DNA of 64,000 nucleotides from an uncultured Planctomycetales bacterium. GTDB taxonomy: Bacteria > Omnitrophota > Gorgyraeia > Zapsychrales > Fredricksoniimonadaceae. The position numbers were made by a program, and so were the translations under genes. Below the pieces are notes generated by a model, which was given only the letters and a program-made list of their open reading frames with translations, searched no databases and was not told the DNA's origin. The stretch is from the NCBI GenBank assembly GCA_964483785.1, contig CAZACW010000003.1, positions 20,559 through 84,558 on the forward strand, given 5' to 3'. Shown here in pieces: positions 1-64,000 of the stretch (the first letter of the stretch is position 1; each line of letters begins with the position of its first letter).

Positions 1-3000
1 GGCGCCCTGGATAAAATCCAGGATCCATGAGGCTGTTAAAGCAGCGGCCCCCGCGCACAATAAGCCGGTATTTTGTACAACTTGCTGCATGAGCGTATGG
101 ACGATCACCTGGCTTCCTGTGGAAATAGATAAGGATTCCGGGAGGAGAAAATTAATTTGATAATCTCCGATAAAACCCATCAGCCAGGATGCCCCGAGCC
201 CAAGCCCTCCCAAGGCCAAAAGGCCCCTTGTCCATTTTGCTATGGGTGAGAGGACCGGGTTTTTTGTTTCAGGGACCATATAAACCATCATTATCAAGCC
301 AATGCCTGCAGCCAGCAGGCCCCAGGTCGATGATCCTGCGAACTGATGGATATAGGAAAACAGCACATTATTATACAAATGATCATGAATCATCGATTGA
401 ATATGGGTTATTTCCGCACGTCCGAATGCCGCCGCGATGAATATCCAATACACTAAAAATAAGTTTCTGGCGGCCCCGATCAATAAAGGATGGCGGGCTT
501 CCTTGGCCTTGGTCTGGGCCCAGGTTCTAAATTGGCCTTCATTGTTTAGAATTTCGAGCGATCGCCCGACTTGTTCTTTGACTCCCTGCTTATCAGCCTC
601 GGCCTGCCTGATTCTTTTGACTTCATCCCACATGTAAAGATTGATCAGGGTCATGGGATGGTAGCGGGGATTGGTGTAGGTATCCTCTTCATTATTGCGG
701 AATCTTATGCCTATGATCCTTCTGAGGCTTTTTAATATTGATCCCCGCGTTTTCCAATAAGTGGCCTGTTTTTCAAATTCTTCATAAAAAATTTGTGACC
801 ATTTGTTGATGATGGCCTTGATTTGATCATCGTTGATGACCGTGGGGTCCTTGGCTTGGATGTTTTTGAGCAATGCGATCAAGGCCGTAAAACCGTTGGC
901 TGAAAGAATATCCAGGGAGCGGGGCCCCTGAATGTCTTTTCGCAGGACATGCACACGATCTTGATGGGGATTTGGAATCGGGTTTCCATATTGATCAGTC
1001 ATTTCAATGGTCTGGGCGATCAGGTCATAAGCCGCGCTGATATCCTTCATGTCAAAATCAGGTATGCTGGCCTTGACCTTGCCGATCAGATAAAATTTCC
1101 TGACTTGAAGCAAATTTTTGGTCACGGCCCCGGTCAACAAATTGATAAAAGGCGCCAAAAGAATGCTGGCTAAAGGCAAATAAGCCATGGCAACCCAGAA
1201 TAGGCTGTGGGCGGCAGGAGCGGCAAAAGAAAGCTGTGCCCTGTCCTTGGGTGCCGGATTATAGACACTCGCCCCTCCTTGTTGGGCCATCAGCCAATCA
1301 GCGCCGGCTGTTAAAGATGGTGCCCAGCTTGGGGATGGTCCGTCCGTCCTCGGATAAAACCGTCTCATATCTCCTGAATCAAGTCCTTGTCGGGGATCCA
1401 CGGCGGACGCGTTTATACCGATTAATTCCGGGAACATATTTTCCGGTGTGCGCGGATAAGCGGCTAAGGCCCTTCTGAAGCCATCTTCAGCTTGCTGATA
1501 ACCAAGCAATCTCGCCGTTCTTAACCCATTAACGGTTGAATCCACAGCAATGACCCTTTGCCTGGGGCCGATGGCTATATCTAACCCCACCTGACCGTCT
1601 GTTTTAACTTCAAAAGGCCTATCCATCATGTCTAAAAGCTGGATGCCTTTTGCATCATCTATCCGCCCCATGGCCTTGGCGGCTTCAATAAAATAAAACC
1701 ATGTGTCGGATGAGGACCCCGGGATTTCGCCAAATTCGATGGCCCCGTTTTGCCTTCGGTAAAATCCATAAGGGACAATCGATTCATCCTTGACCCTGCC
1801 CATCACATAGGTATCAAAAAATTTCTGCAAAGACTCTATTCTGGGACCGAGGAATTGCCTAAAGTCCGCATCCAGCGTTGTATCTTGGCGCATGGCATTC
1901 AACAGAAGAAATATTTTGGAATTTGTCCGCGTGAGGTAATTATTGGGCCGCCCAAGAAAATTGAGGCCTAAGGTTTTGACTTGCGGAACAAATTTTTCTT
2001 CCGCAAAGGCCCCGATCTCATCATCGGAAGAATAGAAGGTCTCTACCAAGGTCCTGGCCATGGCCATGGCCATGGTGCGGGCATAAGGATTGCCATTGGC
2101 TTTCCAAAGTTGGTAGACCGCATTGGTAATGGCCGCCTGGCTGTCGGCTTTGGGAGTGGAATAGGTCGGATTATTTAAATCCGGAGTGGTGCGCTGAGGC
2201 GCCCCGGAATTGATGTTTAAAAAATTGACGACTGGGACCTTCCCTTCCCCTGTGCTGTCCCAGAAGCTGAAAGGCCGCTTATCTGTTTGATATAACAAAA
2301 TATCCTGGGCTATTTGGATCCCTTCTTGATCTCCAGATAAAATGAGCGCGGCCAGAAGGTCGCCTTGCTTGGCCACATCAAGGCTCTGCTCCTGGGTCCC
2401 ATGGGTCAATGGGATCAATCCTGTATGGCTGTTCCTCCATGCTTTGGCAATTTGTATCAAATCAGCTGTTGCGGGGATTGGATGATCGGGAAGATCATGG
2501 AGTTTCCAGAACGGCGTATTGTAAACAAATGCGCCCACTGGATGGGGTTTGGTTTCACGGTTATTTCTCATGCGGTCCAATACTACATTATCTATGGCTT
2601 CATGGTCCGCATTTGGATTGAATTTCGGAAAATAGCTCCTTGCAAAAGTCATGTAAAGATCGTTAAAGGTCAGTTCCCTGAATGCTTTGGCTGCGCCGCC
2701 TCCATAATTATTAGGAACAATAATAGGGGCATCGCCTTGCCAGGTGGTTTGGGACGGCCTGTTTCCTGCATGAGCAAAGGGGAATAATTGAATGGATGGA
2801 ATGCCGACGCCGTTGGACAATAAGTACATCCTTGAATAACCATTTTCCACAATGCTGATCTCTTCAGCCACTGTAAAACCGGGGTAGCCGGAATAAACAT
2901 TGGCTGTCGGCTGATTTTTTTCGTTTAAGTCATCGAAAGTATAAATGGTCGTTAAAGGCGTCCATTGGCCCAGCTTTTCATCGCGGTCGTAGCGGGACAT

Positions 3001-6000
3001 CAAGGCTTGCCCATCTCCCAGGATTTCAAATTGGACCCTGTCCCTTTCTTCATGGGTGCTTTTCATCTGCTGTAAGAACTCTCTTGTTTTGGCCCAAACG
3101 CCTTGCCTGGCTTTCATGTTTTGCAAATTGGCGACAGCCTCTCCGAAGTTCCATCCCAAATCAGCCGTGACCGTGTCATTGGAATTAAACTGGATACGGG
3201 CATCCGCTATATAGCGTTTTAACTCACCCAGCAAGACCGTCTCATCCTGTCTTTTTGTGATCTGGATTTCATTTTGCTGTTGGGTAGTTTTTAAAGCAGA
3301 TACGCCGACAGGGACGTCTTTATTGCCCTTATAATGGACAACCACAGAATTTATTTTGCTTGGATCGATCCCGGCATCGGCCATCCACTGCACCGGCATG
3401 ACAAATGGGTTTCTGCCCTTTAATGATCTTACATTGACCACGGCTGAACTTTCCCTGGTCGGAGATTTTTGGTCAGGGGTGGAAATGACGGTAAAATTGT
3501 AAGGATAAATAAAGGGTAATTCATGGATTTGACCCGAGGCCAACAGGTTCTCAAAATAATTTGATTTATCCATTTTGGATGTAAATGTGACCTGATGGCC
3601 GAGCGCATCCGTAACCAAGACTTCGATATCATCATACATCTGCCCATCCTTGGAATCTGCGAAGAAATACCAATAATCCTGTTTACTGGCGTCTTGAGGA
3701 GGAGCTCCTGCCAATAAATCGATCCTCCGGTCATTCTCCGAGGTCAAGCCAAGATAGGTCTCATGTTCCGGGGCATAAATATAGTAGGCAAATTTACGGT
3801 CCTGTTCACCCTGTTGATTGACCAGATTCGCGATACTGGATTGAATATCGCCCTTGGTTGACATGGTGATCATTTCAGTCCAGGTTTTGTCCTGGTTATT
3901 CCCAAAATAATGCGTGATCAGCATGGTGAGAGTGCCGTCATTCGGATTGTAGTCCTTGGCAGCAGCGGAATACAGGGGCCTCACCTGTTCCCCTTGATCA
4001 TTGATTTCAAAAACATCGACGGTATCAGCAATGCCGTGGGCCACGGAATAGGAGCCGGGTTCATTTCTCCAATTGAAAACGACTTTTTTATGGCCAATGA
4101 TTTTCCATTGGATGCGTTCAAGCCCGTAACGGTAGGCCAATTGGATGGTCTTGGCCACCTGCTGATTGTCTGCGATGACCTCCTGATTCACCACCGTGGT
4201 GCTGCCATTGCTGAGGGCCTCATCCAACTTAATCTTGAAAGTCCCCTGCAGTCTGGATACGTCATAAGACCCTAAGACCGGAATTCTGTTGACCGGCTTG
4301 CCGTTTTGATAGTTGGTGTTTTCAGAATCCGGTATAAGATCAAGATCGAATATATTATCTGCTGTAGGCTGCCGGAATATGTTTTGGGTCCTGTGCTCCC
4401 AGAGGGCCTGGGCCATAGGAACATTTTGACTGGAACTGTCAAAAAAGGCGCGCGTCGCAGATACCCTTCCGCGATGTTTCGGGTCTGTGTCTTCATAGAA
4501 GATTTTGTGGTCCGCGCCTTGGATTTGCCAGGTCAGCAAGGATGAGTTTAGGCCGCTGAATCTCCTTGTTTCTCCTCTATTGTTGACCACGGTTTGCGGC
4601 ACCAAGGCCAGAGGGCCATTATAGGCATAGCGGCTTGTGACAAGGCCTTCAAAACTGATGCCCAGAGGGCTTTTGTAAACGCCTTGAGGTGCTGATTCCG
4701 CAAGCAGCAGGCCTGTGGCCATATCATCCATTTGGGTGGATGGTTTTTGATGGCCAAGGTCCATGACATCCCGTATCCTTTGTCCACGCGCAAAACGGTA
4801 ATGGCTGAAATCAAATTGGTGTACCCATTGATGGGTGGCTGGATTAAAAAGGTCCATGGTTGCGCCTGTTTCAATGCCGTCTCGGTCATGACGGGGTAAA
4901 TACCGTTGATTGATCCCGTCATCGGAGGCGGTCAACACATCCAGGGTCCTTCCAAAAGGTGATTGATACACCGTGCTGCTTGCCAAAGCCAGGCCCTGGC
5001 CCACCTGCTCAGCCCATTTGGTCACATTCAATTCCCAGCGCATGTGATTGCGGTCATAGGTGCTGGTGGTGGTGACACCGCCTTTTTGCTGACCGATTGT
5101 GGTCGTTGAAGATTGATGGGTCTCATCGCGGTCCATGTCTGTCCTGGTTACGACCCAGCGGTCCAAGCTGTCCTTGCCGGCCACCAGGATCGGCTGTGTC
5201 CATCTTGGATCAAATAATCTGAATGATCCTTGGCCATGCTCATCCAAATGGTAAATCCAGCTTCTTCCCGTGGTTTGATCATAGTTGAATAACCGGTCTG
5301 AGGCCAAGGTGGTGCCTGAGCCGCTTTTGGTTTCCGATGCCAGGGGCACCACGCCCGAGAATTTGCTGCGGTCATAATCAAGCTGCGTATTTTGGGTTAC
5401 TGTATTTCCCCCTATTTGGTCCGCGTCCCTGTTCGATTGAACGACGCCCGATGCATTGATGACAAGGGAATGCGTTATGTTGGTCGACAGATTCAAGGAT
5501 TCAACGGGCAAGGTAAACCCTGATCTTTGCAGGTTTCTGTCCTGGCCCATGATAGGCGATGTGTTGGAGGTGCGAAGCGCCCCCGGGACAGGCCGGAGTA
5601 AACGCTGGGCGATTTGCTCAACATCCAAGGGCCCTGTCATGTCATCGCCGTTAAAGAAAACTTCTGAATGTGGAGGCAGGCCATAGGCGTTTCTCTGGTA
5701 TTCCGTAATTTCATTCAGGGTCACTTCAGAGTCCGGATATTCATGGTCGGTAAAAATTTGCAGCCTGCGTTCATTGTTGGTGCGGCCGATGTAAACTACC
5801 TTTTTGGTGATATGATGGTCTCCGGCCTTTCTTTCAAAGTTGGCATAGAGGGTGATGGTCACAGCTTCAGCTTGGGCTTTGCCCTGGGGTGTTTTGGCCA
5901 GTTCAGCCACGGCATTGGCTTGGGCCATGTATTCCGTCACGCCGGCTAATCTCTGGACATGGGTTGACCTATAGGGATTAGGATAAATATAGGTCCCGAC

Positions 6001-9000
6001 TTCCAGGTGGAGTTTCATATCATAGGCAGGAACAATGATATGTTCTTCATCAACGCTGTATTTTAATAAACCATTGCGGTACACCTTTAATACGGGTTTT
6101 CCAGTTGTTGGGCTTGGGGTGATTTTATGGACATCCGTATCTAAAGGATAGATAATCGTCGTAAATGGTCCTGTGGTCATCTGTAAATCTGCATAACCTT
6201 GCAATTGTGCATTGGCTTTTTGTTCATCTGTCCATTGTTCGAACTGAGGATCAAAGACCCCCCTGACCCAGGTCGAATTACGGATGTTTGCGCCTGTGGT
6301 GGGCTCAGGAATGATTCTTCCTGGGACAATGCCCCAGGGCATTTTTCTGACTTGGGAGACGATCCCGGCACCGCCTTCAAATCCAGGGTCCCCGCGGATG
6401 GCATGGCCCATGTTTTCGGCGTTGATTCGACCAATGGCGGCATTGATTTCTCTTTGCTGTAAATAAGCCAGCGACCTGGTCAAATGCAGATAAACAGTGG
6501 TCCCGTCCGCCTTGCTTTCAATGGTGGCCTCTGTATTTCCGCTTGGCCTGATATAACGCCCATTTTGGGCTTGGATGATCCTTCGGTAATGGTCGACCTC
6601 TTTGTCGCCGATATGGATGTCCACGCGTGTCATTTCATCCGTGACCACCTTGGCCGGCAAGGGGATAATGGACGGCGGCTTGAGGGTAGGCCTTCCGATC
6701 CTGAAAATATTGATCTGATGTTCTGACAAAGATTTTTGCAGAAGAGGCGCTGTGGCCCTTGTGCCTTCTTGAGTGTTATACCCAAAACCCGTTGGAATGT
6801 TCGAATGTGCGGCTTGAGGCAAATTACCGTCATTGGCATCGGCAACGATTCTTAACGTTTTCAAATAACCGTCGCGGATCTTGGAGGCTTTTTCAACGAT
6901 TTCCGGATGTTGGTGGGTGTAAGCGTAGTTGATGATTTCATTGAGGACTTGCACGGCTTCGGAGGTGACCTCAAACATGACGGCCTTTCCGAAACCGTGG
7001 GCACGGGCATCGGCATCAGCCAAACTCAATCCCCTGATCTCAAAACGGCGGCCGTTAGCGATATAATAATCATTGATCCCGAATTCTGCATCCACCCTTA
7101 ACCACCAGGCCATGACATCCTCGATGGTCATTTTATTGGATTGCATGAACAGTTCCATGCCCTTGCTTAAGAAGGTACGCGTATTAGCGTCAGAGGAGAG
7201 ATAGCTGTTGATGCCGGGTTTTTGCTGGCCGCCGGCCTTATACAATCCTTTTTGGGGATCGTAACGAGTATCTAAGGCTTCTGACATTTGACGGTACTGT
7301 TCGTCCAATTGACTTCCGATGCTTCCATTGAAAAGCCGGTTGAATCCGCTTTGCTGCTGTTGAAGCCCTGGGAGCATGATGTGCCTATATTCCCCCATCG
7401 CCCCCACGGTCAAGGCCAGTGGCTCGGTGCCGTTTTCATTTTTCCAATTATTGCCAAGCCATACGGCCAGGGCATTGATGATATCGTCATTGCGGGTGTA
7501 GGTGTTGTCGCCTTTTAAATAAAGGGCATTTCTTAAATTCAGCAAGGACATGAGGATTGAGGCATTGGGGCCTGGCCCGGGCGCGCCATCGCCTTGGGCG
7601 CGGCGGAAATCATACACATCGTAATATTCCGCGAAGCCTTGAAATCCCGTTTTTTGGGCATTAAAGATGGTGCGGATGAAAGCCTCCAGGGGCTGGATTC
7701 GGTTCCAATCATTGGCATACACCGCGAATGTCAGCCCCAGGGATTGATCGAACATATAGCCGCGGCGGTTGGATTGGCCGGCATGGATATAATCCATGCT
7801 TTGTAAAGCGCCGCTGGCTGTCCTTTGATGAAACGGATCCCCTCCAAGGGCGGCTTGGTAGATTTCAACGCCCCCCTGCTGCATCACGCTTGTAATCTTA
7901 TCATAAGTCTTCAAGTCCCTCTCCACCTGTTCGGCGTTCTCTTCAACGCCGTTGATGGTCGGAAAAAACAGCCTGTAGCTTTCCCTGCCCTTGGCATCAC
8001 GCTCTACGATGGCAAAAACCGGACGGTTGTTTTCCGTCATACCGATCACAAAACCTTTCATCATCTGGGCATGGGCCTCGGCCTTGGTATAGGTATGCAC
8101 CTTGCCGCTGAACCACCCATTATCGAAAGCATACCCGCTGATGCCGGAACCCCGGACATTGGCCTTGTTGATCGTGGTGATTTCCTCGAGCTGGGTCCTT
8201 AATTTAGTGTCATAGAGGCCCCAAAAATTAACGGATATAATTGGACCGTCGACATGGGGAAATGGCGCCCGCAGTGGATTGCCGCTGCCGGTTTCCTGTT
8301 CTATTTTGTTGGCCAATTGGTAAAAATTGATTTCTATGCCTGGTAACAAGGAACGGAAAACAACCGGCGCGTTGGGGCCTGCGATGTCTCTTAAGGCAAC
8401 AGCATCTTGCGGGCCGTGGTTCAAGGCCCAGGCCGCTGCGTAATTCACATTAAATGCGCCGCTTAAGGGATTAAACGGTATATTCCTGGCAGCCCTGCTC
8501 AAGGGGCTGTCTTTTAAGGTGGTGGTGGCGGCGTTAAGTACCCTTAAAGCATCGCCCATTTGGCGGGCGATTTTGTCATAGCCATATTTGCCTTCGATAT
8601 AATGTTGTAATTGTGTCATCTGTTCCTGGCCCAATTCTCCATTAATCATGCGGCGGGCTTGCTGGCGGAAAATATCCTTTTCAGGATCAGGCATCTGGTC
8701 CCAATTGGCCGTAGAACCGGATTGATGATAAACATATTGCGCGACAAAATCCATAAATTGGGTTTCGGTCGGCATGGTCATGAGGTCAGGACGGTTAAAA
8801 ATGTCCCAGCCGAAATCGAGGATGCTGCCTACCGGTACCTTCATGTTAGGCACAAAGGAAAGGCCGAGATTTACCAAAAAAACGGCCCGGTTGAAACGCT
8901 GTTTATTTTGTAAATAGACTTGGTAACGTTGATTTTGTTTGTTTTCAACTTCCGCCAAGAAACGGTCCGCGAAGGCCTCAGACCGTAATTGAACAAGATA

Positions 9001-11889
9001 ATTTCGGCCTAAAATGATTTTATGCGTGTTGTTGGGCTCATCTACGAATACAAAGGTCATGGTTTCTGAATCTGTGGTCGGTACGTATTTCAATTTATGC
9101 CATTGACCGTTGATCTGGACGACCCTTAATACACCTTCTTTCGGGTCTTCTGCATTTCTCCACTGGGTCCGGCTGATGAATCGTATTGGTTTGTAAGAGG
9201 GGCCTTGATGCGCGCTTTCGGCATTTTCGACCTCTACACCCAAAAGAAGATCATTGCCTTTGGGCAGTTCGGCATTCGGATAAAATTTATGCGCCAGGGT
9301 CCTGGCCTGGGTGCCGTCCAGTTCTGCCAAGATTGAACGAAAACCAATGACGTTTTCCCGGGTGATCCTTTGGTTTCTGGCCACATCCAGCATGGTCTGG
9401 GCCATGGTCTCATTGGTCATCATCAGCCCTTCCCTGACCTGGCCATTGATTTCGCCCTGGTACCAAACTACAAACGGGTTCATGTTGAAGTCGAAATCCT
9501 CCGCTTCGATGACGGACAAGCGTTGAAATAGCTTTGGGTCCTTGATATGCGCCCATTGCAAGGGGTCGGTAATACGTATCTTGGGTACATAGATGGCGAT
9601 CTGCAGATTATTTTTGATGGCATCCAGGAAAATTTTGGGATCGTTAAACCTGACCAGAGGAGAAAATAAGGCTTTTTCATTCAAATTGGCCAGAATGGCC
9701 ACTGGCCCGCCTTTTTTAAAAAATAATTCGCGTTGAATATTGTCCCTATTCTCTTGGGCTTGGACACTCAGAAGTCTCTGTGGTTCGCTGACTAACTGCG
9801 GCCTGACATTGGAACGAAAATGATTTTCAATAAGGTTCGCTGGAACCATGGTCATGGGAGGTGTGGCCATGGCCTCAAATCGTTGCATCTCAGATTGAGG
9901 AAATGACGGAAAACTGTTTTCATCCATCTGTGTTCTTGTAGTTGTGGGGAGAAACGGCAAAGGAACAGCGGAAGGCTGTACCGAAGCGGGAACCACCCTT
10001 GCAGGAATTGTTGCTGGAGCTGTCCCGATGGCCGCCGCGGGCATATGGAAATTTGCCGTTTCATTGGGATGGACGATCGTATTGTCAGGTGTGATGGTCC
10101 TGGTACCTTGAGGCCCGGTGACAGTCACCCGGCCTTCCTGGATCAGACGGTTGATCGTCATGCGTTGGGATTTGGCTAGGGTATTGTTATAGGCTTGGAT
10201 TTCTGCGGAGCCCATGAAGGTCGTATACAATGATCCCTGGATGCCGGCATTGATCACATGTTCCGGCGGCGGCGCACTGCCGCCGGCCGCTGCAGGTCCA
10301 TGGGCAGGCAGGACCGCGGCCGGCGCTGGAAGCTCTTCGGAACGCACTCCCCCGGCTGCTGCTGTGCGGACAAGGTCCAAATTAAGGACGATTTTATGCG
10401 GCGCTTGATTGGGCAATGACCGCAAATGATAATTGGGCACATCGGTGACAATATCACCGTCAATGCTCAATACGCCTTGGCGGGCCAGCACATCAATGGC
10501 TTTTTTCCAAACATTCAGGTCCTGGCCGGTCTCTTTATACAGCGTGCTGTTGATCAGTCCATACACGCTCCCTGCCCTGCCTTCGGCGTTGATGGCATGC
10601 AGGTCGGAATGATTCTCGGCGTATTGCTGGACAGCGGCAGCCGGCGTATTTAAAAACGGGTTTTCCGCGGCAGATGCCGTGTACATCCCGGCCAAACTGA
10701 CAGGAATGCTCAACAAGGCGCCAAATGCCAAGGCCTTTTTAGCCAGCTGTGCCGAATCCGGACCCTTGACGATCACCATGGCCGCGTTTTGCCAGGACAC
10801 ACCGCCTGAGAAATATTTTCTCGCCACGGTCTCATTGCTCGGCGTCACTTCTTCCTTGATGTAGTTGTACACGCCTTTTTTGTAAGACACCAGATACTGC
10901 CGGAAGATTTCCTCATCCACGTTTTTGTCCGTGACTTCAATGCCGTTGATTTTGCGGCGGTTGACATATCCTTTGGCCATGAGGCTTTCCTTTAATTTGT
11001 TTTTGTACCAAAGGGCCAGGACCAGCGAATTGTAGACCTGCCTTAAATTGGCGAAATTCTCCCCTGTGTTGACTTCTTTTTCCAGGATGGGCAGAATGAC
11101 CTGGCGGATAAGTTGATTGCTTAATTGATGGGCGTCCGGGGTTGGGTGTTTGGCATCAAGGTTTATGTTCTGATCACTGCTCACTGAGCGCTGATCAAGC
11201 GCATGATGCTTATGCATGGACAGATAATCTTCTTCCAACATCACCTTTAATTTGCTTTTGATGATCACGGCTGTATTGGCAGCGGCATTTTCATACACCA
11301 CGGCCTTCTCCGGGACGATCCACACCTTATTGAAGGTGTTCACCGGAATATCGGTGCTGCCCAATTTTTCATAGGCCTGCTGATAGATGGCGCGCCAGAA
11401 GGCACGGCCTACCTTGCCGTCCGGATACATCACAGAAGCCGTAACTTGTTTTAAGAGATAATCCTGGGCCAAGAGTTCCTTGCCCATTTCCGTGATCCCG
11501 AATTCCTTAGGGACGATATGCTCTTTTTCATAGGGGGATAAATTCACCCACATGTCTTTTTGGGGGATGGTCAAAGAGGCGAGAAAATATTTGATCAATC
11601 TTTCCGCTTCATGCTTGAGAAAGACTTTTTTCATCAGGGAGTCATCATCAAATTTAAGTGTGCTGTCCCCTTGCGAAAGCACGAATTCGAATTTGAAGGG
11701 ATTGTTTTTGTAAATTTTAAGGCCGCGGATGAGAGGCGGTGAAAAGCGCGGGGTCAGTGCGACCATTTGACCGGGCGCAGGCAGAAAAGGCACATTGGCC
11801 AAAACAGGTTCAGAGACCAGGGTATTGACCAGGAAGGTGGTAAGAACAGTCCATAAAATAGGTCTATTTATATACTTGTTTTTCAACAT
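1..11889 (-). CDS. Giant secreted protein, 5' end of gene present (ATG at 11889). The ORF runs off the window start, at least 3963 codons. N-terminal signal peptide MLKNKYINRPILWTVLTTFLVNTLVSEPVLA. Hydrophobic TM-like stretch near the window edge. No domain recognised by eye.
   Basis: Hand translation of the minus frame (codon first base at plus coordinates divisible by 3) gave no stop in about 25 sampled 60-nt lines. These were 1-480, 2041-2100, 5821-5880, 7381-7500 and 10681-11889. A TAA lies immediately upstream of the ATG at 11889-11887. The six-frame track lists no minus ORF in this frame across 1-11889, which fits a single open frame lacking an in-window stop. All listed minus ORFs here share the other frame. 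Confidence 0.6.
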   Translation of the reverse strand, partial: MLKNKYINRPILWTVLTTFLVNTLVSEPVLANVPFLPAPGQMVALTPRFSPPLIRGLKIYKNNPFKFEFVLSQGDSTLKFDDDSLMKKVFLKHEAERLIKYFLASLTIPQKDMWVNLSPYEKEHIVPKEFGITEMGKELLAQDYLLKQVTASVMYPDGKVGRAFWRAIYQQAYEKLGSTDIPVNTFNKVWIVPEKAVVYENAAANTAVIIKSKLKVMLEEDYLSMHKHHALDQRSVSSDQNINLDAKHPTPDAHQLSNQLIRQVILPILEKEVNTGENFANLRQVYNSLVLALWYKNKLKESLMAKGYVNRRKINGIEVTDKNVDEEIFRQYLVSYKKGVYNYIKEEVTPSNETVARKYFSGGVSWQNAAMVIVKGPDSAQLAKKALAFGALLSIPVSLAGMYTASAAENPFLNTPAAAVQQYAENHSDLHAINAEGRAGSVYGLINSTLYKETGQDLNVWKKAIDVLARQGVLSIDGDIVTDVPNYHLRSLPNQAPHKIVLNLDLVRTAAAGGVRSEELPAPAAVLPAHGPAAAGGSAPPPEHVINAGIQGSLYTTFMGSAEIQAYNNTLAKSQRMTINRLIQEGRVTVTGPQGTRTITPDNTIVHPNETANFHMPAAAIGTAPATIPARVVPASVQPSAVPLPFLPTTTRTQMDENSFPSFPQSEMQRFEAMATPPMTMVPANLIENHFRSNVRPQLVSEPQRLLSVQAQENRDNIQRELFFKKGGPVAILANLNEKALFSPLVRFNDPKIFLDAIKNNLQIAIYVPKIRITDPLQWAHIKDPKLFQRLSVIEAEDFDFNMNPFVVWYQGEINGQVREGLMMTNETMAQTMLDVARNQRITRENVIGFRSILAELDGTQARTLAHKFYPNAELPKGNDLLLGVEVENAESAHQGPSYKPIRFISRTQWRNAEDPKEGVLRVVQINGQWHKLKYVPTTDSETMTFVFVDEPNNTHKIILGRNYLVQLRSEAFADRFLAEVENKQNQRYQVYLQNKQRFNRAVFLVNLGLSFVPNMKVPVGSILDFGWDIFNRPDLMTMPTETQFMDFVAQYVYHQSGSTANWDQMPDPEKDIFRQQARRMINGELGQEQMTQLQHYIEGKYGYDKIARQMGDALRVLNAATTTLKDSPLSRAARNIPFNPLSGAFNVNYAAAWALNHGPQDAVALRDIAGPNAPVVFRSLLPGIEINFYQLANKIEQETGSGNPLRAPFPHVDGPIISVNFWGLYDTKLRTQLEEITTINKANVRGSGISGYAFDNGWFSGKVHTYTKAEAHAQMMKGFVIGMTENNRPVFAIVERDAKGRESYRLFFPTINGVEENAEQVERDLKTYDKITSVMQQGGVEIYQAALGGDPFHQRTASGALQSMDYIHAGQSNRRGYMFDQSLGLTFAVYANDWNRIQPLEAFIRTIFNAQKTGFQGFAEYYDVYDFRRAQGDGAPGPGPNASILMSLLNLRNALYLKGDNTYTRNDDIINALAVWLGNNWKNENGTEPLALTVGAMGEYRHIMLPGLQQQQSGFNRLFNGSIGSQLDEQYRQMSEALDTRYDPQKGLYKAGGQQKPGINSYLSSDANTRTFLSKGMELFMQSNKMTIEDVMAWWLRVDAEFGINDYYIANGRRFEIRGLSLADADARAHGFGKAVMFEVTSEAVQVLNEIINYAYTHQHPEIVEKASKIRDGYLKTLRIVADANDGNLPQAAHSNIPTGFGYNTQEGTRATAPLLQKSLSEHQINIFRIGRPTLKPPSIIPLPAKVVTDEMTRVDIHIGDKEVDHYRRIIQAQNGRYIRPSGNTEATIESKADGTTVYLHLTRSLAYLQQREINAAIGRINAENMGHAIRGDPGFEGGAGIVSQVRKMPWGIVPGRIIPEPTTGANIRNSTWVRGVFDPQFEQWTDEQKANAQLQGYADLQMTTGPFTTIIYPLDTDVHKITPSPTTGKPVLKVYRNGLLKYSVDEEHIIVPAYDMKLHLEVGTYIYPNPYRSTHVQRLAGVTEYMAQANAVAELAKTPQGKAQAEAVTITLYANFERKAGDHHITKKVVYIGRTNNERRLQIFTDHEYPDSEVTLNEITEYQRNAYGLPPHSEVFFNGDDMTGPLDVEQIAQRLLRPVPGALRTSNTSPIMGQDRNLQRSGFTLPVESLNLSTNITHSLVINASGVVQSNRDADQIGGNTVTQNTQLDYDRSKFSGVVPLASETKSGSGTTLASDRLFNYDQTTGRSWIYHLDEHGQGSFRLFDPRWTQPILVAGKDSLDRWVVTRTDMDRDETHQSSTTTIGQQKGGVTTTSTYDRNHMRWELNVTKWAEQVGQGLALASSTVYQSPFGRTLDVLTASDDGINQRYLPRHDRDGIETGATMDLFNPATHQWVHQFDFSHYRFARGQRIRDVMDLGHQKPSTQMDDMATGLLLAESAPQGVYKSPLGISFEGLVTSRYAYNGPLALVPQTVVNNRGETRRFSGLNSSLLTWQIQGADHKIFYEDTDPKHRGRVSATRAFFDSSSQNVPMAQALWEHRTQNIFRQPTADNIFDLDLIPDSENTNYQNGKPVNRIPVLGSYDVSRLQGTFKIKLDEALSNGSTTVVNQEVIADNQQVAKTIQLAYRYGLERIQWKIIGHKKVVFNWRNEPGSYSVAHGIADTVDVFEINDQGEQVRPLYSAAAKDYNPNDGTLTMLITHYFGNNQDKTWTEMITMSTKGDIQSSIANLVNQQGEQDRKFAYYIYAPEHETYLGLTSENDRRIDLLAGAPPQDASKQDYWYFFADSKDGQMYDDIEVLVTDALGHQVTFTSKMDKSNYFENLLASGQIHELPFIYPYNFTVISTPDQKSPTRESSAVVNVRSLKGRNPFVMPVQWMADAGIDPSKINSVVVHYKGNKDVPVGVSALKTTQQQNEIQITKRQDETVLLGELKRYIADARIQFNSNDTVTADLGWNFGEAVANLQNMKARQGVWAKTREFLQQMKSTHEERDRVQFEILGDGQALMSRYDRDEKLGQWTPLTTIYTFDDLNEKNQPTANVYSGYPGFTVAEEISIVENGYSRMYLLSNGVGIPSIQLFPFAHAGNRPSQTTWQGDAPIIVPNNYGGGAAKAFRELTFNDLYMTFARSYFPKFNPNADHEAIDNVVLDRMRNNRETKPHPVGAFVYNTPFWKLHDLPDHPIPATADLIQIAKAWRNSHTGLIPLTHGTQEQSLDVAKQGDLLAALILSGDQEGIQIAQDILLYQTDKRPFSFWDSTGEGKVPVVNFLNINSGAPQRTTPDLNNPTYSTPKADSQAAITNAVYQLWKANGNPYARTMAMAMARTLVETFYSSDDEIGAFAEEKFVPQVKTLGLNFLGRPNNYLTRTNSKIFLLLNAMRQDTTLDADFRQFLGPRIESLQKFFDTYVMGRVKDESIVPYGFYRRQNGAIEFGEIPGSSSDTWFYFIEAAKAMGRIDDAKGIQLLDMMDRPFEVKTDGQVGLDIAIGPRQRVIAVDSTVNGLRTARLLGYQQAEDGFRRALAAYPRTPENMFPELIGINASAVDPRQGLDSGDMRRFYPRTDGPSPSWAPSLTAGADWLMAQQGGASVYNPAPKDRAQLSFAAPAAHSLFWVAMAYLPLASILLAPFINLLTGAVTKNLLQVRKFYLIGKVKASIPDFDMKDISAAYDLIAQTIEMTDQYGNPIPNPHQDRVHVLRKDIQGPRSLDILSANGFTALIALLKNIQAKDPTVINDDQIKAIINKWSQIFYEEFEKQATYWKTRGSILKSLRRIIGIRFRNNEEDTYTNPRYHPMTLINLYMWDEVKRIRQAEADKQGVKEQVGRSLEILNNEGQFRTWAQTKAKEARHPLLIGAARNLFLVYWIFIAAAFGRAEITHIQSMIHDHLYNNVLFSYIHQFAGSSTWGLLAAGIGLIMMVYMVPETKNPVLSPIAKWTRGLLALGGLGLGASWLMGFIGDYQINFLLPESLSISTGSQVIVHTLMQQVVQNTGLLCAGAAALTASWILDFIQGA

Positions 11890-12098
11890 TTATCCAGTAC
11901 CTTTAAATAAACCTCTTCACTTCTTCATCAAAACTGTTCTCTATATCTAAAGTATATCCCGTTAATAAGGGCTTTGGGCCCCTGAAAGGCCTTTCAAGAG
12001 AAAGCGCTTTCCCGGTTAAACCCCGACGGAGATTAGAGATAATAGAAAAATTTAGATTAAATTTTTAAAAATTAGGGATCGAGGGTTGCTGCGGGAAA

Positions 12099-12512
12099 CT
12101 AAATCGAGGGCGTTTCGGATTTCTGCAGGATCTTCTTGATGAGCTTGAGCGAATTCTCATCGATGCTGGTAAAATAAATCACAAAGCCTTCGCCCGGCAC
12201 CATGCGGGAGATGCGGGCAAGGCCTTGGATCACTTCTGTATCGTTAACGGCACATTGGATGCTGATGCCGATTTCGTCGTTCACGCTCAAATAAAGATTA
12301 TTTTTGATCCTGACAAAGGCGCTGTTTAAGGACAGGTCCTTGATCTGCGCTTTCACGGACAATTGCGACCCGACGCTGACCGTGGCCGGAAATTCCACGT
12401 TGACGCGCGGCTGGCCGCGCTGGTCGCTGTTGCCCAAATAAGCCGTCATAACATTCCTCGATTCATCTAATGATTCAACGGGAGTAATCATCCTGAATCC
12501 GGATGATATCAT
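12099..12512 (-). CDS. PilZ-like domain protein (putative c-di-GMP binding). A more likely start is the internal Met (MTAYLG...) near 12449.
   Basis: 137 aa ORF. It has an RGQPR (RxxxR) motif followed about 25 aa later by a DLSLNS (DxSxxG-like) motif. It is co-directional with the hem operon. Confidence 0.35.
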   Translation of the reverse strand: MISSGFRMITPVESLDESRNVMTAYLGNSDQRGQPRVNVEFPATVSVGSQLSVKAQIKDLSLNSAFVRIKNNLYLSVNDEIGISIQCAVNDTEVIQGLARISRMVPGEGFVIYFTSIDENSLKLIKKILQKSETPSI

Positions 12513-12813
12513 CTTCTCCCAGGTATTTCCCGCAGGCCACTTCGATTAAAACCAAATGCTCAGGGCCTGTATTGCCTATGCGGTGGACGGCGCCTAAAGG
12601 CACATCCACCACGACACCGGGGTTGACAGGGATTTCCTTGCCGTTGACAATGGCCATGCCTTGCCCTGCCACCACGACCCATTTTTCCGACCGGTGCTGG
12701 TGCTTTTGCAGGCTTAACCTCGCTTGAGGGTTGACCTCAATGCGTTTCACCCAAACGCCGGGTTCCTGATGGAACTTGTGATATTGGCCCCACGGCCTTT
12801 TGGTGATTTCCAC
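12475..12813 (-). CDS. Cupin domain protein (mannose-6-phosphate isomerase type II / RmlC-like cupin)
   Basis: 112 aa. The core QKHQHRSEKWVVVAGQGMAIVNGKEIPVNPGVVVDVPLGAVHRIGNTG is typical of the cupin two-His motif 1 and motif 2. Confidence 0.55.
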   Translation of the reverse strand: MEITKRPWGQYHKFHQEPGVWVKRIEVNPQARLSLQKHQHRSEKWVVVAGQGMAIVNGKEIPVNPGVVVDVPLGAVHRIGNTGPEHLVLIEVACGKYLGEDDIIRIQDDYSR

Positions 12814-12818
12814 GACAG

Positions 12819-14081
12819 TTATTTTAGGAAAAAACCCGCGATTTGACCAGATAAATAGTTTAATTCTTTCGCGCTGTGGGCCATGGAAACAAAAAATGTT
12901 TCCAATTCAGCCGGCGGCCAGTAAATCCCCTTCCCTAATAAATAGTGGAAAAGGCGGGCGTATTGCTTTTGGTCCGAGGCTTTCAGGGCCTGCGCGTAAT
13001 TATTCACGGGCCCGGATGAAAAACGGAGGCAGACCATGCTGTGATGATAGGCCAGATGGGCCTGGATGCCGTTGGCCTGCAAAAGGGCATTGGTTTGGAT
13101 GACAAAATTTCTGCTTAGATCATTGAGTTTTTTATAGGCCGGCGGCGTCAATTGATGCAAGACCGCCAGGCCTGCCTGCATCACCACGGGATTGCCTGAA
13201 AAGGTCCCGGCTTGGTAAACGCCGCCTAAAGGCGCCAAATGCCGCATGATGTCCTTGCGTCCGCCATAGGCGCCGACCGGAAAACCGCCGCCGATGATTT
13301 TGCCCAGGCAGGTCAAGTCCGGAATAATGCTAAGCTCCGATTGGGCGCAGCCTAAATTGGACCTGAACCCGCTCATCACTTCATCAAAAATCAGGATGAT
13401 CCCATATTTTTTGGTCAAGGCCCGCAGGCCTTGCAGGAATTCCTTGTGAGGGTTGACCAGGCCCATATTGCCCGGTACAGGTTCAATGATCACGCAGGCG
13501 ATGTCGCGGTGATGGCGTTCAATGGTTTTGGATAAAGTTTGAATATCATTAAACGGCAGGCTTAAAGTGTCCTGCATATGCGCTTGCGGAATGCCCTGGC
13601 TCGAGGAAGCCGGCAAAAAGGCCAGGCCGGAGCCGGCCTTACTTAATAAATCATCGCTGTGCCCATGATAACAGCCGTCGAATTTGATGATTTTGGCGCG
13701 TTTGGTAAAACCGCGGGCTAAGCGCACAGCGCTCATCGTGGCTTCCGTCCCGGAATTGACAAAACGCACCCTGTCGATCGACGGGACATGACGGCAAATG
13801 AAGCGGGCGATTTCAATTTCAGCTTTGGTGGTGGTGCCGAAGCTGGTGCCGTTCTTGAGGGCTTTTTGAATGGCTTTGCGGACTTCACGGTTGTCGTGGC
13901 CCAAGATCAAGGCGCCCCAGGAAAGGCAATAATCAGCATAGCTTCGGCCTTGGATATCATAAAGCCGAAAGCCCCTGCCCCTGGCCATCAGCAGAGGCTT
14001 GCCGCCCACGGCCAAAAAAGCGCGGACCGGGCTGTTGACCCCTCCCACCAATACTTTTTGAGCTGAGTTTAAGAGATCCAT
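12819..14081 (-). CDS. hemL: Glutamate-1-semialdehyde 2,1-aminomutase
   Basis: 420 aa. N-terminal GGVNSPVRAF signature, PLP-dependent class III aminotransferase fold motifs, and a 13-nt overlap with hemB. Confidence 0.95.
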   Translation of the reverse strand: MDLLNSAQKVLVGGVNSPVRAFLAVGGKPLLMARGRGFRLYDIQGRSYADYCLSWGALILGHDNREVRKAIQKALKNGTSFGTTTKAEIEIARFICRHVPSIDRVRFVNSGTEATMSAVRLARGFTKRAKIIKFDGCYHGHSDDLLSKAGSGLAFLPASSSQGIPQAHMQDTLSLPFNDIQTLSKTIERHHRDIACVIIEPVPGNMGLVNPHKEFLQGLRALTKKYGIILIFDEVMSGFRSNLGCAQSELSIIPDLTCLGKIIGGGFPVGAYGGRKDIMRHLAPLGGVYQAGTFSGNPVVMQAGLAVLHQLTPPAYKKLNDLSRNFVIQTNALLQANGIQAHLAYHHSMVCLRFSSGPVNNYAQALKASDQKQYARLFHYLLGKGIYWPPAELETFFVSMAHSAKELNYLSGQIAGFFLK

Positions 14082-15031
14082 TTCAGGGCAGATTTGGCGT
14101 GATAAGAAATGATGATGTCTGCGCCGGCGCGCTTCATCGCGGTCAGGGTTTCCAGGACAATTGATTTTTCATCGATCCATCCGTTTTGCGCGGCGGCCTT
14201 GACCATGCTGTACTCACCGCTGACATTGTAGCCTACGATGGGCACGGTCAATTCCCGGCGAAGTTGGGCGATGATGTCCAAATAAGCCAAGGCAGGTTTC
14301 ACCATGATCATGTCAGCGCCCTCGTTAACGTCTTTTTTGGCTTCTTTCAAGGCCTCGCGGCTGTTGGCAGGGTCCATTTGATAGGATTTGCGGTCGCCTG
14401 ATTTGGGTGTCGAATGGGCGGCATCGCGAAACGGGCCGTAATAAGCCGAAGCATATTTGACTGCATAGGATAAAATGCCCACGTCCTGAAATCGGGCCTG
14501 GTTTAAGGCCTGGCGGATGGCGCTAACGCGAAAATCCATCATGTCCGAAGGAGCGACCCAATCCGCGCCGGCCTGGGCCTGGGCCACGGCCATTTTGCCA
14601 AGCACAGGCAGGGTCTTGTCGTTGTCGATTTTTTCGTTAACGATCAGGCCGCAATGCCCATGGCTCATGTACGCGCACAGGCACACGTCTGTGACGATCA
14701 AAAAATCCGGAAAATGTTTTTTTAAGGCCTTGATGGCCGACAAAACAGGGTTGCCGGCGGCATAGGCGTATTGGCCGGTATTATCTTTGCGGGCCGGCAC
14801 GCCAAAGAGCATGCATCCTTTGCCGCCTTCCCGGATATAATCATCAATATCTTTAAGCAGATAATCCAGGGAAAAGCGGAATATGCCGGGCATGCTGGGG
14901 ATGGCTTCCTTTTTGTTTTTGCCCGCGACGACAAAATAAGGCTGGAGAAGATCATAGGCATTTAAGCGGGTCTCGCGGACAAATTCCCTGATTGCGGGCG
15001 TGGCCCTTAATCTACGATAACGATACGGCAT
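14069..15031 (-). CDS. hemB: Porphobilinogen synthase (delta-aminolevulinic acid dehydratase)
   Basis: 320 aa. Starts MPYRYRRLRATPAIREFVRETRL and carries an active-site lysine region typical of HemB. Overlaps the upstream fusion gene by 20 nt. Confidence 0.95.
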   Translation of the reverse strand: MPYRYRRLRATPAIREFVRETRLNAYDLLQPYFVVAGKNKKEAIPSMPGIFRFSLDYLLKDIDDYIREGGKGCMLFGVPARKDNTGQYAYAAGNPVLSAIKALKKHFPDFLIVTDVCLCAYMSHGHCGLIVNEKIDNDKTLPVLGKMAVAQAQAGADWVAPSDMMDFRVSAIRQALNQARFQDVGILSYAVKYASAYYGPFRDAAHSTPKSGDRKSYQMDPANSREALKEAKKDVNEGADMIMVKPALAYLDIIAQLRRELTVPIVGYNVSGEYSMVKAAAQNGWIDEKSIVLETLTAMKRAGADIIISYHAKSALKWIS

Positions 15032-17084
15032 CTTGATATCCTGAGGCTTGCAAGGTTTGTAAGGTCACCGGCCCCTTGGCCAGGATTTTCCAGGAATTCG
15101 GTATTATACCATAATCCGTCAGGAAATTCCGGACGGTCGAGGGGCTGGTAAAAATGACTCCGTCTATCTTGATCTCGGGCAAAGCGCGCTTGGCCGGCTT
15201 GGTATTTTCATAAATGGTGATTTCCGTGACCTCGGCCCCCTGGGCTTGTAAGGCTTCTTTCAAAAAAGGATTGGGCAGATTTGAGCGCGGCCATAAAATG
15301 GATTTTCCTTTAAGTGTCCATCGCAAAGACATGGCCTTGAACAGGCCTTGCGCGGTTTCTTCCGGAGAGACCAGATCAGCTTCAATGCCGGATTTTTCAA
15401 GCGCCATTTGGGTGCGGCGGCCGATCACTGCAAATTTTTTAGTTTTGAAATCCGTGTTTGGATCAAGGGCCCGTATGGCTTTGATAAAATATTCGCCCGC
15501 ACTCCAGCTGGTGCAGACAATGATCTCGGCCTGCTTAAAACTTTCTTGCAGTGCTTTTGTCTGGGCCTGATTCATGGCCGCAGGCGTGATTTCGATCATG
15601 GGCCAGGACACGATATTCCCCCAGGGTTGATAAGCCTGGGGATGTGTCCCGCAGTGAAGCAGGGTCGGCTTCATTGCAGGTTTATAAAAGTCAATGGTCC
15701 GGCCGGCAAGAATCAGCGCCGGCGGTTTAAGGCCAAGGGCTTTGGCTTCAATGCTCTCAAGGGTGCCTTTGACAATCTGCTCCTTGGCCTTGGTGCCGTT
15801 GGCGATGATCATCATCGGCGTATCCTTGCTCCATCCTGCCTTGCGCAAGGATTGGACGATGGTATTTAATTTGGTCAAGCCCATCAAAAAGACCAGGGTA
15901 TCTGCCTGGGGAAGATGGATGTCCTTGGGATGCTTTTGGTCTTCCTGTTCTTCATGGCCGCTGATAAAGGCCACCGAGGAAGAGATGCCTCTGGCTGTCA
16001 AGGGAATGCCTAAGGCCGAGGGAATGCCGGTGGCAGAACTGACACCGGGAATAATTTCAACTTCAATATGATAGGAGCGCAGATATTGGATCTCATCCGC
16101 TCCCCGGCCGAAAATCAGAGGGTCCCCGCCTTTTAAGCGCACCACATTTTTGCCGGCCATGGCCTTCATTTTAAGCATCCGCGAAAGTTCTTCCTGGGGC
16201 AGCGCCTGCTCACCCTTGCGTTTACCCGCGTAGATGGTTTCAGCTTGAGGCGCGAATTTGAGAAGTTCGGGATCAACCAGATAATCATAGAAAACACAAT
16301 CAGCCGTTTTTAGCGCGTCCACCCCTTTAAGGGTGATCAGGCGGCTGTCCCCTGGCCCGGCACCGACCAGGCTGACCTTGCCGTAATGCCGCCGCACATC
16401 AATGTCCTGAAATAAAACTTCCAAATGCAAATCTTTCCTGCGGCCCACCACAGCCAGCTGGCCTTGCAAAGGCATGGCTTCCCAAGGCAAAAAATCCTTG
16501 ATCCGATGCTCGAGTTTAAGGCGTTTGAGCGCGCAGGCAGCCATCACCAGGCCGTCCAGCTTGCCTTCATCTAATAAGAGCAGGCGTTCCTGGATGGTGC
16601 CGCGGATATGGACAATATCCGCATCGGGCCGCATATGCAGGACCTGATGCTGACGCAAGACGCTGCTGGTGCCGATTTTGGCCCCTGGTTTTAAATCCTG
16701 CCAGGCCATGCGGCTGACCCAGGCGTCCCTGCCATCCATGCCCTTGGTCAAGGCAAAAATTTTCAAGCCCTCCGGCATATTTTGCGGCAGGTCCTTGGCG
16801 CTGTGCACGGCCAGATCAGCCTTATTGCCAAGCAGGGCCTGGTCAATGGCGTCGGTAAAAAAATCATCGCGGCTTTCCGTCAAGGGCGTATGCTTGTCTT
16901 TGTCGCCGCTGGTTTCCATGGTGATCAGCTGAAAATCCAAGGCCCTGCCCTGGATTTTAAGCTCCTGGACAATTTCTTCGACCTGGGCCAAGGCCAAGGG
17001 GCTGAAACGGGAAGCGATTCTAATAGGTTGATTCATAGAGGATATTATACAACGTGAGTTCGACATATTGAGAAAGGCATGCAA
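15012..17084 (-). CDS. hemC/cobA/hemD: Trifunctional fusion of porphobilinogen deaminase (domains 1-2 only), uroporphyrinogen-III C-methyltransferase (CobA/SUMT) and uroporphyrinogen-III synthase (HemD). The likely true start is the Met of MNQPIRIASR near 17036.
   Basis: N-terminus IRIASRFSPLALAQ ... GTSSVLR ... LQGQLAVVGRRKD is HemC-like. Middle VSLVGAGPGD ... VRLKGGDPLIFGRGADE ... IPGVSSA is SUMT. C-terminus KKFAVIGRRT ... GVIFTSPSTV is HemD. The HemC part is about 210 aa and stops where the E. coli domain 3 (Cys242 cofactor loop) would begin. Confidence 0.85.
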   Translation of the reverse strand: MHAFLNMSNSRCIISSMNQPIRIASRFSPLALAQVEEIVQELKIQGRALDFQLITMETSGDKDKHTPLTESRDDFFTDAIDQALLGNKADLAVHSAKDLPQNMPEGLKIFALTKGMDGRDAWVSRMAWQDLKPGAKIGTSSVLRQHQVLHMRPDADIVHIRGTIQERLLLLDEGKLDGLVMAACALKRLKLEHRIKDFLPWEAMPLQGQLAVVGRRKDLHLEVLFQDIDVRRHYGKVSLVGAGPGDSRLITLKGVDALKTADCVFYDYLVDPELLKFAPQAETIYAGKRKGEQALPQEELSRMLKMKAMAGKNVVRLKGGDPLIFGRGADEIQYLRSYHIEVEIIPGVSSATGIPSALGIPLTARGISSSVAFISGHEEQEDQKHPKDIHLPQADTLVFLMGLTKLNTIVQSLRKAGWSKDTPMMIIANGTKAKEQIVKGTLESIEAKALGLKPPALILAGRTIDFYKPAMKPTLLHCGTHPQAYQPWGNIVSWPMIEITPAAMNQAQTKALQESFKQAEIIVCTSWSAGEYFIKAIRALDPNTDFKTKKFAVIGRRTQMALEKSGIEADLVSPEETAQGLFKAMSLRWTLKGKSILWPRSNLPNPFLKEALQAQGAEVTEITIYENTKPAKRALPEIKIDGVIFTSPSTVRNFLTDYGIIPNSWKILAKGPVTLQTLQASGYQDAVSLS

Positions 17085-17135
17085 GGATATGTTTTTGATA
17101 AAGCGATGTGCTTTTCCCCCCAGGCGCGCAGAGAC

Positions 17136-17163
17136 CCATCACAACCCCCGGGGGTTGTGATGG
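17136..17163. repeat. 28-bp perfect GC-rich palindrome CCATCACAACCCCCGGGGGTTGTGATGG, copy 1 of 3
   Basis: Read directly. Intergenic, about 50-100 nt upstream of the hemC-fusion start on the minus strand. Near-identical copies lie at 18599-18622 and 47311-47337. Confidence 0.8.
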
Positions 17164-17372
17164 TATCCATGCGTACCGTCGGGTGGCCGAGGGAGGGGCA
17201 TCGCCCGTTGAGCGAGGCTTTTGCGAGCGAAACGGGGATACCCGAGGCCAGGACCCGACGGTCTGCTAAACATGTCCTTGCGTGCCTATAGATAGCGTTA
17301 TGTCGAACTGACGTTATACAAGAATTGGGAGGACACAATACTGAATTCAATCGTCGGGCCTTTAGGAGCCCC

Positions 17373-18566
17373 CTAAGGCGCTACATACTTATCGACCACA
17401 TAGCTTGCGAAAGGCAGGGAACAGGTCAGGGCCGGCGAGACAGCATTGAGCACATGGACGCTTTGTCCATCGCCCTCCACCACGAAATCCTGGACCAAAT
17501 TTAAAGTTGTGCGGTTAAGCAATTGGGCCCGGATCCCGGGCTTGGTCCAGTCCGTGAAGCCTTCAGGGTCAATGCGCTTGACCATGGATTGGGCCAGGCC
17601 GATGAAATATTTTTTGTCGTATTTGCGCATTTCTTCATGGGCCAGGGCGCGGAAATTAAAGGCATTGCTTGCGTACAGCTTGGTTTCGTAGAAAAGCACT
17701 TCGGACATTTCTTTAAAATCGAATCCGTGCCGGATATCGTAATTTTCGCGCCAAAACGCCGGGATCGCGGTGGGGCCGATTTTAATGTCGCCATTGACGG
17801 TCTTGGTAAAATGCACGCCTAAAAAAGGGTTTTTTAAATTTGGGACCGGATAAACATGGACGGAAACATCGTCCTTATTTTTAGTGTATTTCAGATAAAG
17901 GCCTTTGAAAGGGACCATGGTGTAACGTTTTCCAAATCCGAAATCCTGGGCCACCTTGTCCGCGTAAAGCCCGGCGCAATTGATGATCTTATCGCCCAAG
18001 AAATCGCCTTGCCGGGTATGGATGAGATTACGGGTATGTCCCAAATATTTGGTATTGAATGAGAATTCCACATCCTTTTGCATTAAATCCTCTTTGAGGC
18101 TGGCGCAGACCTGCACAGGGTCAATGCTGGCCGTATCCGGGGAATACAAGGCCTGCTTAAAGGTTTTGACATTAGGGTCTATGGCTGACACCTCTTCTTC
18201 TGTGATCAACCGCACATTGGAACCATTGGCCTTGCCCCGGCGCAAAAGCTCCTGCAGTTGGGACAATTCTTCCTCATTTTGGGCGACCACTAATTTTCCG
18301 CACGCATTCAGGCTCAAGCCCTTGGATTGCACATAGGCCCGCAGGGCCTTGTTGCCTTCCACGGTGAATCTGGCTTTCAGGGAATCAGCCGTATAATAAA
18401 AACCGGCGTGCAGAACACCGCTGTTGCGGCCTGAGGCATGCATGGCCTGGGCCTCTTCTTTGTCCAGAATGAGGATTTTGGCCATGGGCTTGCGCGCCTT
18501 AAGGGCACGCGCCATGGCCAGTCCTATGATGCCGGAACCAATGATGATAAAATCATAATTTTTCAT
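17373..18566 (-). CDS. FAD-dependent oxidoreductase, L-2-hydroxyglutarate oxidase (LhgO/YgaF)-like
   Basis: N-terminal MKNYDFIIIGSGIIGLAMARAL dinucleotide-binding motif. RNSGVLHAGFYY and overall collinearity with the LhgO family as recalled. The ORF track starts at 18605 inside the palindrome. Start at 18566 is more plausible. Confidence 0.65.
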   Translation of the reverse strand: MKNYDFIIIGSGIIGLAMARALKARKPMAKILILDKEEAQAMHASGRNSGVLHAGFYYTADSLKARFTVEGNKALRAYVQSKGLSLNACGKLVVAQNEEELSQLQELLRRGKANGSNVRLITEEEVSAIDPNVKTFKQALYSPDTASIDPVQVCASLKEDLMQKDVEFSFNTKYLGHTRNLIHTRQGDFLGDKIINCAGLYADKVAQDFGFGKRYTMVPFKGLYLKYTKNKDDVSVHVYPVPNLKNPFLGVHFTKTVNGDIKIGPTAIPAFWRENYDIRHGFDFKEMSEVLFYETKLYASNAFNFRALAHEEMRKYDKKYFIGLAQSMVKRIDPEGFTDWTKPGIRAQLLNRTTLNLVQDFVVEGDGQSVHVLNAVSPALTCSLPFASYVVDKYVAP

Positions 18567-18598
18567 ATGTGAGGTTAATTTTGCTAAAATAACGTCGA

Positions 18599-18622
18599 CC
18601 ATCACAACCCCGGGGGTTGTGG
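18599..18622. repeat. Palindrome copy 2 (CCATCACAACCCCGGGGGTTGTGG, right arm degenerate)
   Basis: Read directly. It lies in the divergent region between the LhgO-like gene (minus) and the plus-strand small-protein gene. Confidence 0.75.
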
Positions 18623-18668
18623 AGGTTAAAATGAGAAAACAAATTATATCATTAAGAGGGAGGATTCG

Positions 18669-18944
18669 ATGAATAAATTAACTTTTGGCTTAAGTTCGAT
18701 CATCGTGGCCCTGAGTTTTTGTTTGGGGACTGCCATCAACAGCCGGGCCCAGGACAAAAGCTTCTCAGGCGTTATACCCTTTGTGACCAGCAATGACCGG
18801 GTCGGGTTTTTAGACCAAAACAACGGCAAGGTCTATGTCTATGACAATAATCTGGGATCGTGCGTGTTCACCGGCCAGATCCAAACCCTGGGGGCACCGA
18901 TCCAAGTGATATCTTCACCTGCGGTAAACACCGTCAATCCATGA
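18669..18944 (+). CDS. Small secreted protein (signal peptide, cleavage around SRA-QD), hypothetical
   Basis: 91 aa with a strong SD (GAGGGAGG) 6 nt upstream. The stop TGA overlaps the ATG of the next gene (ATGA). One of only two plus-strand genes in the window. Confidence 0.5.
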   Translation: MNKLTFGLSSIIVALSFCLGTAINSRAQDKSFSGVIPFVTSNDRVGFLDQNNGKVYVYDNNLGSCVFTGQIQTLGAPIQVISSPAVNTVNP

Positions 18945-19168
18945 GCCGCAAACATCCCTTTACCATGCGGGTCAAGCCGGGCCGTTACGTTTGGTGCAGC
19001 TGCGTTGAATCCAAGCGACTGCCTTTTTGCGACGGGTCCCATGTCCGGACCGGCAGTACGCCGATGTTTGTCGAGATCACGCAAGAGCAGGAAGTTTCCT
19101 GGTGCGGCTGTAAGATGAGCGCCAAAAAACCGTTTTGCGACGGGACCCACGAACGCGCGGGATCATAG
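18941..19168 (+). CDS. CDGSH iron-sulfur domain protein (two CDGSH-type motifs)
   Basis: From ATG 18941 the sequence is MSRKHPF ... CSCVESKRLPFCDGSHV ... CGCKMSAKKPFCDGTHE. That gives two C-x-C-x(n)-CDG(S/T)H motifs, about 75 aa. It is translationally coupled to the upstream gene. Confidence 0.65.
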   Translation: MSRKHPFTMRVKPGRYVWCSCVESKRLPFCDGSHVRTGSTPMFVEITQEQEVSWCGCKMSAKKPFCDGTHERAGS

Positions 19169-20134
19169 CAGGCTGTGGGCGGTTGATGAGGCAATGTCTT
19201 TAAGGGCTTTAAGCAATTGCCGGCCGTGGGTGTTCAGGCGGCTGTGGGTGCTGCGGGTAGAAAGATTCATCACTCCTAAAATTTCTTTGTTGTTTCTGAT
19301 GATGGGCACAATCAGCGCACATTTTAATTCCGGCTTAATCATCAAATGACGGATGCGGTTATTTTGACCTTGGGCCTGGACCATCATCGGCTTTTTGCTT
19401 TGGGCCGCCAAACCTGCGATACCCTCCCCTAATTTGATGCCCACGCCCTGGGCCTTGCCCAGATTCATGCCCTTGACCATTTGAACATTCAGCTCATCCG
19501 TGCGTTTGTTAAACACCATCAGCGACCCGCATTCAGCCTGGGTCAAGGCCATGGACAATTCCAATAAATTTTTGAACACGGATAAGGACGCCGGGGATGG
19601 TTTGAAGGCAGTGACAGGCGCATCGGTTTCCTTGGACATGATCCTTAAGGCATACTGGGACAATTCCGCAAAAAGATCGAGCATGGATTTCAAGCCGTTA
19701 AAGGTCACGGCCCTGATCTCATTTAAAGAAGCCAGAAATTCCGCGGGATCAGCCCCAAGATCTTGGGCCATGGCCTTGTATTGGGCATGTTCCAAGGGTT
19801 TGTTGATGATCACCGGGCCTATAATCAAATAGGCCAAATGGTCCAGGCCGGCCGCGGCCATGGGAACAGCGAAATAATGCAGGCCAAGCTGGTCCGCGGC
19901 CTTTAAATAAGGGCCCTCTTTTTGGAATTGGGAAAGAAAACCGGATCCTCCAAGGCCCTGAAAAGCGCCCCAGCGCAAGGCCGCCTGTATGCCGTGGCCG
20001 CTGTTTTGCGGTGCTAAGATCGGCCTGCCTTCAGAGTCCGTCATCATGATATGGATGCGCAGCACATCCATAAAATTCACAAGGATCTGGCCTAATTGGG
20101 GACTGGCCTGGATTTTATCAATGATCATTTTCAT
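19163..20134 (-). CDS. GAF-domain protein (C-terminal GAF, N-terminal uncharacterised sensor-like domain). Last gene of the HK-RR-GAF operon.
   Basis: 323 aa. The C-terminal LGEGIAGLAAQSKKPMMV ... ILGVMNLS is GAF-like. Its start overlaps the end of the response-regulator gene by 17 nt. Confidence 0.55.
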   Translation of the reverse strand: MKMIIDKIQASPQLGQILVNFMDVLRIHIMMTDSEGRPILAPQNSGHGIQAALRWGAFQGLGGSGFLSQFQKEGPYLKAADQLGLHYFAVPMAAAGLDHLAYLIIGPVIINKPLEHAQYKAMAQDLGADPAEFLASLNEIRAVTFNGLKSMLDLFAELSQYALRIMSKETDAPVTAFKPSPASLSVFKNLLELSMALTQAECGSLMVFNKRTDELNVQMVKGMNLGKAQGVGIKLGEGIAGLAAQSKKPMMVQAQGQNNRIRHLMIKPELKCALIVPIIRNNKEILGVMNLSTRSTHSRLNTHGRQLLKALKDIASSTAHSLL

Positions 20135-21503
20135 CGGTCAGCGGTATCCCGTATTTTTTCATATTATTGTAAAGCGTGGTGCGGTTGATCCCCAGTTTTT
20201 GCGCGGTCTTGCTGCGGTTGCCATGGCAGTCTTTCAAGGCCTTAAGAATAATGTCCTTGGCCGGACCCTTTAATCCTTCCTGAAGTGATTTAGGCTCAGC
20301 CTTGATTTTGCTGTTGACGAAATTTTTAGGTAAATCTTCCTTGCCGATCATTTTCTTTTTGGCGATAATGGCCGCCCCTTCAATGACGTTTTCCAATTGG
20401 CGCACATTGCCGGGCCAGGCATGGGTCTCAAACAAGGCCTGGACTTCCTCATCAATGCCGGTGATGCTTTTATGGTTTTTGTGGTTGGAGGCTTCGATGA
20501 AATGCTTGACCAGCAGGGAAATATCTTCCCGGCGCTCCCTTAAAGGAGGCATGTGCAAAGGCAGGACATGGATGCGGTAATACAGGTCTTCCCGGAAAGA
20601 GCCTTCTTCAACGAGCTGTTCTAAGTCCTGATTGGAAGCCACGATGACCCGGGCATTGGTCTTTAACGTCTGGGTGTCCCCCACCCTTTCAAAACCGCCG
20701 TCCTGCAGAATGCGCAGCAATTTCACCTGCAGATTGGGCGAACAGGAATTGATTTCATCTAAGAAGATGGTGCCGTTTTGGGCCATTTCAAAGCGGCCTT
20801 TTTTGTCCTTGATGGCGCCGGTAAAGGCCCCTTTGACATGGCCGAACAATTCGCTCTCCAGCAAGGTCTCGGAGAGGGCGCCGCAGCTGACCTCCACAAA
20901 GGGCATGCGGCGGCGTTTGGAGTCATTGTCGTGCACAGCCCTGGCTGCCAGGCCCTTGCCCGTGCCGCTTTCTCCGGTGATCATGATGGTCGCGTTGGTA
21001 TCAGCGACGGATTCGATAAGGCTGTACACCGATTGGATGGCACTGCTGCGGCCGATCATGCCGAAAAAAGAGCCGGCCTTGGCCTTGGGGCCGTGCTGAC
21101 GCAGCTGCTGGCTTTCCTGCAGCAGGCGCTTCTTCTCGATGATTTTGGCCATCAGGTCCTTGACCTGGTCATCCACGATCGGCTTGGTGATGTAATCAAA
21201 GGCGCCCATTTTCATGGCTTCCACCGCCGAAGCGATGCTGCCGTAGCCGGTGATCAGGACCACCTCGGTCAAGGGCGAGGTCTTCTTAATGAAGGCCAAA
21301 AGGTCAAGCCCGCTTTTATCCGGCAATTTCATGTCCGTCATAACAATGTCAAAGGAGCGCTGGGCCGCAAGATGCGAAGCTTCCTGGACGCTGGAGGCCA
21401 TGGCCGCGTCAAAGCCCGCGATCTTCATGGTTTCATACAAGGACTTGCGGATCAAAGGCTCATCATCGACGATCAGGATGGAGTAGGGGTTTAGGCTCAT
21501 CAT
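20118..21503 (-). CDS. Sigma-54-dependent response regulator, NtrC family (REC + AAA+ sigma-54 activator + Fis-type HTH). PrsR-like by context.
   Basis: REC domain (ILIVDDE ... D ... K). Walker A GESGTGKG, GAFTGA sigma-54 contact motif, ESELFGH, and a C-terminal HTH RSKTAQKLGINRTTLYNNMKKYGI. Confidence 0.9.
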   Translation of the reverse strand: MMSLNPYSILIVDDEPLIRKSLYETMKIAGFDAAMASSVQEASHLAAQRSFDIVMTDMKLPDKSGLDLLAFIKKTSPLTEVVLITGYGSIASAVEAMKMGAFDYITKPIVDDQVKDLMAKIIEKKRLLQESQQLRQHGPKAKAGSFFGMIGRSSAIQSVYSLIESVADTNATIMITGESGTGKGLAARAVHDNDSKRRRMPFVEVSCGALSETLLESELFGHVKGAFTGAIKDKKGRFEMAQNGTIFLDEINSCSPNLQVKLLRILQDGGFERVGDTQTLKTNARVIVASNQDLEQLVEEGSFREDLYYRIHVLPLHMPPLRERREDISLLVKHFIEASNHKNHKSITGIDEEVQALFETHAWPGNVRQLENVIEGAAIIAKKKMIGKEDLPKNFVNSKIKAEPKSLQEGLKGPAKDIILKALKDCHGNRSKTAQKLGINRTTLYNNMKKYGIPLTDENDH

Positions 21504-22756
21504 GGGGCCTCGGCCAGGGGCAGTTTGATGCTGAAGGTCGTCCCTTCCTTCAAACGGCTTTTGACCTTGATTTTTCCATTATACAATTTGACGATTTCAT
21601 TGACCACGGTCAAGCCTAAGCCGCAGCCTTTGTCAATGTCCTTGGTGGTAAAAAACGGCTCGAAAATTTTGTCTAAATCAGCGGCCGTGATGCCGTGCCC
21701 GGTATCGGTGATGGCAATTTTGATAAACCCGTCTTCCGTCAGGGTGCGGATTTCGATGCAGCCGTTTTTGTCAATGGCATCAATGGCGTTTTTGATCAAA
21801 TTGCTGAAAACGCGCTCCAGGCCCCAGTCCGTTATTTCAGGGACATTGTGCGCGAAATGCTTGACGAGCTTGATGTTTTTGGCGGCCAGGTACGGATAAA
21901 GTTCCTTAAGGGCACCCTCGATGGTTTTATGGATATCGGCCTTGCGGGCGCTTTCAGGGGATTGGCGCGCGCAGGCCAGCAGGTTTTTGACGATATTGGC
22001 CATGCGTTTAAGGCCCATCTGCACCTCGGTCAAGTATTCTTTTAAGACCTCATCGTTTTGAGCGTGAGACATGCACAGATGATTGTAGCGCATCACCCCG
22101 TCTAAAGGATTGTTGAATTCATGGGCGATCCCTCCTGCCAATTTGCCGAGGGAGACCAGCCGCTCCTGCGATTCGATCTGCTTTTTCAATCCGCTGGTCT
22201 CCTCGCGGGCATGGCCCAATTGATGGGCCATCACGATGCGCTGATAATTAAGCGCAATTTGGTTCGACAAAAAATCCAACAGCTGGTGTTCCCGGTGGGT
22301 AAATGGTTTGGGAGGATTTTTGGCGTAAATGTGCACACTGCCCGTCAGCTTGTCCTTGATCATCAAGGGCGAAGCTATCGCGGTTTTGCTTCTATAGCCT
22401 TTGCCCGGGCCTAAGGTTTTAAGCAATTCCTCTTGATCGTTGTCTTTAAGGCCCACCGAGGCCTTAAGAAGCATCTGGTGGGTCTGGGGATCCAGCAGAA
22501 AAATGGCCCCGCGCCGGGCCTTGAAGACCGGCAAGGTGCTTTGTAAGGCGTCTTTGAAAAGATGCTGGGTGTCGATGGATTCTGAACACAGCACACAGAC
22601 CGCATTGATTTTTTCAAGAAGATTCGACAGCGGAGACGGCGCTTTGTGCTTTTTGAGGGGCATAATCCTGGCTGAGGCAGTCAATGTGTCTATCATATTA
22701 TCGTCAAATGAAAGGATCGTCAAACATCGAATGCATAAAAAAAGCAGACCTTTCAC
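21500..22756 (-). CDS. Cytoplasmic sensor histidine kinase with GAF domain (HisKA + HATPase_c). The GTG start at 22756 is doubtful. ATG at 22696 is more likely.
   Basis: H-box LAGGIAHEFNNPL. N-box and G-boxes NLIKNAIDA ... DTGHGI ... GLGLTVV. No TM segments. Overlaps the RR gene by 4 nt. Confidence 0.85.
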   Translation of the reverse strand: MKGLLFLCIRCLTILSFDDNMIDTLTASARIMPLKKHKAPSPLSNLLEKINAVCVLCSESIDTQHLFKDALQSTLPVFKARRGAIFLLDPQTHQMLLKASVGLKDNDQEELLKTLGPGKGYRSKTAIASPLMIKDKLTGSVHIYAKNPPKPFTHREHQLLDFLSNQIALNYQRIVMAHQLGHAREETSGLKKQIESQERLVSLGKLAGGIAHEFNNPLDGVMRYNHLCMSHAQNDEVLKEYLTEVQMGLKRMANIVKNLLACARQSPESARKADIHKTIEGALKELYPYLAAKNIKLVKHFAHNVPEITDWGLERVFSNLIKNAIDAIDKNGCIEIRTLTEDGFIKIAITDTGHGITAADLDKIFEPFFTTKDIDKGCGLGLTVVNEIVKLYNGKIKVKSRLKEGTTFSIKLPLAEAP

Positions 22757-22768
22757 AAGGACTGCTTT
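22737..22768 (-). terminator. Putative intrinsic terminator or attenuator between the sugar-transferase gene and the histidine-kinase gene
   Basis: Minus-strand RNA is AAAGCAG(U)CC-UUGUGAAA-GG(U)CUGCUUU followed by UUUUUUU. It ends at the GTG/ATG region of the kinase ORF. Confidence 0.35.
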
Positions 22769-22819
22769 GCATCACAGGTCTATAGGGTAAAATCAGGGGT
22801 TGTGTAGTGTATTAAAGGG

Positions 22820-23623
22820 TCACCGGGCGCCGAAGCCGGTCAAAATGACCCGGAATGTGCGCAAGATGATCCTGATATCGGTCAGGAAGCTGATGTTCTT
22901 GATGTAGAGGATATCGTATTTGACTTTTTTGCGCACATCCGCGATGGTCTCATCGTAGCGGTGGTGCACTTGGGCCAGGCCGGTGATGCCGGGTTTGACT
23001 CTCAGGCGTTTTTTGTAATCACCGATTTGGCCTTCCAATTGCTTGACAAATACCGGGCGCTCAGGCCTGGGGCCGATAACGCTCATCTCCCCTTTTAACA
23101 CATTGATAAATTGAGGGATCTCATCCAGACGGCTTTTGCGCAAAAATTGGCCGATGGGTGTGATTCTTTTGTCCTTGGCCTTGGCCCAAACAGGCCCTGA
23201 ATCTTTTTCCGCATCGATATTCATGGTGCGGAATTTATAGATTTCAAAATTTTTGCCGTCCTTGCCGGAGCGGATCTGGCTGTAAAAAATCGGACCTTTG
23301 GAGCTGAGCTTAATCAAAGCCGCAACCAACAGGCAGATAGGAGATAAAAGCACCAGACAAACGCAGGAAATGAGGATATCCATGATTCTTTTGGAGACAT
23401 GATAGGCCCTTCTTAAAAAAGCCACGATCATGGTCAAGACGCCGCTGCCGAAAAGCAGAAAGCTGGAAGGTTCAGGGGCCCGGGAATGGGGCTGGGCGAG
23501 CAAGGCATTGGCCTTATGCACGGCAACCGTGGCGGCCCAGGCATGGGCGTCCATGCCAAGCACAGCGATTAAGGCTGCTCCGAAACAAATAAAAGCCATG
23601 GTTTTAGAGGTCGATTTCATCAT
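22820..23623 (-). CDS. PglC/WbaP-C-terminal-like polyprenyl-phosphate sugar phosphotransferase with an about 80-aa N-terminal extension containing a signal-peptide-like helix and a PEP-CTERM-like motif
   Basis: Core KRIMDILISCVCLVLLSPICLLVAALIKLSSKGPIFYSQIRSGKDGKNFEIYKFRTM ... GPRPER ... PGITGLAQV are small sugar-transferase signatures. The extension reads MMKSTSKTMAFICFGAALIAVLGMDAHAWA-ATVAV ... RAPEPSSFLLFGSGVLTMIVAFLRRAYH, that is PEP, a hydrophobic stretch, then RR. No in-frame stop between the extension and the core. Confidence 0.8.
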   Translation of the reverse strand: MMKSTSKTMAFICFGAALIAVLGMDAHAWAATVAVHKANALLAQPHSRAPEPSSFLLFGSGVLTMIVAFLRRAYHVSKRIMDILISCVCLVLLSPICLLVAALIKLSSKGPIFYSQIRSGKDGKNFEIYKFRTMNIDAEKDSGPVWAKAKDKRITPIGQFLRKSRLDEIPQFINVLKGEMSVIGPRPERPVFVKQLEGQIGDYKKRLRVKPGITGLAQVHHRYDETIADVRKKVKYDILYIKNISFLTDIRIILRTFRVILTGFGAR

Positions 23624-23671
23624 TTTTGCTGTTTTTAGAGATTAAAAATTTGGCTTACATTAGGGTATAGC

Positions 23672-23688
23672 AGCAATTACCGTGCCAA
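23672..23688 (-). promoter_or_regulatory. Sigma-54 (-24/-12) promoter TTGGCACGGTAATTGCT upstream of the PEP-CTERM/sugar-transferase gene
   Basis: On the minus strand: TGGCAC-GGTAA-TTGCT. This is an exact match to TGGCAC-N5-TTGCW with correct 5-nt spacing. It lies about 50 nt upstream of the start codon at 23623, inside an AT-rich 240-nt gap. Confidence 0.65.
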
Positions 23689-23862
23689 ACCGCTAAAATC
23701 GCGCAAAATATTTAAATTTTTATAACTTGATTATTTCCAGTATGATAGAGAATAAATATAAAAATAAGATTAAAATCCCATAAAAAATACGTTCAAATAA
23801 GCAAAATAGAGGTATTTAAATGTATAAGTTTTTCAACACCCTATGTCTGATTTGACTTTATA

Positions 23863-24495
23863 TTAAGGTAGGTATTGCGATAATTTTGGACCTAACATGC
23901 TGGCAAATGCATCGATACGTTTTGAGGCCTCATTTTGACGCCCATCAATAATGTCAGCAGAAATCCTAATTAGAGCAGTACCTGTTCTCTTACCGGTCAA
24001 GGTATTATAGGCTGATAAGGTCTGCTGTTTCCAATAGCTGTGGGTGTACAAATTACCCACCTTAAACCAATAATAGACAATTTGCTGGTTTTGGTCATTA
24101 TCCAGCAAAAGCCAGTTGACCTTGATCTTGGGCCGAGAAGGGTTAATTATAATAGTATTCTTGCCCTTGTCAAGGATAGAAAATCCTGAATCCTTGTAAA
24201 AAATATCCGGCGGATTGGCGGCTTTGGGATTGCTTTGGGAATAGGCAATATATAAATAAATCCGCCCATGTCTGGCAGAATCATAACGCCTCAGAAAGGC
24301 GTTCTTGGTTTCCAAAATAGACACGTCCACCCTGCCCAAAGGCAGTTCCTGCGCAGTCCAGGGGCCGATGGTGGCGGGGAATTTTTCAACGCTGATGGAG
24401 TCCGGGTGATTAAAAGAAGTGGAATAATATTCCCATGAAATGAACATGGTGAAGATGGCCAGGGTCAGAATAAAAAAATAGTAGCGTGAGGGCAT
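23863..24495 (-). CDS. EpsI-family exosortase-associated protein
   Basis: 210 aa, N-terminal TM, IGPWTAQELP motif, periplasmic domain. It sits immediately downstream of the exosortase gene. Confidence 0.55.
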   Translation of the reverse strand: MPSRYYFFILTLAIFTMFISWEYYSTSFNHPDSISVEKFPATIGPWTAQELPLGRVDVSILETKNAFLRRYDSARHGRIYLYIAYSQSNPKAANPPDIFYKDSGFSILDKGKNTIIINPSRPKIKVNWLLLDNDQNQQIVYYWFKVGNLYTHSYWKQQTLSAYNTLTGKRTGTALIRISADIIDGRQNEASKRIDAFASMLGPKLSQYLP

Positions 24496-24496
24496 T

Positions 24497-25375
24497 TTAG
24501 GTCAATAGTTTTTTAACGGTAAAAAGCATCAAAAAAGCAAAAATAAAGACCATGTACCCTGATAATCCATGGAGAAAGCCCTGGGTGTATTGCGTTCCCC
24601 AGATCTCCCCTACCGCAGCCAAGAACACGATGCGCAGGGCATTGGTGACCACGGCAATGGGGATGGCCGAGGCAAAAAGCAGGATTTTTTTCGACAATCT
24701 CAATTTCAAGCGGTAGGCAAAGATACTGCCTAAGGCAGCCAGGGAGATCAGGGACCTTAAGCCGCCGCAGGAATCCTCCACTTCCACGTAACTATGGGAC
24801 ATCATGATCAAACTGCTCTGCTGCAGCGCGGGAAGGCCCATGAGATTGAGGACCAAGGTGGCCAGGTGCGCGGCGATGATTTTCAATTTAAAACACACAA
24901 AAGCGACCAGGATGATGGGCATGGGCACCATGAAGGCCAGAAACAATACCGGAAAACGGATTTCCTTGAGCGTCCTTTCCCCGTAAAAATACAGGATAAG
25001 GCCAGCGAGGATGATGATCATGGCGAAACCTGAGGTGAAATACACATGCAGAATGGCGCTGGCCCAATAGAGGATGACGCCTGCGCTAAATAGTTCAAAT
25101 CCCCAATGGGAGGGTTTAACCGGGATTTTTTTAAGGACAGCCCTTTTTTTCCAAATCAAAAATGCGGAGATGACGGGGATGAGAATGCCGTGGCTGTAAT
25201 AGGAATTGTCCGCGAACCAGCGGTCCCACATCCACAGCATGGTCGGGAAAAACGCGGCCAGCAAAAAGACAAATACCAGCAATTCCCGTTGATGGTCCCT
25301 GATCAGGGCCTTGGTCTGGAGCATATCATGGGTGCCGCGCCTTTGTCCAGGCGGCCTGCTGTTGGGCCGTGACAA
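24497..25375 (-). CDS. Exosortase (EpsH/Xrt family transpeptidase)
   Basis: 292 aa polytopic membrane protein. Conserved Cys in VEDSCGGLRSLISLAALG and Asn/Arg in VVTNALRIVFLA match the exosortase catalytic signature. Genomic context is EpsI, GT2, deacetylase. Confidence 0.75.
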   Translation of the reverse strand: MSRPNSRPPGQRRGTHDMLQTKALIRDHQRELLVFVFLLAAFFPTMLWMWDRWFADNSYYSHGILIPVISAFLIWKKRAVLKKIPVKPSHWGFELFSAGVILYWASAILHVYFTSGFAMIIILAGLILYFYGERTLKEIRFPVLFLAFMVPMPIILVAFVCFKLKIIAAHLATLVLNLMGLPALQQSSLIMMSHSYVEVEDSCGGLRSLISLAALGSIFAYRLKLRLSKKILLFASAIPIAVVTNALRIVFLAAVGEIWGTQYTQGFLHGLSGYMVFIFAFLMLFTVKKLLT

Positions 25376-26477
25376 AACGCCAAAAGCCGGCCAGCGCTGA
25401 GAAATTCAAAAGACAGAACACATACGGCACGTAGCAAACTTTGGAGATGTATTTCAAAAGGCCCTGGCGGCCCTCCCGCGTCAGATGCCCGATGAGGGCC
25501 GCCAGATAAAAGGCGGATTGAAGGACAAAGAAAAATCGGAAAACAGCATCATAAATTAGCACAAGATTGATCAAAAATAAAGCGATAAGGCAAAACGGGA
25601 CCATGACTCTCAGGAATTTATGGGAGATCAAGGGCCAGGCAATGGGGCTTTTCAAGGGGATGAACATGTCCGGAAAAAGGAAAAAAATCTGGTAATTGCC
25701 AAACAGGGTCCTGGTCTTGCGGCGGTATTCTTCCTTGGGGGAAGCTGCTACCTCATCAAAGGCCAGGGCACTGCCGTCGAAGACGGCCCGAAAACCCTGG
25801 CGGATGATGGCCAAGGGAATGTACATATCATCCAGGACAATGTCCAAAGGCCCGGGGACAAACAGATTTTTACGGATGGCGTAAATGGCGCCGGTCGAAC
25901 CCAGCATGGAATGCAGGGCGCTTTCCTGGCGGCGGATGAATTTTTCATAGGTCCAATACAGGCTGACCCCCTGGGCCGTGCTCCCTTGCTTGGGCGCGAA
26001 GACCAATTCCCCGCTGACACAGCCGATCTTGGGGTCGGCGAAATTGGCGGTCAATTGCTTCAGCGCGCCGGGGTCGATGTTTTGCCTGGCATCATTGAAA
26101 AAGATGATCTCATGGCCGGCATGCTCCACCAGGCTGTTGAGGGTGGCCATTTTTCCCTGGCGCTTTGGATTGACAAAGAGTTTGACCCGCGGGCTTAAAT
26201 AAGGGCGGATGATCTCATGGGTCAGGTCGCTGGAGCCGTCGGAGCCGATCAAAATTTCCAATTTGTTTTCGGGGTAATCGAGTTTAAGGAGATTTTGGAT
26301 TTTGGGACCGATCACATCTTCTTCATTGTAGACCGAGATGAGCAGAGAAACCGTCGGCTCATAGGAGGATTTATGCACCGGGTTTTTCAAAAGCCTGGCC
26401 AGCGCAAAGACCAGGCAGGGATAAAGAAAATAACAATAAACGACGAGCGACAAAATCGTCCAGAAGAGGATGGTCAT
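25326..26477 (-). CDS. Family 2 glycosyltransferase with C-terminal TM helices (processive synthase-like)
   Basis: LISVYNEEDVIGPKIQNLLKLDYP ... ILIGSDGSSD ... DAR, plus multiple C-terminal hydrophobic helices. Confidence 0.75.
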   Translation of the reverse strand: MTILFWTILSLVVYCYFLYPCLVFALARLLKNPVHKSSYEPTVSLLISVYNEEDVIGPKIQNLLKLDYPENKLEILIGSDGSSDLTHEIIRPYLSPRVKLFVNPKRQGKMATLNSLVEHAGHEIIFFNDARQNIDPGALKQLTANFADPKIGCVSGELVFAPKQGSTAQGVSLYWTYEKFIRRQESALHSMLGSTGAIYAIRKNLFVPGPLDIVLDDMYIPLAIIRQGFRAVFDGSALAFDEVAASPKEEYRRKTRTLFGNYQIFFLFPDMFIPLKSPIAWPLISHKFLRVMVPFCLIALFLINLVLIYDAVFRFFFVLQSAFYLAALIGHLTREGRQGLLKYISKVCYVPYVFCLLNFSALAGFWRFVTAQQQAAWTKARHP

Positions 26478-27256
26478 TGGATGAGTTTAATGAAGAGGCT
26501 GCGCAGTCCATTGTATCCGTTTTCGCGCAGCAGGATTTTCAAGGTCCTTTTGACCGCGTCCCCCGTCCTTTCCAGGAAAGGGGTCTTGCCATGCATGGCC
26601 AGATCGAAACGGGCCAGGTTCCAATGGGACTTGACCGCGATGCGGCTGATGCATCCTGATTTAAGCCAGGCCTGGGGTTCAGAAATGAAAATGGTCTTAT
26701 ACCCCAGCCCATAGGCGGTCTCGATGATTTTTTCGTTGCAAAACCCCCTGGGGATGGACAGGGCATCAATGCTGATCCCCAAATTTTTTTCCAGGTTTTT
26801 TTTGGAGGCCCGCAATTCCTCCTCCATTTGGGAATCCAGCAAATTGGTGAGGATCTCATGGCTCAAGCCGTGGGAGCCGATCACCATGCCGGCCTCATGC
26901 AGTTCTTTGAGCTCCTTCCAGCCCATATAGCCGTCCCTGCCCACCCTTTTGATGATGATGAAAAAATAAGCCTTCCATCCCATGCTTTTTAAGACCGGCA
27001 GGGCCTGCTTGTGATTGTTCATTTCCCCGTCGTCAAAGGTGATGATCACGGGTTTGGGGCCCATCAGCGCTGCGGTGTTTTCATACAGCGTTGGTTCAAA
27101 TCCCTGCTCTTTGAGCCAGTTCATCTGGGTGACGAAATTATCCAGGGACACATCATACAGGTGCGCCCCTGTTTCGCGGTCATCCGGCAGACGGCCCGGC
27201 TCATTGGCACTGATGCCGTGGTACATCAGGGTGATGGGATTAAGTCCTTGAGGCAC
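26474..27256 (-). CDS. Polysaccharide deacetylase (NodB homology domain), exosortase-locus type
   Basis: IITFDDGEMNNHKQALPVLKSMGWKAYFF ... GSHGLSHE are NodB motifs 1-3. Confidence 0.8.
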   Translation of the reverse strand: MPQGLNPITLMYHGISANEPGRLPDDRETGAHLYDVSLDNFVTQMNWLKEQGFEPTLYENTAALMGPKPVIITFDDGEMNNHKQALPVLKSMGWKAYFFIIIKRVGRDGYMGWKELKELHEAGMVIGSHGLSHEILTNLLDSQMEEELRASKKNLEKNLGISIDALSIPRGFCNEKIIETAYGLGYKTIFISEPQAWLKSGCISRIAVKSHWNLARFDLAMHGKTPFLERTGDAVKRTLKILLRENGYNGLRSLFIKLIQ

Positions 27257-27275
27257 AAGGCCGCTCCTTGAAATT

Positions 27276-27809
27276 TTACGATTCCATTAAACTCATGCGC
27301 GCCACCACAATGCGGCCGCGCAAGGACCCCGACGCATCGGAGTATTTTTCCAGGTTGAGCGCATTGATAAAGTAAAAGTTGGGCGGGTCCTGCAAGGCGC
27401 GCAAAAACTGCACGATGTCCAGCCATTGCCCGTCGATTTCCAGCTCCACCGGGAAAAAACTGGCCTCTTTCTGGATGAAGGACCTTTGCGGCTGGATATT
27501 GGCGATATGGATATTGCTTTCCCTGGCCGCGGCCTCGATTTTGGAGATGATCGCAGGGGCCTGGGTCTCTTCTGACCCGGCCAGGCCGATGGCATCCGCC
27601 AGATTATGGTACCTGGTTTCGATCATGCCCCCCTGGCCCAAGACCTGGCGGCTCTTTAAAAGTCTGGCCTTGGTGACCCGCAGTTGATCGTCGATGTCCG
27701 CGGCCCCTTCCTTAACGGGCCTGATCACCCAGAGGTAAACAAGAAAAACAGCCGAAAGCCCCAGGGTGATGCTCAGGATGATGGTTTCGCGTTGGCTAAG
27801 CTTTTTCAT
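27276..27809 (-). CDS. gspM: T2SS protein M-like (GspM/PilO fold)
   Basis: 177 aa with a short N-terminal cytoplasmic segment, one TM and a periplasmic domain. Last gene of the gsp-ordered operon. Confidence 0.5.
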   Translation of the reverse strand: MKKLSQRETIILSITLGLSAVFLVYLWVIRPVKEGAADIDDQLRVTKARLLKSRQVLGQGGMIETRYHNLADAIGLAGSEETQAPAIISKIEAAARESNIHIANIQPQRSFIQKEASFFPVELEIDGQWLDIVQFLRALQDPPNFYFINALNLEKYSDASGSLRGRIVVARMSLMES

Positions 27810-29235
27810 GCGGTGCGCTCATGGGTTTAAAGGCGCAGGTGATCTTGAAATAATCCACTTCTCCCTGCTGGGTCACCCGTTTATTGACATAATCCAAATT
27901 CACATTGGAAAATTTTTGGTAATTGGCCAGGTCTTTTTGGAATTGGTTGACATCGACGGGGTTTGAGGCCACCCCTTGAAACGAGAGGCTGTTGTTTTCA
28001 TTCAGGGCCATGCTGACCAGATACACCTGGGCCGGCAGGACACGGTAAATTTCCAAGGCCAAATCAGAAAAGACCAGGCGGTTTTTGACCATCGATTCAA
28101 TATCATGGATTTTTTTCAGCCGCTCCTCCACCTTCTGGGCCGCTTCTTTGGTGGTGCGCAGCTGGTCCTTAAGCTTGGCCAGCTGGATATTTTTTTTGAC
28201 ATAGCCCATGCTTAAAGAGAGCCCCAGGGCGGCCAGGGCCGCGGCCAGCCAAAGGCCGCAGATGATCAGCTGGCGCTGATGCATCTTTTGTTCCTGGGAT
28301 TGCCGCACAGCTGTTGGGACCAAATTGATGGGCGGTGTTTGACTGCTTAAGGCAATGCCGGCCAGCGGCGCCAGGGACATGCCCTCTTGCGTGCATAAGG
28401 AGGGTATGCGCACATCACGGGCCAATTTTAAGAATTTTGTCAACAGCACATCCTGAATGTTTAAGGCATTTTGGGTTTTGGTCAGTTCCTGGCCAAGGGC
28501 AAAAGCCCCTTCCCAGCAGCTGATGATATACACCGTGTCCAAGGCCTGGGCCGCCTTTTCGCCGCCGATATTATGCTGGGTCAGTTCCCATTGTTTTAAT
28601 ATTTCCCCATAACCGTCCTGAGCGATCTGGGTGAGACCCGACGGCAATTCTCTCGATGCAGACCAGTGCGCGGGATGGCAGACGCAGATTTCGCTTTTGT
28701 CAAGGTCAAGGTCAAAGACCGCCGCAGGCTTGTCCCCTGTATTGGGCCATTGGGTGTAAAGGTTCCAGAGGCCGATGGAGGAGAGCGTGATGCTGTGCAC
28801 CCTGACCTTGGCCTCCGCGAAGATTTTCCAATAGCGCATGGCGGTTTCCTGCGGGATGATGACCACAGCCACCTTGGCGTATCCGTCGGGAGATTTGGCC
28901 AGGACTTGAAAATCCATCTGCACTTCTTCCAATTCATAGGGAATGCTGCTGCTAACCTGCAGTTCGATCATGGAACGGATCTCGCTGTCCTGATGGGAAG
29001 GCACGGACATCAAACGCAGGATCACCCGCGAGCGCGGGATCACCACGGTCACCCTGGCCTCGTTCAAATTTAATCTGCGCCTTTTAAGAAAGGTCCAGAG
29101 GCCCTGGCTGATTTGAGCTTCGCTCTGGCCTTTGATCAAAAGCACATCCAGGGCCGTAACGAGCTTGGAGCTTGTCAGGACCTGTAAAAATTTGATGCGT
29201 TCCTCGTCGATATAAAACACGGCGTTGGATTTCAT
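27796..29235 (-). CDS. gspL: T2SS protein L-like (cytoplasmic actin-like domain + TM + periplasmic PilN-like domain). The true start is MKSNAVFYIDEERIKF. The upstream 52 codons in the ORF track are an Arg-rich read-through.
   Basis: Architecture is cytoplasmic domain, TM (LIICGLWLAAALAALGLSL), periplasmic domain. Position between gspK-like and gspM-like genes. Confidence 0.5.
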   Translation of the reverse strand: MKSNAVFYIDEERIKFLQVLTSSKLVTALDVLLIKGQSEAQISQGLWTFLKRRRLNLNEARVTVVIPRSRVILRLMSVPSHQDSEIRSMIELQVSSSIPYELEEVQMDFQVLAKSPDGYAKVAVVIIPQETAMRYWKIFAEAKVRVHSITLSSIGLWNLYTQWPNTGDKPAAVFDLDLDKSEICVCHPAHWSASRELPSGLTQIAQDGYGEILKQWELTQHNIGGEKAAQALDTVYIISCWEGAFALGQELTKTQNALNIQDVLLTKFLKLARDVRIPSLCTQEGMSLAPLAGIALSSQTPPINLVPTAVRQSQEQKMHQRQLIICGLWLAAALAALGLSLSMGYVKKNIQLAKLKDQLRTTKEAAQKVEERLKKIHDIESMVKNRLVFSDLALEIYRVLPAQVYLVSMALNENNSLSFQGVASNPVDVNQFQKDLANYQKFSNVNLDYVNKRVTQQGEVDYFKITCAFKPMSAPHEKA

Positions 29236-29237
29236 CT

Positions 29238-30254
29238 TTAATCCCTTTGCCGGGACACCAGAACGGCCGGCGCGCCGGGCACGCGATGGATCACCGCTTC
29301 GATGATGGATCGCGCACCGCTGACAGCGTCGATGCCGATGACCCTGGCCCGGTAATAATTGGAGACCCCTTCCTGCAGGGCCGCGGGCCAATTGGGGTCA
29401 GCCACGCTGGCCAAGGACCCTGCCCCGTCGTCCAAGGTAAAAGACCGGCTGTCCGCGCCGTCGCGCAGGGCATAGGCTTGGCTGATCACCTCATCGGCGT
29501 TGACAGACGGATTAACGCGGGCCGCGGCATGGACAACGGCCTGGATCACGTCATTGTCGGCCGTGTCCACATTGACTCTAAGGCCGTTTTGGATGTCCCC
29601 ATAAACAGTCACATCGTCTTTTATTTTAGCAAAAATTTCCTTGGTCATGCCATTTACTTCCAATAATTCCAGGAGATTTTCATAGGGCCTGTTTTTGGTC
29701 TTCAACAGCGCATCATCCAGGTTTTTGAAAGACTGATTGTTGCTGGCCTGCGCGTTTAAGCCCGTGTAATTGACGATGGCCAGGGCCAGCCTGTCCCCTT
29801 CTGCCAATGAAAGGCCATAGACCTGCAGCAAGGCGCTGAGGACCTGGTAATTGGAAATCCCGATGGCATTGATATTGATGCGCCCCCCTTCATCCCTGAT
29901 GCCGTATTGCATCTGCCCGTCGTCCACACCGTTGAAATGCGCTGCCGGCCAGGCGATGATGGCGTAGTTACGGGGGCCGGTGTCGACATGGGAAAATAAT
30001 GTTTCAGGGCTTTGGGTGGCGCTGATCAGAATGCCGTCGGAATATAAACAGTCCTTGGCCGCGGGCGCTTTTTGCAGAAGATCCAGGACCTGATTGAGCC
30101 CGGAGCGCGCGGCTGCCAGGGAGCGCAGTTTTCCCCGGTAGGTGTCGACCAGGGACACTTCCAGCGCGGCGCGCCGGCCAAGGCCCCAGGCGATCAAGGC
30201 CAAAATGATCAGGACCCATAAGGCCACGATCAAGACAGCGCCTCTATTGTTCAT
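29238..30254 (-). CDS. gspK: Minor pseudopilin GspK-like (start at MNNRGAVLIVALWVLIIL, no Glu+5)
   Basis: Prepilin-like N-terminus lacking the conserved glutamate. About 338 aa. Position after gspJ-like. Confidence 0.5.
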   Translation of the reverse strand: MNNRGAVLIVALWVLIILALIAWGLGRRAALEVSLVDTYRGKLRSLAAARSGLNQVLDLLQKAPAAKDCLYSDGILISATQSPETLFSHVDTGPRNYAIIAWPAAHFNGVDDGQMQYGIRDEGGRININAIGISNYQVLSALLQVYGLSLAEGDRLALAIVNYTGLNAQASNNQSFKNLDDALLKTKNRPYENLLELLEVNGMTKEIFAKIKDDVTVYGDIQNGLRVNVDTADNDVIQAVVHAAARVNPSVNADEVISQAYALRDGADSRSFTLDDGAGSLASVADPNWPAALQEGVSNYYRARVIGIDAVSGARSIIEAVIHRVPGAPAVLVSRQRD

Positions 30255-30972
30255 TGTACAGGCCCTCCACCGGCGGCAAGTAAAAATCACGTTTAAACAC
30301 CGGGCCTCCTGCGCGGCTGGACGGATCAGACAGCACAAAGGCGCAGGACACGGCCAAAGGGAGCCCTTTTTCGTCCCAGCTTTCGGCAAAATTCAGCTCC
30401 TGCGCCCCGCCTGTATGCAGGTTTTTGGTAAAAGGCGCAAAGCGGCAGTTGAAGCTTCCTTTTTTTAAACCAGCGGCGATGATTTGGGTGGACGCATCAT
30501 GGTTCGTTTCATTAAGCCAGTCCGCCAAACTGCTTTCCTGCCTCAGCAAAAACTCATCCGGCGATGACCCTGAATTTGCGCTGCCGCCGTGATTGACCAC
30601 GCGGCCGATCATGGCATAGGCCAGGCCTCCTGGCGGCGGAAGGCCGGCATAATAACGGACATGTTTAAGGCCCGATGGGGTCTGGGTCATGAAGGAGAAT
30701 TCCTGCGCCTGGCCTTCAAAGACCGCGGCATCGGGATAGGAACCGGACAGATCGAGGCTGACCGCATTGTCCAGGTCGCGGGTCATGGCTTGATCCGCCA
30801 GCAGGATTTCCATCCAATGGTCATGGCTGTGCCTCAAGCGTTCATCGAGTTTCATGGAAGACCAAAAGAGATTGTAAACGCTGACGCCGATGATGGCGGC
30901 GATGGCCAGCCCCAGCAGAACTTCGACGAGGGTAAAGGCCCGGGGTGAATGTTGGAGTCGTTTAATTCTCAT
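30244..30972 (-). CDS. gspJ: Minor pseudopilin GspJ-like
   Basis: N-terminus RAFTLVEVLLGLAIAAII is a prepilin cleavage/methylation motif. 242 aa. Confidence 0.5.
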   Translation of the reverse strand: MRIKRLQHSPRAFTLVEVLLGLAIAAIIGVSVYNLFWSSMKLDERLRHSHDHWMEILLADQAMTRDLDNAVSLDLSGSYPDAAVFEGQAQEFSFMTQTPSGLKHVRYYAGLPPPGGLAYAMIGRVVNHGGSANSGSSPDEFLLRQESSLADWLNETNHDASTQIIAAGLKKGSFNCRFAPFTKNLHTGGAQELNFAESWDEKGLPLAVSCAFVLSDPSSRAGGPVFKRDFYLPPVEGLYNEQ

Positions 30973-31336
30973 CGAGGCTGTACAGGATTGAGCTTACGGC
31001 CATGCGGTTTGCACCTGACCCGGCGGGCCATTGCAAGGTCAGGTCCACTTTTTTCAAATGCGCATTGACCCTGCTGGTTTGGGCGCTTGTGGTCATGAGC
31101 TCATAGGGCTTGTCCATGGGCCGCGCCGCGCTCTCCAGCTGGTCCGGTGCGCCGCTGCTGGCCCACAGGAGCCCCAATTGGTTTTCCATGGCGAGCAAAG
31201 CCCTGACTGTTTCCTGAAACCTGAGGCCGGTGCGGTAATTGGTCCAGAGCGATTCGACGATGAAGGTCAGGACAATGCTGACAATGACAATGGTCAGCAC
31301 GGCCTCCAAGAGCATAAACCCGTTTTTATTCTTCAT
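30962..31336 (-). CDS. gspI: Minor pseudopilin GspI-like
   Basis: N-terminus NGFMLLEAVLTIVIV. 124 aa. Confidence 0.5.
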   Translation of the reverse strand: MKNKNGFMLLEAVLTIVIVSIVLTFIVESLWTNYRTGLRFQETVRALLAMENQLGLLWASSGAPDQLESAARPMDKPYELMTTSAQTSRVNAHLKKVDLTLQWPAGSGANRMAVSSILYSLDEN

Positions 31337-31823
31337 GGTCTTCCTTGATCATCATGCCCCGCACCGTGGATGAGCTTAAGGTGGTTTTGAAAGCGGATGA
31401 ATCCAGGACAATGGACGCGGGATCAATGGTCCCGTCCGGATGAAACTGAATGCTTGAGGGTTGCACATCGACCCGCACAGCCTCTGGCACAGGGTGCGGC
31501 CTGCCTAAGGAGCCGTTGACCGGCTCAAAACTGTCCTCTTCATCCTCTGCCTGGCCTTCCTTGGCGCGCATCAGTTTATACGCGCGGCCGTCCTCGGCAA
31601 AGCGCAAGGCATAGGCCCTTTGCTGGCCGATGGCCATGGCCTGCGCCCAGCGGCTGATGTGAAGCAAATCATCCGCGGTCTGGTTCAACTGAAAATGCGC
31701 GTAACCTTTGGAAAAATTGGGCGCGCTAAGCGCCAGGACGATCCCCAGCACGATGATGACCAAAAGCAATTCCACAAGCGTCAGGCCGCTATTTGCCTTC
31801 GGTGCCCCAATTGGTGATATCAT
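31326..31823 (-). CDS. gspH: Pseudopilin GspH-like (start near MISPIGAPKANSGLTLVELLLVII)
   Basis: GLTLVELLLVIIVLGI prepilin motif. The ORF-track start at 31910 overlaps gspG. Confidence 0.5.
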   Translation of the reverse strand: MISPIGAPKANSGLTLVELLLVIIVLGIVLALSAPNFSKGYAHFQLNQTADDLLHISRWAQAMAIGQQRAYALRFAEDGRAYKLMRAKEGQAEDEEDSFEPVNGSLGRPHPVPEAVRVDVQPSSIQFHPDGTIDPASIVLDSSAFKTTLSSSTVRGMMIKEDHEE

Positions 31824-32226
31824 CGCCGCTTTCCACCCCGTCAGGGCCCGGGGACGATAGATCATAGCTTTCCGGATTGTGCTGGCCCGGAGCTGTGTAC
31901 ACATAATCATGGCCCCAGGGGTCCTTGGGGATTTTTTTCTTTTTCAAATAAGGGCCGCTCCAATTTTCCGGGACCGGAGAGGCCGTGGGCTGTGCGATCA
32001 GGGCGGCAAGGCCCTGTTCCGTGTTGGGGTATTGGCCCACGTCCATCTTGTAAAGGTCCAAGGCCGTGCTTAAGTTGGATTCGAGGTCTGTGCGGGCCGC
32101 GGTCTTGCGCGCCTGCTCGCTGCGGCCGGCGATATTGGGGACCAGCATGGCCACCAGGATCCCGATGATGATCACCACCAGCATGATTTCGATGAGCGTA
32201 AATCCCCGTCTGGATGAATCGAACAT
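31789..32226 (-). CDS. gspG: Major pseudopilin GspG
   Basis: RGFTLIEIMLVVIIIGILVAM prepilin motif plus the GspG-specific DPWGHDYVY (DPWGNPY-like) signature. 145 aa. Confidence 0.85.
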   Translation of the reverse strand: MFDSSRRGFTLIEIMLVVIIIGILVAMLVPNIAGRSEQARKTAARTDLESNLSTALDLYKMDVGQYPNTEQGLAALIAQPTASPVPENWSGPYLKKKKIPKDPWGHDYVYTAPGQHNPESYDLSSPGPDGVESGDDITNWGTEGK

Positions 32227-32238
32227 ACAGCTCTCCCG

Positions 32239-33453
32239 TCAATTAATGATCATATTCATTTGGAACATCGGCAAAAGCATGGCCACCACCATGAAGCCCA
32301 CAATGCCAACGACCACAACCAGGACCGCCGGCCCCAGGATGGTCACAAAGGTCTGGGCCAGGGCCTGTGAGCGGCGTTCGCAATGGTCAGCCAATTTGTA
32401 CAGCCCTTTTTCCAGTTTACCACTTTCCTGGCCCACGGCAATCAAATCCACGGCCATTTCAGGAAACAAGGTGCTTAATTTGATGGCTTGGGTCAGGCTC
32501 ATGCCGGACTTGACCCTGAGGGCCATTTTTTTGACTTCTTCCTGCAAGATGACATTGTCCATCACCTGGGTCACAGACTCCAGGGCCGTGACAATGGGTA
32601 CCCCGCTCTCTAAAAGCATCCCCAGGGTCCTGGCTAAGCGGCTTAATTGCGTATCTTCAATAAAGGTTTTAAGCAATGGGATTTTTAAACACAGGCCGTC
32701 CAGCCAGGCCTTGCCCGGCGCGGATTTGATGGAACGCATCAGTCCATAGGTTGCGGCCGCCGTCGCTGCGGCAATCAGCCACCAAAAGTGCGCAAAAAAT
32801 TGGCTGAGCGCAACGACGATCCGGGTGATCAAGGGCAGTTGGGCGTTTAAGTCGTCGAACATCAAGGTCAGGCGCGGCAACACAAAAGACAAGAGCACAT
32901 AAAGGGTCAAAAGCCCGACGGCCAAGATGATGGCAGGATACAACAGGCTTGAAGTGACCCTGGAGCGCATGCGCATATCCGCATCCAACAATTGGGCCAG
33001 CCTGTCCATGACTAAGGGCAGCTGGCCGCTGCTTTCCGCGGCCTTCACGGTATGGACATAAATAGGCAGAAATATTTTAGGAAATCTGGACAAGGCAAAG
33101 GAGAAACTCCCCCCTTGCTGCAGGCTCATATTCAAGGAGGCGATGATCAGCTGCATGAGCGGATATTGGCGCTGTTTGGACAAAATTTCCATGCACCGCG
33201 CCAAGGGGATCCCCGCTTCCAAAAGGTCCGCCAATTGCCGGGTAAATTGATAAAGGGCGGCCTGGGTGGTCTTGGTGGTGGTGATGGTGTCACCGGCATC
33301 GGGCAGGTCTATTTTTAAGTATTGTTTGACATCTAAGGGGACCTGGCCGGCATGGGTCAGTTTGGCAACGGCCTCAGCCAGGGTGTCTGCTTCGATCATG
33401 CCGTTGACCACATTTTGGGGACCGCTTTTGGCTGTGTAGGAAAATTGCGGCAT
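32239..33453 (-). CDS. gspF: T2SS inner-membrane platform protein GspF
   Basis: 404 aa with two GspF-type repeats and three TM segments. Position between gspE and gspG. Confidence 0.85.
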   Translation of the reverse strand: MPQFSYTAKSGPQNVVNGMIEADTLAEAVAKLTHAGQVPLDVKQYLKIDLPDAGDTITTTKTTQAALYQFTRQLADLLEAGIPLARCMEILSKQRQYPLMQLIIASLNMSLQQGGSFSFALSRFPKIFLPIYVHTVKAAESSGQLPLVMDRLAQLLDADMRMRSRVTSSLLYPAIILAVGLLTLYVLLSFVLPRLTLMFDDLNAQLPLITRIVVALSQFFAHFWWLIAAATAAATYGLMRSIKSAPGKAWLDGLCLKIPLLKTFIEDTQLSRLARTLGMLLESGVPIVTALESVTQVMDNVILQEEVKKMALRVKSGMSLTQAIKLSTLFPEMAVDLIAVGQESGKLEKGLYKLADHCERRSQALAQTFVTILGPAVLVVVVGIVGFMVVAMLLPMFQMNMIIN

Positions 33454-33459
33454 AGGGCT

Positions 33460-35148
33460 TTAGATGTCTTCGGTGACGCGCAGCACCTCGCTGGGGCTGG
33501 TCAGGCCCGCGGCCACCTTTTCCCAGCCGTGCTGGCGCAGGGTCTTCATCCCGTCGGACACGGCCCGGTGCTTGATTTCCCGGCTGGTGGCGCGCGATGT
33601 AATGAGGCCGCGGATTTTTTCATTCAGGAGTAGAAATTCGCAAATGGCCTGGCGGCCGCTGTAGCCGGTCATGCGGCAGGCCTTGCACCCGGTGGCCTCG
33701 TAGATCAGCGGGTCAACGATGGTGTTGTTCAGGTCGAATTTATATTTGATATTGTCCGTCAGGGTGGTGGCTTTTTTGCACGCGGGGCACAATAGGCGCA
33801 CCAGGCGCTGGGCCAGGAAACACTCGACGGAAGAGGCGATGAGGTAGGGCTCGATGCCGATGTCGATCAGGCGCGTGACCCCCGAGGCGGCGTCATTGGT
33901 GTGCAAGGTGGAAAAGACCAGATGGCCGGTCAAGGACATTTGGATGGAAATCTGGGCGGTCTCAAAATCGCGCACCTCCCCCACCATGATCACGTCCGGA
34001 TCATTGCGCAGGATGGTGCGCAGGGCCGCGGCAAAGGTCAAGCCTATGAGAGGATTGGCCTGCACCTGGATGGCCCCCTGCAGCTGGTATTCAATGGGGT
34101 CTTCCACGGTGATGATCTTGGTGTCCTTGGAGTTGATCGCCGCCAGGCAGGAATAAAGCGTCGTGGTCTTGCCGCTGCCCGTGGGGCCGGTCAAAAAAAT
34201 AATGCCGTGCGGCTTGTTGATCAGGACATTCAGGGTCTTGATCTCATCGCCGGTAATGCCCAATTCTTCAAAATCATAGAGCCTAAAGGCGTTTAACAGG
34301 CGGATCACACAACTTTCCCCGTAGGTGGTCGGCAAAAAGGACACGCGCAAATCCATTTCCGCGCCTTCCACCTTCACCTTGAAACGGCCGTCCTGCGGCA
34401 GTCTTTTCTCGGCGATGTTGAGATTCGAAAGGATCTTGATGCGGGAGATCAGGGCGTCCTTGAAGTAGCGGATGTTTTCCGGGACCTGGGCGTCATATAA
34501 TTCCCCGTCGATGCGGTAGCGGATGCGCAGTTCATGGCCGAAGGGCTCGATATGGATGTCCGTGGCCTGGTCCCGGTGGGCATGGAAGAGGATCTGGTTT
34601 AAAAACTGGCTGATGGAGGCTTCCGATGATGTCCCGTCGATGGTTTCCGTGGCCGGGGCCTCGGCGCTCATCATCTCCTTGTCGGACATCATGCGCTCGA
34701 TGGTCTCGGCGCCAAGCCCATAATGCTCGCGGATGGCTTCGTTGATGTCTTTTTCTTCGGCCAAAACCGGCTGGATGGGTCCGCGGGCCACCATGGCCAG
34801 ATCATCCAGGACATTGAGCTTCCAGGGATTGGTCATGGCCACGGTCAAGAGGCCGTTTTCGAATTTGACGGGAAAGACCTTGTAATGGTTGACTGCCTTG
34901 GCCGGAAGCCGGCTGATGGCCTCGGCCGAAGCTTCGACGGATTTCAAGGATACAAAACCGATGTCGAATTTTTCGGCCAGGAGCGGGAACACCGTTTTTT
35001 CATCGGTGATCAGGCCCATGTGGACCAGGGTCAGGCCTAAGGGCTGGCCGGTTTTTTTTTGTTCTTCCAGGGCTTGCTGCAGCTGTTGGGCGGTGATGAT
35101 CCCTTTTTGGACCAGCAATTCTCCCAATAATTTGTTGCGGTTTGACAT
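33460..35148 (-). CDS. gspE: T2SS/T4P secretion ATPase GspE (N-terminal MshEN/T2SSE_N domain)
   Basis: Walker A GPTGSGKTTTLY, Asp box, His box, C-terminal tetracysteine (CPACKK ... CKAC), N-terminal LGELLVQKGIITAQQLQQAL. Confidence 0.9.
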   Translation of the reverse strand: MSNRNKLLGELLVQKGIITAQQLQQALEEQKKTGQPLGLTLVHMGLITDEKTVFPLLAEKFDIGFVSLKSVEASAEAISRLPAKAVNHYKVFPVKFENGLLTVAMTNPWKLNVLDDLAMVARGPIQPVLAEEKDINEAIREHYGLGAETIERMMSDKEMMSAEAPATETIDGTSSEASISQFLNQILFHAHRDQATDIHIEPFGHELRIRYRIDGELYDAQVPENIRYFKDALISRIKILSNLNIAEKRLPQDGRFKVKVEGAEMDLRVSFLPTTYGESCVIRLLNAFRLYDFEELGITGDEIKTLNVLINKPHGIIFLTGPTGSGKTTTLYSCLAAINSKDTKIITVEDPIEYQLQGAIQVQANPLIGLTFAAALRTILRNDPDVIMVGEVRDFETAQISIQMSLTGHLVFSTLHTNDAASGVTRLIDIGIEPYLIASSVECFLAQRLVRLLCPACKKATTLTDNIKYKFDLNNTIVDPLIYEATGCKACRMTGYSGRQAICEFLLLNEKIRGLITSRATSREIKHRAVSDGMKTLRQHGWEKVAAGLTSPSEVLRVTEDI

Positions 35149-35162
35149 AGGTTCACCGGTCT

Positions 35163-36746
35163 TTAAGGCACCGGGGTGGTGGATTCATCTCTGGGGAAGG
35201 GGTCGTAATAGGTCTTGTTGCCTTTGATGGTCGGAGTTGTTTCCATGTATTCCTGGGGGCTGATATGCACGTCCCCGTTGATGATATGCGGCGTTAAAAA
35301 GATCACGATTTCCGTTTTTTTCATGTTACGGTTTTCCGTGTTAAAGGCCTTGCCCAAAAACGGCAAGTCGCCCAAGACCGGGATCTTGGTCTTATTGTTG
35401 ACCAGCTCATCGGTCATCAGCCCGCCGATGATGATGGTGATCCCGTTTTTGATGCGCACCGTGGTCTGCACCTCGGAGGTGTCCACGATGGGGATCACCG
35501 TGCCGTCAGAGGCCGTGAAAGGCTTAGGCTCCTCATTGGAGATCTCCGGCTTGATCTTCATGGTGATGTAGCCGTCATCGTGGATGGTCGGCGTCACGTG
35601 CAATTTCACGCCGGTATCGATAAAGTTGACGGCCTCCGCCGTGGTGGAGGCCCCTTGCGCCGGGGTCGTGGTGGTGCTGGTCGTATAGGGAATGGTGGTC
35701 CCGATTAAAATGCTGGCTTCCTGGTTGTTGACCACGGCCAGGCGCGGATCAGAAAGGGTGCGGGACTTGCCAAAGGTGTCTAAGGCCTGCAGGAGCATGT
35801 AATACGAGGTCGCGTTGAGCGTCCCGATGGAGGCTGTGCCCACTCCGGTGGTGATATTGCCCGGGATGGGGAAATTGCTGATCAAGGTCAGATTGGTGTC
35901 TCCGGTCACATGATGCAGGACTTTTTCCCAGTTGATGCCCATTTGGTACTGGTCGCCCAGGGTGATCTGCACGATCTTGGCTTCAATGAACACTTCCTTG
36001 TCGTTTTTGTCAATGGCCCTGATCATGGTGCCGATTTCCTCAATTTTAGGCGGAATGTCCATGACCACCAGGGTGTTGGAGCGGGCGTCGAATTCAATGC
36101 TGCCCACGTCCTTAGTCAGCATGGGCCCGATGGTCTTGGCCAATTCCTCGGCCTTGGCGTAATTGATGTTAAAGACCTTGGTCTTTAACGGGATGTCGAT
36201 TTGGTGGATATATTTCATGATGTCCACCAGCTTGCTGTCCGCAACGTCCTCGACGATGATGCTGTTGGATTTGCTGTCCGCGATCACCTTGCCGCTGAGG
36301 CTTTTGATTTGAGTGAGCACAGCCACCACGTCCGCGGCCTTGGCCGACTGCAGGGAAACGATGGTGCTTTGCATGTTGACCCCGAATTTATGGCCGGTGG
36401 CCTGCTCATAATCCGCGGCCGTCATGATCTGGGTCACCCCATGGCTCTCGATATAGGCTAAGTCATTGGCCTTAAGGATAATTGTCAGCGCATCATGCAC
36501 GTCCACATTCTGCAGGAAGATGGTCACCCGGCCGGTGATGCTTTTGCCGGCGATGATGTTTAAGCCTGACTTGGAGGACAAAAGCTTAAGCACATCATTG
36601 ATGTCCATGTCCTTGATTTCCAGGGTGTCCAACATGGCAGGCTTTTGCAATTCTTCCTGGGCCAAGCCCCCGGAGGGGACAAAACAGACGCCCCCTGCCA
36701 GAAGCAGGAAAGCAGACAAGGCTGCAGAGCGCATGGAGATGCTCAT
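35163..36746 (-). CDS. gspD: Secretin (GspD/PilQ family)
   Basis: Signal peptide, N0/N1-like domains, C-terminal secretin core (VVNNQEASILIGTTIPY ... IIIGGLMTDE ... IPVLGDLPFLGKAF). Confidence 0.85.
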   Translation of the reverse strand: MSISMRSAALSAFLLLAGGVCFVPSGGLAQEELQKPAMLDTLEIKDMDINDVLKLLSSKSGLNIIAGKSITGRVTIFLQNVDVHDALTIILKANDLAYIESHGVTQIMTAADYEQATGHKFGVNMQSTIVSLQSAKAADVVAVLTQIKSLSGKVIADSKSNSIIVEDVADSKLVDIMKYIHQIDIPLKTKVFNINYAKAEELAKTIGPMLTKDVGSIEFDARSNTLVVMDIPPKIEEIGTMIRAIDKNDKEVFIEAKIVQITLGDQYQMGINWEKVLHHVTGDTNLTLISNFPIPGNITTGVGTASIGTLNATSYYMLLQALDTFGKSRTLSDPRLAVVNNQEASILIGTTIPYTTSTTTTPAQGASTTAEAVNFIDTGVKLHVTPTIHDDGYITMKIKPEISNEEPKPFTASDGTVIPIVDTSEVQTTVRIKNGITIIIGGLMTDELVNNKTKIPVLGDLPFLGKAFNTENRNMKKTEIVIFLTPHIINGDVHISPQEYMETTPTIKGNKTYYDPFPRDESTTPVP

Positions 36747-37237
36747 GGATTTTTACTTACAGGCAAACGGATCTCCTGTCCTTGATAATTGATGATCATG
36801 ACCTTGCTATCGGCGCTGACGATCTTGATCCCGTCCTGCGGGTGGTCCTGGTCGATGAAAAAGGTCTGTTTGGCAAAAGCGTCCTCAACGATAAGCTGCG
36901 GCTCCTGCGCAATGACAATGCCGACCACCTTCAAATGGGCCGGAAGCTCTCCTTTGGGCGTATTTTCGATCATGCCCGACGGGCTGACATAGCTCAAGGA
37001 AAAGATGTCCCTGGGCTGGACCGCCGGGAGCGCCTCATTGGCCTTCATCTCCAGCAAGGGCGTGGACAAAGCCAGGCCCTCTTCTTTGGAGGCGGCTGCA
37101 TGATGATCTTCGGCGTTCACAGTTTCATGCCCTTTGACGGTCCAAAAAAAGGCCAAATAGGCACAACAGCCCAAGGTCAAGGCCATGGACAGCCGTTGGA
37201 CCCATTGAATCATCGGCCATGCTATGCGGGGATTCAT
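36743..37237 (-). CDS. gspC: GspC/PilP-like protein (TM + HR beta-sandwich domain). The ATGA overlap with the secretin gene suggests translational coupling.
   Basis: 164 aa. TM LSMALTLGCCAYLAFFW. C-terminal LKVVGIVIAQEPQLIVED ... IKIVSADSKVMIINYQGQEIRLPV resembles the secretin-binding HR domain. Confidence 0.45.
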   Translation of the reverse strand: MNPRIAWPMIQWVQRLSMALTLGCCAYLAFFWTVKGHETVNAEDHHAAASKEEGLALSTPLLEMKANEALPAVQPRDIFSLSYVSPSGMIENTPKGELPAHLKVVGIVIAQEPQLIVEDAFAKQTFFIDQDHPQDGIKIVSADSKVMIINYQGQEIRLPVSKNP

Positions 37238-37314
37238 ATCTTTTTTTTAATTATACTCTTTAAATTTTATTTCAAAAGGAAAAGATAAACTTTTTGGGAG
37301 GCTTGCACCCTCTT

Positions 37315-37348
37315 TTAAGGAAGCAGGGGTGGGGCCCTGCTTCCTTAA
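37315..37348 (-). terminator. Strong hairpin: 14-bp perfect stem (TTAAGGAAGCAGGG / CCCTGCTTCCTTAA) with a 6-nt loop, 13 nt downstream of the 1110-aa gene stop. It has no U-tract.
   Basis: Read directly. Probably a transcript 3' end or stabiliser between the adhesin-like gene and the AT-rich gspC promoter region. Confidence 0.4.
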
Positions 37349-37360
37349 GGTGTTCAGCAA

Positions 37361-38820
37361 TTACTTCACTACAATTTTATTGCCGTTGGACATCGTTGTC
37401 CATCCGGAGCTGTCCGTGGCCTTGGCGCTGATGCTATAGGTCCCTGGACGGACATTGTACCAGACCATCTTATAAGAAGGGCCGCTGTAGGCAGATCCTA
37501 AATACAGCCATCCATTGGCATAATAATCCACCTTGGCAATATAGCCGCCATGGGCTGTTACGCTTGAGCTCAAGGACAAATTGCTGTAGGCCCTGACCGT
37601 GGCATTATTGGCCGGACTCAGCATGGAGACGCTGGGCGCCATGTGCGCATTCACAGTGATGTTCACTGCGGGTGCGAAGAACACATTGCCGTTGGTATCC
37701 GTGGCCTTGGCCGTAATGCTGTAGGTGCCGGCCTGGGCTGAGTTCCAATTCACGTTATAGGGGCTGCTGGTGGCCTCGCCCAAATAAATGGAACCCGCAT
37801 AATAATCGACCCTGGCTGGCGCGCTGTCCGTCACATTGGCCGTTAAGATGATGTTGGACGGTATGGTGAAGGAAGCGTTGTTAAGCGCAGCTGTAATGAC
37901 GATGGTCGGCGCGACAACAGGCGCTGTTACCGTAATGCTGACAGCGGCTGAAGTAACGCTGACTCCGCCATTGTCCGTGGCGATAGCCGTTAAGCTGTAG
38001 CTGCCGGCTGTTGGATTCTGCCATGACAAGGCAAAGGGGCTGGCTGTGGCCGTGCCCAGCAGGCTTGACCCGCTGTAAAAAGCCACCTTGGAGATGATGC
38101 CGTTATTTTCAGAAGCTGAAGCGGCCAGGTTGATCGCAGAACCTGCCGTAAAATGACTTCCTCCGGCCGGGCTGGTGATGGAGACCTGCGGCAAAGACGG
38201 GACCACAGGCACCACGGGCGCAGCTTTGACCGTGACGGTCACCGGCACAGATGAAGCGGTCATGCCGTTGGCGTCCTGGGTCTGGGCCGTGAAGGTATAG
38301 GGCCCGGCCTGGATATTAGTATTGATGAAGTTTAAGGAATTACCGTTGGCTGAATTCAACAGAACGCCTGCCCCGTTAAAAAGGGAGACCTTGGCAATGC
38401 TTCCGTTGGCCTCTGAAGCCGCGGCTGTGACCGTGACATTATCGCCGGCTGTAAAGCTGCTGCCATCGGCCGGGCTGGTGATGGCCACGGTCGGCAAAGA
38501 AGGAAGCAGCGGCGGTGCGGTCACTGTCACCGTCACCGGCGCGGATGTTGCCAAAATGCCGTTGGCATCCGTGGCCGTAGCGGTCAAGGCATAACTGCCC
38601 GCAGCGATATTGTTCATGACCATGCTATAAGAAGAAAGCCCGCTGGATCCAAGCAGGGCTGTTCCATTGTAGATGGAGATATTGGTAATGGTCCCATTGG
38701 CTTCGGAAGCGGAAGCTGTGATGGTCAGATTGGTCCCGGCGGTGATGGAAGAGCCGCTGACCGGACTGGTGATGGCCACGGTCGGTGTTGCCAGGACACT
38801 GCCGCTGCAGATCCCGTTGG
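37361..38820 (-). repeat. Tandem Ig-like domain repeats (5 copies, about 290 nt each) inside paralog A
   Basis: Periodic protein repeats. Antisense plus-strand ORFs 38322-38594 and 38673-38891 echo each other (MLPLASEAAAVTVTL / MVPLASEAEAVMVRL). Confidence 0.7.
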
Positions 38821-40693
38821 AACACATGACGCTTAAGCATTCTGCATTAAAAAAGCAGGTGCCGCCGTTGGCGACCAGGGAACCGTGCTGATAGGCGCCG
38901 ATGTCCCATGAAGTCCCGCGGGCATTGTTATTGTAATCATTGGATGTTCCGTTTAACGTGATGACCCCGGCCGTACCGATCAAGGGGCTGTTGGCCGTGG
39001 GATAAAACTGGTCTGCCAGGCCGGTGCCGGTATATACAAAGGAACTGTTGAGATTGAAATTGCCGCTGACGCCGGCATTGGCCGGATTGCTGCAGATATC
39101 ATGACTGCCGGCGCAATCCTGGGGATCATAAACATGATAGACCAGATTATTATTTTCAACCACGTGGGCGCAGCTGCCCGCGTCATTTTCCCAGAACCTG
39201 GTTTGCTGGGCATCGCCGTTGGTGTAATCCGGCGCGCCGATGACTAAGCTGTTGTTGACATTCAGGGCCACATTGCCGCCGCCGCACCAGGATGTGGTCA
39301 GCTCAATATTGGTGCCGCCGTTGGAATACAGCGTTGAGTTGGACACATTAAAGGAAGTGGTGGTATTGGGCACGGCAAAGACCAGGCCGTCGCCGGCTGC
39401 GCGGCAGAAATCATGGCCGTTGACCGGCGGGCAATTGCCGTAAGAATCGCAGACTGCCGTAAAACTCTGGCCCTGGAAGAAATTGCAGTCATTGATGATC
39501 TGGGAATTTTCAATGTTCACCGCGCCGTAGTTCAGCTTCAATTGCTGGCTTTCATTGCCTTCGGCCCTGACACGGTAGGCATTGAAGGTCCCGGTGCCGT
39601 TGCAATGCAGATTATCGATGCCTCCCTTGGTGTTATAGGAGACATTGGTATTGCTCATGTTCACCAAATTGCAGATTCCGCTGCCGGCTTCCATGCCCCA
39701 GCCGTCGGCCAGGATAGAGCCGTTGCTGCTGCTGTCATCAGCGCAATCGTGATAATTTAAGGTGTCAAAGGGATTGCTCGAATGCAGCGGATACACCGAA
39801 CCGCAGCCGTTAAAGACAATGGTCTCGCCATTGACCGTGGTGGTGCCGGCCAAGCTCATGGTCCCGCTGTTGCTGATATTCTGGCCCAGGCCCACCCCGC
39901 CGGCCCCGTTGCCGTTGATGATATTATTGGTTTCCGTAAAATTGCTTAAATTTCCGGTTGTGACCCCCCAATAGGACATGCCGTGGATCCAGTTGTTTTG
40001 CAAGTTGATATTGGAGCCGGTCAAGCTGACACCGGTAAGGCCGTAATTGCCGTAAGGTGAGGAAAATCCATTGTTGGGCTTATGGCAGGCGTTGGGAAAG
40101 CCGTTGATCGAGCCTGCAGGATTGGCGCCGTTGGTAACGCAGGATGAATGCTGGGTGATTTCCAGGTTATTGATGACCGTGTTAGCGCTGTTATTGTCAT
40201 TCAGGACCTGGACCACTTGTTCACGTCCCCACAGTTGCGGCCTGTGCGCGCCAATGCCGATCACTGAAGCATTGGACGGTATATTGGCCATGGTGCAGTT
40301 TTCAGGCACAGGTGCGTAACAATTACTGCCGTTGGTGGGGGTGATCACTCCGGTCACGTCCAGACCAATGGGATACTGGGCCTGGGTGCCGGGATTCATA
40401 TCGCTGTCGCCCACTATATAAAGGGTGTCCCCGTCTGCCATGACGCCTGGACGGTCGCAGGTGTTCCAGCCGGTATTACCGCAGCCGGCCCCCAGCACAT
40501 ACATGGGATTGGACAAGGCGCAGGGTTGATTCAAGCCGCTTCCAGGATAAACTGCATTGGTGGTTCCAGTGCATTGGACAGGTGTTCCGCCGCCGTCTCT
40601 TACGTACCAGGTTGCTGCGGAGGCGTTCACTGCACCCATAGCCCAGAAGCCCAAGACCATTGTGATGCTGATTGCCAAATTTGTTTTTTTCAT
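37361..40693 (-). CDS. Large secreted protein: Cys-rich N-terminal module + right-handed parallel beta-helix + 5 tandem Ig-like repeats (paralog A)
   Basis: Signal peptide. N-terminus ATWYVRDGGGTPVQCTGTTNAVYPGSG ... PMYVLGAGCGNTG. Repeated NNxI/NG beta-helix rungs. Five roughly 97-aa repeats of the form ITSPxxGSxFTAGxN ... SENNGxIxKVxFY ... PYxxxW ... GxYxLTAxATDxxG. No PEP-CTERM or LPXTG at the C-terminus. Confidence 0.8.
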   Translation of the reverse strand: MKKTNLAISITMVLGFWAMGAVNASAATWYVRDGGGTPVQCTGTTNAVYPGSGLNQPCALSNPMYVLGAGCGNTGWNTCDRPGVMADGDTLYIVGDSDMNPGTQAQYPIGLDVTGVITPTNGSNCYAPVPENCTMANIPSNASVIGIGAHRPQLWGREQVVQVLNDNNSANTVINNLEITQHSSCVTNGANPAGSINGFPNACHKPNNGFSSPYGNYGLTGVSLTGSNINLQNNWIHGMSYWGVTTGNLSNFTETNNIINGNGAGGVGLGQNISNSGTMSLAGTTTVNGETIVFNGCGSVYPLHSSNPFDTLNYHDCADDSSSNGSILADGWGMEAGSGICNLVNMSNTNVSYNTKGGIDNLHCNGTGTFNAYRVRAEGNESQQLKLNYGAVNIENSQIINDCNFFQGQSFTAVCDSYGNCPPVNGHDFCRAAGDGLVFAVPNTTTSFNVSNSTLYSNGGTNIELTTSWCGGGNVALNVNNSLVIGAPDYTNGDAQQTRFWENDAGSCAHVVENNNLVYHVYDPQDCAGSHDICSNPANAGVSGNFNLNSSFVYTGTGLADQFYPTANSPLIGTAGVITLNGTSNDYNNNARGTSWDIGAYQHGSLVANGGTCFFNAECLSVMCSNGICSGSVLATPTVAITSPVSGSSITAGTNLTITASASEANGTITNISIYNGTALLGSSGLSSYSMVMNNIAAGSYALTATATDANGILATSAPVTVTVTAPPLLPSLPTVAITSPADGSSFTAGDNVTVTAAASEANGSIAKVSLFNGAGVLLNSANGNSLNFINTNIQAGPYTFTAQTQDANGMTASSVPVTVTVKAAPVVPVVPSLPQVSITSPAGGSHFTAGSAINLAASASENNGIISKVAFYSGSSLLGTATASPFALSWQNPTAGSYSLTAIATDNGGVSVTSAAVSITVTAPVVAPTIVITAALNNASFTIPSNIILTANVTDSAPARVDYYAGSIYLGEATSSPYNVNWNSAQAGTYSITAKATDTNGNVFFAPAVNITVNAHMAPSVSMLSPANNATVRAYSNLSLSSSVTAHGGYIAKVDYYANGWLYLGSAYSGPSYKMVWYNVRPGTYSISAKATDSSGWTTMSNGNKIVVK

Positions 40694-40727
40694 AACCCAC
40701 CTCGCCGTTGGGGCATTACATTAAATT

Positions 40728-40767
40728 AAAAAACCTATTCCTCGTTTGCACAAAGAATAGGTTTTTT
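40728..40767. terminator. Bidirectional rho-independent terminator AAAAAACCTATTC-(14 nt loop)-GAATAGGTTTTTT, located 33 nt upstream of the paralog-A start codon
   Basis: 9-bp stem flanked by A6 and T6. On the minus strand it follows the 688-aa gene by about 300 nt and precedes the RBS GAGGTGG of the 1110-aa gene. Confidence 0.6.
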
Positions 40768-40876
40768 AATGGTGAATATGGCAACTGGCTACCTGTCCGG
40801 GCTACGGCCCGGGGTAAGGCCCTATAGCTTTGTGCCCCACCCTTTCGGGTGGTTTACCTTTTACATATCTAAGCGA

Positions 40877-40905
40877 AGCATAACACGTAATTCTTGTGTT
40901 GTCAA
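40877..40905 (-). promoter_or_regulatory. Sigma-70-like promoter TTGACA-17nt-TATGCT on the minus strand, about 175 nt upstream of the paralog-A start
   Basis: Minus-strand read aaacTTGACAacacaagaattacgtgtTATGCTtcg. Perfect -35, 17-nt spacer, 4/6 -10. Confidence 0.3.
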
Positions 40906-41062
40906 GTTTACTAAAAATCAAATATAATTTGATATTAGGTATATTATTTGCCTAATAATCAAAGTATATTTTTGCGGTCAAGATTAAAAAGATCGATGTC
41001 AAATTCGACAGAAACAGGTTTTTATCCTAAAAAATTATTGTAAACCTTAGATAGATATTGAA

Positions 41063-43129
41063 TTAAGATTGTGGTGAAGAGGATTTGGCAGGAGGCAGTT
41101 TTTGGTCGGAAACGGTTATCAGCACAGGTTTTGAGACAGTTGTCCTGCCTTCCGTGTCCGTGGCTGTGGCGATAATGGAATAGGTCCCTAAAGCGACTTT
41201 TTCAGCCATATATTCATAGGGAAGCCGGCTGACCGTTCCCAAAAGATTCATTCCATTGTAATAAAAATTGACATGGGCAATGGTGCCGTTGATCTCTGAA
41301 GCAGCGGCTATAATGGCCACGTTCGACCCGGCCGGGAACATCGTATCTTTAACCGGCCTGGTGATAACGATTTCAGGATTATATTTAATCTGGGGCAAGG
41401 CCGCAGCCGGCTTGCCGCTGGTGATATTCTTGGACAAAGCGTTGAACGGATTGTTTTTAAGGCCAAGCAGGCTGTTGGCTGATGTTCCTTGATAATAGGT
41501 ATCTGCCCTGCCCCCTGCCTGGCCCATGGGTATTTTATCGGCAAAATCAGGTTTTTTGCCGCATGCGTTTAAAAATCCGCTGCAGCCGTGATTATTGTTT
41601 CTGGTGTGGTACACCGTATTGCCCAGCTGGTCCCATTTCAGGTTTCCACAGCTTCCTGCGCCATCGCCGTTGCTTCCCGCATTGTAAATATAGCTGGTCA
41701 AGGCATTGCCGCCGGCGCTGTTGAAGGAAGTATCATCGATCCAGGCATAGCCGCCCAGCACCACATTATTTTTCAAAGATATGGAGGTGGAACCGTCACA
41801 GCCGCTGCCGTTAATATCCGATGATTCCAAGCTTATATTCCCATTGCTTAAAATCGTGTTATTTTCCAAAGAGGTATGGCTGTGATTGGTCACGTTAAAG
41901 ACCACTGCGTCTCCCAGGGCCCGGCAAATGTCCCCGCCTTTAAAACCCGGCGAAGAGACCGCAGCGCCCAGCCACCAGCCGCAATCACCGATTACAACAC
42001 TGTTGGTCATGCGGGAGTTTAAGGCATTCATCTTCACCTGATTGCCGGCATTGCCCTCAAAGAGCATCTTGTCAATGAAGATGTTCCCGTCCCCATTGCC
42101 GTGCAGGGTGTCTAAGCCGTCCTGGGTGTTAAAACTGATGGAGCCTGGGCCCTGGATGCTCCAGTTGCCCGCTCCTCCGTGTCCCACATTGCCGAAGGCC
42201 AGGCCGTCCCCGTAACCGCTTTGGTTTTGGCCGAAACAATCCGTGAGATTGGAAGGGCTGTCCATCACCAGATCATTATTTAAGGGATAGGACTCGACAC
42301 AGCCGTTGTATTCGATCACCGGCTGATCAAAGGTCAAGGTGCCGGAAATCACGGCATTGGTCCCGGTCGTAAATCCGCCATATCCGTTGCCGATGATCCT
42401 CAAGCGCGTAAAGACAGCACTGCCTAAATTGTCCGTGTTGATGCCGTAGCGCCCCATCCCATGCACATAGACATCAATGATATGGACATCATCCCCTCCT
42501 ATATTTAATCCATCCAGCGCCCAGGGTCCGTAGGGATAAGGGCCGTCGTAATTACAGCCTTTGTCCGGGGAATTATAAGCGCAGCTGGCGTGGTCGGTGA
42601 TGTCCAGATTTTGAAGCACAAGATGGTTGTTGTTGGCATTGAGGATTTGCCATAATCTTTGCGTGCCCCATAATTGCGGCTTGTGCTGGCCCGTGCCGAT
42701 GATGGAGCTGGGCTGTAAAGCGCTAAGGCCGGCAGGCAGATTGCCCAGGGTGCAGTCATAGGGGTAGGACTCGGCACATCCCGGCGTCGCGTTATTCTCC
42801 CCGTCATCATATCCGATTTCATATTGGGCCTGGCCTCCGTTTGCCGGATCATCGCCGCTGATGTACAAGGTGTCCCCCGCATGCATCACACCGGCATTGG
42901 CGCAATTGTTTCCGGCATTGCCGCAGCCCCAGCCTAAGGCATAGCGCGGATGATTAAAGGCGCAGTCAACAGCACTGCCGGAGCCGGGATAGGCTGCATC
43001 CGCTGTGCCGGAGCATTCTTCCGGCGTCCCCCCATCCGGGCGGACATAATAGGCCGCGGCCAGGGCAAGGGTCTGGGAAAACACGGCCAGACCGAGAAAC
43101 AGGATGAATATGAAAATGGGTTTGTTCAT
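41063..43129 (-). CDS. Secreted beta-helix protein with one C-terminal Ig-like domain (paralog B, divergent)
   Basis: Signal peptide. N-terminus AAYYVRPDGGTPEECSGTADAAYPGSG ... RYALGWGCGNAG has the same Cys-rich module. Beta-helix rungs and one Ig-like repeat before a low-complexity tail. Confidence 0.8.
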   Translation of the reverse strand: MNKPIFIFILFLGLAVFSQTLALAAAYYVRPDGGTPEECSGTADAAYPGSGSAVDCAFNHPRYALGWGCGNAGNNCANAGVMHAGDTLYISGDDPANGGQAQYEIGYDDGENNATPGCAESYPYDCTLGNLPAGLSALQPSSIIGTGQHKPQLWGTQRLWQILNANNNHLVLQNLDITDHASCAYNSPDKGCNYDGPYPYGPWALDGLNIGGDDVHIIDVYVHGMGRYGINTDNLGSAVFTRLRIIGNGYGGFTTGTNAVISGTLTFDQPVIEYNGCVESYPLNNDLVMDSPSNLTDCFGQNQSGYGDGLAFGNVGHGGAGNWSIQGPGSISFNTQDGLDTLHGNGDGNIFIDKMLFEGNAGNQVKMNALNSRMTNSVVIGDCGWWLGAAVSSPGFKGGDICRALGDAVVFNVTNHSHTSLENNTILSNGNISLESSDINGSGCDGSTSISLKNNVVLGGYAWIDDTSFNSAGGNALTSYIYNAGSNGDGAGSCGNLKWDQLGNTVYHTRNNNHGCSGFLNACGKKPDFADKIPMGQAGGRADTYYQGTSANSLLGLKNNPFNALSKNITSGKPAAALPQIKYNPEIVITRPVKDTMFPAGSNVAIIAAASEINGTIAHVNFYYNGMNLLGTVSRLPYEYMAEKVALGTYSIIATATDTEGRTTVSKPVLITVSDQKLPPAKSSSPQS

Positions 43130-43141
43130 GATTTGGAGAAT

Positions 43142-46100
43142 TTAATTGACCGAAGAATTCGTCACGGTATTGGAAGAGGTCAGGACTCCGTCGGCTTGGT
43201 CTGTCTGTGCGGCATCATCCGCAGCCACAACCACGGGTGCGGCTGCAACGCTCGGCCCAACAACAGGCGGCGCAGGAGTATTGGTGGCTGGCAGCGGCGG
43301 CGGAGTAAGGTTGCTTGCCACATTAATGCTGACCGGTGTTGAGGTGGAAGACCAACCGTAACTGTCCGTGGCCTTGGCCGTTAAGGTGTAATTGCCGGGC
43401 TGGACATTGTTCCAGGTCACGGTATAAGGGCTGTTATAGGCTGTTCCTAAATACAGCCAGCCATTGCTGTAGAAATCAACCTTGGTGATACTGCCTCCTG
43501 TGACCGCGGCATTGGCAGTCACAGGAATATTGGCGAATGAGCCAAAGGAGGCGTTATTGGCCGGGGCCGCGATGCTGATGGTGGGGGCTTTATGGGCGCT
43601 GACCGTGACGGTCACAGGCGATGCATAAAACACATTGCCGTTGCTGTCCACTGCCTTGGCCGTAAGATTATAGCTTCCCGGCTGGGCGCTGTTCCAATTG
43701 ACCTTGTAGGGAGGCCGGTTGGCTTCCCCTAAATAGAGCGATCCCGCATAATAATCCACCCTGTAAATGATGGCCCCTTGATCGGAAACATCGGATTTCA
43801 AGACGATATTGGCAGGGAGCGTAAAAGAAGCATTGCTGCCGGGTGATGTCAGGCTGATGGAGGGCGCATTAACAGCAGCTTGGCTCGGCGGCGCGCTGAC
43901 CGGAGCATTGACGGTAATGCTTATAGGCGCTGAGGTCACGGTTTGATTGTTGGCATCCGTGGCCACTGCGGTAATGGTGTAAGTACCTGCAGGCACATTG
44001 GTCCAGATGAAACTATAGGGGCTGTTGGCATCTGTACCCAAGAGATTATTGCCGTTAAAAAACGCGACCTGGGTGATGCTCCCGTTGTTTTCAGAAGCGG
44101 CAGCATTTAAGGTGATATTATTCCCTGCCGTAAAGGCGGCATTGTTGGACGGAGAACTTATACTGACTACCGGCGGTGAACTCGGCACGGATACGATTAT
44201 GTTGACAGCGCCGGAGGTTGAGGACCAGCCATAACTGTCCGTGGCCTTGGCCGTCAGAATGTAATTGCCGGGCTGGACATTGTTCCAGGTCACGGTATAA
44301 GGGCTGTTTTCTGCGGAACCTATATATAAGGACCCGCTGTAAAAATCAACCTTGGTGATGTTTCCGCCCGAAGATGAGGCGCTGGCTGTCAGCGTAATGT
44401 TCGCGGGCGTATTAAACGATACGCCGGCAGAGGGCGATGTCAGGGAAACTGCAGGCGCTGCATGGGCGCTGACCGTGATATTGATTGGCGTGGAATAAAA
44501 AACCGCCCCATTGCTGTCCGTGGCCTTGGCTGTGACGCTGTAATTGCCGGCCTGCGCGCTGTTCCAGGCCACGGAATAAGGGCTGAAGGTCGACTCCCCT
44601 AAAAACACCGGGCCCGCGTTATAATCGACCCTGTACACCTGGGCGCTGTCTGTCACCGTGGCGTTAAAGGTAATGGCCGCAGGCACGGTAAAGGAAGCAT
44701 TGTTTCCCGGAGAGCTGATGCTGATATTCGGGGCGGCATTGTTCGTTGGGATGTTTTGGGCGGTGACTGTCAAAGCCACGGGTGCCGAGGTCGTTGTGGC
44801 CCCATTGGCATCTGTGGCCACGGCTGTGATGGCATAGGTTCCCGCAGCCACATTATTCCAAGTATAGCTGTAGGGGCTATTGCTAAGTGCAGCCAGCAGA
44901 TTTGTCCCGTTATAATAAGAGACCTGGGTGATGGTGCCGTTGCTCTCCGAGGCGGTTGAGGTGAAGGTGATATTGGAGCCTGAAGCAAAGGTGCTGTTAT
45001 TCGGGGGTGTGGCGATCATCACAACCGGCGCAGCCTGCAGCGCCGGCGCTGTCACTATGATCGTCACCGGCGCCGAGGTCGCGGTGGCGCCGTTGGCATC
45101 TGTGGCCACGGCCGTCAATGCGTCTGTGCCCGGCGGCAGATTGACGGCGATCCATTGATAAGGTGCTGCCAAGGAAGTCCCTAAAAGGTCCGTGCCGTTA
45201 TAGAAGGCCACCTGGGTAATACTGCCGTTGTTTTCCGAGGCCGTGGCTGTAATGGTGACGCTGGCTGTGCTTAAGACGCTGCTGCCGTCGGCCGGAGCCG
45301 TGATGCTGACTGCCGGCTGTCCAGGTGCCGGGGCCGGCGGGTTCTGGATGGGCGGCGGGCTATTTTGGCTTACCGGATTGCTTGGCAGCGTTGTCTGCGG
45401 ATTCACGCATACGGCATTGGAGCAATCATTGTTGGTACATTCCGCGTTGAAAAAGCAGGTGCCGCCGTCAGCCACGGTTGATCCGTATTGATAGGACCCA
45501 ATGGCCCAGGCCGGACTGCGGGGGTTATTGTTGTAATCACTGGACGTGCCGCTTAGGACCAGGCTGCTGTTGCCTGCGCCGATCAAGGGAGAATTGGCCG
45601 CCGGATAAAATTGGTCAGCCAGGCCGACATTGGTATACTCATGGGAACTGTTTAAGGCGAAGTTTCCAGCCACGCCGGCATTTGCCGGATTATTGCAGAT
45701 ATCATGGCTGCCTGCGCAGTCCTGGGGATCATTCACCTGATAGACCAGATTATTGTTCTCCACCACATTGGCGCAGGAGCCGGCATCATTTTCCCAAAAC
45801 CTGGTCTGCTGGGAAAAGCTGCTGGTATAATCCGGCGCTCCCACAATTAAATTGTTGTTGACGTTGACAGTGACCTTGCCGCCGCTGCACCAGGACGTTG
45901 TCAGTTCAATGTTGGTGCCGCCGTTGGAATAAAACGTCGAGTTGGACACATTAAAGGCCGCGGTATTGTTGGGGATGGCAAAGACCAGTCCGTCGCCGGC
46001 AGCCCGGCAAAAATCATAGCCGTTGATGGGCGGGCAATTGCCGTAAGAATCGCAGGAGGTGGTAAAGGGCTGGCCCGCGAAAAAATTGCAGTTATTGATG

Positions 46101-47299
46101 ATTTGGGAATTTTCGATATTAACGGCGGCGTAATTGAGCTTCATCTGCTGGCTTTCATTGCCTTCGGCCCTGACGCGGTAGGCATTGAAGCTCCCGGTGC
46201 CGTTGCAGTGCAGATTGTCCACCCCTCCCTTGGTATTATAAGCAATGATGGAATTGCTCATGGTGATATTGTTGCAGATGCCGGTGCCGGCTTCCATGCC
46301 CCAGCCGTCGGCTAAGATGCCTCCGTTGCTGCTGCTGTCATCGGCGCAATGGTGGTAGTTTAAAGCATCAAAAGGATTGCTGGAATGCAAAGGATAAACC
46401 GAGCCGCATCCGTTAAAGACAATGGTGTCTCCGTTGACCGTGGTGATGCCGCCTAAGGACATGGTCCCGGAATTGCTGATGTTTTGGCCCAGGCCCACCC
46501 CGCCTCCGCCGTTGCCGTTGATGATATTGTTGGTTTCCGTAAAATTGCTTAAATTTCCGGTGGTGATGCCCCAGAAAGACATGCCGTGGACCCAATTGTT
46601 TTCCAGGGTAATGTTGGCGCCGGTGAGGCTTATGCCTGCCAATCCATAATCACCATAGGGGGAATTAAAGCCATTGTTCGGTTTATGGCAGGCATTGGGA
46701 AATCCGCCGGTCTGTTCGGCCGGGTCAGCGCCGTTGGTCACACAGGATGAATGCTGGGTGATTTCCAGGTTATTGATGATGGTATTGGAACTGTTATTGT
46801 CATTGAGGACCTGTACTACTTCTTCCCTGCCCCATAATTGCGGCCTTTGCGAGCCGATCCCGATGACGGAAGAATTGGACGGCATATTGGCCATGGTGCA
46901 GTCTTCGGGCGCCTGGGCCACGCAATGGCGGCCGTCCACAGGTGTAATTACGCCGCTGGTGTCAAGGCCGATGGGATATTGGGCCTGGGCGCCGGGCACC
47001 AGGTCGCTGTCTCCCACAATATAAAGCGTGTCTCCGCTGGACATGAGACTGGGCCTGTCGCAGGCATCAAAGCCGGTATTGCCGCATCCGGCGCCCAGCA
47101 CGTACATGGGATTTGAAAAGGCGCAGGGTTGATTGGTGCCGTTGCCGGGATAGACCGCGTTGGCCGTGCCTGTGCATTGCGTGGGATTGCCCCCGCCGTC
47201 ACGTACATACCAGTTGGCGGCACAGGCAGGCGCTGACCAAAGCACGGCCCAGCCAAAACAGCTTCCTAATATTATGGGGGAGGAAAAAATGAACCGCAT
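43142..47299 (-). CDS. Large secreted protein: Cys-rich module + beta-helix + 7 tandem Ig-like repeats + Pro-rich tail (paralog C). Likely start MRFIFSSPIILG at 47299. The ORF track begins at 47317 inside the palindrome.
   Basis: About 90% identical to paralog A over the sampled beta-helix core (NNW[IV]HGMS[YF]WG ... GWGMEAG[ST]GICN). Seven roughly 100-aa Ig-like repeats. 12-nt gap to paralog B. Confidence 0.8.
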   Translation of the reverse strand: MRFIFSSPIILGSCFGWAVLWSAPACAANWYVRDGGGNPTQCTGTANAVYPGNGTNQPCAFSNPMYVLGAGCGNTGFDACDRPSLMSSGDTLYIVGDSDLVPGAQAQYPIGLDTSGVITPVDGRHCVAQAPEDCTMANMPSNSSVIGIGSQRPQLWGREEVVQVLNDNNSSNTIINNLEITQHSSCVTNGADPAEQTGGFPNACHKPNNGFNSPYGDYGLAGISLTGANITLENNWVHGMSFWGITTGNLSNFTETNNIINGNGGGGVGLGQNISNSGTMSLGGITTVNGDTIVFNGCGSVYPLHSSNPFDALNYHHCADDSSSNGGILADGWGMEAGTGICNNITMSNSIIAYNTKGGVDNLHCNGTGSFNAYRVRAEGNESQQMKLNYAAVNIENSQIINNCNFFAGQPFTTSCDSYGNCPPINGYDFCRAAGDGLVFAIPNNTAAFNVSNSTFYSNGGTNIELTTSWCSGGKVTVNVNNNLIVGAPDYTSSFSQQTRFWENDAGSCANVVENNNLVYQVNDPQDCAGSHDICNNPANAGVAGNFALNSSHEYTNVGLADQFYPAANSPLIGAGNSSLVLSGTSSDYNNNPRSPAWAIGSYQYGSTVADGGTCFFNAECTNNDCSNAVCVNPQTTLPSNPVSQNSPPPIQNPPAPAPGQPAVSITAPADGSSVLSTASVTITATASENNGSITQVAFYNGTDLLGTSLAAPYQWIAVNLPPGTDALTAVATDANGATATSAPVTIIVTAPALQAAPVVMIATPPNNSTFASGSNITFTSTASESNGTITQVSYYNGTNLLAALSNSPYSYTWNNVAAGTYAITAVATDANGATTTSAPVALTVTAQNIPTNNAAPNISISSPGNNASFTVPAAITFNATVTDSAQVYRVDYNAGPVFLGESTFSPYSVAWNSAQAGNYSVTAKATDSNGAVFYSTPINITVSAHAAPAVSLTSPSAGVSFNTPANITLTASASSSGGNITKVDFYSGSLYIGSAENSPYTVTWNNVQPGNYILTAKATDSYGWSSTSGAVNIIVSVPSSPPVVSISSPSNNAAFTAGNNITLNAAASENNGSITQVAFFNGNNLLGTDANSPYSFIWTNVPAGTYTITAVATDANNQTVTSAPISITVNAPVSAPPSQAAVNAPSISLTSPGSNASFTLPANIVLKSDVSDQGAIIYRVDYYAGSLYLGEANRPPYKVNWNSAQPGSYNLTAKAVDSNGNVFYASPVTVTVSAHKAPTISIAAPANNASFGSFANIPVTANAAVTGGSITKVDFYSNGWLYLGTAYNSPYTVTWNNVQPGNYTLTAKATDSYGWSSTSTPVSINVASNLTPPPLPATNTPAPPVVGPSVAAAPVVVAADDAAQTDQADGVLTSSNTVTNSSVN
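43309..45397 (-). repeat. Tandem Ig-like domain repeats (7 copies) inside paralog C
   Basis: Periodicity seen in the protein. Antisense ORFs 44025-44234, 44928-45158 and 45228-45491 repeat the same motif (LPLFSEAAAFKV / VPLLSEAVEVKV / MFSEAVAVMVTL). Confidence 0.7.
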
Positions 47300-47310
47300 A
47301 TTTCTTACAA

Positions 47311-47337
47311 CCATCACAACCCCGGGGGTTGTGATGG
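47311..47337. repeat. Palindrome copy 3 (CCATCACAACCCCGGGGGTTGTGATGG), 12 nt upstream of the paralog-C start codon
   Basis: Read directly. Extends to A ... T at 47310/47338. Confidence 0.8.
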
Positions 47338-47373
47338 TGTTAAAATATATATTGAACAGTTATGGGGCGATAG

Positions 47374-49098
47374 TCAATAGTTTTGAGTAATTTTATTGAA
47401 TTCTTCGATTTTGGCGGCCAGGGCCTTGCGCCGGCTTTCCAACGCATGGGCCTCATGGGTAAATTGGGACATGGAGCTTGCAATGGCCTTATCAATGGCC
47501 AGCAGTGCGCGGCTTTGTTCCAGCCAATTCCTTGAAATTTTATCCAGGCCCTTGCTTTGAAAGATTTTGATGTCTCTGGAAAGCTCGTTTAAGTATTCAT
47601 AATCTTCCATGCCTTCGCGAAACAGCTCCACGCGCAGGGACGGCCAGGGCCCGTTGTCACCGGGATAAAACAAAAGGCCGTTGCCGTTTTGCTCCCATTT
47701 CGAGTTTTTAGCGCTTTCAAAAGGATCAACCAGCGGCCACCAGTTCACGCACCAATACAAAAATCCCTTGATGCCGTATTTCCAGCAGAGCCAGGGGATG
47801 ATGCGGTAATCCATGGCATCAAAGTCCATGGCCAAATTCGGGGTCCCTGTGCCTGAAGGTCCGGAAATATACATCCAGATTTCCTTGCCCTTGTCCTGCA
47901 AGGCCCGCATTTTGGCCTCCTGAAAATCATCGATTTGAAAGCTCCAGATATCAATGTCCTTGATCCAATCCGCTCCGTCAGCCATGTCCCAAAGCCCGTG
48001 ATAACAGACCATATTTTTAAACCCTTGATCAGCTTTATGGAGCATGGCTGCGATTTTAGCGGCCTTGGGGTTGCCCATGTCCCCTTCATCCCAGGCATAA
48101 ATATAATTGTAATCAAAAAGATTTCGGCGCTTGAGGATTTGCGCATAGCTTGTGTATTGCGCTTGCAATGAACTTAAAGAAACATCATCCCCAGGCCAAT
48201 TATTATCAAAGGTCCCGCCTTTTTTGCCGATCGAGAAATTATTCAGGCCGTAGGCCATGTACCGGTTTAAATCCGACACATCGTCTTTGTTGGAGGGATC
48301 CACATTGAGGATCGGGTCCATCCGGTAAAGCAGCATGGTCAGGATAAATTGGTCCTTGATTTTTTTAATCCGTTGATCATAGGCATCCTGACCTTCGTTT
48401 GGTTTTTGCGGAAATCTTAATTTAGTCAAGTGGCCGTAAAAATCAAAGGCGGTTTTTAAATGGCTGACCGCGGGCAGGACGAAATCATAGACATGGATGG
48501 ACAAGTCAACAGCCTGCAATTTTTCCTCCTTGGCCATGACCAGGATTTTGCCTGTATAGTCTCCGGCCTCTGCATACGCAGGCGCATAAACAGTCACCCA
48601 GAAAGGCTGGGTCCGGTTGGCTGGAATCTTAATAGGATGCGGCGGCAGTAAAGGATCAGGCCATGGCCCGACATAGGCCGTCGGATAATAGGGCTTTTGG
48701 GTTGGGACATAACCTACGACTTTCCAGGTCATGTGTTTTTTATGGATGGTTTTTCCGTTTTGCTGATTCATGAGATCGTCCAGGACCAAATGCACATCTT
48801 CCAGAGGCCTGTCCTTGGTTTGAAGAACGATTTGAAAGGAACGGTATTCATTTTTGGCCATTGCCATCGAAGCGTTTGAGCCAAAATCAGGTTTTTTGAG
48901 TGTCCCGCCGTCCTGAAAAATCCGGTCTAAGCTGGAAGCGGTAAAAACCGCCACCCCATTTTGAAAAGCCGTGGGCGTTTTGGAAAAATAACGGCCGTGC
49001 TTCGGCTTGAATTTTTTAAGAAAAAAAAGTCCGCCGGCACCAAGGCACAGGCAAAAAAGAATAATGAAGAATTTATATTTGGGGAGTGCGCAGAACAT
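47374..49098 (-). CDS. Membrane-anchored hypothetical protein, possibly a DUF4091-like glycoside hydrolase
   Basis: 574 aa with an N-terminal TM (FFIILFCLCLGAGGLFFL). The function guess rests only on W/Y-rich acidic motifs such as YNYIYAWDEGD and EIWMYISG. Weak. Confidence 0.4.
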   Translation of the reverse strand: MFCALPKYKFFIILFCLCLGAGGLFFLKKFKPKHGRYFSKTPTAFQNGVAVFTASSLDRIFQDGGTLKKPDFGSNASMAMAKNEYRSFQIVLQTKDRPLEDVHLVLDDLMNQQNGKTIHKKHMTWKVVGYVPTQKPYYPTAYVGPWPDPLLPPHPIKIPANRTQPFWVTVYAPAYAEAGDYTGKILVMAKEEKLQAVDLSIHVYDFVLPAVSHLKTAFDFYGHLTKLRFPQKPNEGQDAYDQRIKKIKDQFILTMLLYRMDPILNVDPSNKDDVSDLNRYMAYGLNNFSIGKKGGTFDNNWPGDDVSLSSLQAQYTSYAQILKRRNLFDYNYIYAWDEGDMGNPKAAKIAAMLHKADQGFKNMVCYHGLWDMADGADWIKDIDIWSFQIDDFQEAKMRALQDKGKEIWMYISGPSGTGTPNLAMDFDAMDYRIIPWLCWKYGIKGFLYWCVNWWPLVDPFESAKNSKWEQNGNGLLFYPGDNGPWPSLRVELFREGMEDYEYLNELSRDIKIFQSKGLDKISRNWLEQSRALLAIDKAIASSMSQFTHEAHALESRRKALAAKIEEFNKITQNY

Positions 49099-50275
49099 GG
49101 GCGTAAACGGATTTTAATTGCCGGCCGATGATGTCCCAACTGTAACTGCCGCAGACGAGCCTGCGGCCTTCCTGGGCCAGGGCCTTGGCAAGATTCTTGT
49201 CATGCAATACCCGGACAATGGCTTGCGCAAAGTCAGCGGGCCCATCCGCTAAAAGGATATTGGCGCCGGCGGTATGCTGGATGCCTTCAGCGCCTATAAA
49301 GGTCGAAACCACCGGCCTGGACATGGACATGGCCTCCAGGATTTTAAGCCTGGTGCCGCCGCCGATGCGCAAAGGGACAATGAAAACTTCACAACGCTGA
49401 ACATAGGGCCTGACATCATCAACGCGGCCGGTGACAATCACCCGCGGGTCCTTGCCCGCCAGACTTTTGACCAGGCCCGAAGGTGATTTGCCCACCACGT
49501 ACAGTTTGGCGGAGGGCTGCCTGGCCCAGATCAGGGGAAGAATTTCAGCGCAAAAATAGGAGACCGCGTCCTCATTGGGCAGCCAATCCATGGAACCGGT
49601 AAAAACCATGGCCCCTTCTTCCTTATTATCATCGGCGGATTGGAAATATTCCGTATCCACTCCGTTGGGAATCACCTGCACCGGCGTCTGGCTTAAGACA
49701 AGGTTTTCTAAAATTGAGCGGTCCTCTTGGGAGCAGGCCAGGATGCTTTGGGCTGTTTTGGCCTGACGTACTTCATAGGTTTTCATTTTGCCGGCCTGCT
49801 GAAGGTAGAGCATTTTTTTGATTGGATTCGCTTCCACCTGGGCACAGCGCTCGAGGATTTTGAATTCCACGTTATGTTCATCCAAAATTTTGGGGACCCC
49901 AGGACCTGTCCCGCTATAATGGGCCATATGCAGATGGTCGATATGTACGGCATCAAAAGATTCGGCCTTGATCAAGGCCTCCATGGCCGAGCGCATGGCC
50001 AAGGATTGGTATTTGATGATCGCATGAGGCAGATCACCTGTGAGCACGTTCCAAACTTTTTGCGCCGAGGAAGATTCCAGGGCAGGCACCAGGGTGATGC
50101 GCAGGCCCAATTGTTTGAGTTCTTCCTTGAGTTGGGCATCTGCCGGGTCATAGGAAAAACTGAGCAAATGCACCTGGGCGTATTTTAAAAGCTGTTTTAA
50201 GATATTAAGGGTACGGATTTTTCCGCCGGTATCAGCGGGCAAAGGAAATCTGGGAGAAAGGAAAAGTATTTTCAT
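49073..50275 (-). CDS. Glycosyltransferase family 4 (GT-B, retaining)
   Basis: 400 aa. C-terminal EX7E-like region VVSTFIGAEGIQHTAGANILLAD. Confidence 0.8.
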   Translation of the reverse strand: MKILFLSPRFPLPADTGGKIRTLNILKQLLKYAQVHLLSFSYDPADAQLKEELKQLGLRITLVPALESSSAQKVWNVLTGDLPHAIIKYQSLAMRSAMEALIKAESFDAVHIDHLHMAHYSGTGPGVPKILDEHNVEFKILERCAQVEANPIKKMLYLQQAGKMKTYEVRQAKTAQSILACSQEDRSILENLVLSQTPVQVIPNGVDTEYFQSADDNKEEGAMVFTGSMDWLPNEDAVSYFCAEILPLIWARQPSAKLYVVGKSPSGLVKSLAGKDPRVIVTGRVDDVRPYVQRCEVFIVPLRIGGGTRLKILEAMSMSRPVVSTFIGAEGIQHTAGANILLADGPADFAQAIVRVLHDKNLAKALAQEGRRLVCGSYSWDIIGRQLKSVYAHVLRTPQI

Positions 50276-52507
50276 TTAGATCTCAACCGCTGCCCTGTAC
50301 ATTTGATGGTAGTCATCTGCCATGCGGGTATCGCTGTATTCCCGCTCAACATCTTGATAAGCCTGGTCAGCCAATTGCCTGCGCAAGGATGGATTTTGGA
50401 AAAGTTCCCCAATGGCCCTGGCCAATGCTTGAACATCCCCGGCTTCAAGTAAAAGACCATTGACATGGTCCTTGATCAATTGGCCCACCCCTCCGGTTTT
50501 AGTCGCTATCACAGGCACGCGGCTGGCCATGGCTTCTAAAATGGTCATGGGCAGACCTTCGCTGAAGGAGGCGTTGACCAGCGCGTCCATGGACCTGTAT
50601 ATTTCAGGCATGTCCTTGCGCAAGCCGGTTAAAATGATGTTTTGGGACACATTGAATTGTTTGATCTGCGCCTTGATTTGAGGCTCCAAAGGCCCTTCGC
50701 CGACGATCAACAATTTTATCCGCGGGGCTTGCTCAACCGCCCTGGCCATGGCCTCGATTAACACCTTATGCCCTTTTTCCAGGGCCAGGCGCCCTACGAT
50801 GGCCAGGACAAAATCATCCGCCGCAAGTCCGAATTCTTCCCTTAAATGCCCTGCAGTCAGGGAAGGCGAAAATTGCCGCAGATCAATGCCGTTGGCAATC
50901 ACGGATAATCGGCCGGCCGGATAATTTTTTTTCAGCAGATTCTGGTAATTGTTCTGCGACACGCAGACCACATGGTCTGCGAATTTCAAGACAAAGGCAT
51001 CCATGCGTTCATACCCTTTGAGTTTGGCGTCGGTGCCGATCCAGCCATGGATGGTGGCTGCCCATTTTTTGCCGGCCAAACGGGCGGCCCGTCCGCCCAA
51101 GAGATTGGCCTTATAATTGTGCGTATGCACCAGGTCAATGTGATGCTCCAAAATATATCTTTTGATTTGATCGATGGTTGTCAAATCAAAACGCCCCGAG
51201 GCCTCAAACACAGCATAGGCAAGCCCCATGCGCCTGGCTTCCTCAATGATCTCCAAATGCGGATTATGCGCATTATGAACAGCGCCCACGGTTTGTTGGG
51301 CGTTTTTCGTATGCGCGGCCAAATTTAAGATCACCCTTTCCGCTCCAAATAAGCCCGAGGAGCTGACTAAATGCAGGACCTTGATTTGAAACAGCCCTTC
51401 GTAGGCTGCCATCATTGCTTCCATGGAAAATTGGGACCTGACCCTCTCAAGCCCGTTTTGGCCCATGCTCTGCCTTTCTTGAGGGTTTTGGATCAAACGT
51501 TCCAAAGCTTGGGCCAGGGCCTCTGCATTTTCTTGATCGACGAGAAGGCCGTTATAACCATCCTTAACCAGTTCCGGATTTCCGCCGACCTTGGTGGCGA
51601 TCACGGCCTTGCCATGGGACATATATTCCAAAATGGCATTGGACATCCCCTCGCTTAAAGAAGGCAGGACGCACAGATCCGCCGCATCCAGTAATGCCGC
51701 GGCATCCTTGCGCTGGCCGAAGAAAAGCACCTTGTCCTTGATGTTCAAAGCATCGGCCATGGACTGGATGGCGCCGTTTAATTCATCCTTGCCGACGAGG
51801 ATCAATTTTACGAAAGGGTGCTGTTGGGATATTTTGGCAAAGGCCTGGATCAAATGAGCATGGCCTTTGACCGGCCTTAGATTGGCCACATGCATGATGA
51901 CCAAATCCCGGGGCAAGAGCCCTAAATCTTTTTTTTGCACGGCGCTGTCTAAGGGTTTTGCGTTAAACTCAACCCCATTATAAATGACCTTGATCTTCTG
52001 TGGCGGCACAGCTTCGGTGTCCCTGACCATGGCTTTGATGGATTCCGTCACTGTAACAATGGTCTGCACCCACGGATTGATGAGGCGATAGGCCCAGATA
52101 TGCAGAGGCCCGCGCCAGTACCCCATGTCCCTGCGGTTGGAAATGATGGAAGGCACCTTGGCCCAATGCGCCCACCAGGCGCCCCAGATATCCGAGCCGA
52201 AATGATAGGTCATTAAAATATGGATGGAATTGCGGCGCAGGAAATGATAAAAGCGCCAGCCTTGAAGCAGGCCTGAAAGGCCGTAAATCCTTTTGACACG
52301 GAAAATTTCAAAACAACAGCCGATGGCCTGGATCAAGGCCGGCGAGGTCTCTCCCTGCGCCTCCATGCTGATGATCCAAACATTGTAACGGTCCTTGGGC
52401 AGGCGCTTGGCAAGCTCAATGATCTGTTTTTCCGCCCCGCCGGTCACATCCCCCAGGCAATCCGTCAGCAGGGCTATATTGGTTTTCAATTGCGGCTGTG
52501 TCATCAA
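50276..52507 (-). CDS. Tandem fusion of two GT4 glycosyltransferase domains
   Basis: 743 aa. Two complete GT4 signatures: ... SLSEGMSNAILEYMSHGKAVIATKVGGNPELV ... and ... SFSEGLPMTILEAMASRVPVIATKTGGVGQLI ... Confidence 0.8.
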   Translation of the reverse strand: MMTQPQLKTNIALLTDCLGDVTGGAEKQIIELAKRLPKDRYNVWIISMEAQGETSPALIQAIGCCFEIFRVKRIYGLSGLLQGWRFYHFLRRNSIHILMTYHFGSDIWGAWWAHWAKVPSIISNRRDMGYWRGPLHIWAYRLINPWVQTIVTVTESIKAMVRDTEAVPPQKIKVIYNGVEFNAKPLDSAVQKKDLGLLPRDLVIMHVANLRPVKGHAHLIQAFAKISQQHPFVKLILVGKDELNGAIQSMADALNIKDKVLFFGQRKDAAALLDAADLCVLPSLSEGMSNAILEYMSHGKAVIATKVGGNPELVKDGYNGLLVDQENAEALAQALERLIQNPQERQSMGQNGLERVRSQFSMEAMMAAYEGLFQIKVLHLVSSSGLFGAERVILNLAAHTKNAQQTVGAVHNAHNPHLEIIEEARRMGLAYAVFEASGRFDLTTIDQIKRYILEHHIDLVHTHNYKANLLGGRAARLAGKKWAATIHGWIGTDAKLKGYERMDAFVLKFADHVVCVSQNNYQNLLKKNYPAGRLSVIANGIDLRQFSPSLTAGHLREEFGLAADDFVLAIVGRLALEKGHKVLIEAMARAVEQAPRIKLLIVGEGPLEPQIKAQIKQFNVSQNIILTGLRKDMPEIYRSMDALVNASFSEGLPMTILEAMASRVPVIATKTGGVGQLIKDHVNGLLLEAGDVQALARAIGELFQNPSLRRQLADQAYQDVEREYSDTRMADDYHQMYRAAVEI

Positions 52508-53889
52508 AGATCGTAATAGCGGACTTTTTTCTTAGGTCTGGCGGCAAAGGTCCTGGGTTTAAGCACCGCCTTGGCCGCTTGCGGGGCTTCTTCAACCGTC
52601 TGCGGCTTGGGCAGCCTGGTCATGGCATTCAACCTGCAGACCAAGGCCCCGAAAATCCAAAGATAGGCATTGGGTTCCATGTAGGACCAGCGGTCGCCGA
52701 AAAAATTATTGAAGGCCAAGATCACGATGCATATGCAAAGGCCTAAGCCCAGGGCCTTTTCCAACTCATCTTCCCCTTTTTGATACAGATAAAATCCTTC
52801 CCGGATAAAACAGAAAAGTGCTAGGACCAGGATCAAAAGGCCCACCAGGCCCTGTTCCGTCAGGATCTTGACATAGATATTGTGCGTATCCCCAAGGTCA
52901 AGGCCCAGGTAGCGGAAGGCGCCGTACCCGATGCCGACGACGGGGTTCTTTTGAAACAAGGCCATGGCCTGCTGCCAGATATTGATCCTGCGCTGGGAAG
53001 ATTCATCGAGCTGGCCGCTTTCGTTTTTAGTACCCTTGATGCGCTCCACCGCTTTTTCCGGCAATACGGCCTGCCACAAAGCCACGACCAAGATCAAGGG
53101 AATGAGCAATTTTTTGTTTTTGAGCAAAAATAAGATCATCATGCCGATGGCCATGCCGCCGTACGCCCCCCGGGAATAGGTAAAAACAATCGAATAAAAA
53201 TTCCAATAGATCAGGATGGTCAAGAGGATCTTGATCCTGCCTTTTTTAAGGGCGAATAAAAGGCTGAGCAATATGATGGTGTATTCATTGAAAAAGGCGG
53301 CCACCTCATTGGGCCCTAAAAACTGGAACGTGGCGGAGATTTTGCTGCGGGATTCCAGCGACGAGTACCAAAGCACCTGGTTAAAGGTGTAGTAATCCAT
53401 GATGCACATGGCAACACACATGGCGGCCACAATCTCCCAGATTTCTTTTTTGGTGTGCACACTGTTAAGGATGATGAAGTACAAAAGCGGCAGAACGCAG
53501 AAATTTTTCCAGTCCTGGACCCGTGAATCATGGATATCAAAGACGAATTGGCCGAAGATATAAAACCCGCCGATAATCAGGGAAATAAAGAGATAAAAGA
53601 CGAGCATCACCGAGATGCCGTTTAAGGATGAGGACTCGAAGAGTTTGCGGCCCTTGGTGCCGGATTTGGAAAACCAGCCGACGATGAGCGAAACAAGCAG
53701 AATGTCGATGAATTGGGTCCCGCCGGGGAAATCCTGCACCTTTTCCAGGATATTGCGCAGGGGCATCATGAAGGTGATGAGCAGGATGGCCCAGCGGCTG
53801 TTGCCGCCCAGCGCGGACAAGGCGCAAAACAGCCCGAAAAGATAGATCGTCAACGGCAGGAAATTTTTTAAGAGGATTCCAAGATGCAT
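52504..53889 (-). CDS. O-antigen ligase / Wzy_C-family polymerase-like membrane protein
   Basis: 461 aa, about 10 TM. A conserved TYSRGAYGG block and a periplasmic loop with His/Arg typical of the Wzy_C domain. Confidence 0.7.
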   Translation of the reverse strand: MHLGILLKNFLPLTIYLFGLFCALSALGGNSRWAILLITFMMPLRNILEKVQDFPGGTQFIDILLVSLIVGWFSKSGTKGRKLFESSSLNGISVMLVFYLFISLIIGGFYIFGQFVFDIHDSRVQDWKNFCVLPLLYFIILNSVHTKKEIWEIVAAMCVAMCIMDYYTFNQVLWYSSLESRSKISATFQFLGPNEVAAFFNEYTIILLSLLFALKKGRIKILLTILIYWNFYSIVFTYSRGAYGGMAIGMMILFLLKNKKLLIPLILVVALWQAVLPEKAVERIKGTKNESGQLDESSQRRINIWQQAMALFQKNPVVGIGYGAFRYLGLDLGDTHNIYVKILTEQGLVGLLILVLALFCFIREGFYLYQKGEDELEKALGLGLCICIVILAFNNFFGDRWSYMEPNAYLWIFGALVCRLNAMTRLPKPQTVEEAPQAAKAVLKPRTFAARPKKKVRYYDL

Positions 53890-53894
53890 ATCAG

Positions 53895-54413
53895 TTATTC
53901 ATTGAGGGTTTTGGCAGGAATGCCCACGGCCGTGGCCCCCGCGGGGACATCGTTTAAGACCACGGCATTGGCACCGATCTTGGCCCTGTCTCCGATCTTG
54001 ACGGCTCCCAGGATCTTGGCGCCGACGCCGATATACACATCGTTGCCTATTTCCGGCGCGCCCTTGCTGCCGTTGCCCCTGGTGCCGATGACGACCCCGG
54101 GACCTATGGAACAATGCTCCCCCATCTTGACATCGCTGTGCAGGATGATGCCGCCAAAATGCCCGACGTAAAATCCCTTGCCGATCTGGGCGCTGGCAGG
54201 CAGGGAAATGCCTGTCATCACCTCGGTCATTTTAAACAACAGGAAGGCGAGCAGTCTCAAAACCCAGGAAAGCAGCGGAATCTGGAAACTTCTGGCCCAT
54301 CGCCCCAATCTATAGACCGCGATGGCCCAAAGCCCTTGCTCAAAAATAAGGTAAAACGCGTGGCTTTCCAGGCCCCGGTATCTTTGGATATCTTCTTTAA
54401 AATGATTGAACAT
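53895..54413 (-). CDS. Hexapeptide-repeat acetyltransferase (serine O-acetyltransferase-like)
   Basis: 172 aa. Left-handed beta-helix hexapeptide repeats (IGPGVVIG ... IGNDVYIGVGAKILGAVKIGDRAKIGANAVV). Confidence 0.75.
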   Translation of the reverse strand: MFNHFKEDIQRYRGLESHAFYLIFEQGLWAIAVYRLGRWARSFQIPLLSWVLRLLAFLLFKMTEVMTGISLPASAQIGKGFYVGHFGGIILHSDVKMGEHCSIGPGVVIGTRGNGSKGAPEIGNDVYIGVGAKILGAVKIGDRAKIGANAVVLNDVPAGATAVGIPAKTLNE

Positions 54414-54425
54414 AAGCCGGTTATT

Positions 54426-55535
54426 TTAAGCCAAAGCGTAGACCTTTTGCATGGCTTGGGCAAAATTGTCCCAACTGAAGCGTTTGGCCTGGCCAAACCC
54501 TTTTTGGACCAGGTCCTGCCTTAACTGGTTATTTTGACATATTTCATTGATGGCGGCGGATATTTCTTGAATATTATTAGGATCGACCAGGACCGCCGCG
54601 TCCCCTGCCACTTCCGGGCAGGACGAGCCATTGGAAGTGATCACCGCCGCGCCGCATTGCATGGCTTCCAAAATCGGCAGGCCAAAGCCTTCATAGAGCG
54701 AAGGAAAAACAAAGGCATGGCAGCAGGAAAACAAGGCCACCACATCCTCATCCGTCAAATGGCTTAGGATTTTGACCTGCGGCTCCACCCCCCATTGCCG
54801 GGCCCTCTGCCGGTATTTGTCCGTGTCCATATTACTGCCTAAGACCAGGGTAAAATTTGTTTTGGCCTTGCTGGCGGCAAAGGCACGGATGATGCCGTCG
54901 ATATTTTTGCGCGGCACCGAGCCTACGGAAAACAAAAAAGGCTGATGCAGATCATATTTCGATTTTACCGCTTCCTGGGCCTTGGCCTCGGCCGGCTTGA
55001 AGCGCTCGTCCGCGCCCAAATGAATGACCTTGATCTTCTCTTCCTTAATGGCAAAATGCCTTAAAATGTCCTGCTTGGTGCATTCCGAGACCACCACACA
55101 GGCATCCAGGCTGTTGACGGTTTTTTGATAATTCCCTATGTTCTGCGCCCAAAATCCGTCCTTGATGGTCAGGGTCCTAAGATCATGGATGGTCAAAACT
55201 TTAAATATTTGGCTGGCCTGCGGCATGGTGTACCCCGCGGGGCGGTGAAAGACCCTGATTTTATGCGCTTTAAAAAATTGGGGCAGAAGAAAAGCATCAA
55301 TGAGCTGTTGGCGCATCCAAAAATCCCTGTCAGCCACGCGCAGGACATGTTTTTGAAAACGCTCTCCCTCAGGCCCGGGCATGTCCTGGGGGCTTCGCCG
55401 GAGCGAATAATAAGCCAGGTCAAAATGATTGACCTTGTCGTTTTTAAAAAGCCCGTTGACCAAACCTTCGGTATAGGTCATAAGGCCTGAACGGCGCGGA
55501 TGATTAAGGACAAAGGATTCAATGCAGATATTCAT
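54426..55535 (-). CDS. Glycosyltransferase family 4
   Basis: 369 aa. C-terminal FPSLYEGFGLPILEAMQCGAAVITS EX7E motif. Confidence 0.8.
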   Translation of the reverse strand: MNICIESFVLNHPRRSGLMTYTEGLVNGLFKNDKVNHFDLAYYSLRRSPQDMPGPEGERFQKHVLRVADRDFWMRQQLIDAFLLPQFFKAHKIRVFHRPAGYTMPQASQIFKVLTIHDLRTLTIKDGFWAQNIGNYQKTVNSLDACVVVSECTKQDILRHFAIKEEKIKVIHLGADERFKPAEAKAQEAVKSKYDLHQPFLFSVGSVPRKNIDGIIRAFAASKAKTNFTLVLGSNMDTDKYRQRARQWGVEPQVKILSHLTDEDVVALFSCCHAFVFPSLYEGFGLPILEAMQCGAAVITSNGSSCPEVAGDAAVLVDPNNIQEISAAINEICQNNQLRQDLVQKGFGQAKRFSWDNFAQAMQKVYALA

Positions 55536-55537
55536 AT

Positions 55538-56461
55538 TCAGGATTTTACCAGGGACAATAACAAAAGTCCGTAGGGTTTCATTAAGGTGATGATTTTGCG
55601 GCCCGCATGATCTGACTTTTTAAAGAAATACGAGCCTAATAAAGGATACCTCAAAATGGCTTTCCATGCATGTTGGAAGGCGTTTGGATAAGACCCTTGA
55701 TCATAGAAGGCCTTGGCCAGCAGGTACTGGTTTTCCGTAATGCGGCGCAGCATTAATTTTGGGGGCGCTTGAGGATAATTGGCCTGGATTTTGGTAAAAA
55801 TTTTAACCAAGCCCTCATACACCTTGACCATGTTTTGGGTGATCTGCTGGCCGTGGCGTCGGTAATAGGCCAGGACCTTGTGTTCGATTTCATAAAGATC
55901 ATAATGTTCCGCGATACGGATCCACATATCAATGTCTTCCATGGATTCAAGCTGGGTGTCAAATAACCCGGCTTGATCAAAACAGGCTTTTCTGGCTAAG
56001 ACCGTGGAGGTCGGGATATCGCCCCAAAGCTCCAGAAGCTCTTTCAAATTTTTTCCGGAAACACCGGCTGGCTTCATGCCGATGGTTTCGCCTTTCTCAT
56101 TGATAATGGGCATACGGCCATAAACAATGCCGACCCGGGGGTTTTGGTCAAGGACCTTGACCTGCTCCTGCAGTTTCTCCGGCGTCCAAAAATCATCGGA
56201 GTCCAAAAAAGCAATATAGCTCCCCTGGGCCTGCCTGATCCCCTGGTTGCGGGTCTGGGCAATGCCCTGATTGGCCTGGCATATGGTGTTGATCCTGCCG
56301 TCGAATTTTTTCCGGATTTCCTGGGTATTGTCCGTGGAGCCGTCATCAATCACGATGATTTCATAATCCTTGAAGGTCTGGGCCAGGACGCTGTCAATGG
56401 CCTGGCTGATCAAGGAAGCGCGGTTATAGGTGGGGATGATAACGCTGACCCTGGGCGCCAT
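55538..56461 (-). CDS. Glycosyltransferase family 2
   Basis: VSVIIPTYNRASLISQAIDSVLAQTFKDYEIIVIDDGSTDNT ... DSDD. Confidence 0.8.
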   Translation of the reverse strand: MAPRVSVIIPTYNRASLISQAIDSVLAQTFKDYEIIVIDDGSTDNTQEIRKKFDGRINTICQANQGIAQTRNQGIRQAQGSYIAFLDSDDFWTPEKLQEQVKVLDQNPRVGIVYGRMPIINEKGETIGMKPAGVSGKNLKELLELWGDIPTSTVLARKACFDQAGLFDTQLESMEDIDMWIRIAEHYDLYEIEHKVLAYYRRHGQQITQNMVKVYEGLVKIFTKIQANYPQAPPKLMLRRITENQYLLAKAFYDQGSYPNAFQHAWKAILRYPLLGSYFFKKSDHAGRKIITLMKPYGLLLLSLVKS

Positions 56462-57381
56462 TAGATTTGACCTGCCTTTCCCATCCTGCGGTATTCCTGG
56501 ATCATGCCCCAGGTGCGGAAAAAACGGCGGCAGGCATCATACCGGCCCAAGGCGTCAAATGATCCCGGCACAAAACGCAGGGCATTCTTCACAAGCTCTT
56601 TCCAAAGGTATCTGGGTACTGCCCCCCACAAAGGAAGGCCTTGGGCCCCTTCTTCCTTTTCTCTGAGGGCCGCGTATCCTCCCAAGGCCGTGTTCCAGCG
56701 CGCCGCGTGTTTTAAGGTCAGGCGGTTTAAATACACCGGATGTTGGACCAAGGCCGTGCCGCAATAAAAAAGTTTTTTCTGCTGTTTCATGAAGCGCTCG
56801 ACAATTTCCGTATCCTCGCCGATGTGGATGCGGTTGTTAAAAATCAAATCTTCGCGAAACAAGCCGCAGCTTTCAAAGAGCTCTTTGCGGAAAGCGAAAT
56901 TGGCGCTGATAAAACGAAAATAGGACAAATCATAGACAAAGGTTTTAAGGCCCTCATCATAAATCACCACCCCGCCGGAAATTTTTTTGGGATTGGTTTT
57001 GGCCCACGGCGGCGTGCCTTCCGGAAAGATGGGCAGGACCCTGCCGCCCACCCCGTCGCATTGGTTCTGCCCGAAACAGGCATCGATCTCCTGCAGCCAT
57101 CGGGGATCTGCAATAATATCATCGTCGGTAAAAGCCAGATACGCGCCCTTGGCCTGGCGGATGCCGTAATTACGCGCCGCGGCAGCGCCTTGATTGTCCT
57201 GGTAATAATAACGGATCCGATTTTCAAAAGGCTTTAATACAGTCCTGGTACCGTCGCTGGATCCATCATCAACAACAATGATTTCAAAGTCCTTGAAGCT
57301 TTGGGCCAAAAGGCTTTGAATGGCTTTGCCGATCCAGGAGGCGCGGTTATAGGTGGGGATGATGACACTGAATTTAGGCAT
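56461..57381 (-). CDS. Glycosyltransferase family 2
   Basis: FSVIIPTYNRASWIGKAIQSLLAQSFKDFEIIVVDDGSSDGT ... DDD. Confidence 0.8.
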   Translation of the reverse strand: MPKFSVIIPTYNRASWIGKAIQSLLAQSFKDFEIIVVDDGSSDGTRTVLKPFENRIRYYYQDNQGAAAARNYGIRQAKGAYLAFTDDDIIADPRWLQEIDACFGQNQCDGVGGRVLPIFPEGTPPWAKTNPKKISGGVVIYDEGLKTFVYDLSYFRFISANFAFRKELFESCGLFREDLIFNNRIHIGEDTEIVERFMKQQKKLFYCGTALVQHPVYLNRLTLKHAARWNTALGGYAALREKEEGAQGLPLWGAVPRYLWKELVKNALRFVPGSFDALGRYDACRRFFRTWGMIQEYRRMGKAGQI

Positions 57382-58333
57382 GCTGGTCCCTGTATACTTT
57401 GCGGATTTGCATGGCCTTGCCCCAATTCCTGTTTAATTCAATCCAGGCCATCAGGAATTCCCGCCGATTAAACAGATGCGCCAGCAAGCGTTTGATGTTG
57501 CGCAGAAAGACCGGAAACATATACCTTGGGACCCCCAGCCAATAAACCCAGGCAGGGTTGGCATGATTATGCTCATCCACCATGAACCGGTATTTGCCAA
57601 GCCCCGAGTTCCAGGCGCCAATATAGGAGAGGCTCATGCGGTTTTTTTCCACGGGATGCCAAACCACGGCCCTGCCGCAATAATAGAGTTTTTTGCCGGC
57701 TTTAAAAAATCGGTTGACGATTTCCGTATCATCGCCGAAACTGCCAGTGCCTGGGCCGATGGTCTCGGAAAAAAGGCCGTATTCCTTAAACAGCTCTTTT
57801 TTAAAGGCGAAATTCGAGCCCAAAAATTCAAACATAGGTTTTTCGTACGGCTTATGGTCCTGGCCGTAATCATACATGACGATAGGGCCTGATAAGATAT
57901 CGGCATTGGCCTTGACCCAGGACGGTGTTTCTTCAGGGTACTGCGGCAGCACCCGTCCGCCCACCCCGTCGCAGGCAAAGCGGGTAAAACAATCCGCGAT
58001 GTTCTGCAGCCAAAATTTGTCTGCGATAATATCATCATCCGTAAAAATCAGATGCCTGCCCACGGCCTGCTCAATGCCCAGATTCAGGGCCTTGCATTTG
58101 CCTGGATCAGGCTCAAAGCCATACCTTAAAGGGACAGGAGTTTGGGAGGCCAGTGATTTGATCATGTCCTTGGTATCATCCGTGGAATGATTGTCAACGA
58201 CCAGGATTTCCCAGGAAAATTTTCCGGTTGTGTTTTGGGCCCAGAGGCTTTCCAAACAGGCCTTCAGCTGTCGGCTGCGGTTGCGGGTCGCTATGATGAT
58301 GCTGAAATCCATATCCTGTCCTAACTTTTCCAT
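57374..58333 (-). CDS. Glycosyltransferase family 2
   Basis: FSIIIATRNRSRQLKACLESLWAQ ... EILVVDNHSTDDT ... DDD. Confidence 0.8.
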   Translation of the reverse strand: MEKLGQDMDFSIIIATRNRSRQLKACLESLWAQNTTGKFSWEILVVDNHSTDDTKDMIKSLASQTPVPLRYGFEPDPGKCKALNLGIEQAVGRHLIFTDDDIIADKFWLQNIADCFTRFACDGVGGRVLPQYPEETPSWVKANADILSGPIVMYDYGQDHKPYEKPMFEFLGSNFAFKKELFKEYGLFSETIGPGTGSFGDDTEIVNRFFKAGKKLYYCGRAVVWHPVEKNRMSLSYIGAWNSGLGKYRFMVDEHNHANPAWVYWLGVPRYMFPVFLRNIKRLLAHLFNRREFLMAWIELNRNWGKAMQIRKVYRDQHA

Positions 58334-58914
58334 TGAATACCGTTTTTAATCACCCTGGCCGGCACACCGGCTGCGAGGCTGTGAGGCGGGACACTCTTGG
58401 TCACCACAGACCCGGCGGCAATCACCGAGCCCTCCCCGATCGCCACTCCTTTTAAAATAATGGCCCGCATGCCGATCCAGACATTGTCCTCGATGACAAT
58501 GGGTTTGCTTAATTCATAGCCTTCATAGCCCATGTGATGGGCGTCCGCATCATTGAGGACCACCTCGCTCGATATGTAGACATTGCGGCCGATGGTGATT
58601 TTATTATTGCAGAACATTTTGGAATCAGTCCAGATATATCCGCTGCCTAATTCCACAATCCCGCCCTTGTTAAGGGTGATCACATTCCCGGCATAGACCG
58701 TAAAATGGCCCCGGACAATGACCTTGCTCTCGCCGAATATGTTGATCTGGGTCGGCTGATGGGTGGGGTAATTGCGGTCTTTATTGCCCAGTTCAAGTTT
58801 TGCGCCCCGATGAATGATCAGGGATTTGCGCAGGCCGTTGATTTTGGCCGGCGGGCAAATGGTCAAGCCCGGCATGGTGATGATCTTGTCCTTAATTTTC
58901 TTCAATAAGGTCAT
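58321..58914 (-). CDS. Hexapeptide-repeat O-acetyltransferase (maltose/galactoside acetyltransferase-like)
   Basis: 197 aa. ... DNVWIGMRAIILKGVAIGEGSVIAAGSVVTKSVPPHSLAAGVPARVIK. Confidence 0.8.
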   Translation of the reverse strand: MTLLKKIKDKIITMPGLTICPPAKINGLRKSLIIHRGAKLELGNKDRNYPTHQPTQINIFGESKVIVRGHFTVYAGNVITLNKGGIVELGSGYIWTDSKMFCNNKITIGRNVYISSEVVLNDADAHHMGYEGYELSKPIVIEDNVWIGMRAIILKGVAIGEGSVIAAGSVVTKSVPPHSLAAGVPARVIKNGIQWKS

Positions 58915-60242
58915 GGCTGGGGCCCTGCGGTGCCGTCTTTTTTAAATTCATTGATCCATGTCTTGATTTCAGCTAATTCTTCGGGATATTGCTTGATATA
59001 TCGCTGATGGTCCAAATGCATCCGGGCGATATTGGCTTCCACATTGTCCTTGGTTAAGAGCATGCCGAAATCCTTAGGGCATGGATGTTGAGGATCATCG
59101 GTTTCGAACAACCGGTTTAAGATCATGTCTCCGATCTGTTCCTTGAAATGCGAGGTATCCCAATAATTGGCCATTTCTTCATGGCTGCCTTCCGGGGGCA
59201 ATGGTTCTGTAGTGACGGAGGAATATCCGTAAAAATCATAAAGGGGAATGGGTTTTTGATCAGGGTGCCGGCTTGCCTCCAGGGCCAGGATCTTGACCAA
59301 GCGCCGTTTTTCGTTATCTATGGGACCCAGCCCCCCTTCCACCTTGATGGCAATTTCAAGCAGGCGGGCATGGGATGGTGTGGTGAAAATCTTCAAGGCG
59401 ATGTGATGATAGCGGCAATACTCAATGATTTTATAAAGATAATCAAAAGAACTCAGCGGGTCTTGCTCGACCGCCACCACGTCATGATAGGGCTTGATCT
59501 CCTTGACCGGAGGAGCTTCTTCGATCAGCAAATTTTTGATCAGGGCATGGTCCAGCCTGTCCATGTATTCTTCCGGGCCTAATTTTTCAAAGTCCCAACT
59601 TTTTCTCCGGTAAAATTTGTCCCCGATCCTTTGCCCGTCAGCGGCGATCCAAGATGCCGCGGCGGATTTTTGCTTTAAGACGGTGTTCCAGCTGGATTTG
59701 AGGGCATCCATGCTCGTTAATATCTTGATATCGGCCAAGGCCAGCTTGACCTTAGACCATAAAGAAGCGTCGGACATTAAAATGTCCGGGTCAAAATCGA
59801 TTTCAGGCTTATCCGGCTTGTCGAGCCTCGGATAAAGGTCCAGGCCCAAAAGGACCAATTTCTGCGGACGCACATTACCGGCATGGATCAGGTAACGGTA
59901 CATTTCTTCGACCGAGGCGCTGTCTATGCCGAGATTGTAGCGATGCCCGGCATTGCGGCCCCAAGCCGGATGATTTGTCCGCAAGCCGAAATAACAACGG
60001 GAGCTGCCTAAAAGGACCGAATCGGGTTTAAGCCTTCGGATATCATAGGCCTTTAAAAGACGTCCGCGCTCATAGGTCGAAGGTTTTTTGGCATTGAAAT
60101 TTTTAATGGTCAAAAGGTCAAACATGCCGAAAGGATCAACCAATAGATTCCAAAGCGCCGCAGTTCCCATGAGAAGAACAACGGTCAGGACCATGGCCCA
60201 CAGATATTGGGAAGATGTTGTCTGGGATTTAAATTTTGACAT
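58911..60242 (-). CDS. Hypothetical single-pass membrane protein with a large periplasmic domain. Start at MSKFKSQTTSS. Possible SGNH/AlgJ-like acyl-transfer partner (speculative).
   Basis: TM YLWAMVLTVVLLMGTAALW. A DSVLLGSSRCYFG block reminiscent of an SGNH block I. No other recognisable motif. Confidence 0.45.
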   Translation of the reverse strand: MSKFKSQTTSSQYLWAMVLTVVLLMGTAALWNLLVDPFGMFDLLTIKNFNAKKPSTYERGRLLKAYDIRRLKPDSVLLGSSRCYFGLRTNHPAWGRNAGHRYNLGIDSASVEEMYRYLIHAGNVRPQKLVLLGLDLYPRLDKPDKPEIDFDPDILMSDASLWSKVKLALADIKILTSMDALKSSWNTVLKQKSAAASWIAADGQRIGDKFYRRKSWDFEKLGPEEYMDRLDHALIKNLLIEEAPPVKEIKPYHDVVAVEQDPLSSFDYLYKIIEYCRYHHIALKIFTTPSHARLLEIAIKVEGGLGPIDNEKRRLVKILALEASRHPDQKPIPLYDFYGYSSVTTEPLPPEGSHEEMANYWDTSHFKEQIGDMILNRLFETDDPQHPCPKDFGMLLTKDNVEANIARMHLDHQRYIKQYPEELAEIKTWINEFKKDGTAGPQP

Positions 60243-62118
60243 AGGCCGATAAAATGAAATCTTCCTTGCTTTTGGCAAACCAAAATTGATTGAATTGGGC
60301 CCCCTGCATGGAGATAATCCTGGGAGGGTTTTCCTCAATGGCCAGCAAGGCGCAGGGAGTAAAATGACCCAATGGATATTTCAATCCGGAGGAAATATTA
60401 CTGACTTGAACATGCTCGATCCTTAAATCCGCATCAGGATGTGCCTCCCGTAACAAGAGCCAGACGGGATATTCCCAGGAATCCACACCCATGATAAGAC
60501 CAATAAAGCGGCAATGGGTTGATTTGATCTTTTGGGCCGCCTGCTCGAAATAAGGCTGTTTTTCCGGGCTGATGGCAAAGTATTGCGGGATGATGGGGCT
60601 GGTCAAAATATTCCGGCGGCCCGGGGTCCACGGATGGTAATGATTGCTAAACAGCCAGGGCATGGAACAGACAAAGAAAATCAGGCTTGCCCACACCATG
60701 GCCCGGGGGACCAGCCGCTCCATAAAAACCGCGCAGGGCGCGCAAAACATCAAAAACAGCCAGAGATGAAAGCGGCTGATCCACGGCTGCCAGCGGATGA
60801 TCCAGCAAAACAGGATAAAGGACGCCAGCAGGGACAACAGGTAGGGCCAAAGCCCCCCGCTTTTTTGGGGCAAAACGAGCATCACGGCCAAGATCAGCGC
60901 GAAGAAAATAAAATGCATGAAATTACCGGCCCTGTCTTCGTCCGTATTCATGGCTGCGACGGAAAATTGACGGTTTAAAAAGGTGATGTCACGGTCATTG
61001 CCTGAAGCGCCTAAGGCATGTTCCGCAGAAAGAATAATTGTTTCGAACATATGATTAAGCCGTTGGGAAGGCGTTCCTAAGTGAGGGCCGGCCGCGCGCA
61101 GAACATTGCGCAGTAAGGTATGTACATCATGGGAAGCATTGACCAGGGTCGGCGTTTGCGGCGTTAAAGAGCCGGACATCTGATGATTACGCTGAAAATA
61201 TCCGGCGCTTAAGGACAGCGCTATCAGGACCATGATAATCCCGGGCCCAATTCTTTCAGCGGAGCTTTTAAACGGCTGAAACAAATAATTTAAGAAAAAA
61301 GGGATGATGTAAATATAGGCATAGCCCTTGGTCAAAAACGCAAGCCCCATGCCTATCCCGGCGCCCAGAATATTCGAGGCCTTTGGCACGCTTCTGAGCC
61401 GCAAAAGAAAATAGACAGCAGATAAAAGCCAAAAACTGACTAAATAATCGGTTTGAGTACTAACGGACTGCAAAATACCCATGGGCAAGGAAACGGCCAG
61501 CAAGCAGGCAAAAAGCTGGGCCTTGCGCGAGGCAGATAATTCTTGGGCGATCAAGGATATGGCTGTCAGGGAACCGAGCATGGCCCCCCATTGCAAGGCA
61601 TTGGCCGCTGTATCCGGGGCTTTTAAAGCCAAAAGATTGGCCAGGGCATATTCACCCCAGGGCGGATATATATTTTGCCGGTCTATGGCGCAAGGATAAA
61701 AGGCAACGGTCTTGTTTTGCAGCCAATGTTCGATGCGGGCAAGATGGTACACCAAGGAGTCCCAGGAATTGGGGGCGCCAAGCAGCGCGGTGATGAGGGT
61801 GATCAAGGCGATGAATTTGATCATCAAGATCAGGATTTTTTCATCACGGGGAAACCCCTTCCAATCTAAATCATTTAAAGGAAGGAGCTGCCATCTGCCC
61901 ATGCTTCCCACGATCAAGACAGCCAGGGACCAGCAGATGGATAACGGCCAAAAGCTAAAGGCATGGAACAAGCTCAAAATTTCCGTAAACAGCAATACCG
62001 CAAGGCCGCTGCCGCAGGCGGATAAGAGCAAGGCATGCCTTAGGCCTGAGCCATTCCATTTTGTCCTGGCCAGGGCAGCCAAAAAATAGAAAAACAGTAC
62101 GGGAAGAATAGCCAGCAT
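60229..62118 (-). CDS. Polytopic GT-C-fold membrane glycosyltransferase (ArnT/PMT/COG1807-like), putative
   Basis: 629 aa, at least 11 predicted TM in the N-terminal two-thirds and a periplasmic C-terminal domain. It is immediately downstream of an ArnC/GtrB-like GT2. Confidence 0.5.
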   Translation of the reverse strand: MLAILPVLFFYFLAALARTKWNGSGLRHALLLSACGSGLAVLLFTEILSLFHAFSFWPLSICWSLAVLIVGSMGRWQLLPLNDLDWKGFPRDEKILILMIKFIALITLITALLGAPNSWDSLVYHLARIEHWLQNKTVAFYPCAIDRQNIYPPWGEYALANLLALKAPDTAANALQWGAMLGSLTAISLIAQELSASRKAQLFACLLAVSLPMGILQSVSTQTDYLVSFWLLSAVYFLLRLRSVPKASNILGAGIGMGLAFLTKGYAYIYIIPFFLNYLFQPFKSSAERIGPGIIMVLIALSLSAGYFQRNHQMSGSLTPQTPTLVNASHDVHTLLRNVLRAAGPHLGTPSQRLNHMFETIILSAEHALGASGNDRDITFLNRQFSVAAMNTDEDRAGNFMHFIFFALILAVMLVLPQKSGGLWPYLLSLLASFILFCWIIRWQPWISRFHLWLFLMFCAPCAVFMERLVPRAMVWASLIFFVCSMPWLFSNHYHPWTPGRRNILTSPIIPQYFAISPEKQPYFEQAAQKIKSTHCRFIGLIMGVDSWEYPVWLLLREAHPDADLRIEHVQVSNISSGLKYPLGHFTPCALLAIEENPPRIISMQGAQFNQFWFAKSKEDFILSAYVKI

Positions 62119-62125
62119 GGTCTGC

Positions 62126-62815
62126 CTATGATGTAAACCTGTATTTGATGATCGGCCAATACATTTGCAGGGCCGTGCCCCAACGGATTTTCTTGCCTTG
62201 TGCGCGGGTGCGCGCGGTATAGCCGATGGGAAGCTCCTTGATCCTAAGCCCTTTTTTCAGGAATTTGATCGTGACTTCCGTCTCAAAGGCGAAATTCTGG
62301 GCGGTGATGGTGATGCCTTCAAAGGCCTTGCGCGTGAAAATTTTGTAACAGGTATTGATGTCCGTGATCCTGACGCCCCAGAGGGCGGAAAAAGTCCAGT
62401 TGGAGACCACGTTGGCGAAGCGGTTGATCCCCTCCATGTTCTGAATATGGCCTAAAAATCGGGAACCGTAAACAACCTGATATTCCTCTTTCAAGATGGG
62501 TTCAAGCAGTTTGGGATATTCATAAGGGTCATATTCCAGGTCCGCATCCTGGATGAGCAGGATATCTCCCTGGGCCTTGCTGAAACCCGTCAAGAGGGCC
62601 GATGTTTTGCCTCCGTTGGGTTTTTCAAAGACCTTGATAAGCGGTTGGGAAGCATATTTTTTCAAAACATCCGCGGTCCTGTCCTTGGAGCCGTCATTGA
62701 CAATGATGATCTCCTTGGTCAGGCCGGAAGGCAGCTGCACGGACAAGACCCTGTCAATCAGGGAAGCCACGGATTTTTCTTCGTTGTACACAGGTATGAT
62801 AATGGAAACCAGCAT
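62126..62815 (-). CDS. Polyprenyl-phosphate sugar synthase, GT2 (ArnC/GtrB/DPM1-like)
   Basis: MLVSIIIPVYNEEKSVASLIDRV ... IIIVNDGSKDRTADV ... LIQDADLEYDP. 229 aa and soluble or peripheral. Confidence 0.8.
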   Translation of the reverse strand: MLVSIIIPVYNEEKSVASLIDRVLSVQLPSGLTKEIIIVNDGSKDRTADVLKKYASQPLIKVFEKPNGGKTSALLTGFSKAQGDILLIQDADLEYDPYEYPKLLEPILKEEYQVVYGSRFLGHIQNMEGINRFANVVSNWTFSALWGVRITDINTCYKIFTRKAFEGITITAQNFAFETEVTIKFLKKGLRIKELPIGYTARTRAQGKKIRWGTALQMYWPIIKYRFTS

Positions 62816-62837
62816 CGAATGCTCCTTTGGTTTTTGT

Positions 62838-64000
62838 TTAAAATTGAAAATAAATAAACTCTGAGACCTTAGACAACATCATAAGGGAACAGGCGAATAA
62901 AAAACCGGCATACAAGGCCCAACTGAGCGTTGGCCTCCAGGGCCCCTGCAGGGCCGGTGATTGCTTTTGTTTTTGAACATGACTGCTGTATTCCGGGCCG
63001 CTGTAATGCATCAAGGTCTGCGTATTGGGCGCAAACCAGGTGACCGACAGCAGGACCAGGGCCAGGACCAGGGTCACGGCCGGGTCCACCGGCGATCGCG
63101 AGAATTGCGCGTGATGGTCCCAATGGGCCAGGGACGGCGGCAGTAAAAAGCCGTGAAGGCCCATCATGCTTTTGAGTATGTCCCAGGCAATGGACACATC
63201 CGCGGCCCGGAAAAAGACCCAGCCGACGAGCACGGCCAAAAAAGTCAGGGCCTGGGAACAAAGATTGGCGCCTGCATTGTTTTCTGGTACAGAGATGTTC
63301 AGGCGCGCCAACAGGGCCCTCCATCCGTGGTTGATGATTAAGTAGGTCCCGTGCAAGGCGCCCCAGACCACAAAGGTCCAGCCCGCGCCATGCCAGATCC
63401 CGCCTAAGAGCATGGTCAAAAGCAAATTGACATATCTGCGCACCGGGCCTTTGCGGTTGCCTCCCAGTGGAATGTAAAGGTAATCTCTTAAAAAGCGAGA
63501 AAGCGTCATATGCCAGCGTTGCCAGAATTCGATGATGCTTTTAGATTTGTACGGGGAATTGAAATTCACAGGCAGATGGATGCCAAACAAGAGGCCGATG
63601 CCGATGGCCATGTCCGAGTAAGCTGAAAAGTCAAAATACAGCTGGACCGCGTAGCTCAAGGCCGCACTCCAGGCCGCCAGAAAATCCAGGTGCTGGCCTT
63701 TGGCGCAAACGTTAAACTGCAGTGTGGCAAATTTGGCGATGGTGTCCGCCACCATCACTTTTTTGGAAAGGCCGATGGCAAAGATCGTCATGCCCCAGGA
63801 AATCGAATCCAGGGTAACGGGTTTGGACTGCTTGAATTGGGGGATCACCTCGCTATGGTGTGTGATAGGCCCGGCAATAAGTTGAGGGAAAAAGGTCACA
63901 AATAAGGCATAATCCAAAAGGTCCAGGGAAGCGACCTTGTTCTGGTAAATGTCGATCAAAAGCCCGATTTTTTGGAAGGTAAAGAAAGAGATCCCGATAG
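62838..64000 (-). CDS. MBOAT-family membrane O-acyltransferase (AlgI/DltB-like). The 5' end lies beyond the window end.
   Basis: FFPQLIAGPI ... WQRWHMTLSRFLRDYLYIPLGGNRKG ... GIWHGAGWTFVVWGALHG with the conserved His. The frame stays open upstream to position 64000. Confidence 0.8.
   Translation of the reverse strand, partial: IGISFFTFQKIGLLIDIYQNKVASLDLLDYALFVTFFPQLIAGPITHHSEVIPQFKQSKPVTLDSISWGMTIFAIGLSKKVMVADTIAKFATLQFNVCAKGQHLDFLAAWSAALSYAVQLYFDFSAYSDMAIGIGLLFGIHLPVNFNSPYKSKSIIEFWQRWHMTLSRFLRDYLYIPLGGNRKGPVRRYVNLLLTMLLGGIWHGAGWTFVVWGALHGTYLIINHGWRALLARLNISVPENNAGANLCSQALTFLAVLVGWVFFRAADVSIAWDILKSMMGLHGFLLPPSLAHWDHHAQFSRSPVDPAVTLVLALVLLSVTWFAPNTQTLMHYSGPEYSSHVQKQKQSPALQGPWRPTLSWALYAGFLFACSLMMLSKVSEFIYFQF

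Follow-up and report, generated by a model that had tools for sequence, protein, structure and literature searches.

In an uncultured Omnitrophota genome, positions 49073 to 64000 of a 64,000-nucleotide stretch of DNA (here, the window) form the upstream portion of a single long operon on the minus strand. We consider it somewhat probable that this operon builds a surface heteropolysaccharide, whether EPS, capsule, or O-antigen-like, and decorates it, as part of an exosortase-associated locus; the system is not a demonstrated protein-glycosylation machine. The system is ordinary in kind, with an unusual gene order.

Organization of the glycan operon

The initial annotation counted fifteen genes in this interval; it holds 13 open reading frames, all on the minus strand, and every component that had been named is found where it was placed. 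Because neighboring genes overlap or are spaced by at most 22 nt, we treat the island as a single operon. From its upstream end, and including the next gene downstream, it reads as follows.

62838..64000, minus strand: MBOAT acyltransferase, PatA/AlgI type, running past the window end (PF03062, 1.6e-33)
62126..62815, minus strand: GT2, 229 aa, no transmembrane helix, predicted polyprenyl-phosphate sugar synthase (DPMS/GtrB/ArnC/PpgS-like; PDB and NCBIfam matches)
60229..62118, minus strand: GT-C-fold glycosyltransferase, 629 aa, polytopic, diverged PMT_2 clade (Pfam, AF2, Foldseek)
58911..60242, minus strand: p443, single-pass DltD-like SGNH protein by predicted fold, 443 aa (structure match, motifs)
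58321..58914, minus strand: hexapeptide-repeat sugar O-acetyltransferase, cytoplasmic, WbbJ/WcaF/LacA-like (Hexapep 7e-13, NCBIfam)
57374..58333, minus strand: GT2 Leloir glycosyltransferase, paralogue of the next
56461..57381, minus strand: GT2 Leloir glycosyltransferase, 42% identical to the preceding
55538..56461, minus strand: GT2 Leloir glycosyltransferase, TuaG/WcaA-like
54426..55535, minus strand: GT4 glycosyltransferase (Glycos_transf_1, 3e-33)
53895..54413, minus strand: hexapeptide acetyltransferase, CysE/EpsC/WcaB type (Hexapep 3.7e-15)
52504..53889, minus strand: Wzy_C-domain protein, polytopic (Wzy_C 72.6 bits, cut-off 31.7)
50276..52507, minus strand: GT4-GT4 fusion, 743 aa, two complete GT4 units (every GT4 Pfam model matches twice)
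49073..50275, minus strand: GT4, nearest the XrtA-system family stp1 (TIGR03087)
47374..49098, minus strand: GH123-like glycoside hydrolase, membrane anchored (GH123_cat 79.4 bits, N-terminal domain 52.8 bits)

The GH123-like gene continues the island without a break, overlapping the last glycosyltransferase gene by 26 nt. Its product has one N-terminal transmembrane helix and is probably a glycan-processing enzyme of the island operon. A 56-nt gap separates this gene from those for the cargo, three secreted, Cys-rich beta-helix/Big_7 proteins with signal peptides and with Ala/Ser/Pro/Thr-rich linkers between their Ig domains, and T2SS genes come next on the same strand. At 64000, its upstream end, the operon is cut by the window edge. 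The lack of Wzx, Wza/Wzc, and nucleotide-sugar genes that had been reported for the island extends to the whole 64 kb, as does that of a GtrA/MATE-type flippase, for an operon itself cut upstream.

The GT2/GT-C pair

Over its entire catalytic domain, the 229-aa GT2 shares homology with polyprenyl-P sugar synthases of solved structure, as evidenced by PDB matches to DPMS (5mlz, 2.9e-21, residues 1 to 212), GtrB (5.7e-17), and ArnC (4.5e-16); a DAD motif occupies residues 90 to 92. Its best NCBIfam matches, all under cut-off, are AglJ, ArnC, PgfS (1.3e-20), Dol-P-hexose transferase, and PpgS. The adjoining 629-aa protein ends in an alpha/beta domain of about 120 aa, and PMT_2 (PF13231) is its sole match (35.6 bits; cut-off, 26.1). 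Structure prediction (AF2; pLDDT 92, pTM 0.93) confidently points to a GT-C fold: the top 32 Foldseek matches in the PDB are all GT-C enzymes, with ArnT among the best (TM-score 0.54, normalized by target length). In sequence, no solved GT-C exceeds 14% identity to this protein, whose profile gave an insignificant match to ArnT (E = 8). Residues E46, D120, D224, K264, and R310 are invariant in an alignment of 27 family members.

The pair recurs among relatives as an adjacent two-gene module, with a high-scoring GT2 of 229 to 233 aa immediately upstream of the GT-C in loci L002, L004/L086, L005, L006, L012, L031, L034, L051, L061, and L088. These data support the earlier view of the pair as a predicted polyprenyl-phosphate-sugar synthase/periplasmic transferase module, including the classification of the GT-C protein as a glycosyltransferase.

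About one-fifth of the GT-C family members are found among Leloir glycosyltransferases. They include representatives of two unrelated lineages in which the pair lies in a classical polysaccharide locus, namely, Nostoc punctiforme (embedded in a Wzt/ABC-type cluster) and an FCPU426 MAG (within a Wzx/Wzy/PGT cluster). The majority of the 80 related GT-C loci have no recognizable glycan-assembly neighbors. Moreover, the pair is located outside polysaccharide loci in the closest Omnitrophota relatives, so its acceptor need not be the island's polymer. For instance, in Omnitrophota L086 and L088 the orthologous pair has nitrogen-assimilation genes beside it, the neighbors being amt, P-II, GSIII, and NAD-synthase genes. 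It is followed by genes for Pfam-less polytopic proteins, a TPR protein, another small GT2, and a YfhO protein; Leloir glycosyltransferases are absent. Within 10 kb of the 80 related GT-C genes there are no relatives of the cargo (N-domain, Ig region), T2SS (secretin, GspE/F), GH123, Wzy, or exosortase genes.

The MBOAT and p443 cassette

The MBOAT frame is open as far as base 63998, and the N-terminal ~120 aa therefore lie outside the window. Its best NCBIfam match is DltB (162 bits, under cut-off). The protein carries the invariant His within an RWH motif, and its C-terminal end, FIYFQF, is an FxYxxF acyl-shuttle motif as defined previously (PMC12148441). The gene call in L001 puts the true start of p443 at 60242, for a length of 443 aa. 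This protein has one N-terminal transmembrane helix and the motifs G79-S-S81-R and D362-x-x-H365; searches of Pfam, NCBIfam, and PDB sequences returned no match, and its family is large (5,125 clusters at 50% identity). Its best structural match is DltD rather than PatB, and p443 is predicted to be the acyl-transfer partner of the MBOAT.

A p443-family gene follows the MBOAT gene in about 67 of 70 loci, and only in the present locus does the GT2/GT-C pair lie between the two. In most of 84 sampled loci the cassette is a stand-alone two-gene unit that lacks a constant third partner. On informative long contigs, its neighbors include a large GT2 synthase and a deacetylase, which in Gallionellaceae and on one other contig stand together beside it; other such neighbors are a PEP-CTERM protein and pseudopilins. 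The motifs, the DltD-like fold, and the adjacency support an AlgI/PatA-type extracytoplasmic O-acylation pair, in line with the AlgI/AlgJ-type O-acetylation proposed in the initial annotation.

The wider exosortase-associated locus

About 25 kb downstream of the island, on the same strand, lie five further genes of interest.

26474..27256, minus strand: polysaccharide deacetylase (Polysacc_deac_1, 8.4e-26)
25326..26477, minus strand: membrane GT2, PgaC/synthase type
24497..25375, minus strand: exosortase (PF09721, 1.3e-62)
23863..24495, minus strand: EpsI, exosortase associated (TIGR02914 98.7 bits, cut-off 42.8)
22820..23623, minus strand: priming polyprenyl glycosylphosphotransferase, Bac_transf (PF02397, 1.2e-69; TIGR03025 312.2 bits, cut-off 295.55)

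The exosortase scores 171.9 bits with TIGR02602 (above the cut-off of 105.55) and 174.6 bits with the XrtA-specific model (below its cut-off of 208). Between the island and the exosortase gene lie a full T2SS and the genes for the three large secreted proteins. A sigma-54 two-component regulator pair is also nearby, and the window contains no PEP-CTERM protein. Haft et al. described EpsH loci with group 1 glycosyltransferases, a deacetylase, and a bacterial sugar transferase (PMC1569441), and the genes of the wider locus match that set.

Several island proteins approach NCBIfam models, among them stp1 and stp2 of the XrtA system. The GT4 at 49073..50275 scores 285.5 bits with TIGR03087 (cut-off 316.65) over profile positions 1 to 387 of 397. 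The GT4-GT4 fusion, whose halves are 25% identical, reaches 392.7 bits with stp2 (TIGR03088; cut-off 409), summed over both units. The acetyltransferase at 53895..54413 scores 119 bits with EPS_EpsC (cut-off 150). The Wzy_C protein has at least seven transmembrane helices, and its NCBIfam scores are far below cut-off for both PEP_O_lig_1 (71.8 bits; cut-off, 188) and TfpM (37 bits). Polymerization of repeat units, ligation, and O-oligosaccharyl transfer are all candidate activities for this protein.

The absence of flippase, export, and nucleotide-sugar genes had been taken to argue against a self-contained polysaccharide locus. That argument is weak because the exosortase, EpsI, priming transferase, deacetylase, and PgaC-like GT2 genes share the strand of an operon that is cut at 64000; the island's GT4s, moreover, are nearest to stp1 and stp2.

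Proposed pathway and alternative explanations

What the analysis shows are the domains, folds, and motifs, the close packing of the operon, and the conservation of both two-gene modules; the substrates, acceptor, and order of steps we infer as follows. The priming transferase would start a polyprenyl-PP-linked repeat unit, which seven cytoplasmic Leloir domains (three GT2s, one GT4, the GT4-GT4 fusion, and the stp1-like GT4) would extend and the two hexapeptide acetyltransferases would modify. After flipping, for which the window offers no flippase, the Wzy_C protein would polymerize or ligate the product. Two decoration modules outside the cytoplasm would act next. In one, the 229-aa GT2 would make a polyprenyl-phosphate monosaccharide, whose sugar the GT-C may add to the glycan in the periplasm. 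In the other, the MBOAT would load the Tyr of its C-terminal motif with an acyl group, presumably the acetyl of acetyl-CoA, and pass it to Ser81 of p443, which would then O-acylate the polymer. The membrane-anchored hydrolase may trim or release the product.

The polysaccharide reading is based on the deacetylase and on the exosortase, EpsI, and priming transferase, which exceed NCBIfam cut-offs; on the stp1- and stp2-like GT4s; on gene content and packing; and on the Nostoc and FCPU426 clusters. The decoration steps draw on the GT2 homology, the GT-C fold, the MBOAT and p443 motifs, and the conserved adjacency of each module, and GT-C glycosylation of O antigens after polymerization has published precedent (PMC11127046). 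Counting against this reading are the stp1, stp2, PEP_O_lig_1, and XrtA scores, all under curated cut-offs, the absence from the window of flippase, Wza/Wzc, nucleotide-sugar, and PEP-CTERM genes, the siting of the GT2/GT-C pair apart from polysaccharide loci in the closest Omnitrophota relatives, and the several candidate roles of the Wzy_C protein.

Alternatively, the island might O-glycosylate the three cargo proteins exported by the adjacent T2SS, with the GT-C placing single sugars on Ser/Thr of the interdomain linkers or the Wzy_C protein moving a whole lipid-linked oligosaccharide, as PglL/TfpM-like enzymes do. Such glycosylation has a precedent in streptococci, where GtrB-/PgfS-type GT2s and GT-Cs act on Ser/Thr-rich extracytoplasmic regions (PMC12041528). 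The PgfS match, the signal peptides and linkers of the cargo, the same-strand continuity of glycan, cargo, and T2SS genes, and the lack of Wzx, Wza, and Wzc all fit, as do the Wzy_C protein's matches to TfpM and "putative O-glycosylation ligase, exosortase A-associated." We nevertheless judge this explanation improbable. The secreted proteins, favored as acceptors in the initial annotation, find no comparative support: relatives of the cargo, secretin, GspE/F, and GH123 occur within 10 kb of none of the 80 GT-C genes, and two unrelated lineages carry the pair in classical polysaccharide loci. Furthermore, the ligase scores are far under cut-offs, the precedent's PgfM/PgtC2 are YfhO type rather than PMT_2 type, and seven Leloir domains plus three acetylation activities exceed a typical protein-linked glycan.

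It is also unlikely that the GT2/GT-C pair is a housekeeping envelope module that landed in the cassette and acts on an acceptor unrelated to the polymer, such as lipid A/LPS core, peptidoglycan, or another periplasmic molecule. The L086 and L088 neighborhoods, the many GT-C loci lacking glycan-assembly genes, and the structural match to ArnT favor such a role, but the ArnT match is insignificant by sequence, the window lacks L-Ara4N (ArnA/B/D) and other lipid A modification genes, and about one-fifth of the family lies among Leloir glycosyltransferases. Here, too, the pair is translationally packed in the glycan operon (gaps of 7 to 22 nt and one 14-nt overlap). Less plausible still is that the cassette O-acetylates peptidoglycan, like PatA/PatB, or another envelope polymer. 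Its stand-alone occurrence and the C-terminal shuttle motif that the MBOAT shares with PatA are compatible with this idea, whereas the DltD-like structure of p443, the long-contig neighbors, and the bracketing of the glycosylation module within the operon argue against it.

Comparison with known systems

Three-component periplasmic glycosylation systems include GtrA/GtrB/GtrX (Shigella and Salmonella O-antigen glucosylation), ArnC/ArnT, PpgS/Rv3779, and a Citrobacter system of PPP-ribose synthase, MATE flippase, and GT136 (PMC11127046). As in these, an adjacent GT2 synthase homologue and GT-C are kept paired and occur in polysaccharide loci of several phyla. Unlike them, neither island nor window has a flippase gene (GtrA, ArnE/F, or MATE), and the GT-C is distant from solved enzymes, matching only PMT_2. 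GtrB, ArnC, and DPMS have transmembrane helices, whereas our GT2 has none and resembles short PpgS and archaeal Dol-P-hexose transferases in length. Streptococcal Pgf and GtrB/PgtC2 (PMC12041528) likewise place a GT2 lipid-sugar synthase and a GT-C beside secreted adhesin-like proteins; those GT-Cs are YfhO type in Gram-positive hosts, whereas ours is PMT_2 type in a pair with no cross-genome tie to the cargo.

The known MBOAT-SGNH pairs (PatA/PatB, AlgI/AlgJ/AlgX, WssH/WssI, and DltB/DltX/DltD) share with ours the invariant His and C-terminal FxYxxF of the MBOAT, the single-helix anchor, SGNH-type fold, and Ser and DxxH motifs of the partner, and the near-constant adjacency of the two genes in relatives. 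The present window differs in that the GT2/GT-C pair splits them. DltA, DltC, and DltX are absent, although p443 is nearest to DltD in fold, and no AlgF- or AlgX-like component was seen.

Exosortase (EpsH)/PEP-CTERM EPS loci (Haft et al. 2006, PMC1569441; Methylobacillus eps; Zoogloea and Aquincola floc loci) differ from ours in that our exosortase falls under the XrtA cut-off, the window lacks a PEP-CTERM substrate, chain-length determinant, tyrosine kinase, and Wza, and a T2SS and three secreted proteins separate the glycosyltransferases from the exosortase. What they share with ours is the combination of exosortase and EpsI with a priming transferase (Bac_transf) and a polysaccharide deacetylase, along with GT4s closest to stp1/stp2, a Wzy_C protein whose nearest model is PEP_O_lig_1, and, nearby, a sigma-54 two-component regulator pair.

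Organization of the glycan operon

The interval 49073 to 64000 is filled by 13 minus-strand ORFs that overlap or are separated by gaps of at most 22 nt. The initial annotation had counted 15 genes here, and every component that it named for this island was found by Pfam. The four genes at the upstream end are as follows.

62838 to window end, minus strand: MBOAT (Pfam)
62126 to 62815, minus strand: 229-aa GT2 (Pfam)
60229 to 62118, minus strand: 629-aa PMT_2-type polytopic protein (Pfam, 35.6 bits versus a cut-off of 26.1)
58911 to 60242, minus strand: p443, a 443-aa single-pass protein without a Pfam match

The remaining genes encode two hexapeptide acetyltransferases, three further GT2s, a GT4, a Wzy_C protein, a 743-aa protein made of two complete GT4 units, and, at the end of the island, another GT4 (all by Pfam). 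GT2a and GT2b are paralogues that are 42% identical, and the halves of the GT4 fusion share 25% identity. The MBOAT reading frame is open as far as base 63998, which means that the window truncates both this gene and the operon. Downstream, the operon runs on: the next gene overlaps that of the last glycosyltransferase by 26 nt and encodes a membrane-anchored GH123-like hydrolase. Promoter and terminator scans gave background-level signals only, and a PADLOC search with five island proteins returned no matches to anti-phage defense systems.

Three genes for paralogous secreted proteins come after the GH123-like gene (37361 to 47317, minus strand). These proteins are 1,110, 688, and 1,391 aa in length, and each has a signal peptide, a Cys-rich, beta-helix-like N-terminal domain of ~600 aa, one to seven Big_7 Ig repeats, and Ala/Ser/Pro-rich linkers. 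The N-terminal domain had no sequence matches in Pfam or the PDB. The paralogues could be glycan-binding or glycan-degrading enzymes instead of passive cargo.

A conserved GT2/GT-C pair

The initial annotation had paired a lipid-sugar synthase with a GT-C transferase, and this part of the machinery is borne out by PDB matches, a predicted GT-C fold, and conserved adjacency. In phmmer searches of the PDB, the entire 229-aa GT2 aligned with polyprenyl-phosphate sugar synthases of solved structure, namely, Pyrococcus furiosus DPMS (5mlz, 2.9e-21, over residues 1 to 212), GtrB (5.7e-17), and ArnC (4.5e-16). Its best NCBIfam matches were AglJ, ArnC, PgfS, archaeal Dol-P-hexose transferase, and PpgS. 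A DAD motif occupies residues 90 to 92. The protein has no transmembrane (TM) helix and is in this respect closer to the short PpgS and archaeal forms than to GtrB or ArnC. By sequence, the protein is a homologue of polyprenyl-phosphate sugar synthases, and this activity is predicted for it.

The 629-aa protein had no PDB sequence match with phmmer, and its family profile found nothing useful. An AlphaFold2 (AF2) model built from 27 homologues had a pLDDT of 92 and a pTM of 0.93, and the top 32 Foldseek matches of this model were all GT-C enzymes (ALG12, ArnT, Pmt4, AftA, ALG9, Emb, STT3/PglB, and DPY19 among them), at identities of 14% or less. The possibility that this protein is not a glycosyltransferase, which had been raised alongside the original claim, is thus countered by AF2 and Foldseek. 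On its modeled fold, the protein is a GT-C glycosyltransferase without assignment to GT39 or GT83.

More specific identities were considered and rejected. For an ArnT-type (GT83) lipid A transferase, phmmer against the PDB gave no match, and the family profile matched ArnT at an E value of 8; the GT2 scored 78 bits against the NCBIfam ArnC model (cut-off, 529), and arnA, arnB, and arnD are absent from the window. For a eukaryote-like, PMT-type (GT39) protein O-mannosyltransferase, PF13231 was the sole match, with neither PF02366 nor a MIR domain, and Pmt structures aligned over only about 260 to 290 columns with TM-scores of 0.25 to 0.29. A Pfam scan of window ORFs found no lipid-sugar flippase (GtrA, ArnE/F, or MATE); there is no space for an extra gene between the island genes, and a flippase gene could be located past base 64000.

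A scan of GTDB species genomes recovered 293 relatives of the GT-C protein. The best, from Omnitrophota, are 44% identical, and others come from Planctomycetota, Nitrospirota, cyanobacteria, and other phyla. The neighborhoods of 80 related GT-C genes were analyzed, and the pair was adjacent in at least 10: a high-scoring small-GT2 orthologue lies directly upstream of the GT-C gene, on the same strand, in loci L002, L004/L086, L005, L006, L012, L031, L034, L051, L061, and L088. Loci L011, L054, L064, and L070 have weaker orthologues. The GT2 and GT-C genes therefore form a conserved, portable two-gene module. A 63-kb contig (L087) carries two paralogous members of the GT-C family, at 6569 to 8314 and 10001 to 11887, separated by a gene for a 486-aa protein without a Pfam match and with no small GT2 called nearby.

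An MBOAT and its single-pass partner

The MBOAT was previously paired with an SGNH-like protein for O-acylation. Here too the machinery was correctly recognized, as evidenced by the motifs of the MBOAT and by its near-constant adjacency to p443 relatives. The partial MBOAT has an RWH His motif at residue 148 of the partial protein and ends in SEFIYFQF, of which FIYFQF fits the FxYxxF acyl-shuttle motif (PMC12148441). In PatA, the motif's tyrosine undergoes auto-acetylation with acetyl-CoA and passes the acetyl group on to an SGNH partner, while DltB lacks the motif and depends instead on DltX and DltC (PMC12148441). Dlt-type D-alanylation was considered for this MBOAT and rejected: DltA, DltC, and DltX are absent from the window and from related cassettes, the protein has its own FxYxxF motif, and it scores 162 bits against the DltB model (cut-off, 375).

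The start of p443 at 60242 is backed by the gene call in L001, a locus with the same sequence as the window. The protein had no sequence match in Pfam, NCBIfam, or the PDB, its family profile included, and none of 56 close homologues has a Pfam domain. We predict that p443 is a membrane-tethered partner with a DltD-like SGNH fold and a Ser/His/Asp triad. The family is large, with 5,125 clusters at 50% identity with E values of ≤1e-3 and 1,726 with E values of ≤1e-30. We sampled 84 loci through metagenomes and contig look-ups; 70 have room for an upstream gene, and in about 67 of these an MBOAT gene lies immediately upstream of the p443 relative on the same strand. The sampled family (58911 to 60242 in the window; L082 to L168) comes mostly from soil and sediment metagenomes. 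Neighbor clustering, which was dominated by antisense shadow ORFs on high-GC contigs, revealed no third conserved partner of the cassette.

In the window, the MBOAT and p443 genes are not adjacent; the GT2 and GT-C genes lie between them, all in one operon. Neither the GT2 nor the GT-C occurs in any p443-family locus examined, and the MBOAT-p443 cassette is absent from the 80 GT-C loci except L001. Because neither module's other loci contain the other, the order MBOAT-[GT2-GT-C]-SGNH is a nested insertion unseen elsewhere. This order may be accidental, or both periplasmic decoration steps may act on one product.

Exosortase context and the wider locus

The same strand carries, in order, the three secreted paralogues, a complete T2SS-like set, a deacetylase, a PgaC-like membrane GT2, an exosortase, EpsI, a Bac_transf priming phosphoglycosyl transferase (PGT), a histidine kinase, and a sigma-54 response regulator. 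The exosortase scored 171.9 bits against the general model (cut-off, 105.55), and EpsI also exceeded the cut-off of its model. Against the XrtA-specific model, the exosortase scored 174.6 bits (cut-off, 208), with similar scores for XrtD and XrtW. The priming transferase passes TIGR03025 (312 bits versus 295.55). Haft et al. described group 1 glycosyltransferases, a deacetylase, and a bacterial sugar transferase as usual companions of EpsH (PMC1569441).

Several proteins had best or near-best NCBIfam matches that each fell below cut-off. The priming transferase scored 267.9 against EpsB_2 (cut-off, 393). In the island, the last GT4 is nearest stp1 (285.5 versus 316.65), the GT4 fusion is nearest stp2 (392.7 summed over two domains, versus 409), and the Wzy_C protein is nearest PEP_O_lig_1 (71.8 versus 188). 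These three nearest families are associated with XrtA systems. A motif scan of all ORF C-termini in the window found no PEP-CTERM tails in real genes, the matches being spurious antisense ORFs; genes for PEP-CTERM substrates may lie in other parts of the genome.

The initial annotation correctly stated that the island has no Wzx, Wza/Wzc, or nucleotide-sugar genes, and the same holds for the entire 64-kb window, which cuts the operon at its upstream end. The step from this absence to ruling out a polysaccharide locus is weak. Of the Wzx/Wzy pathway, the window does contain the PGT and the Wzy_C protein. Given the priming enzyme and the exosortase module, and with the operon's upstream end lying outside the window, the absence of Wzx, Wza, and Wzc argues little against a polysaccharide locus.

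Other genes in the window merit description. The T2SS-like set (27276 to 36746, minus strand), which separates the genes of the secreted proteins from the exosortase module and shares the strand of both, comprises a secretin, GspE, GspF, pseudopilins, a GspK-like protein, a PilM/N fusion, and a PilO/GspM-like protein. The PgaC-like GT2 and polysaccharide deacetylase (25326 to 27256, minus strand) adjoin the exosortase and could make a second, synthase-dependent (PNAG-like) polymer. In a Gallionellaceae locus (L082), the MBOAT-p443 cassette likewise has a large GT2 synthase and a deacetylase as neighbors. The region just downstream of the priming transferase (19163 to 22756, minus strand) encodes a PocR/GAF sensor, a sigma-54-dependent response regulator, and a GAF histidine kinase. 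This set resembles PrsK/PrsR, which regulate PEP-CTERM loci, but its PrsK model score of 88 bits is below the cut-off of 300. One 690-aa ORF (15012 to 17084, minus strand) joins porphobilinogen deaminase, uroporphyrinogen-III methyltransferase, and HemD in a triple fusion, and its neighbors are hemB, hemL, and a gene for a DAO-family oxidoreductase; named homologues of the window HemB are all from Candidatus Omnitrophica, at 73 to 75% identity, which marks the source as an Omnitrophota MAG. Finally, a single ORF of >3,963 codons (1 to 11889, minus strand) continues past the window start, in line with the giant genes that have been described in Omnitrophota. Three sampled segments of 630 to 1,000 aa had no Pfam matches, and no PDB sequence matches were found either.

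A proposed pathway and its acceptor

We propose, with slightly better than even confidence, that the island assembles a polysaccharide and decorates it in the periplasm. The PGT would prime a lipid-linked repeat unit, seven Leloir glycosyltransferase domains would lengthen it, two cytoplasmic hexapeptide enzymes would acetylate it, and a putative flippase would turn it across the membrane. The Wzy_C protein would then polymerize or ligate the product, the GT-C would add a branch from a polyprenyl-phosphate sugar, the MBOAT-SGNH relay would O-acylate the glycan, and the GH123-like hydrolase would trim it. Parallels for the placement of the GT2/GT-C pair in such a locus come from two other genomes. 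In Nostoc punctiforme NIES-2108, the GT2/GT-C pair is inside a Wzt/ABC-type polysaccharide cluster that also has methyltransferase, GT2/GT4, GDP-mannose dehydratase, and rhamnose genes, and in an FCPU426 MAG it lies among Wzy_C, Wzx, GT4, and Bac_transf genes. Placement of the pair in polysaccharide loci therefore recurs in independent phyla.

The acceptor originally suggested was the adjacent secreted proteins. This cargo might be O-glycosylated by the GT-C or by a Wzy_C enzyme of the PglL-like type, and streptococci offer a precedent (PMC12041528). We consider such glycosylation unlikely here: relatives of the cargo N-terminal domain, the Ig region, the secretin, GspE/F, the GH123-like hydrolase, the Wzy protein, and the exosortase were all absent within 10 kb of the 80 GT-C genes, so the link between the pair and the cargo is not conserved and the suggested target is unsupported. 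A stronger version, in which the cargo receives O-linked sugars, and perhaps O-acetyl groups, in the periplasm ahead of T2SS export, with the GT-C and/or a PglL-like Wzy_C protein as the enzyme, would couple glycan assembly to secretion and is quite improbable. If true, it would mean a dedicated glycoprotein-secretion supercluster in Omnitrophota, and the nested MBOAT-[GT2-GT-C]-SGNH order would represent a four-protein periplasmic decoration complex.

The pair might instead serve a housekeeping envelope acceptor, a reading that draws on the position of the pair beside nitrogen-assimilation genes in two other Omnitrophota (L086 and L088) and to which we assign a low probability. In these loci (L086, 9305 to 14825; L088, 9300 to 17868), the neighbors are amt, P-II, GSIII, and NAD synthase genes. 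After the pair come polytopic 467- to 562-aa proteins without Pfam matches, a TPR protein, a second 234-aa GT2, and a YfhO protein, such that several GT-C-like proteins cluster together. For the MBOAT cassette, action on peptidoglycan is very unlikely. Decoration of a polysaccharide, by both the pair and the MBOAT relay, remains our preferred reading.

Significance and relation to known systems

This analysis provides a first functional outline of how cell-surface glycans are made in Omnitrophota; nearly everything known of this phylum comes from metagenome-assembled genomes. Two features are of modest interest: the DltD-like family, which lacks annotation, and the nested order of the genes. 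The ~430-aa single-pass family, a habitual partner of PatA/AlgI-type MBOATs with a predicted DltD-like SGNH fold, merits a family model and a name. Also, in Omnitrophota, cyanobacteria, candidate division FCPU426, and further phyla, a diverged PMT_2-type GT-C clade is accompanied by a short Dpm1/PpgS-like GT2 that lacks TM helices, and the two genes make up a portable glycosylation module. These two points carry known mechanisms over to families without annotation and leave current concepts unchanged. In the published three-component route, side chains are glycosylated after polymerization (PMC11127046), and the placement of the pair in polysaccharide loci agrees with this route.
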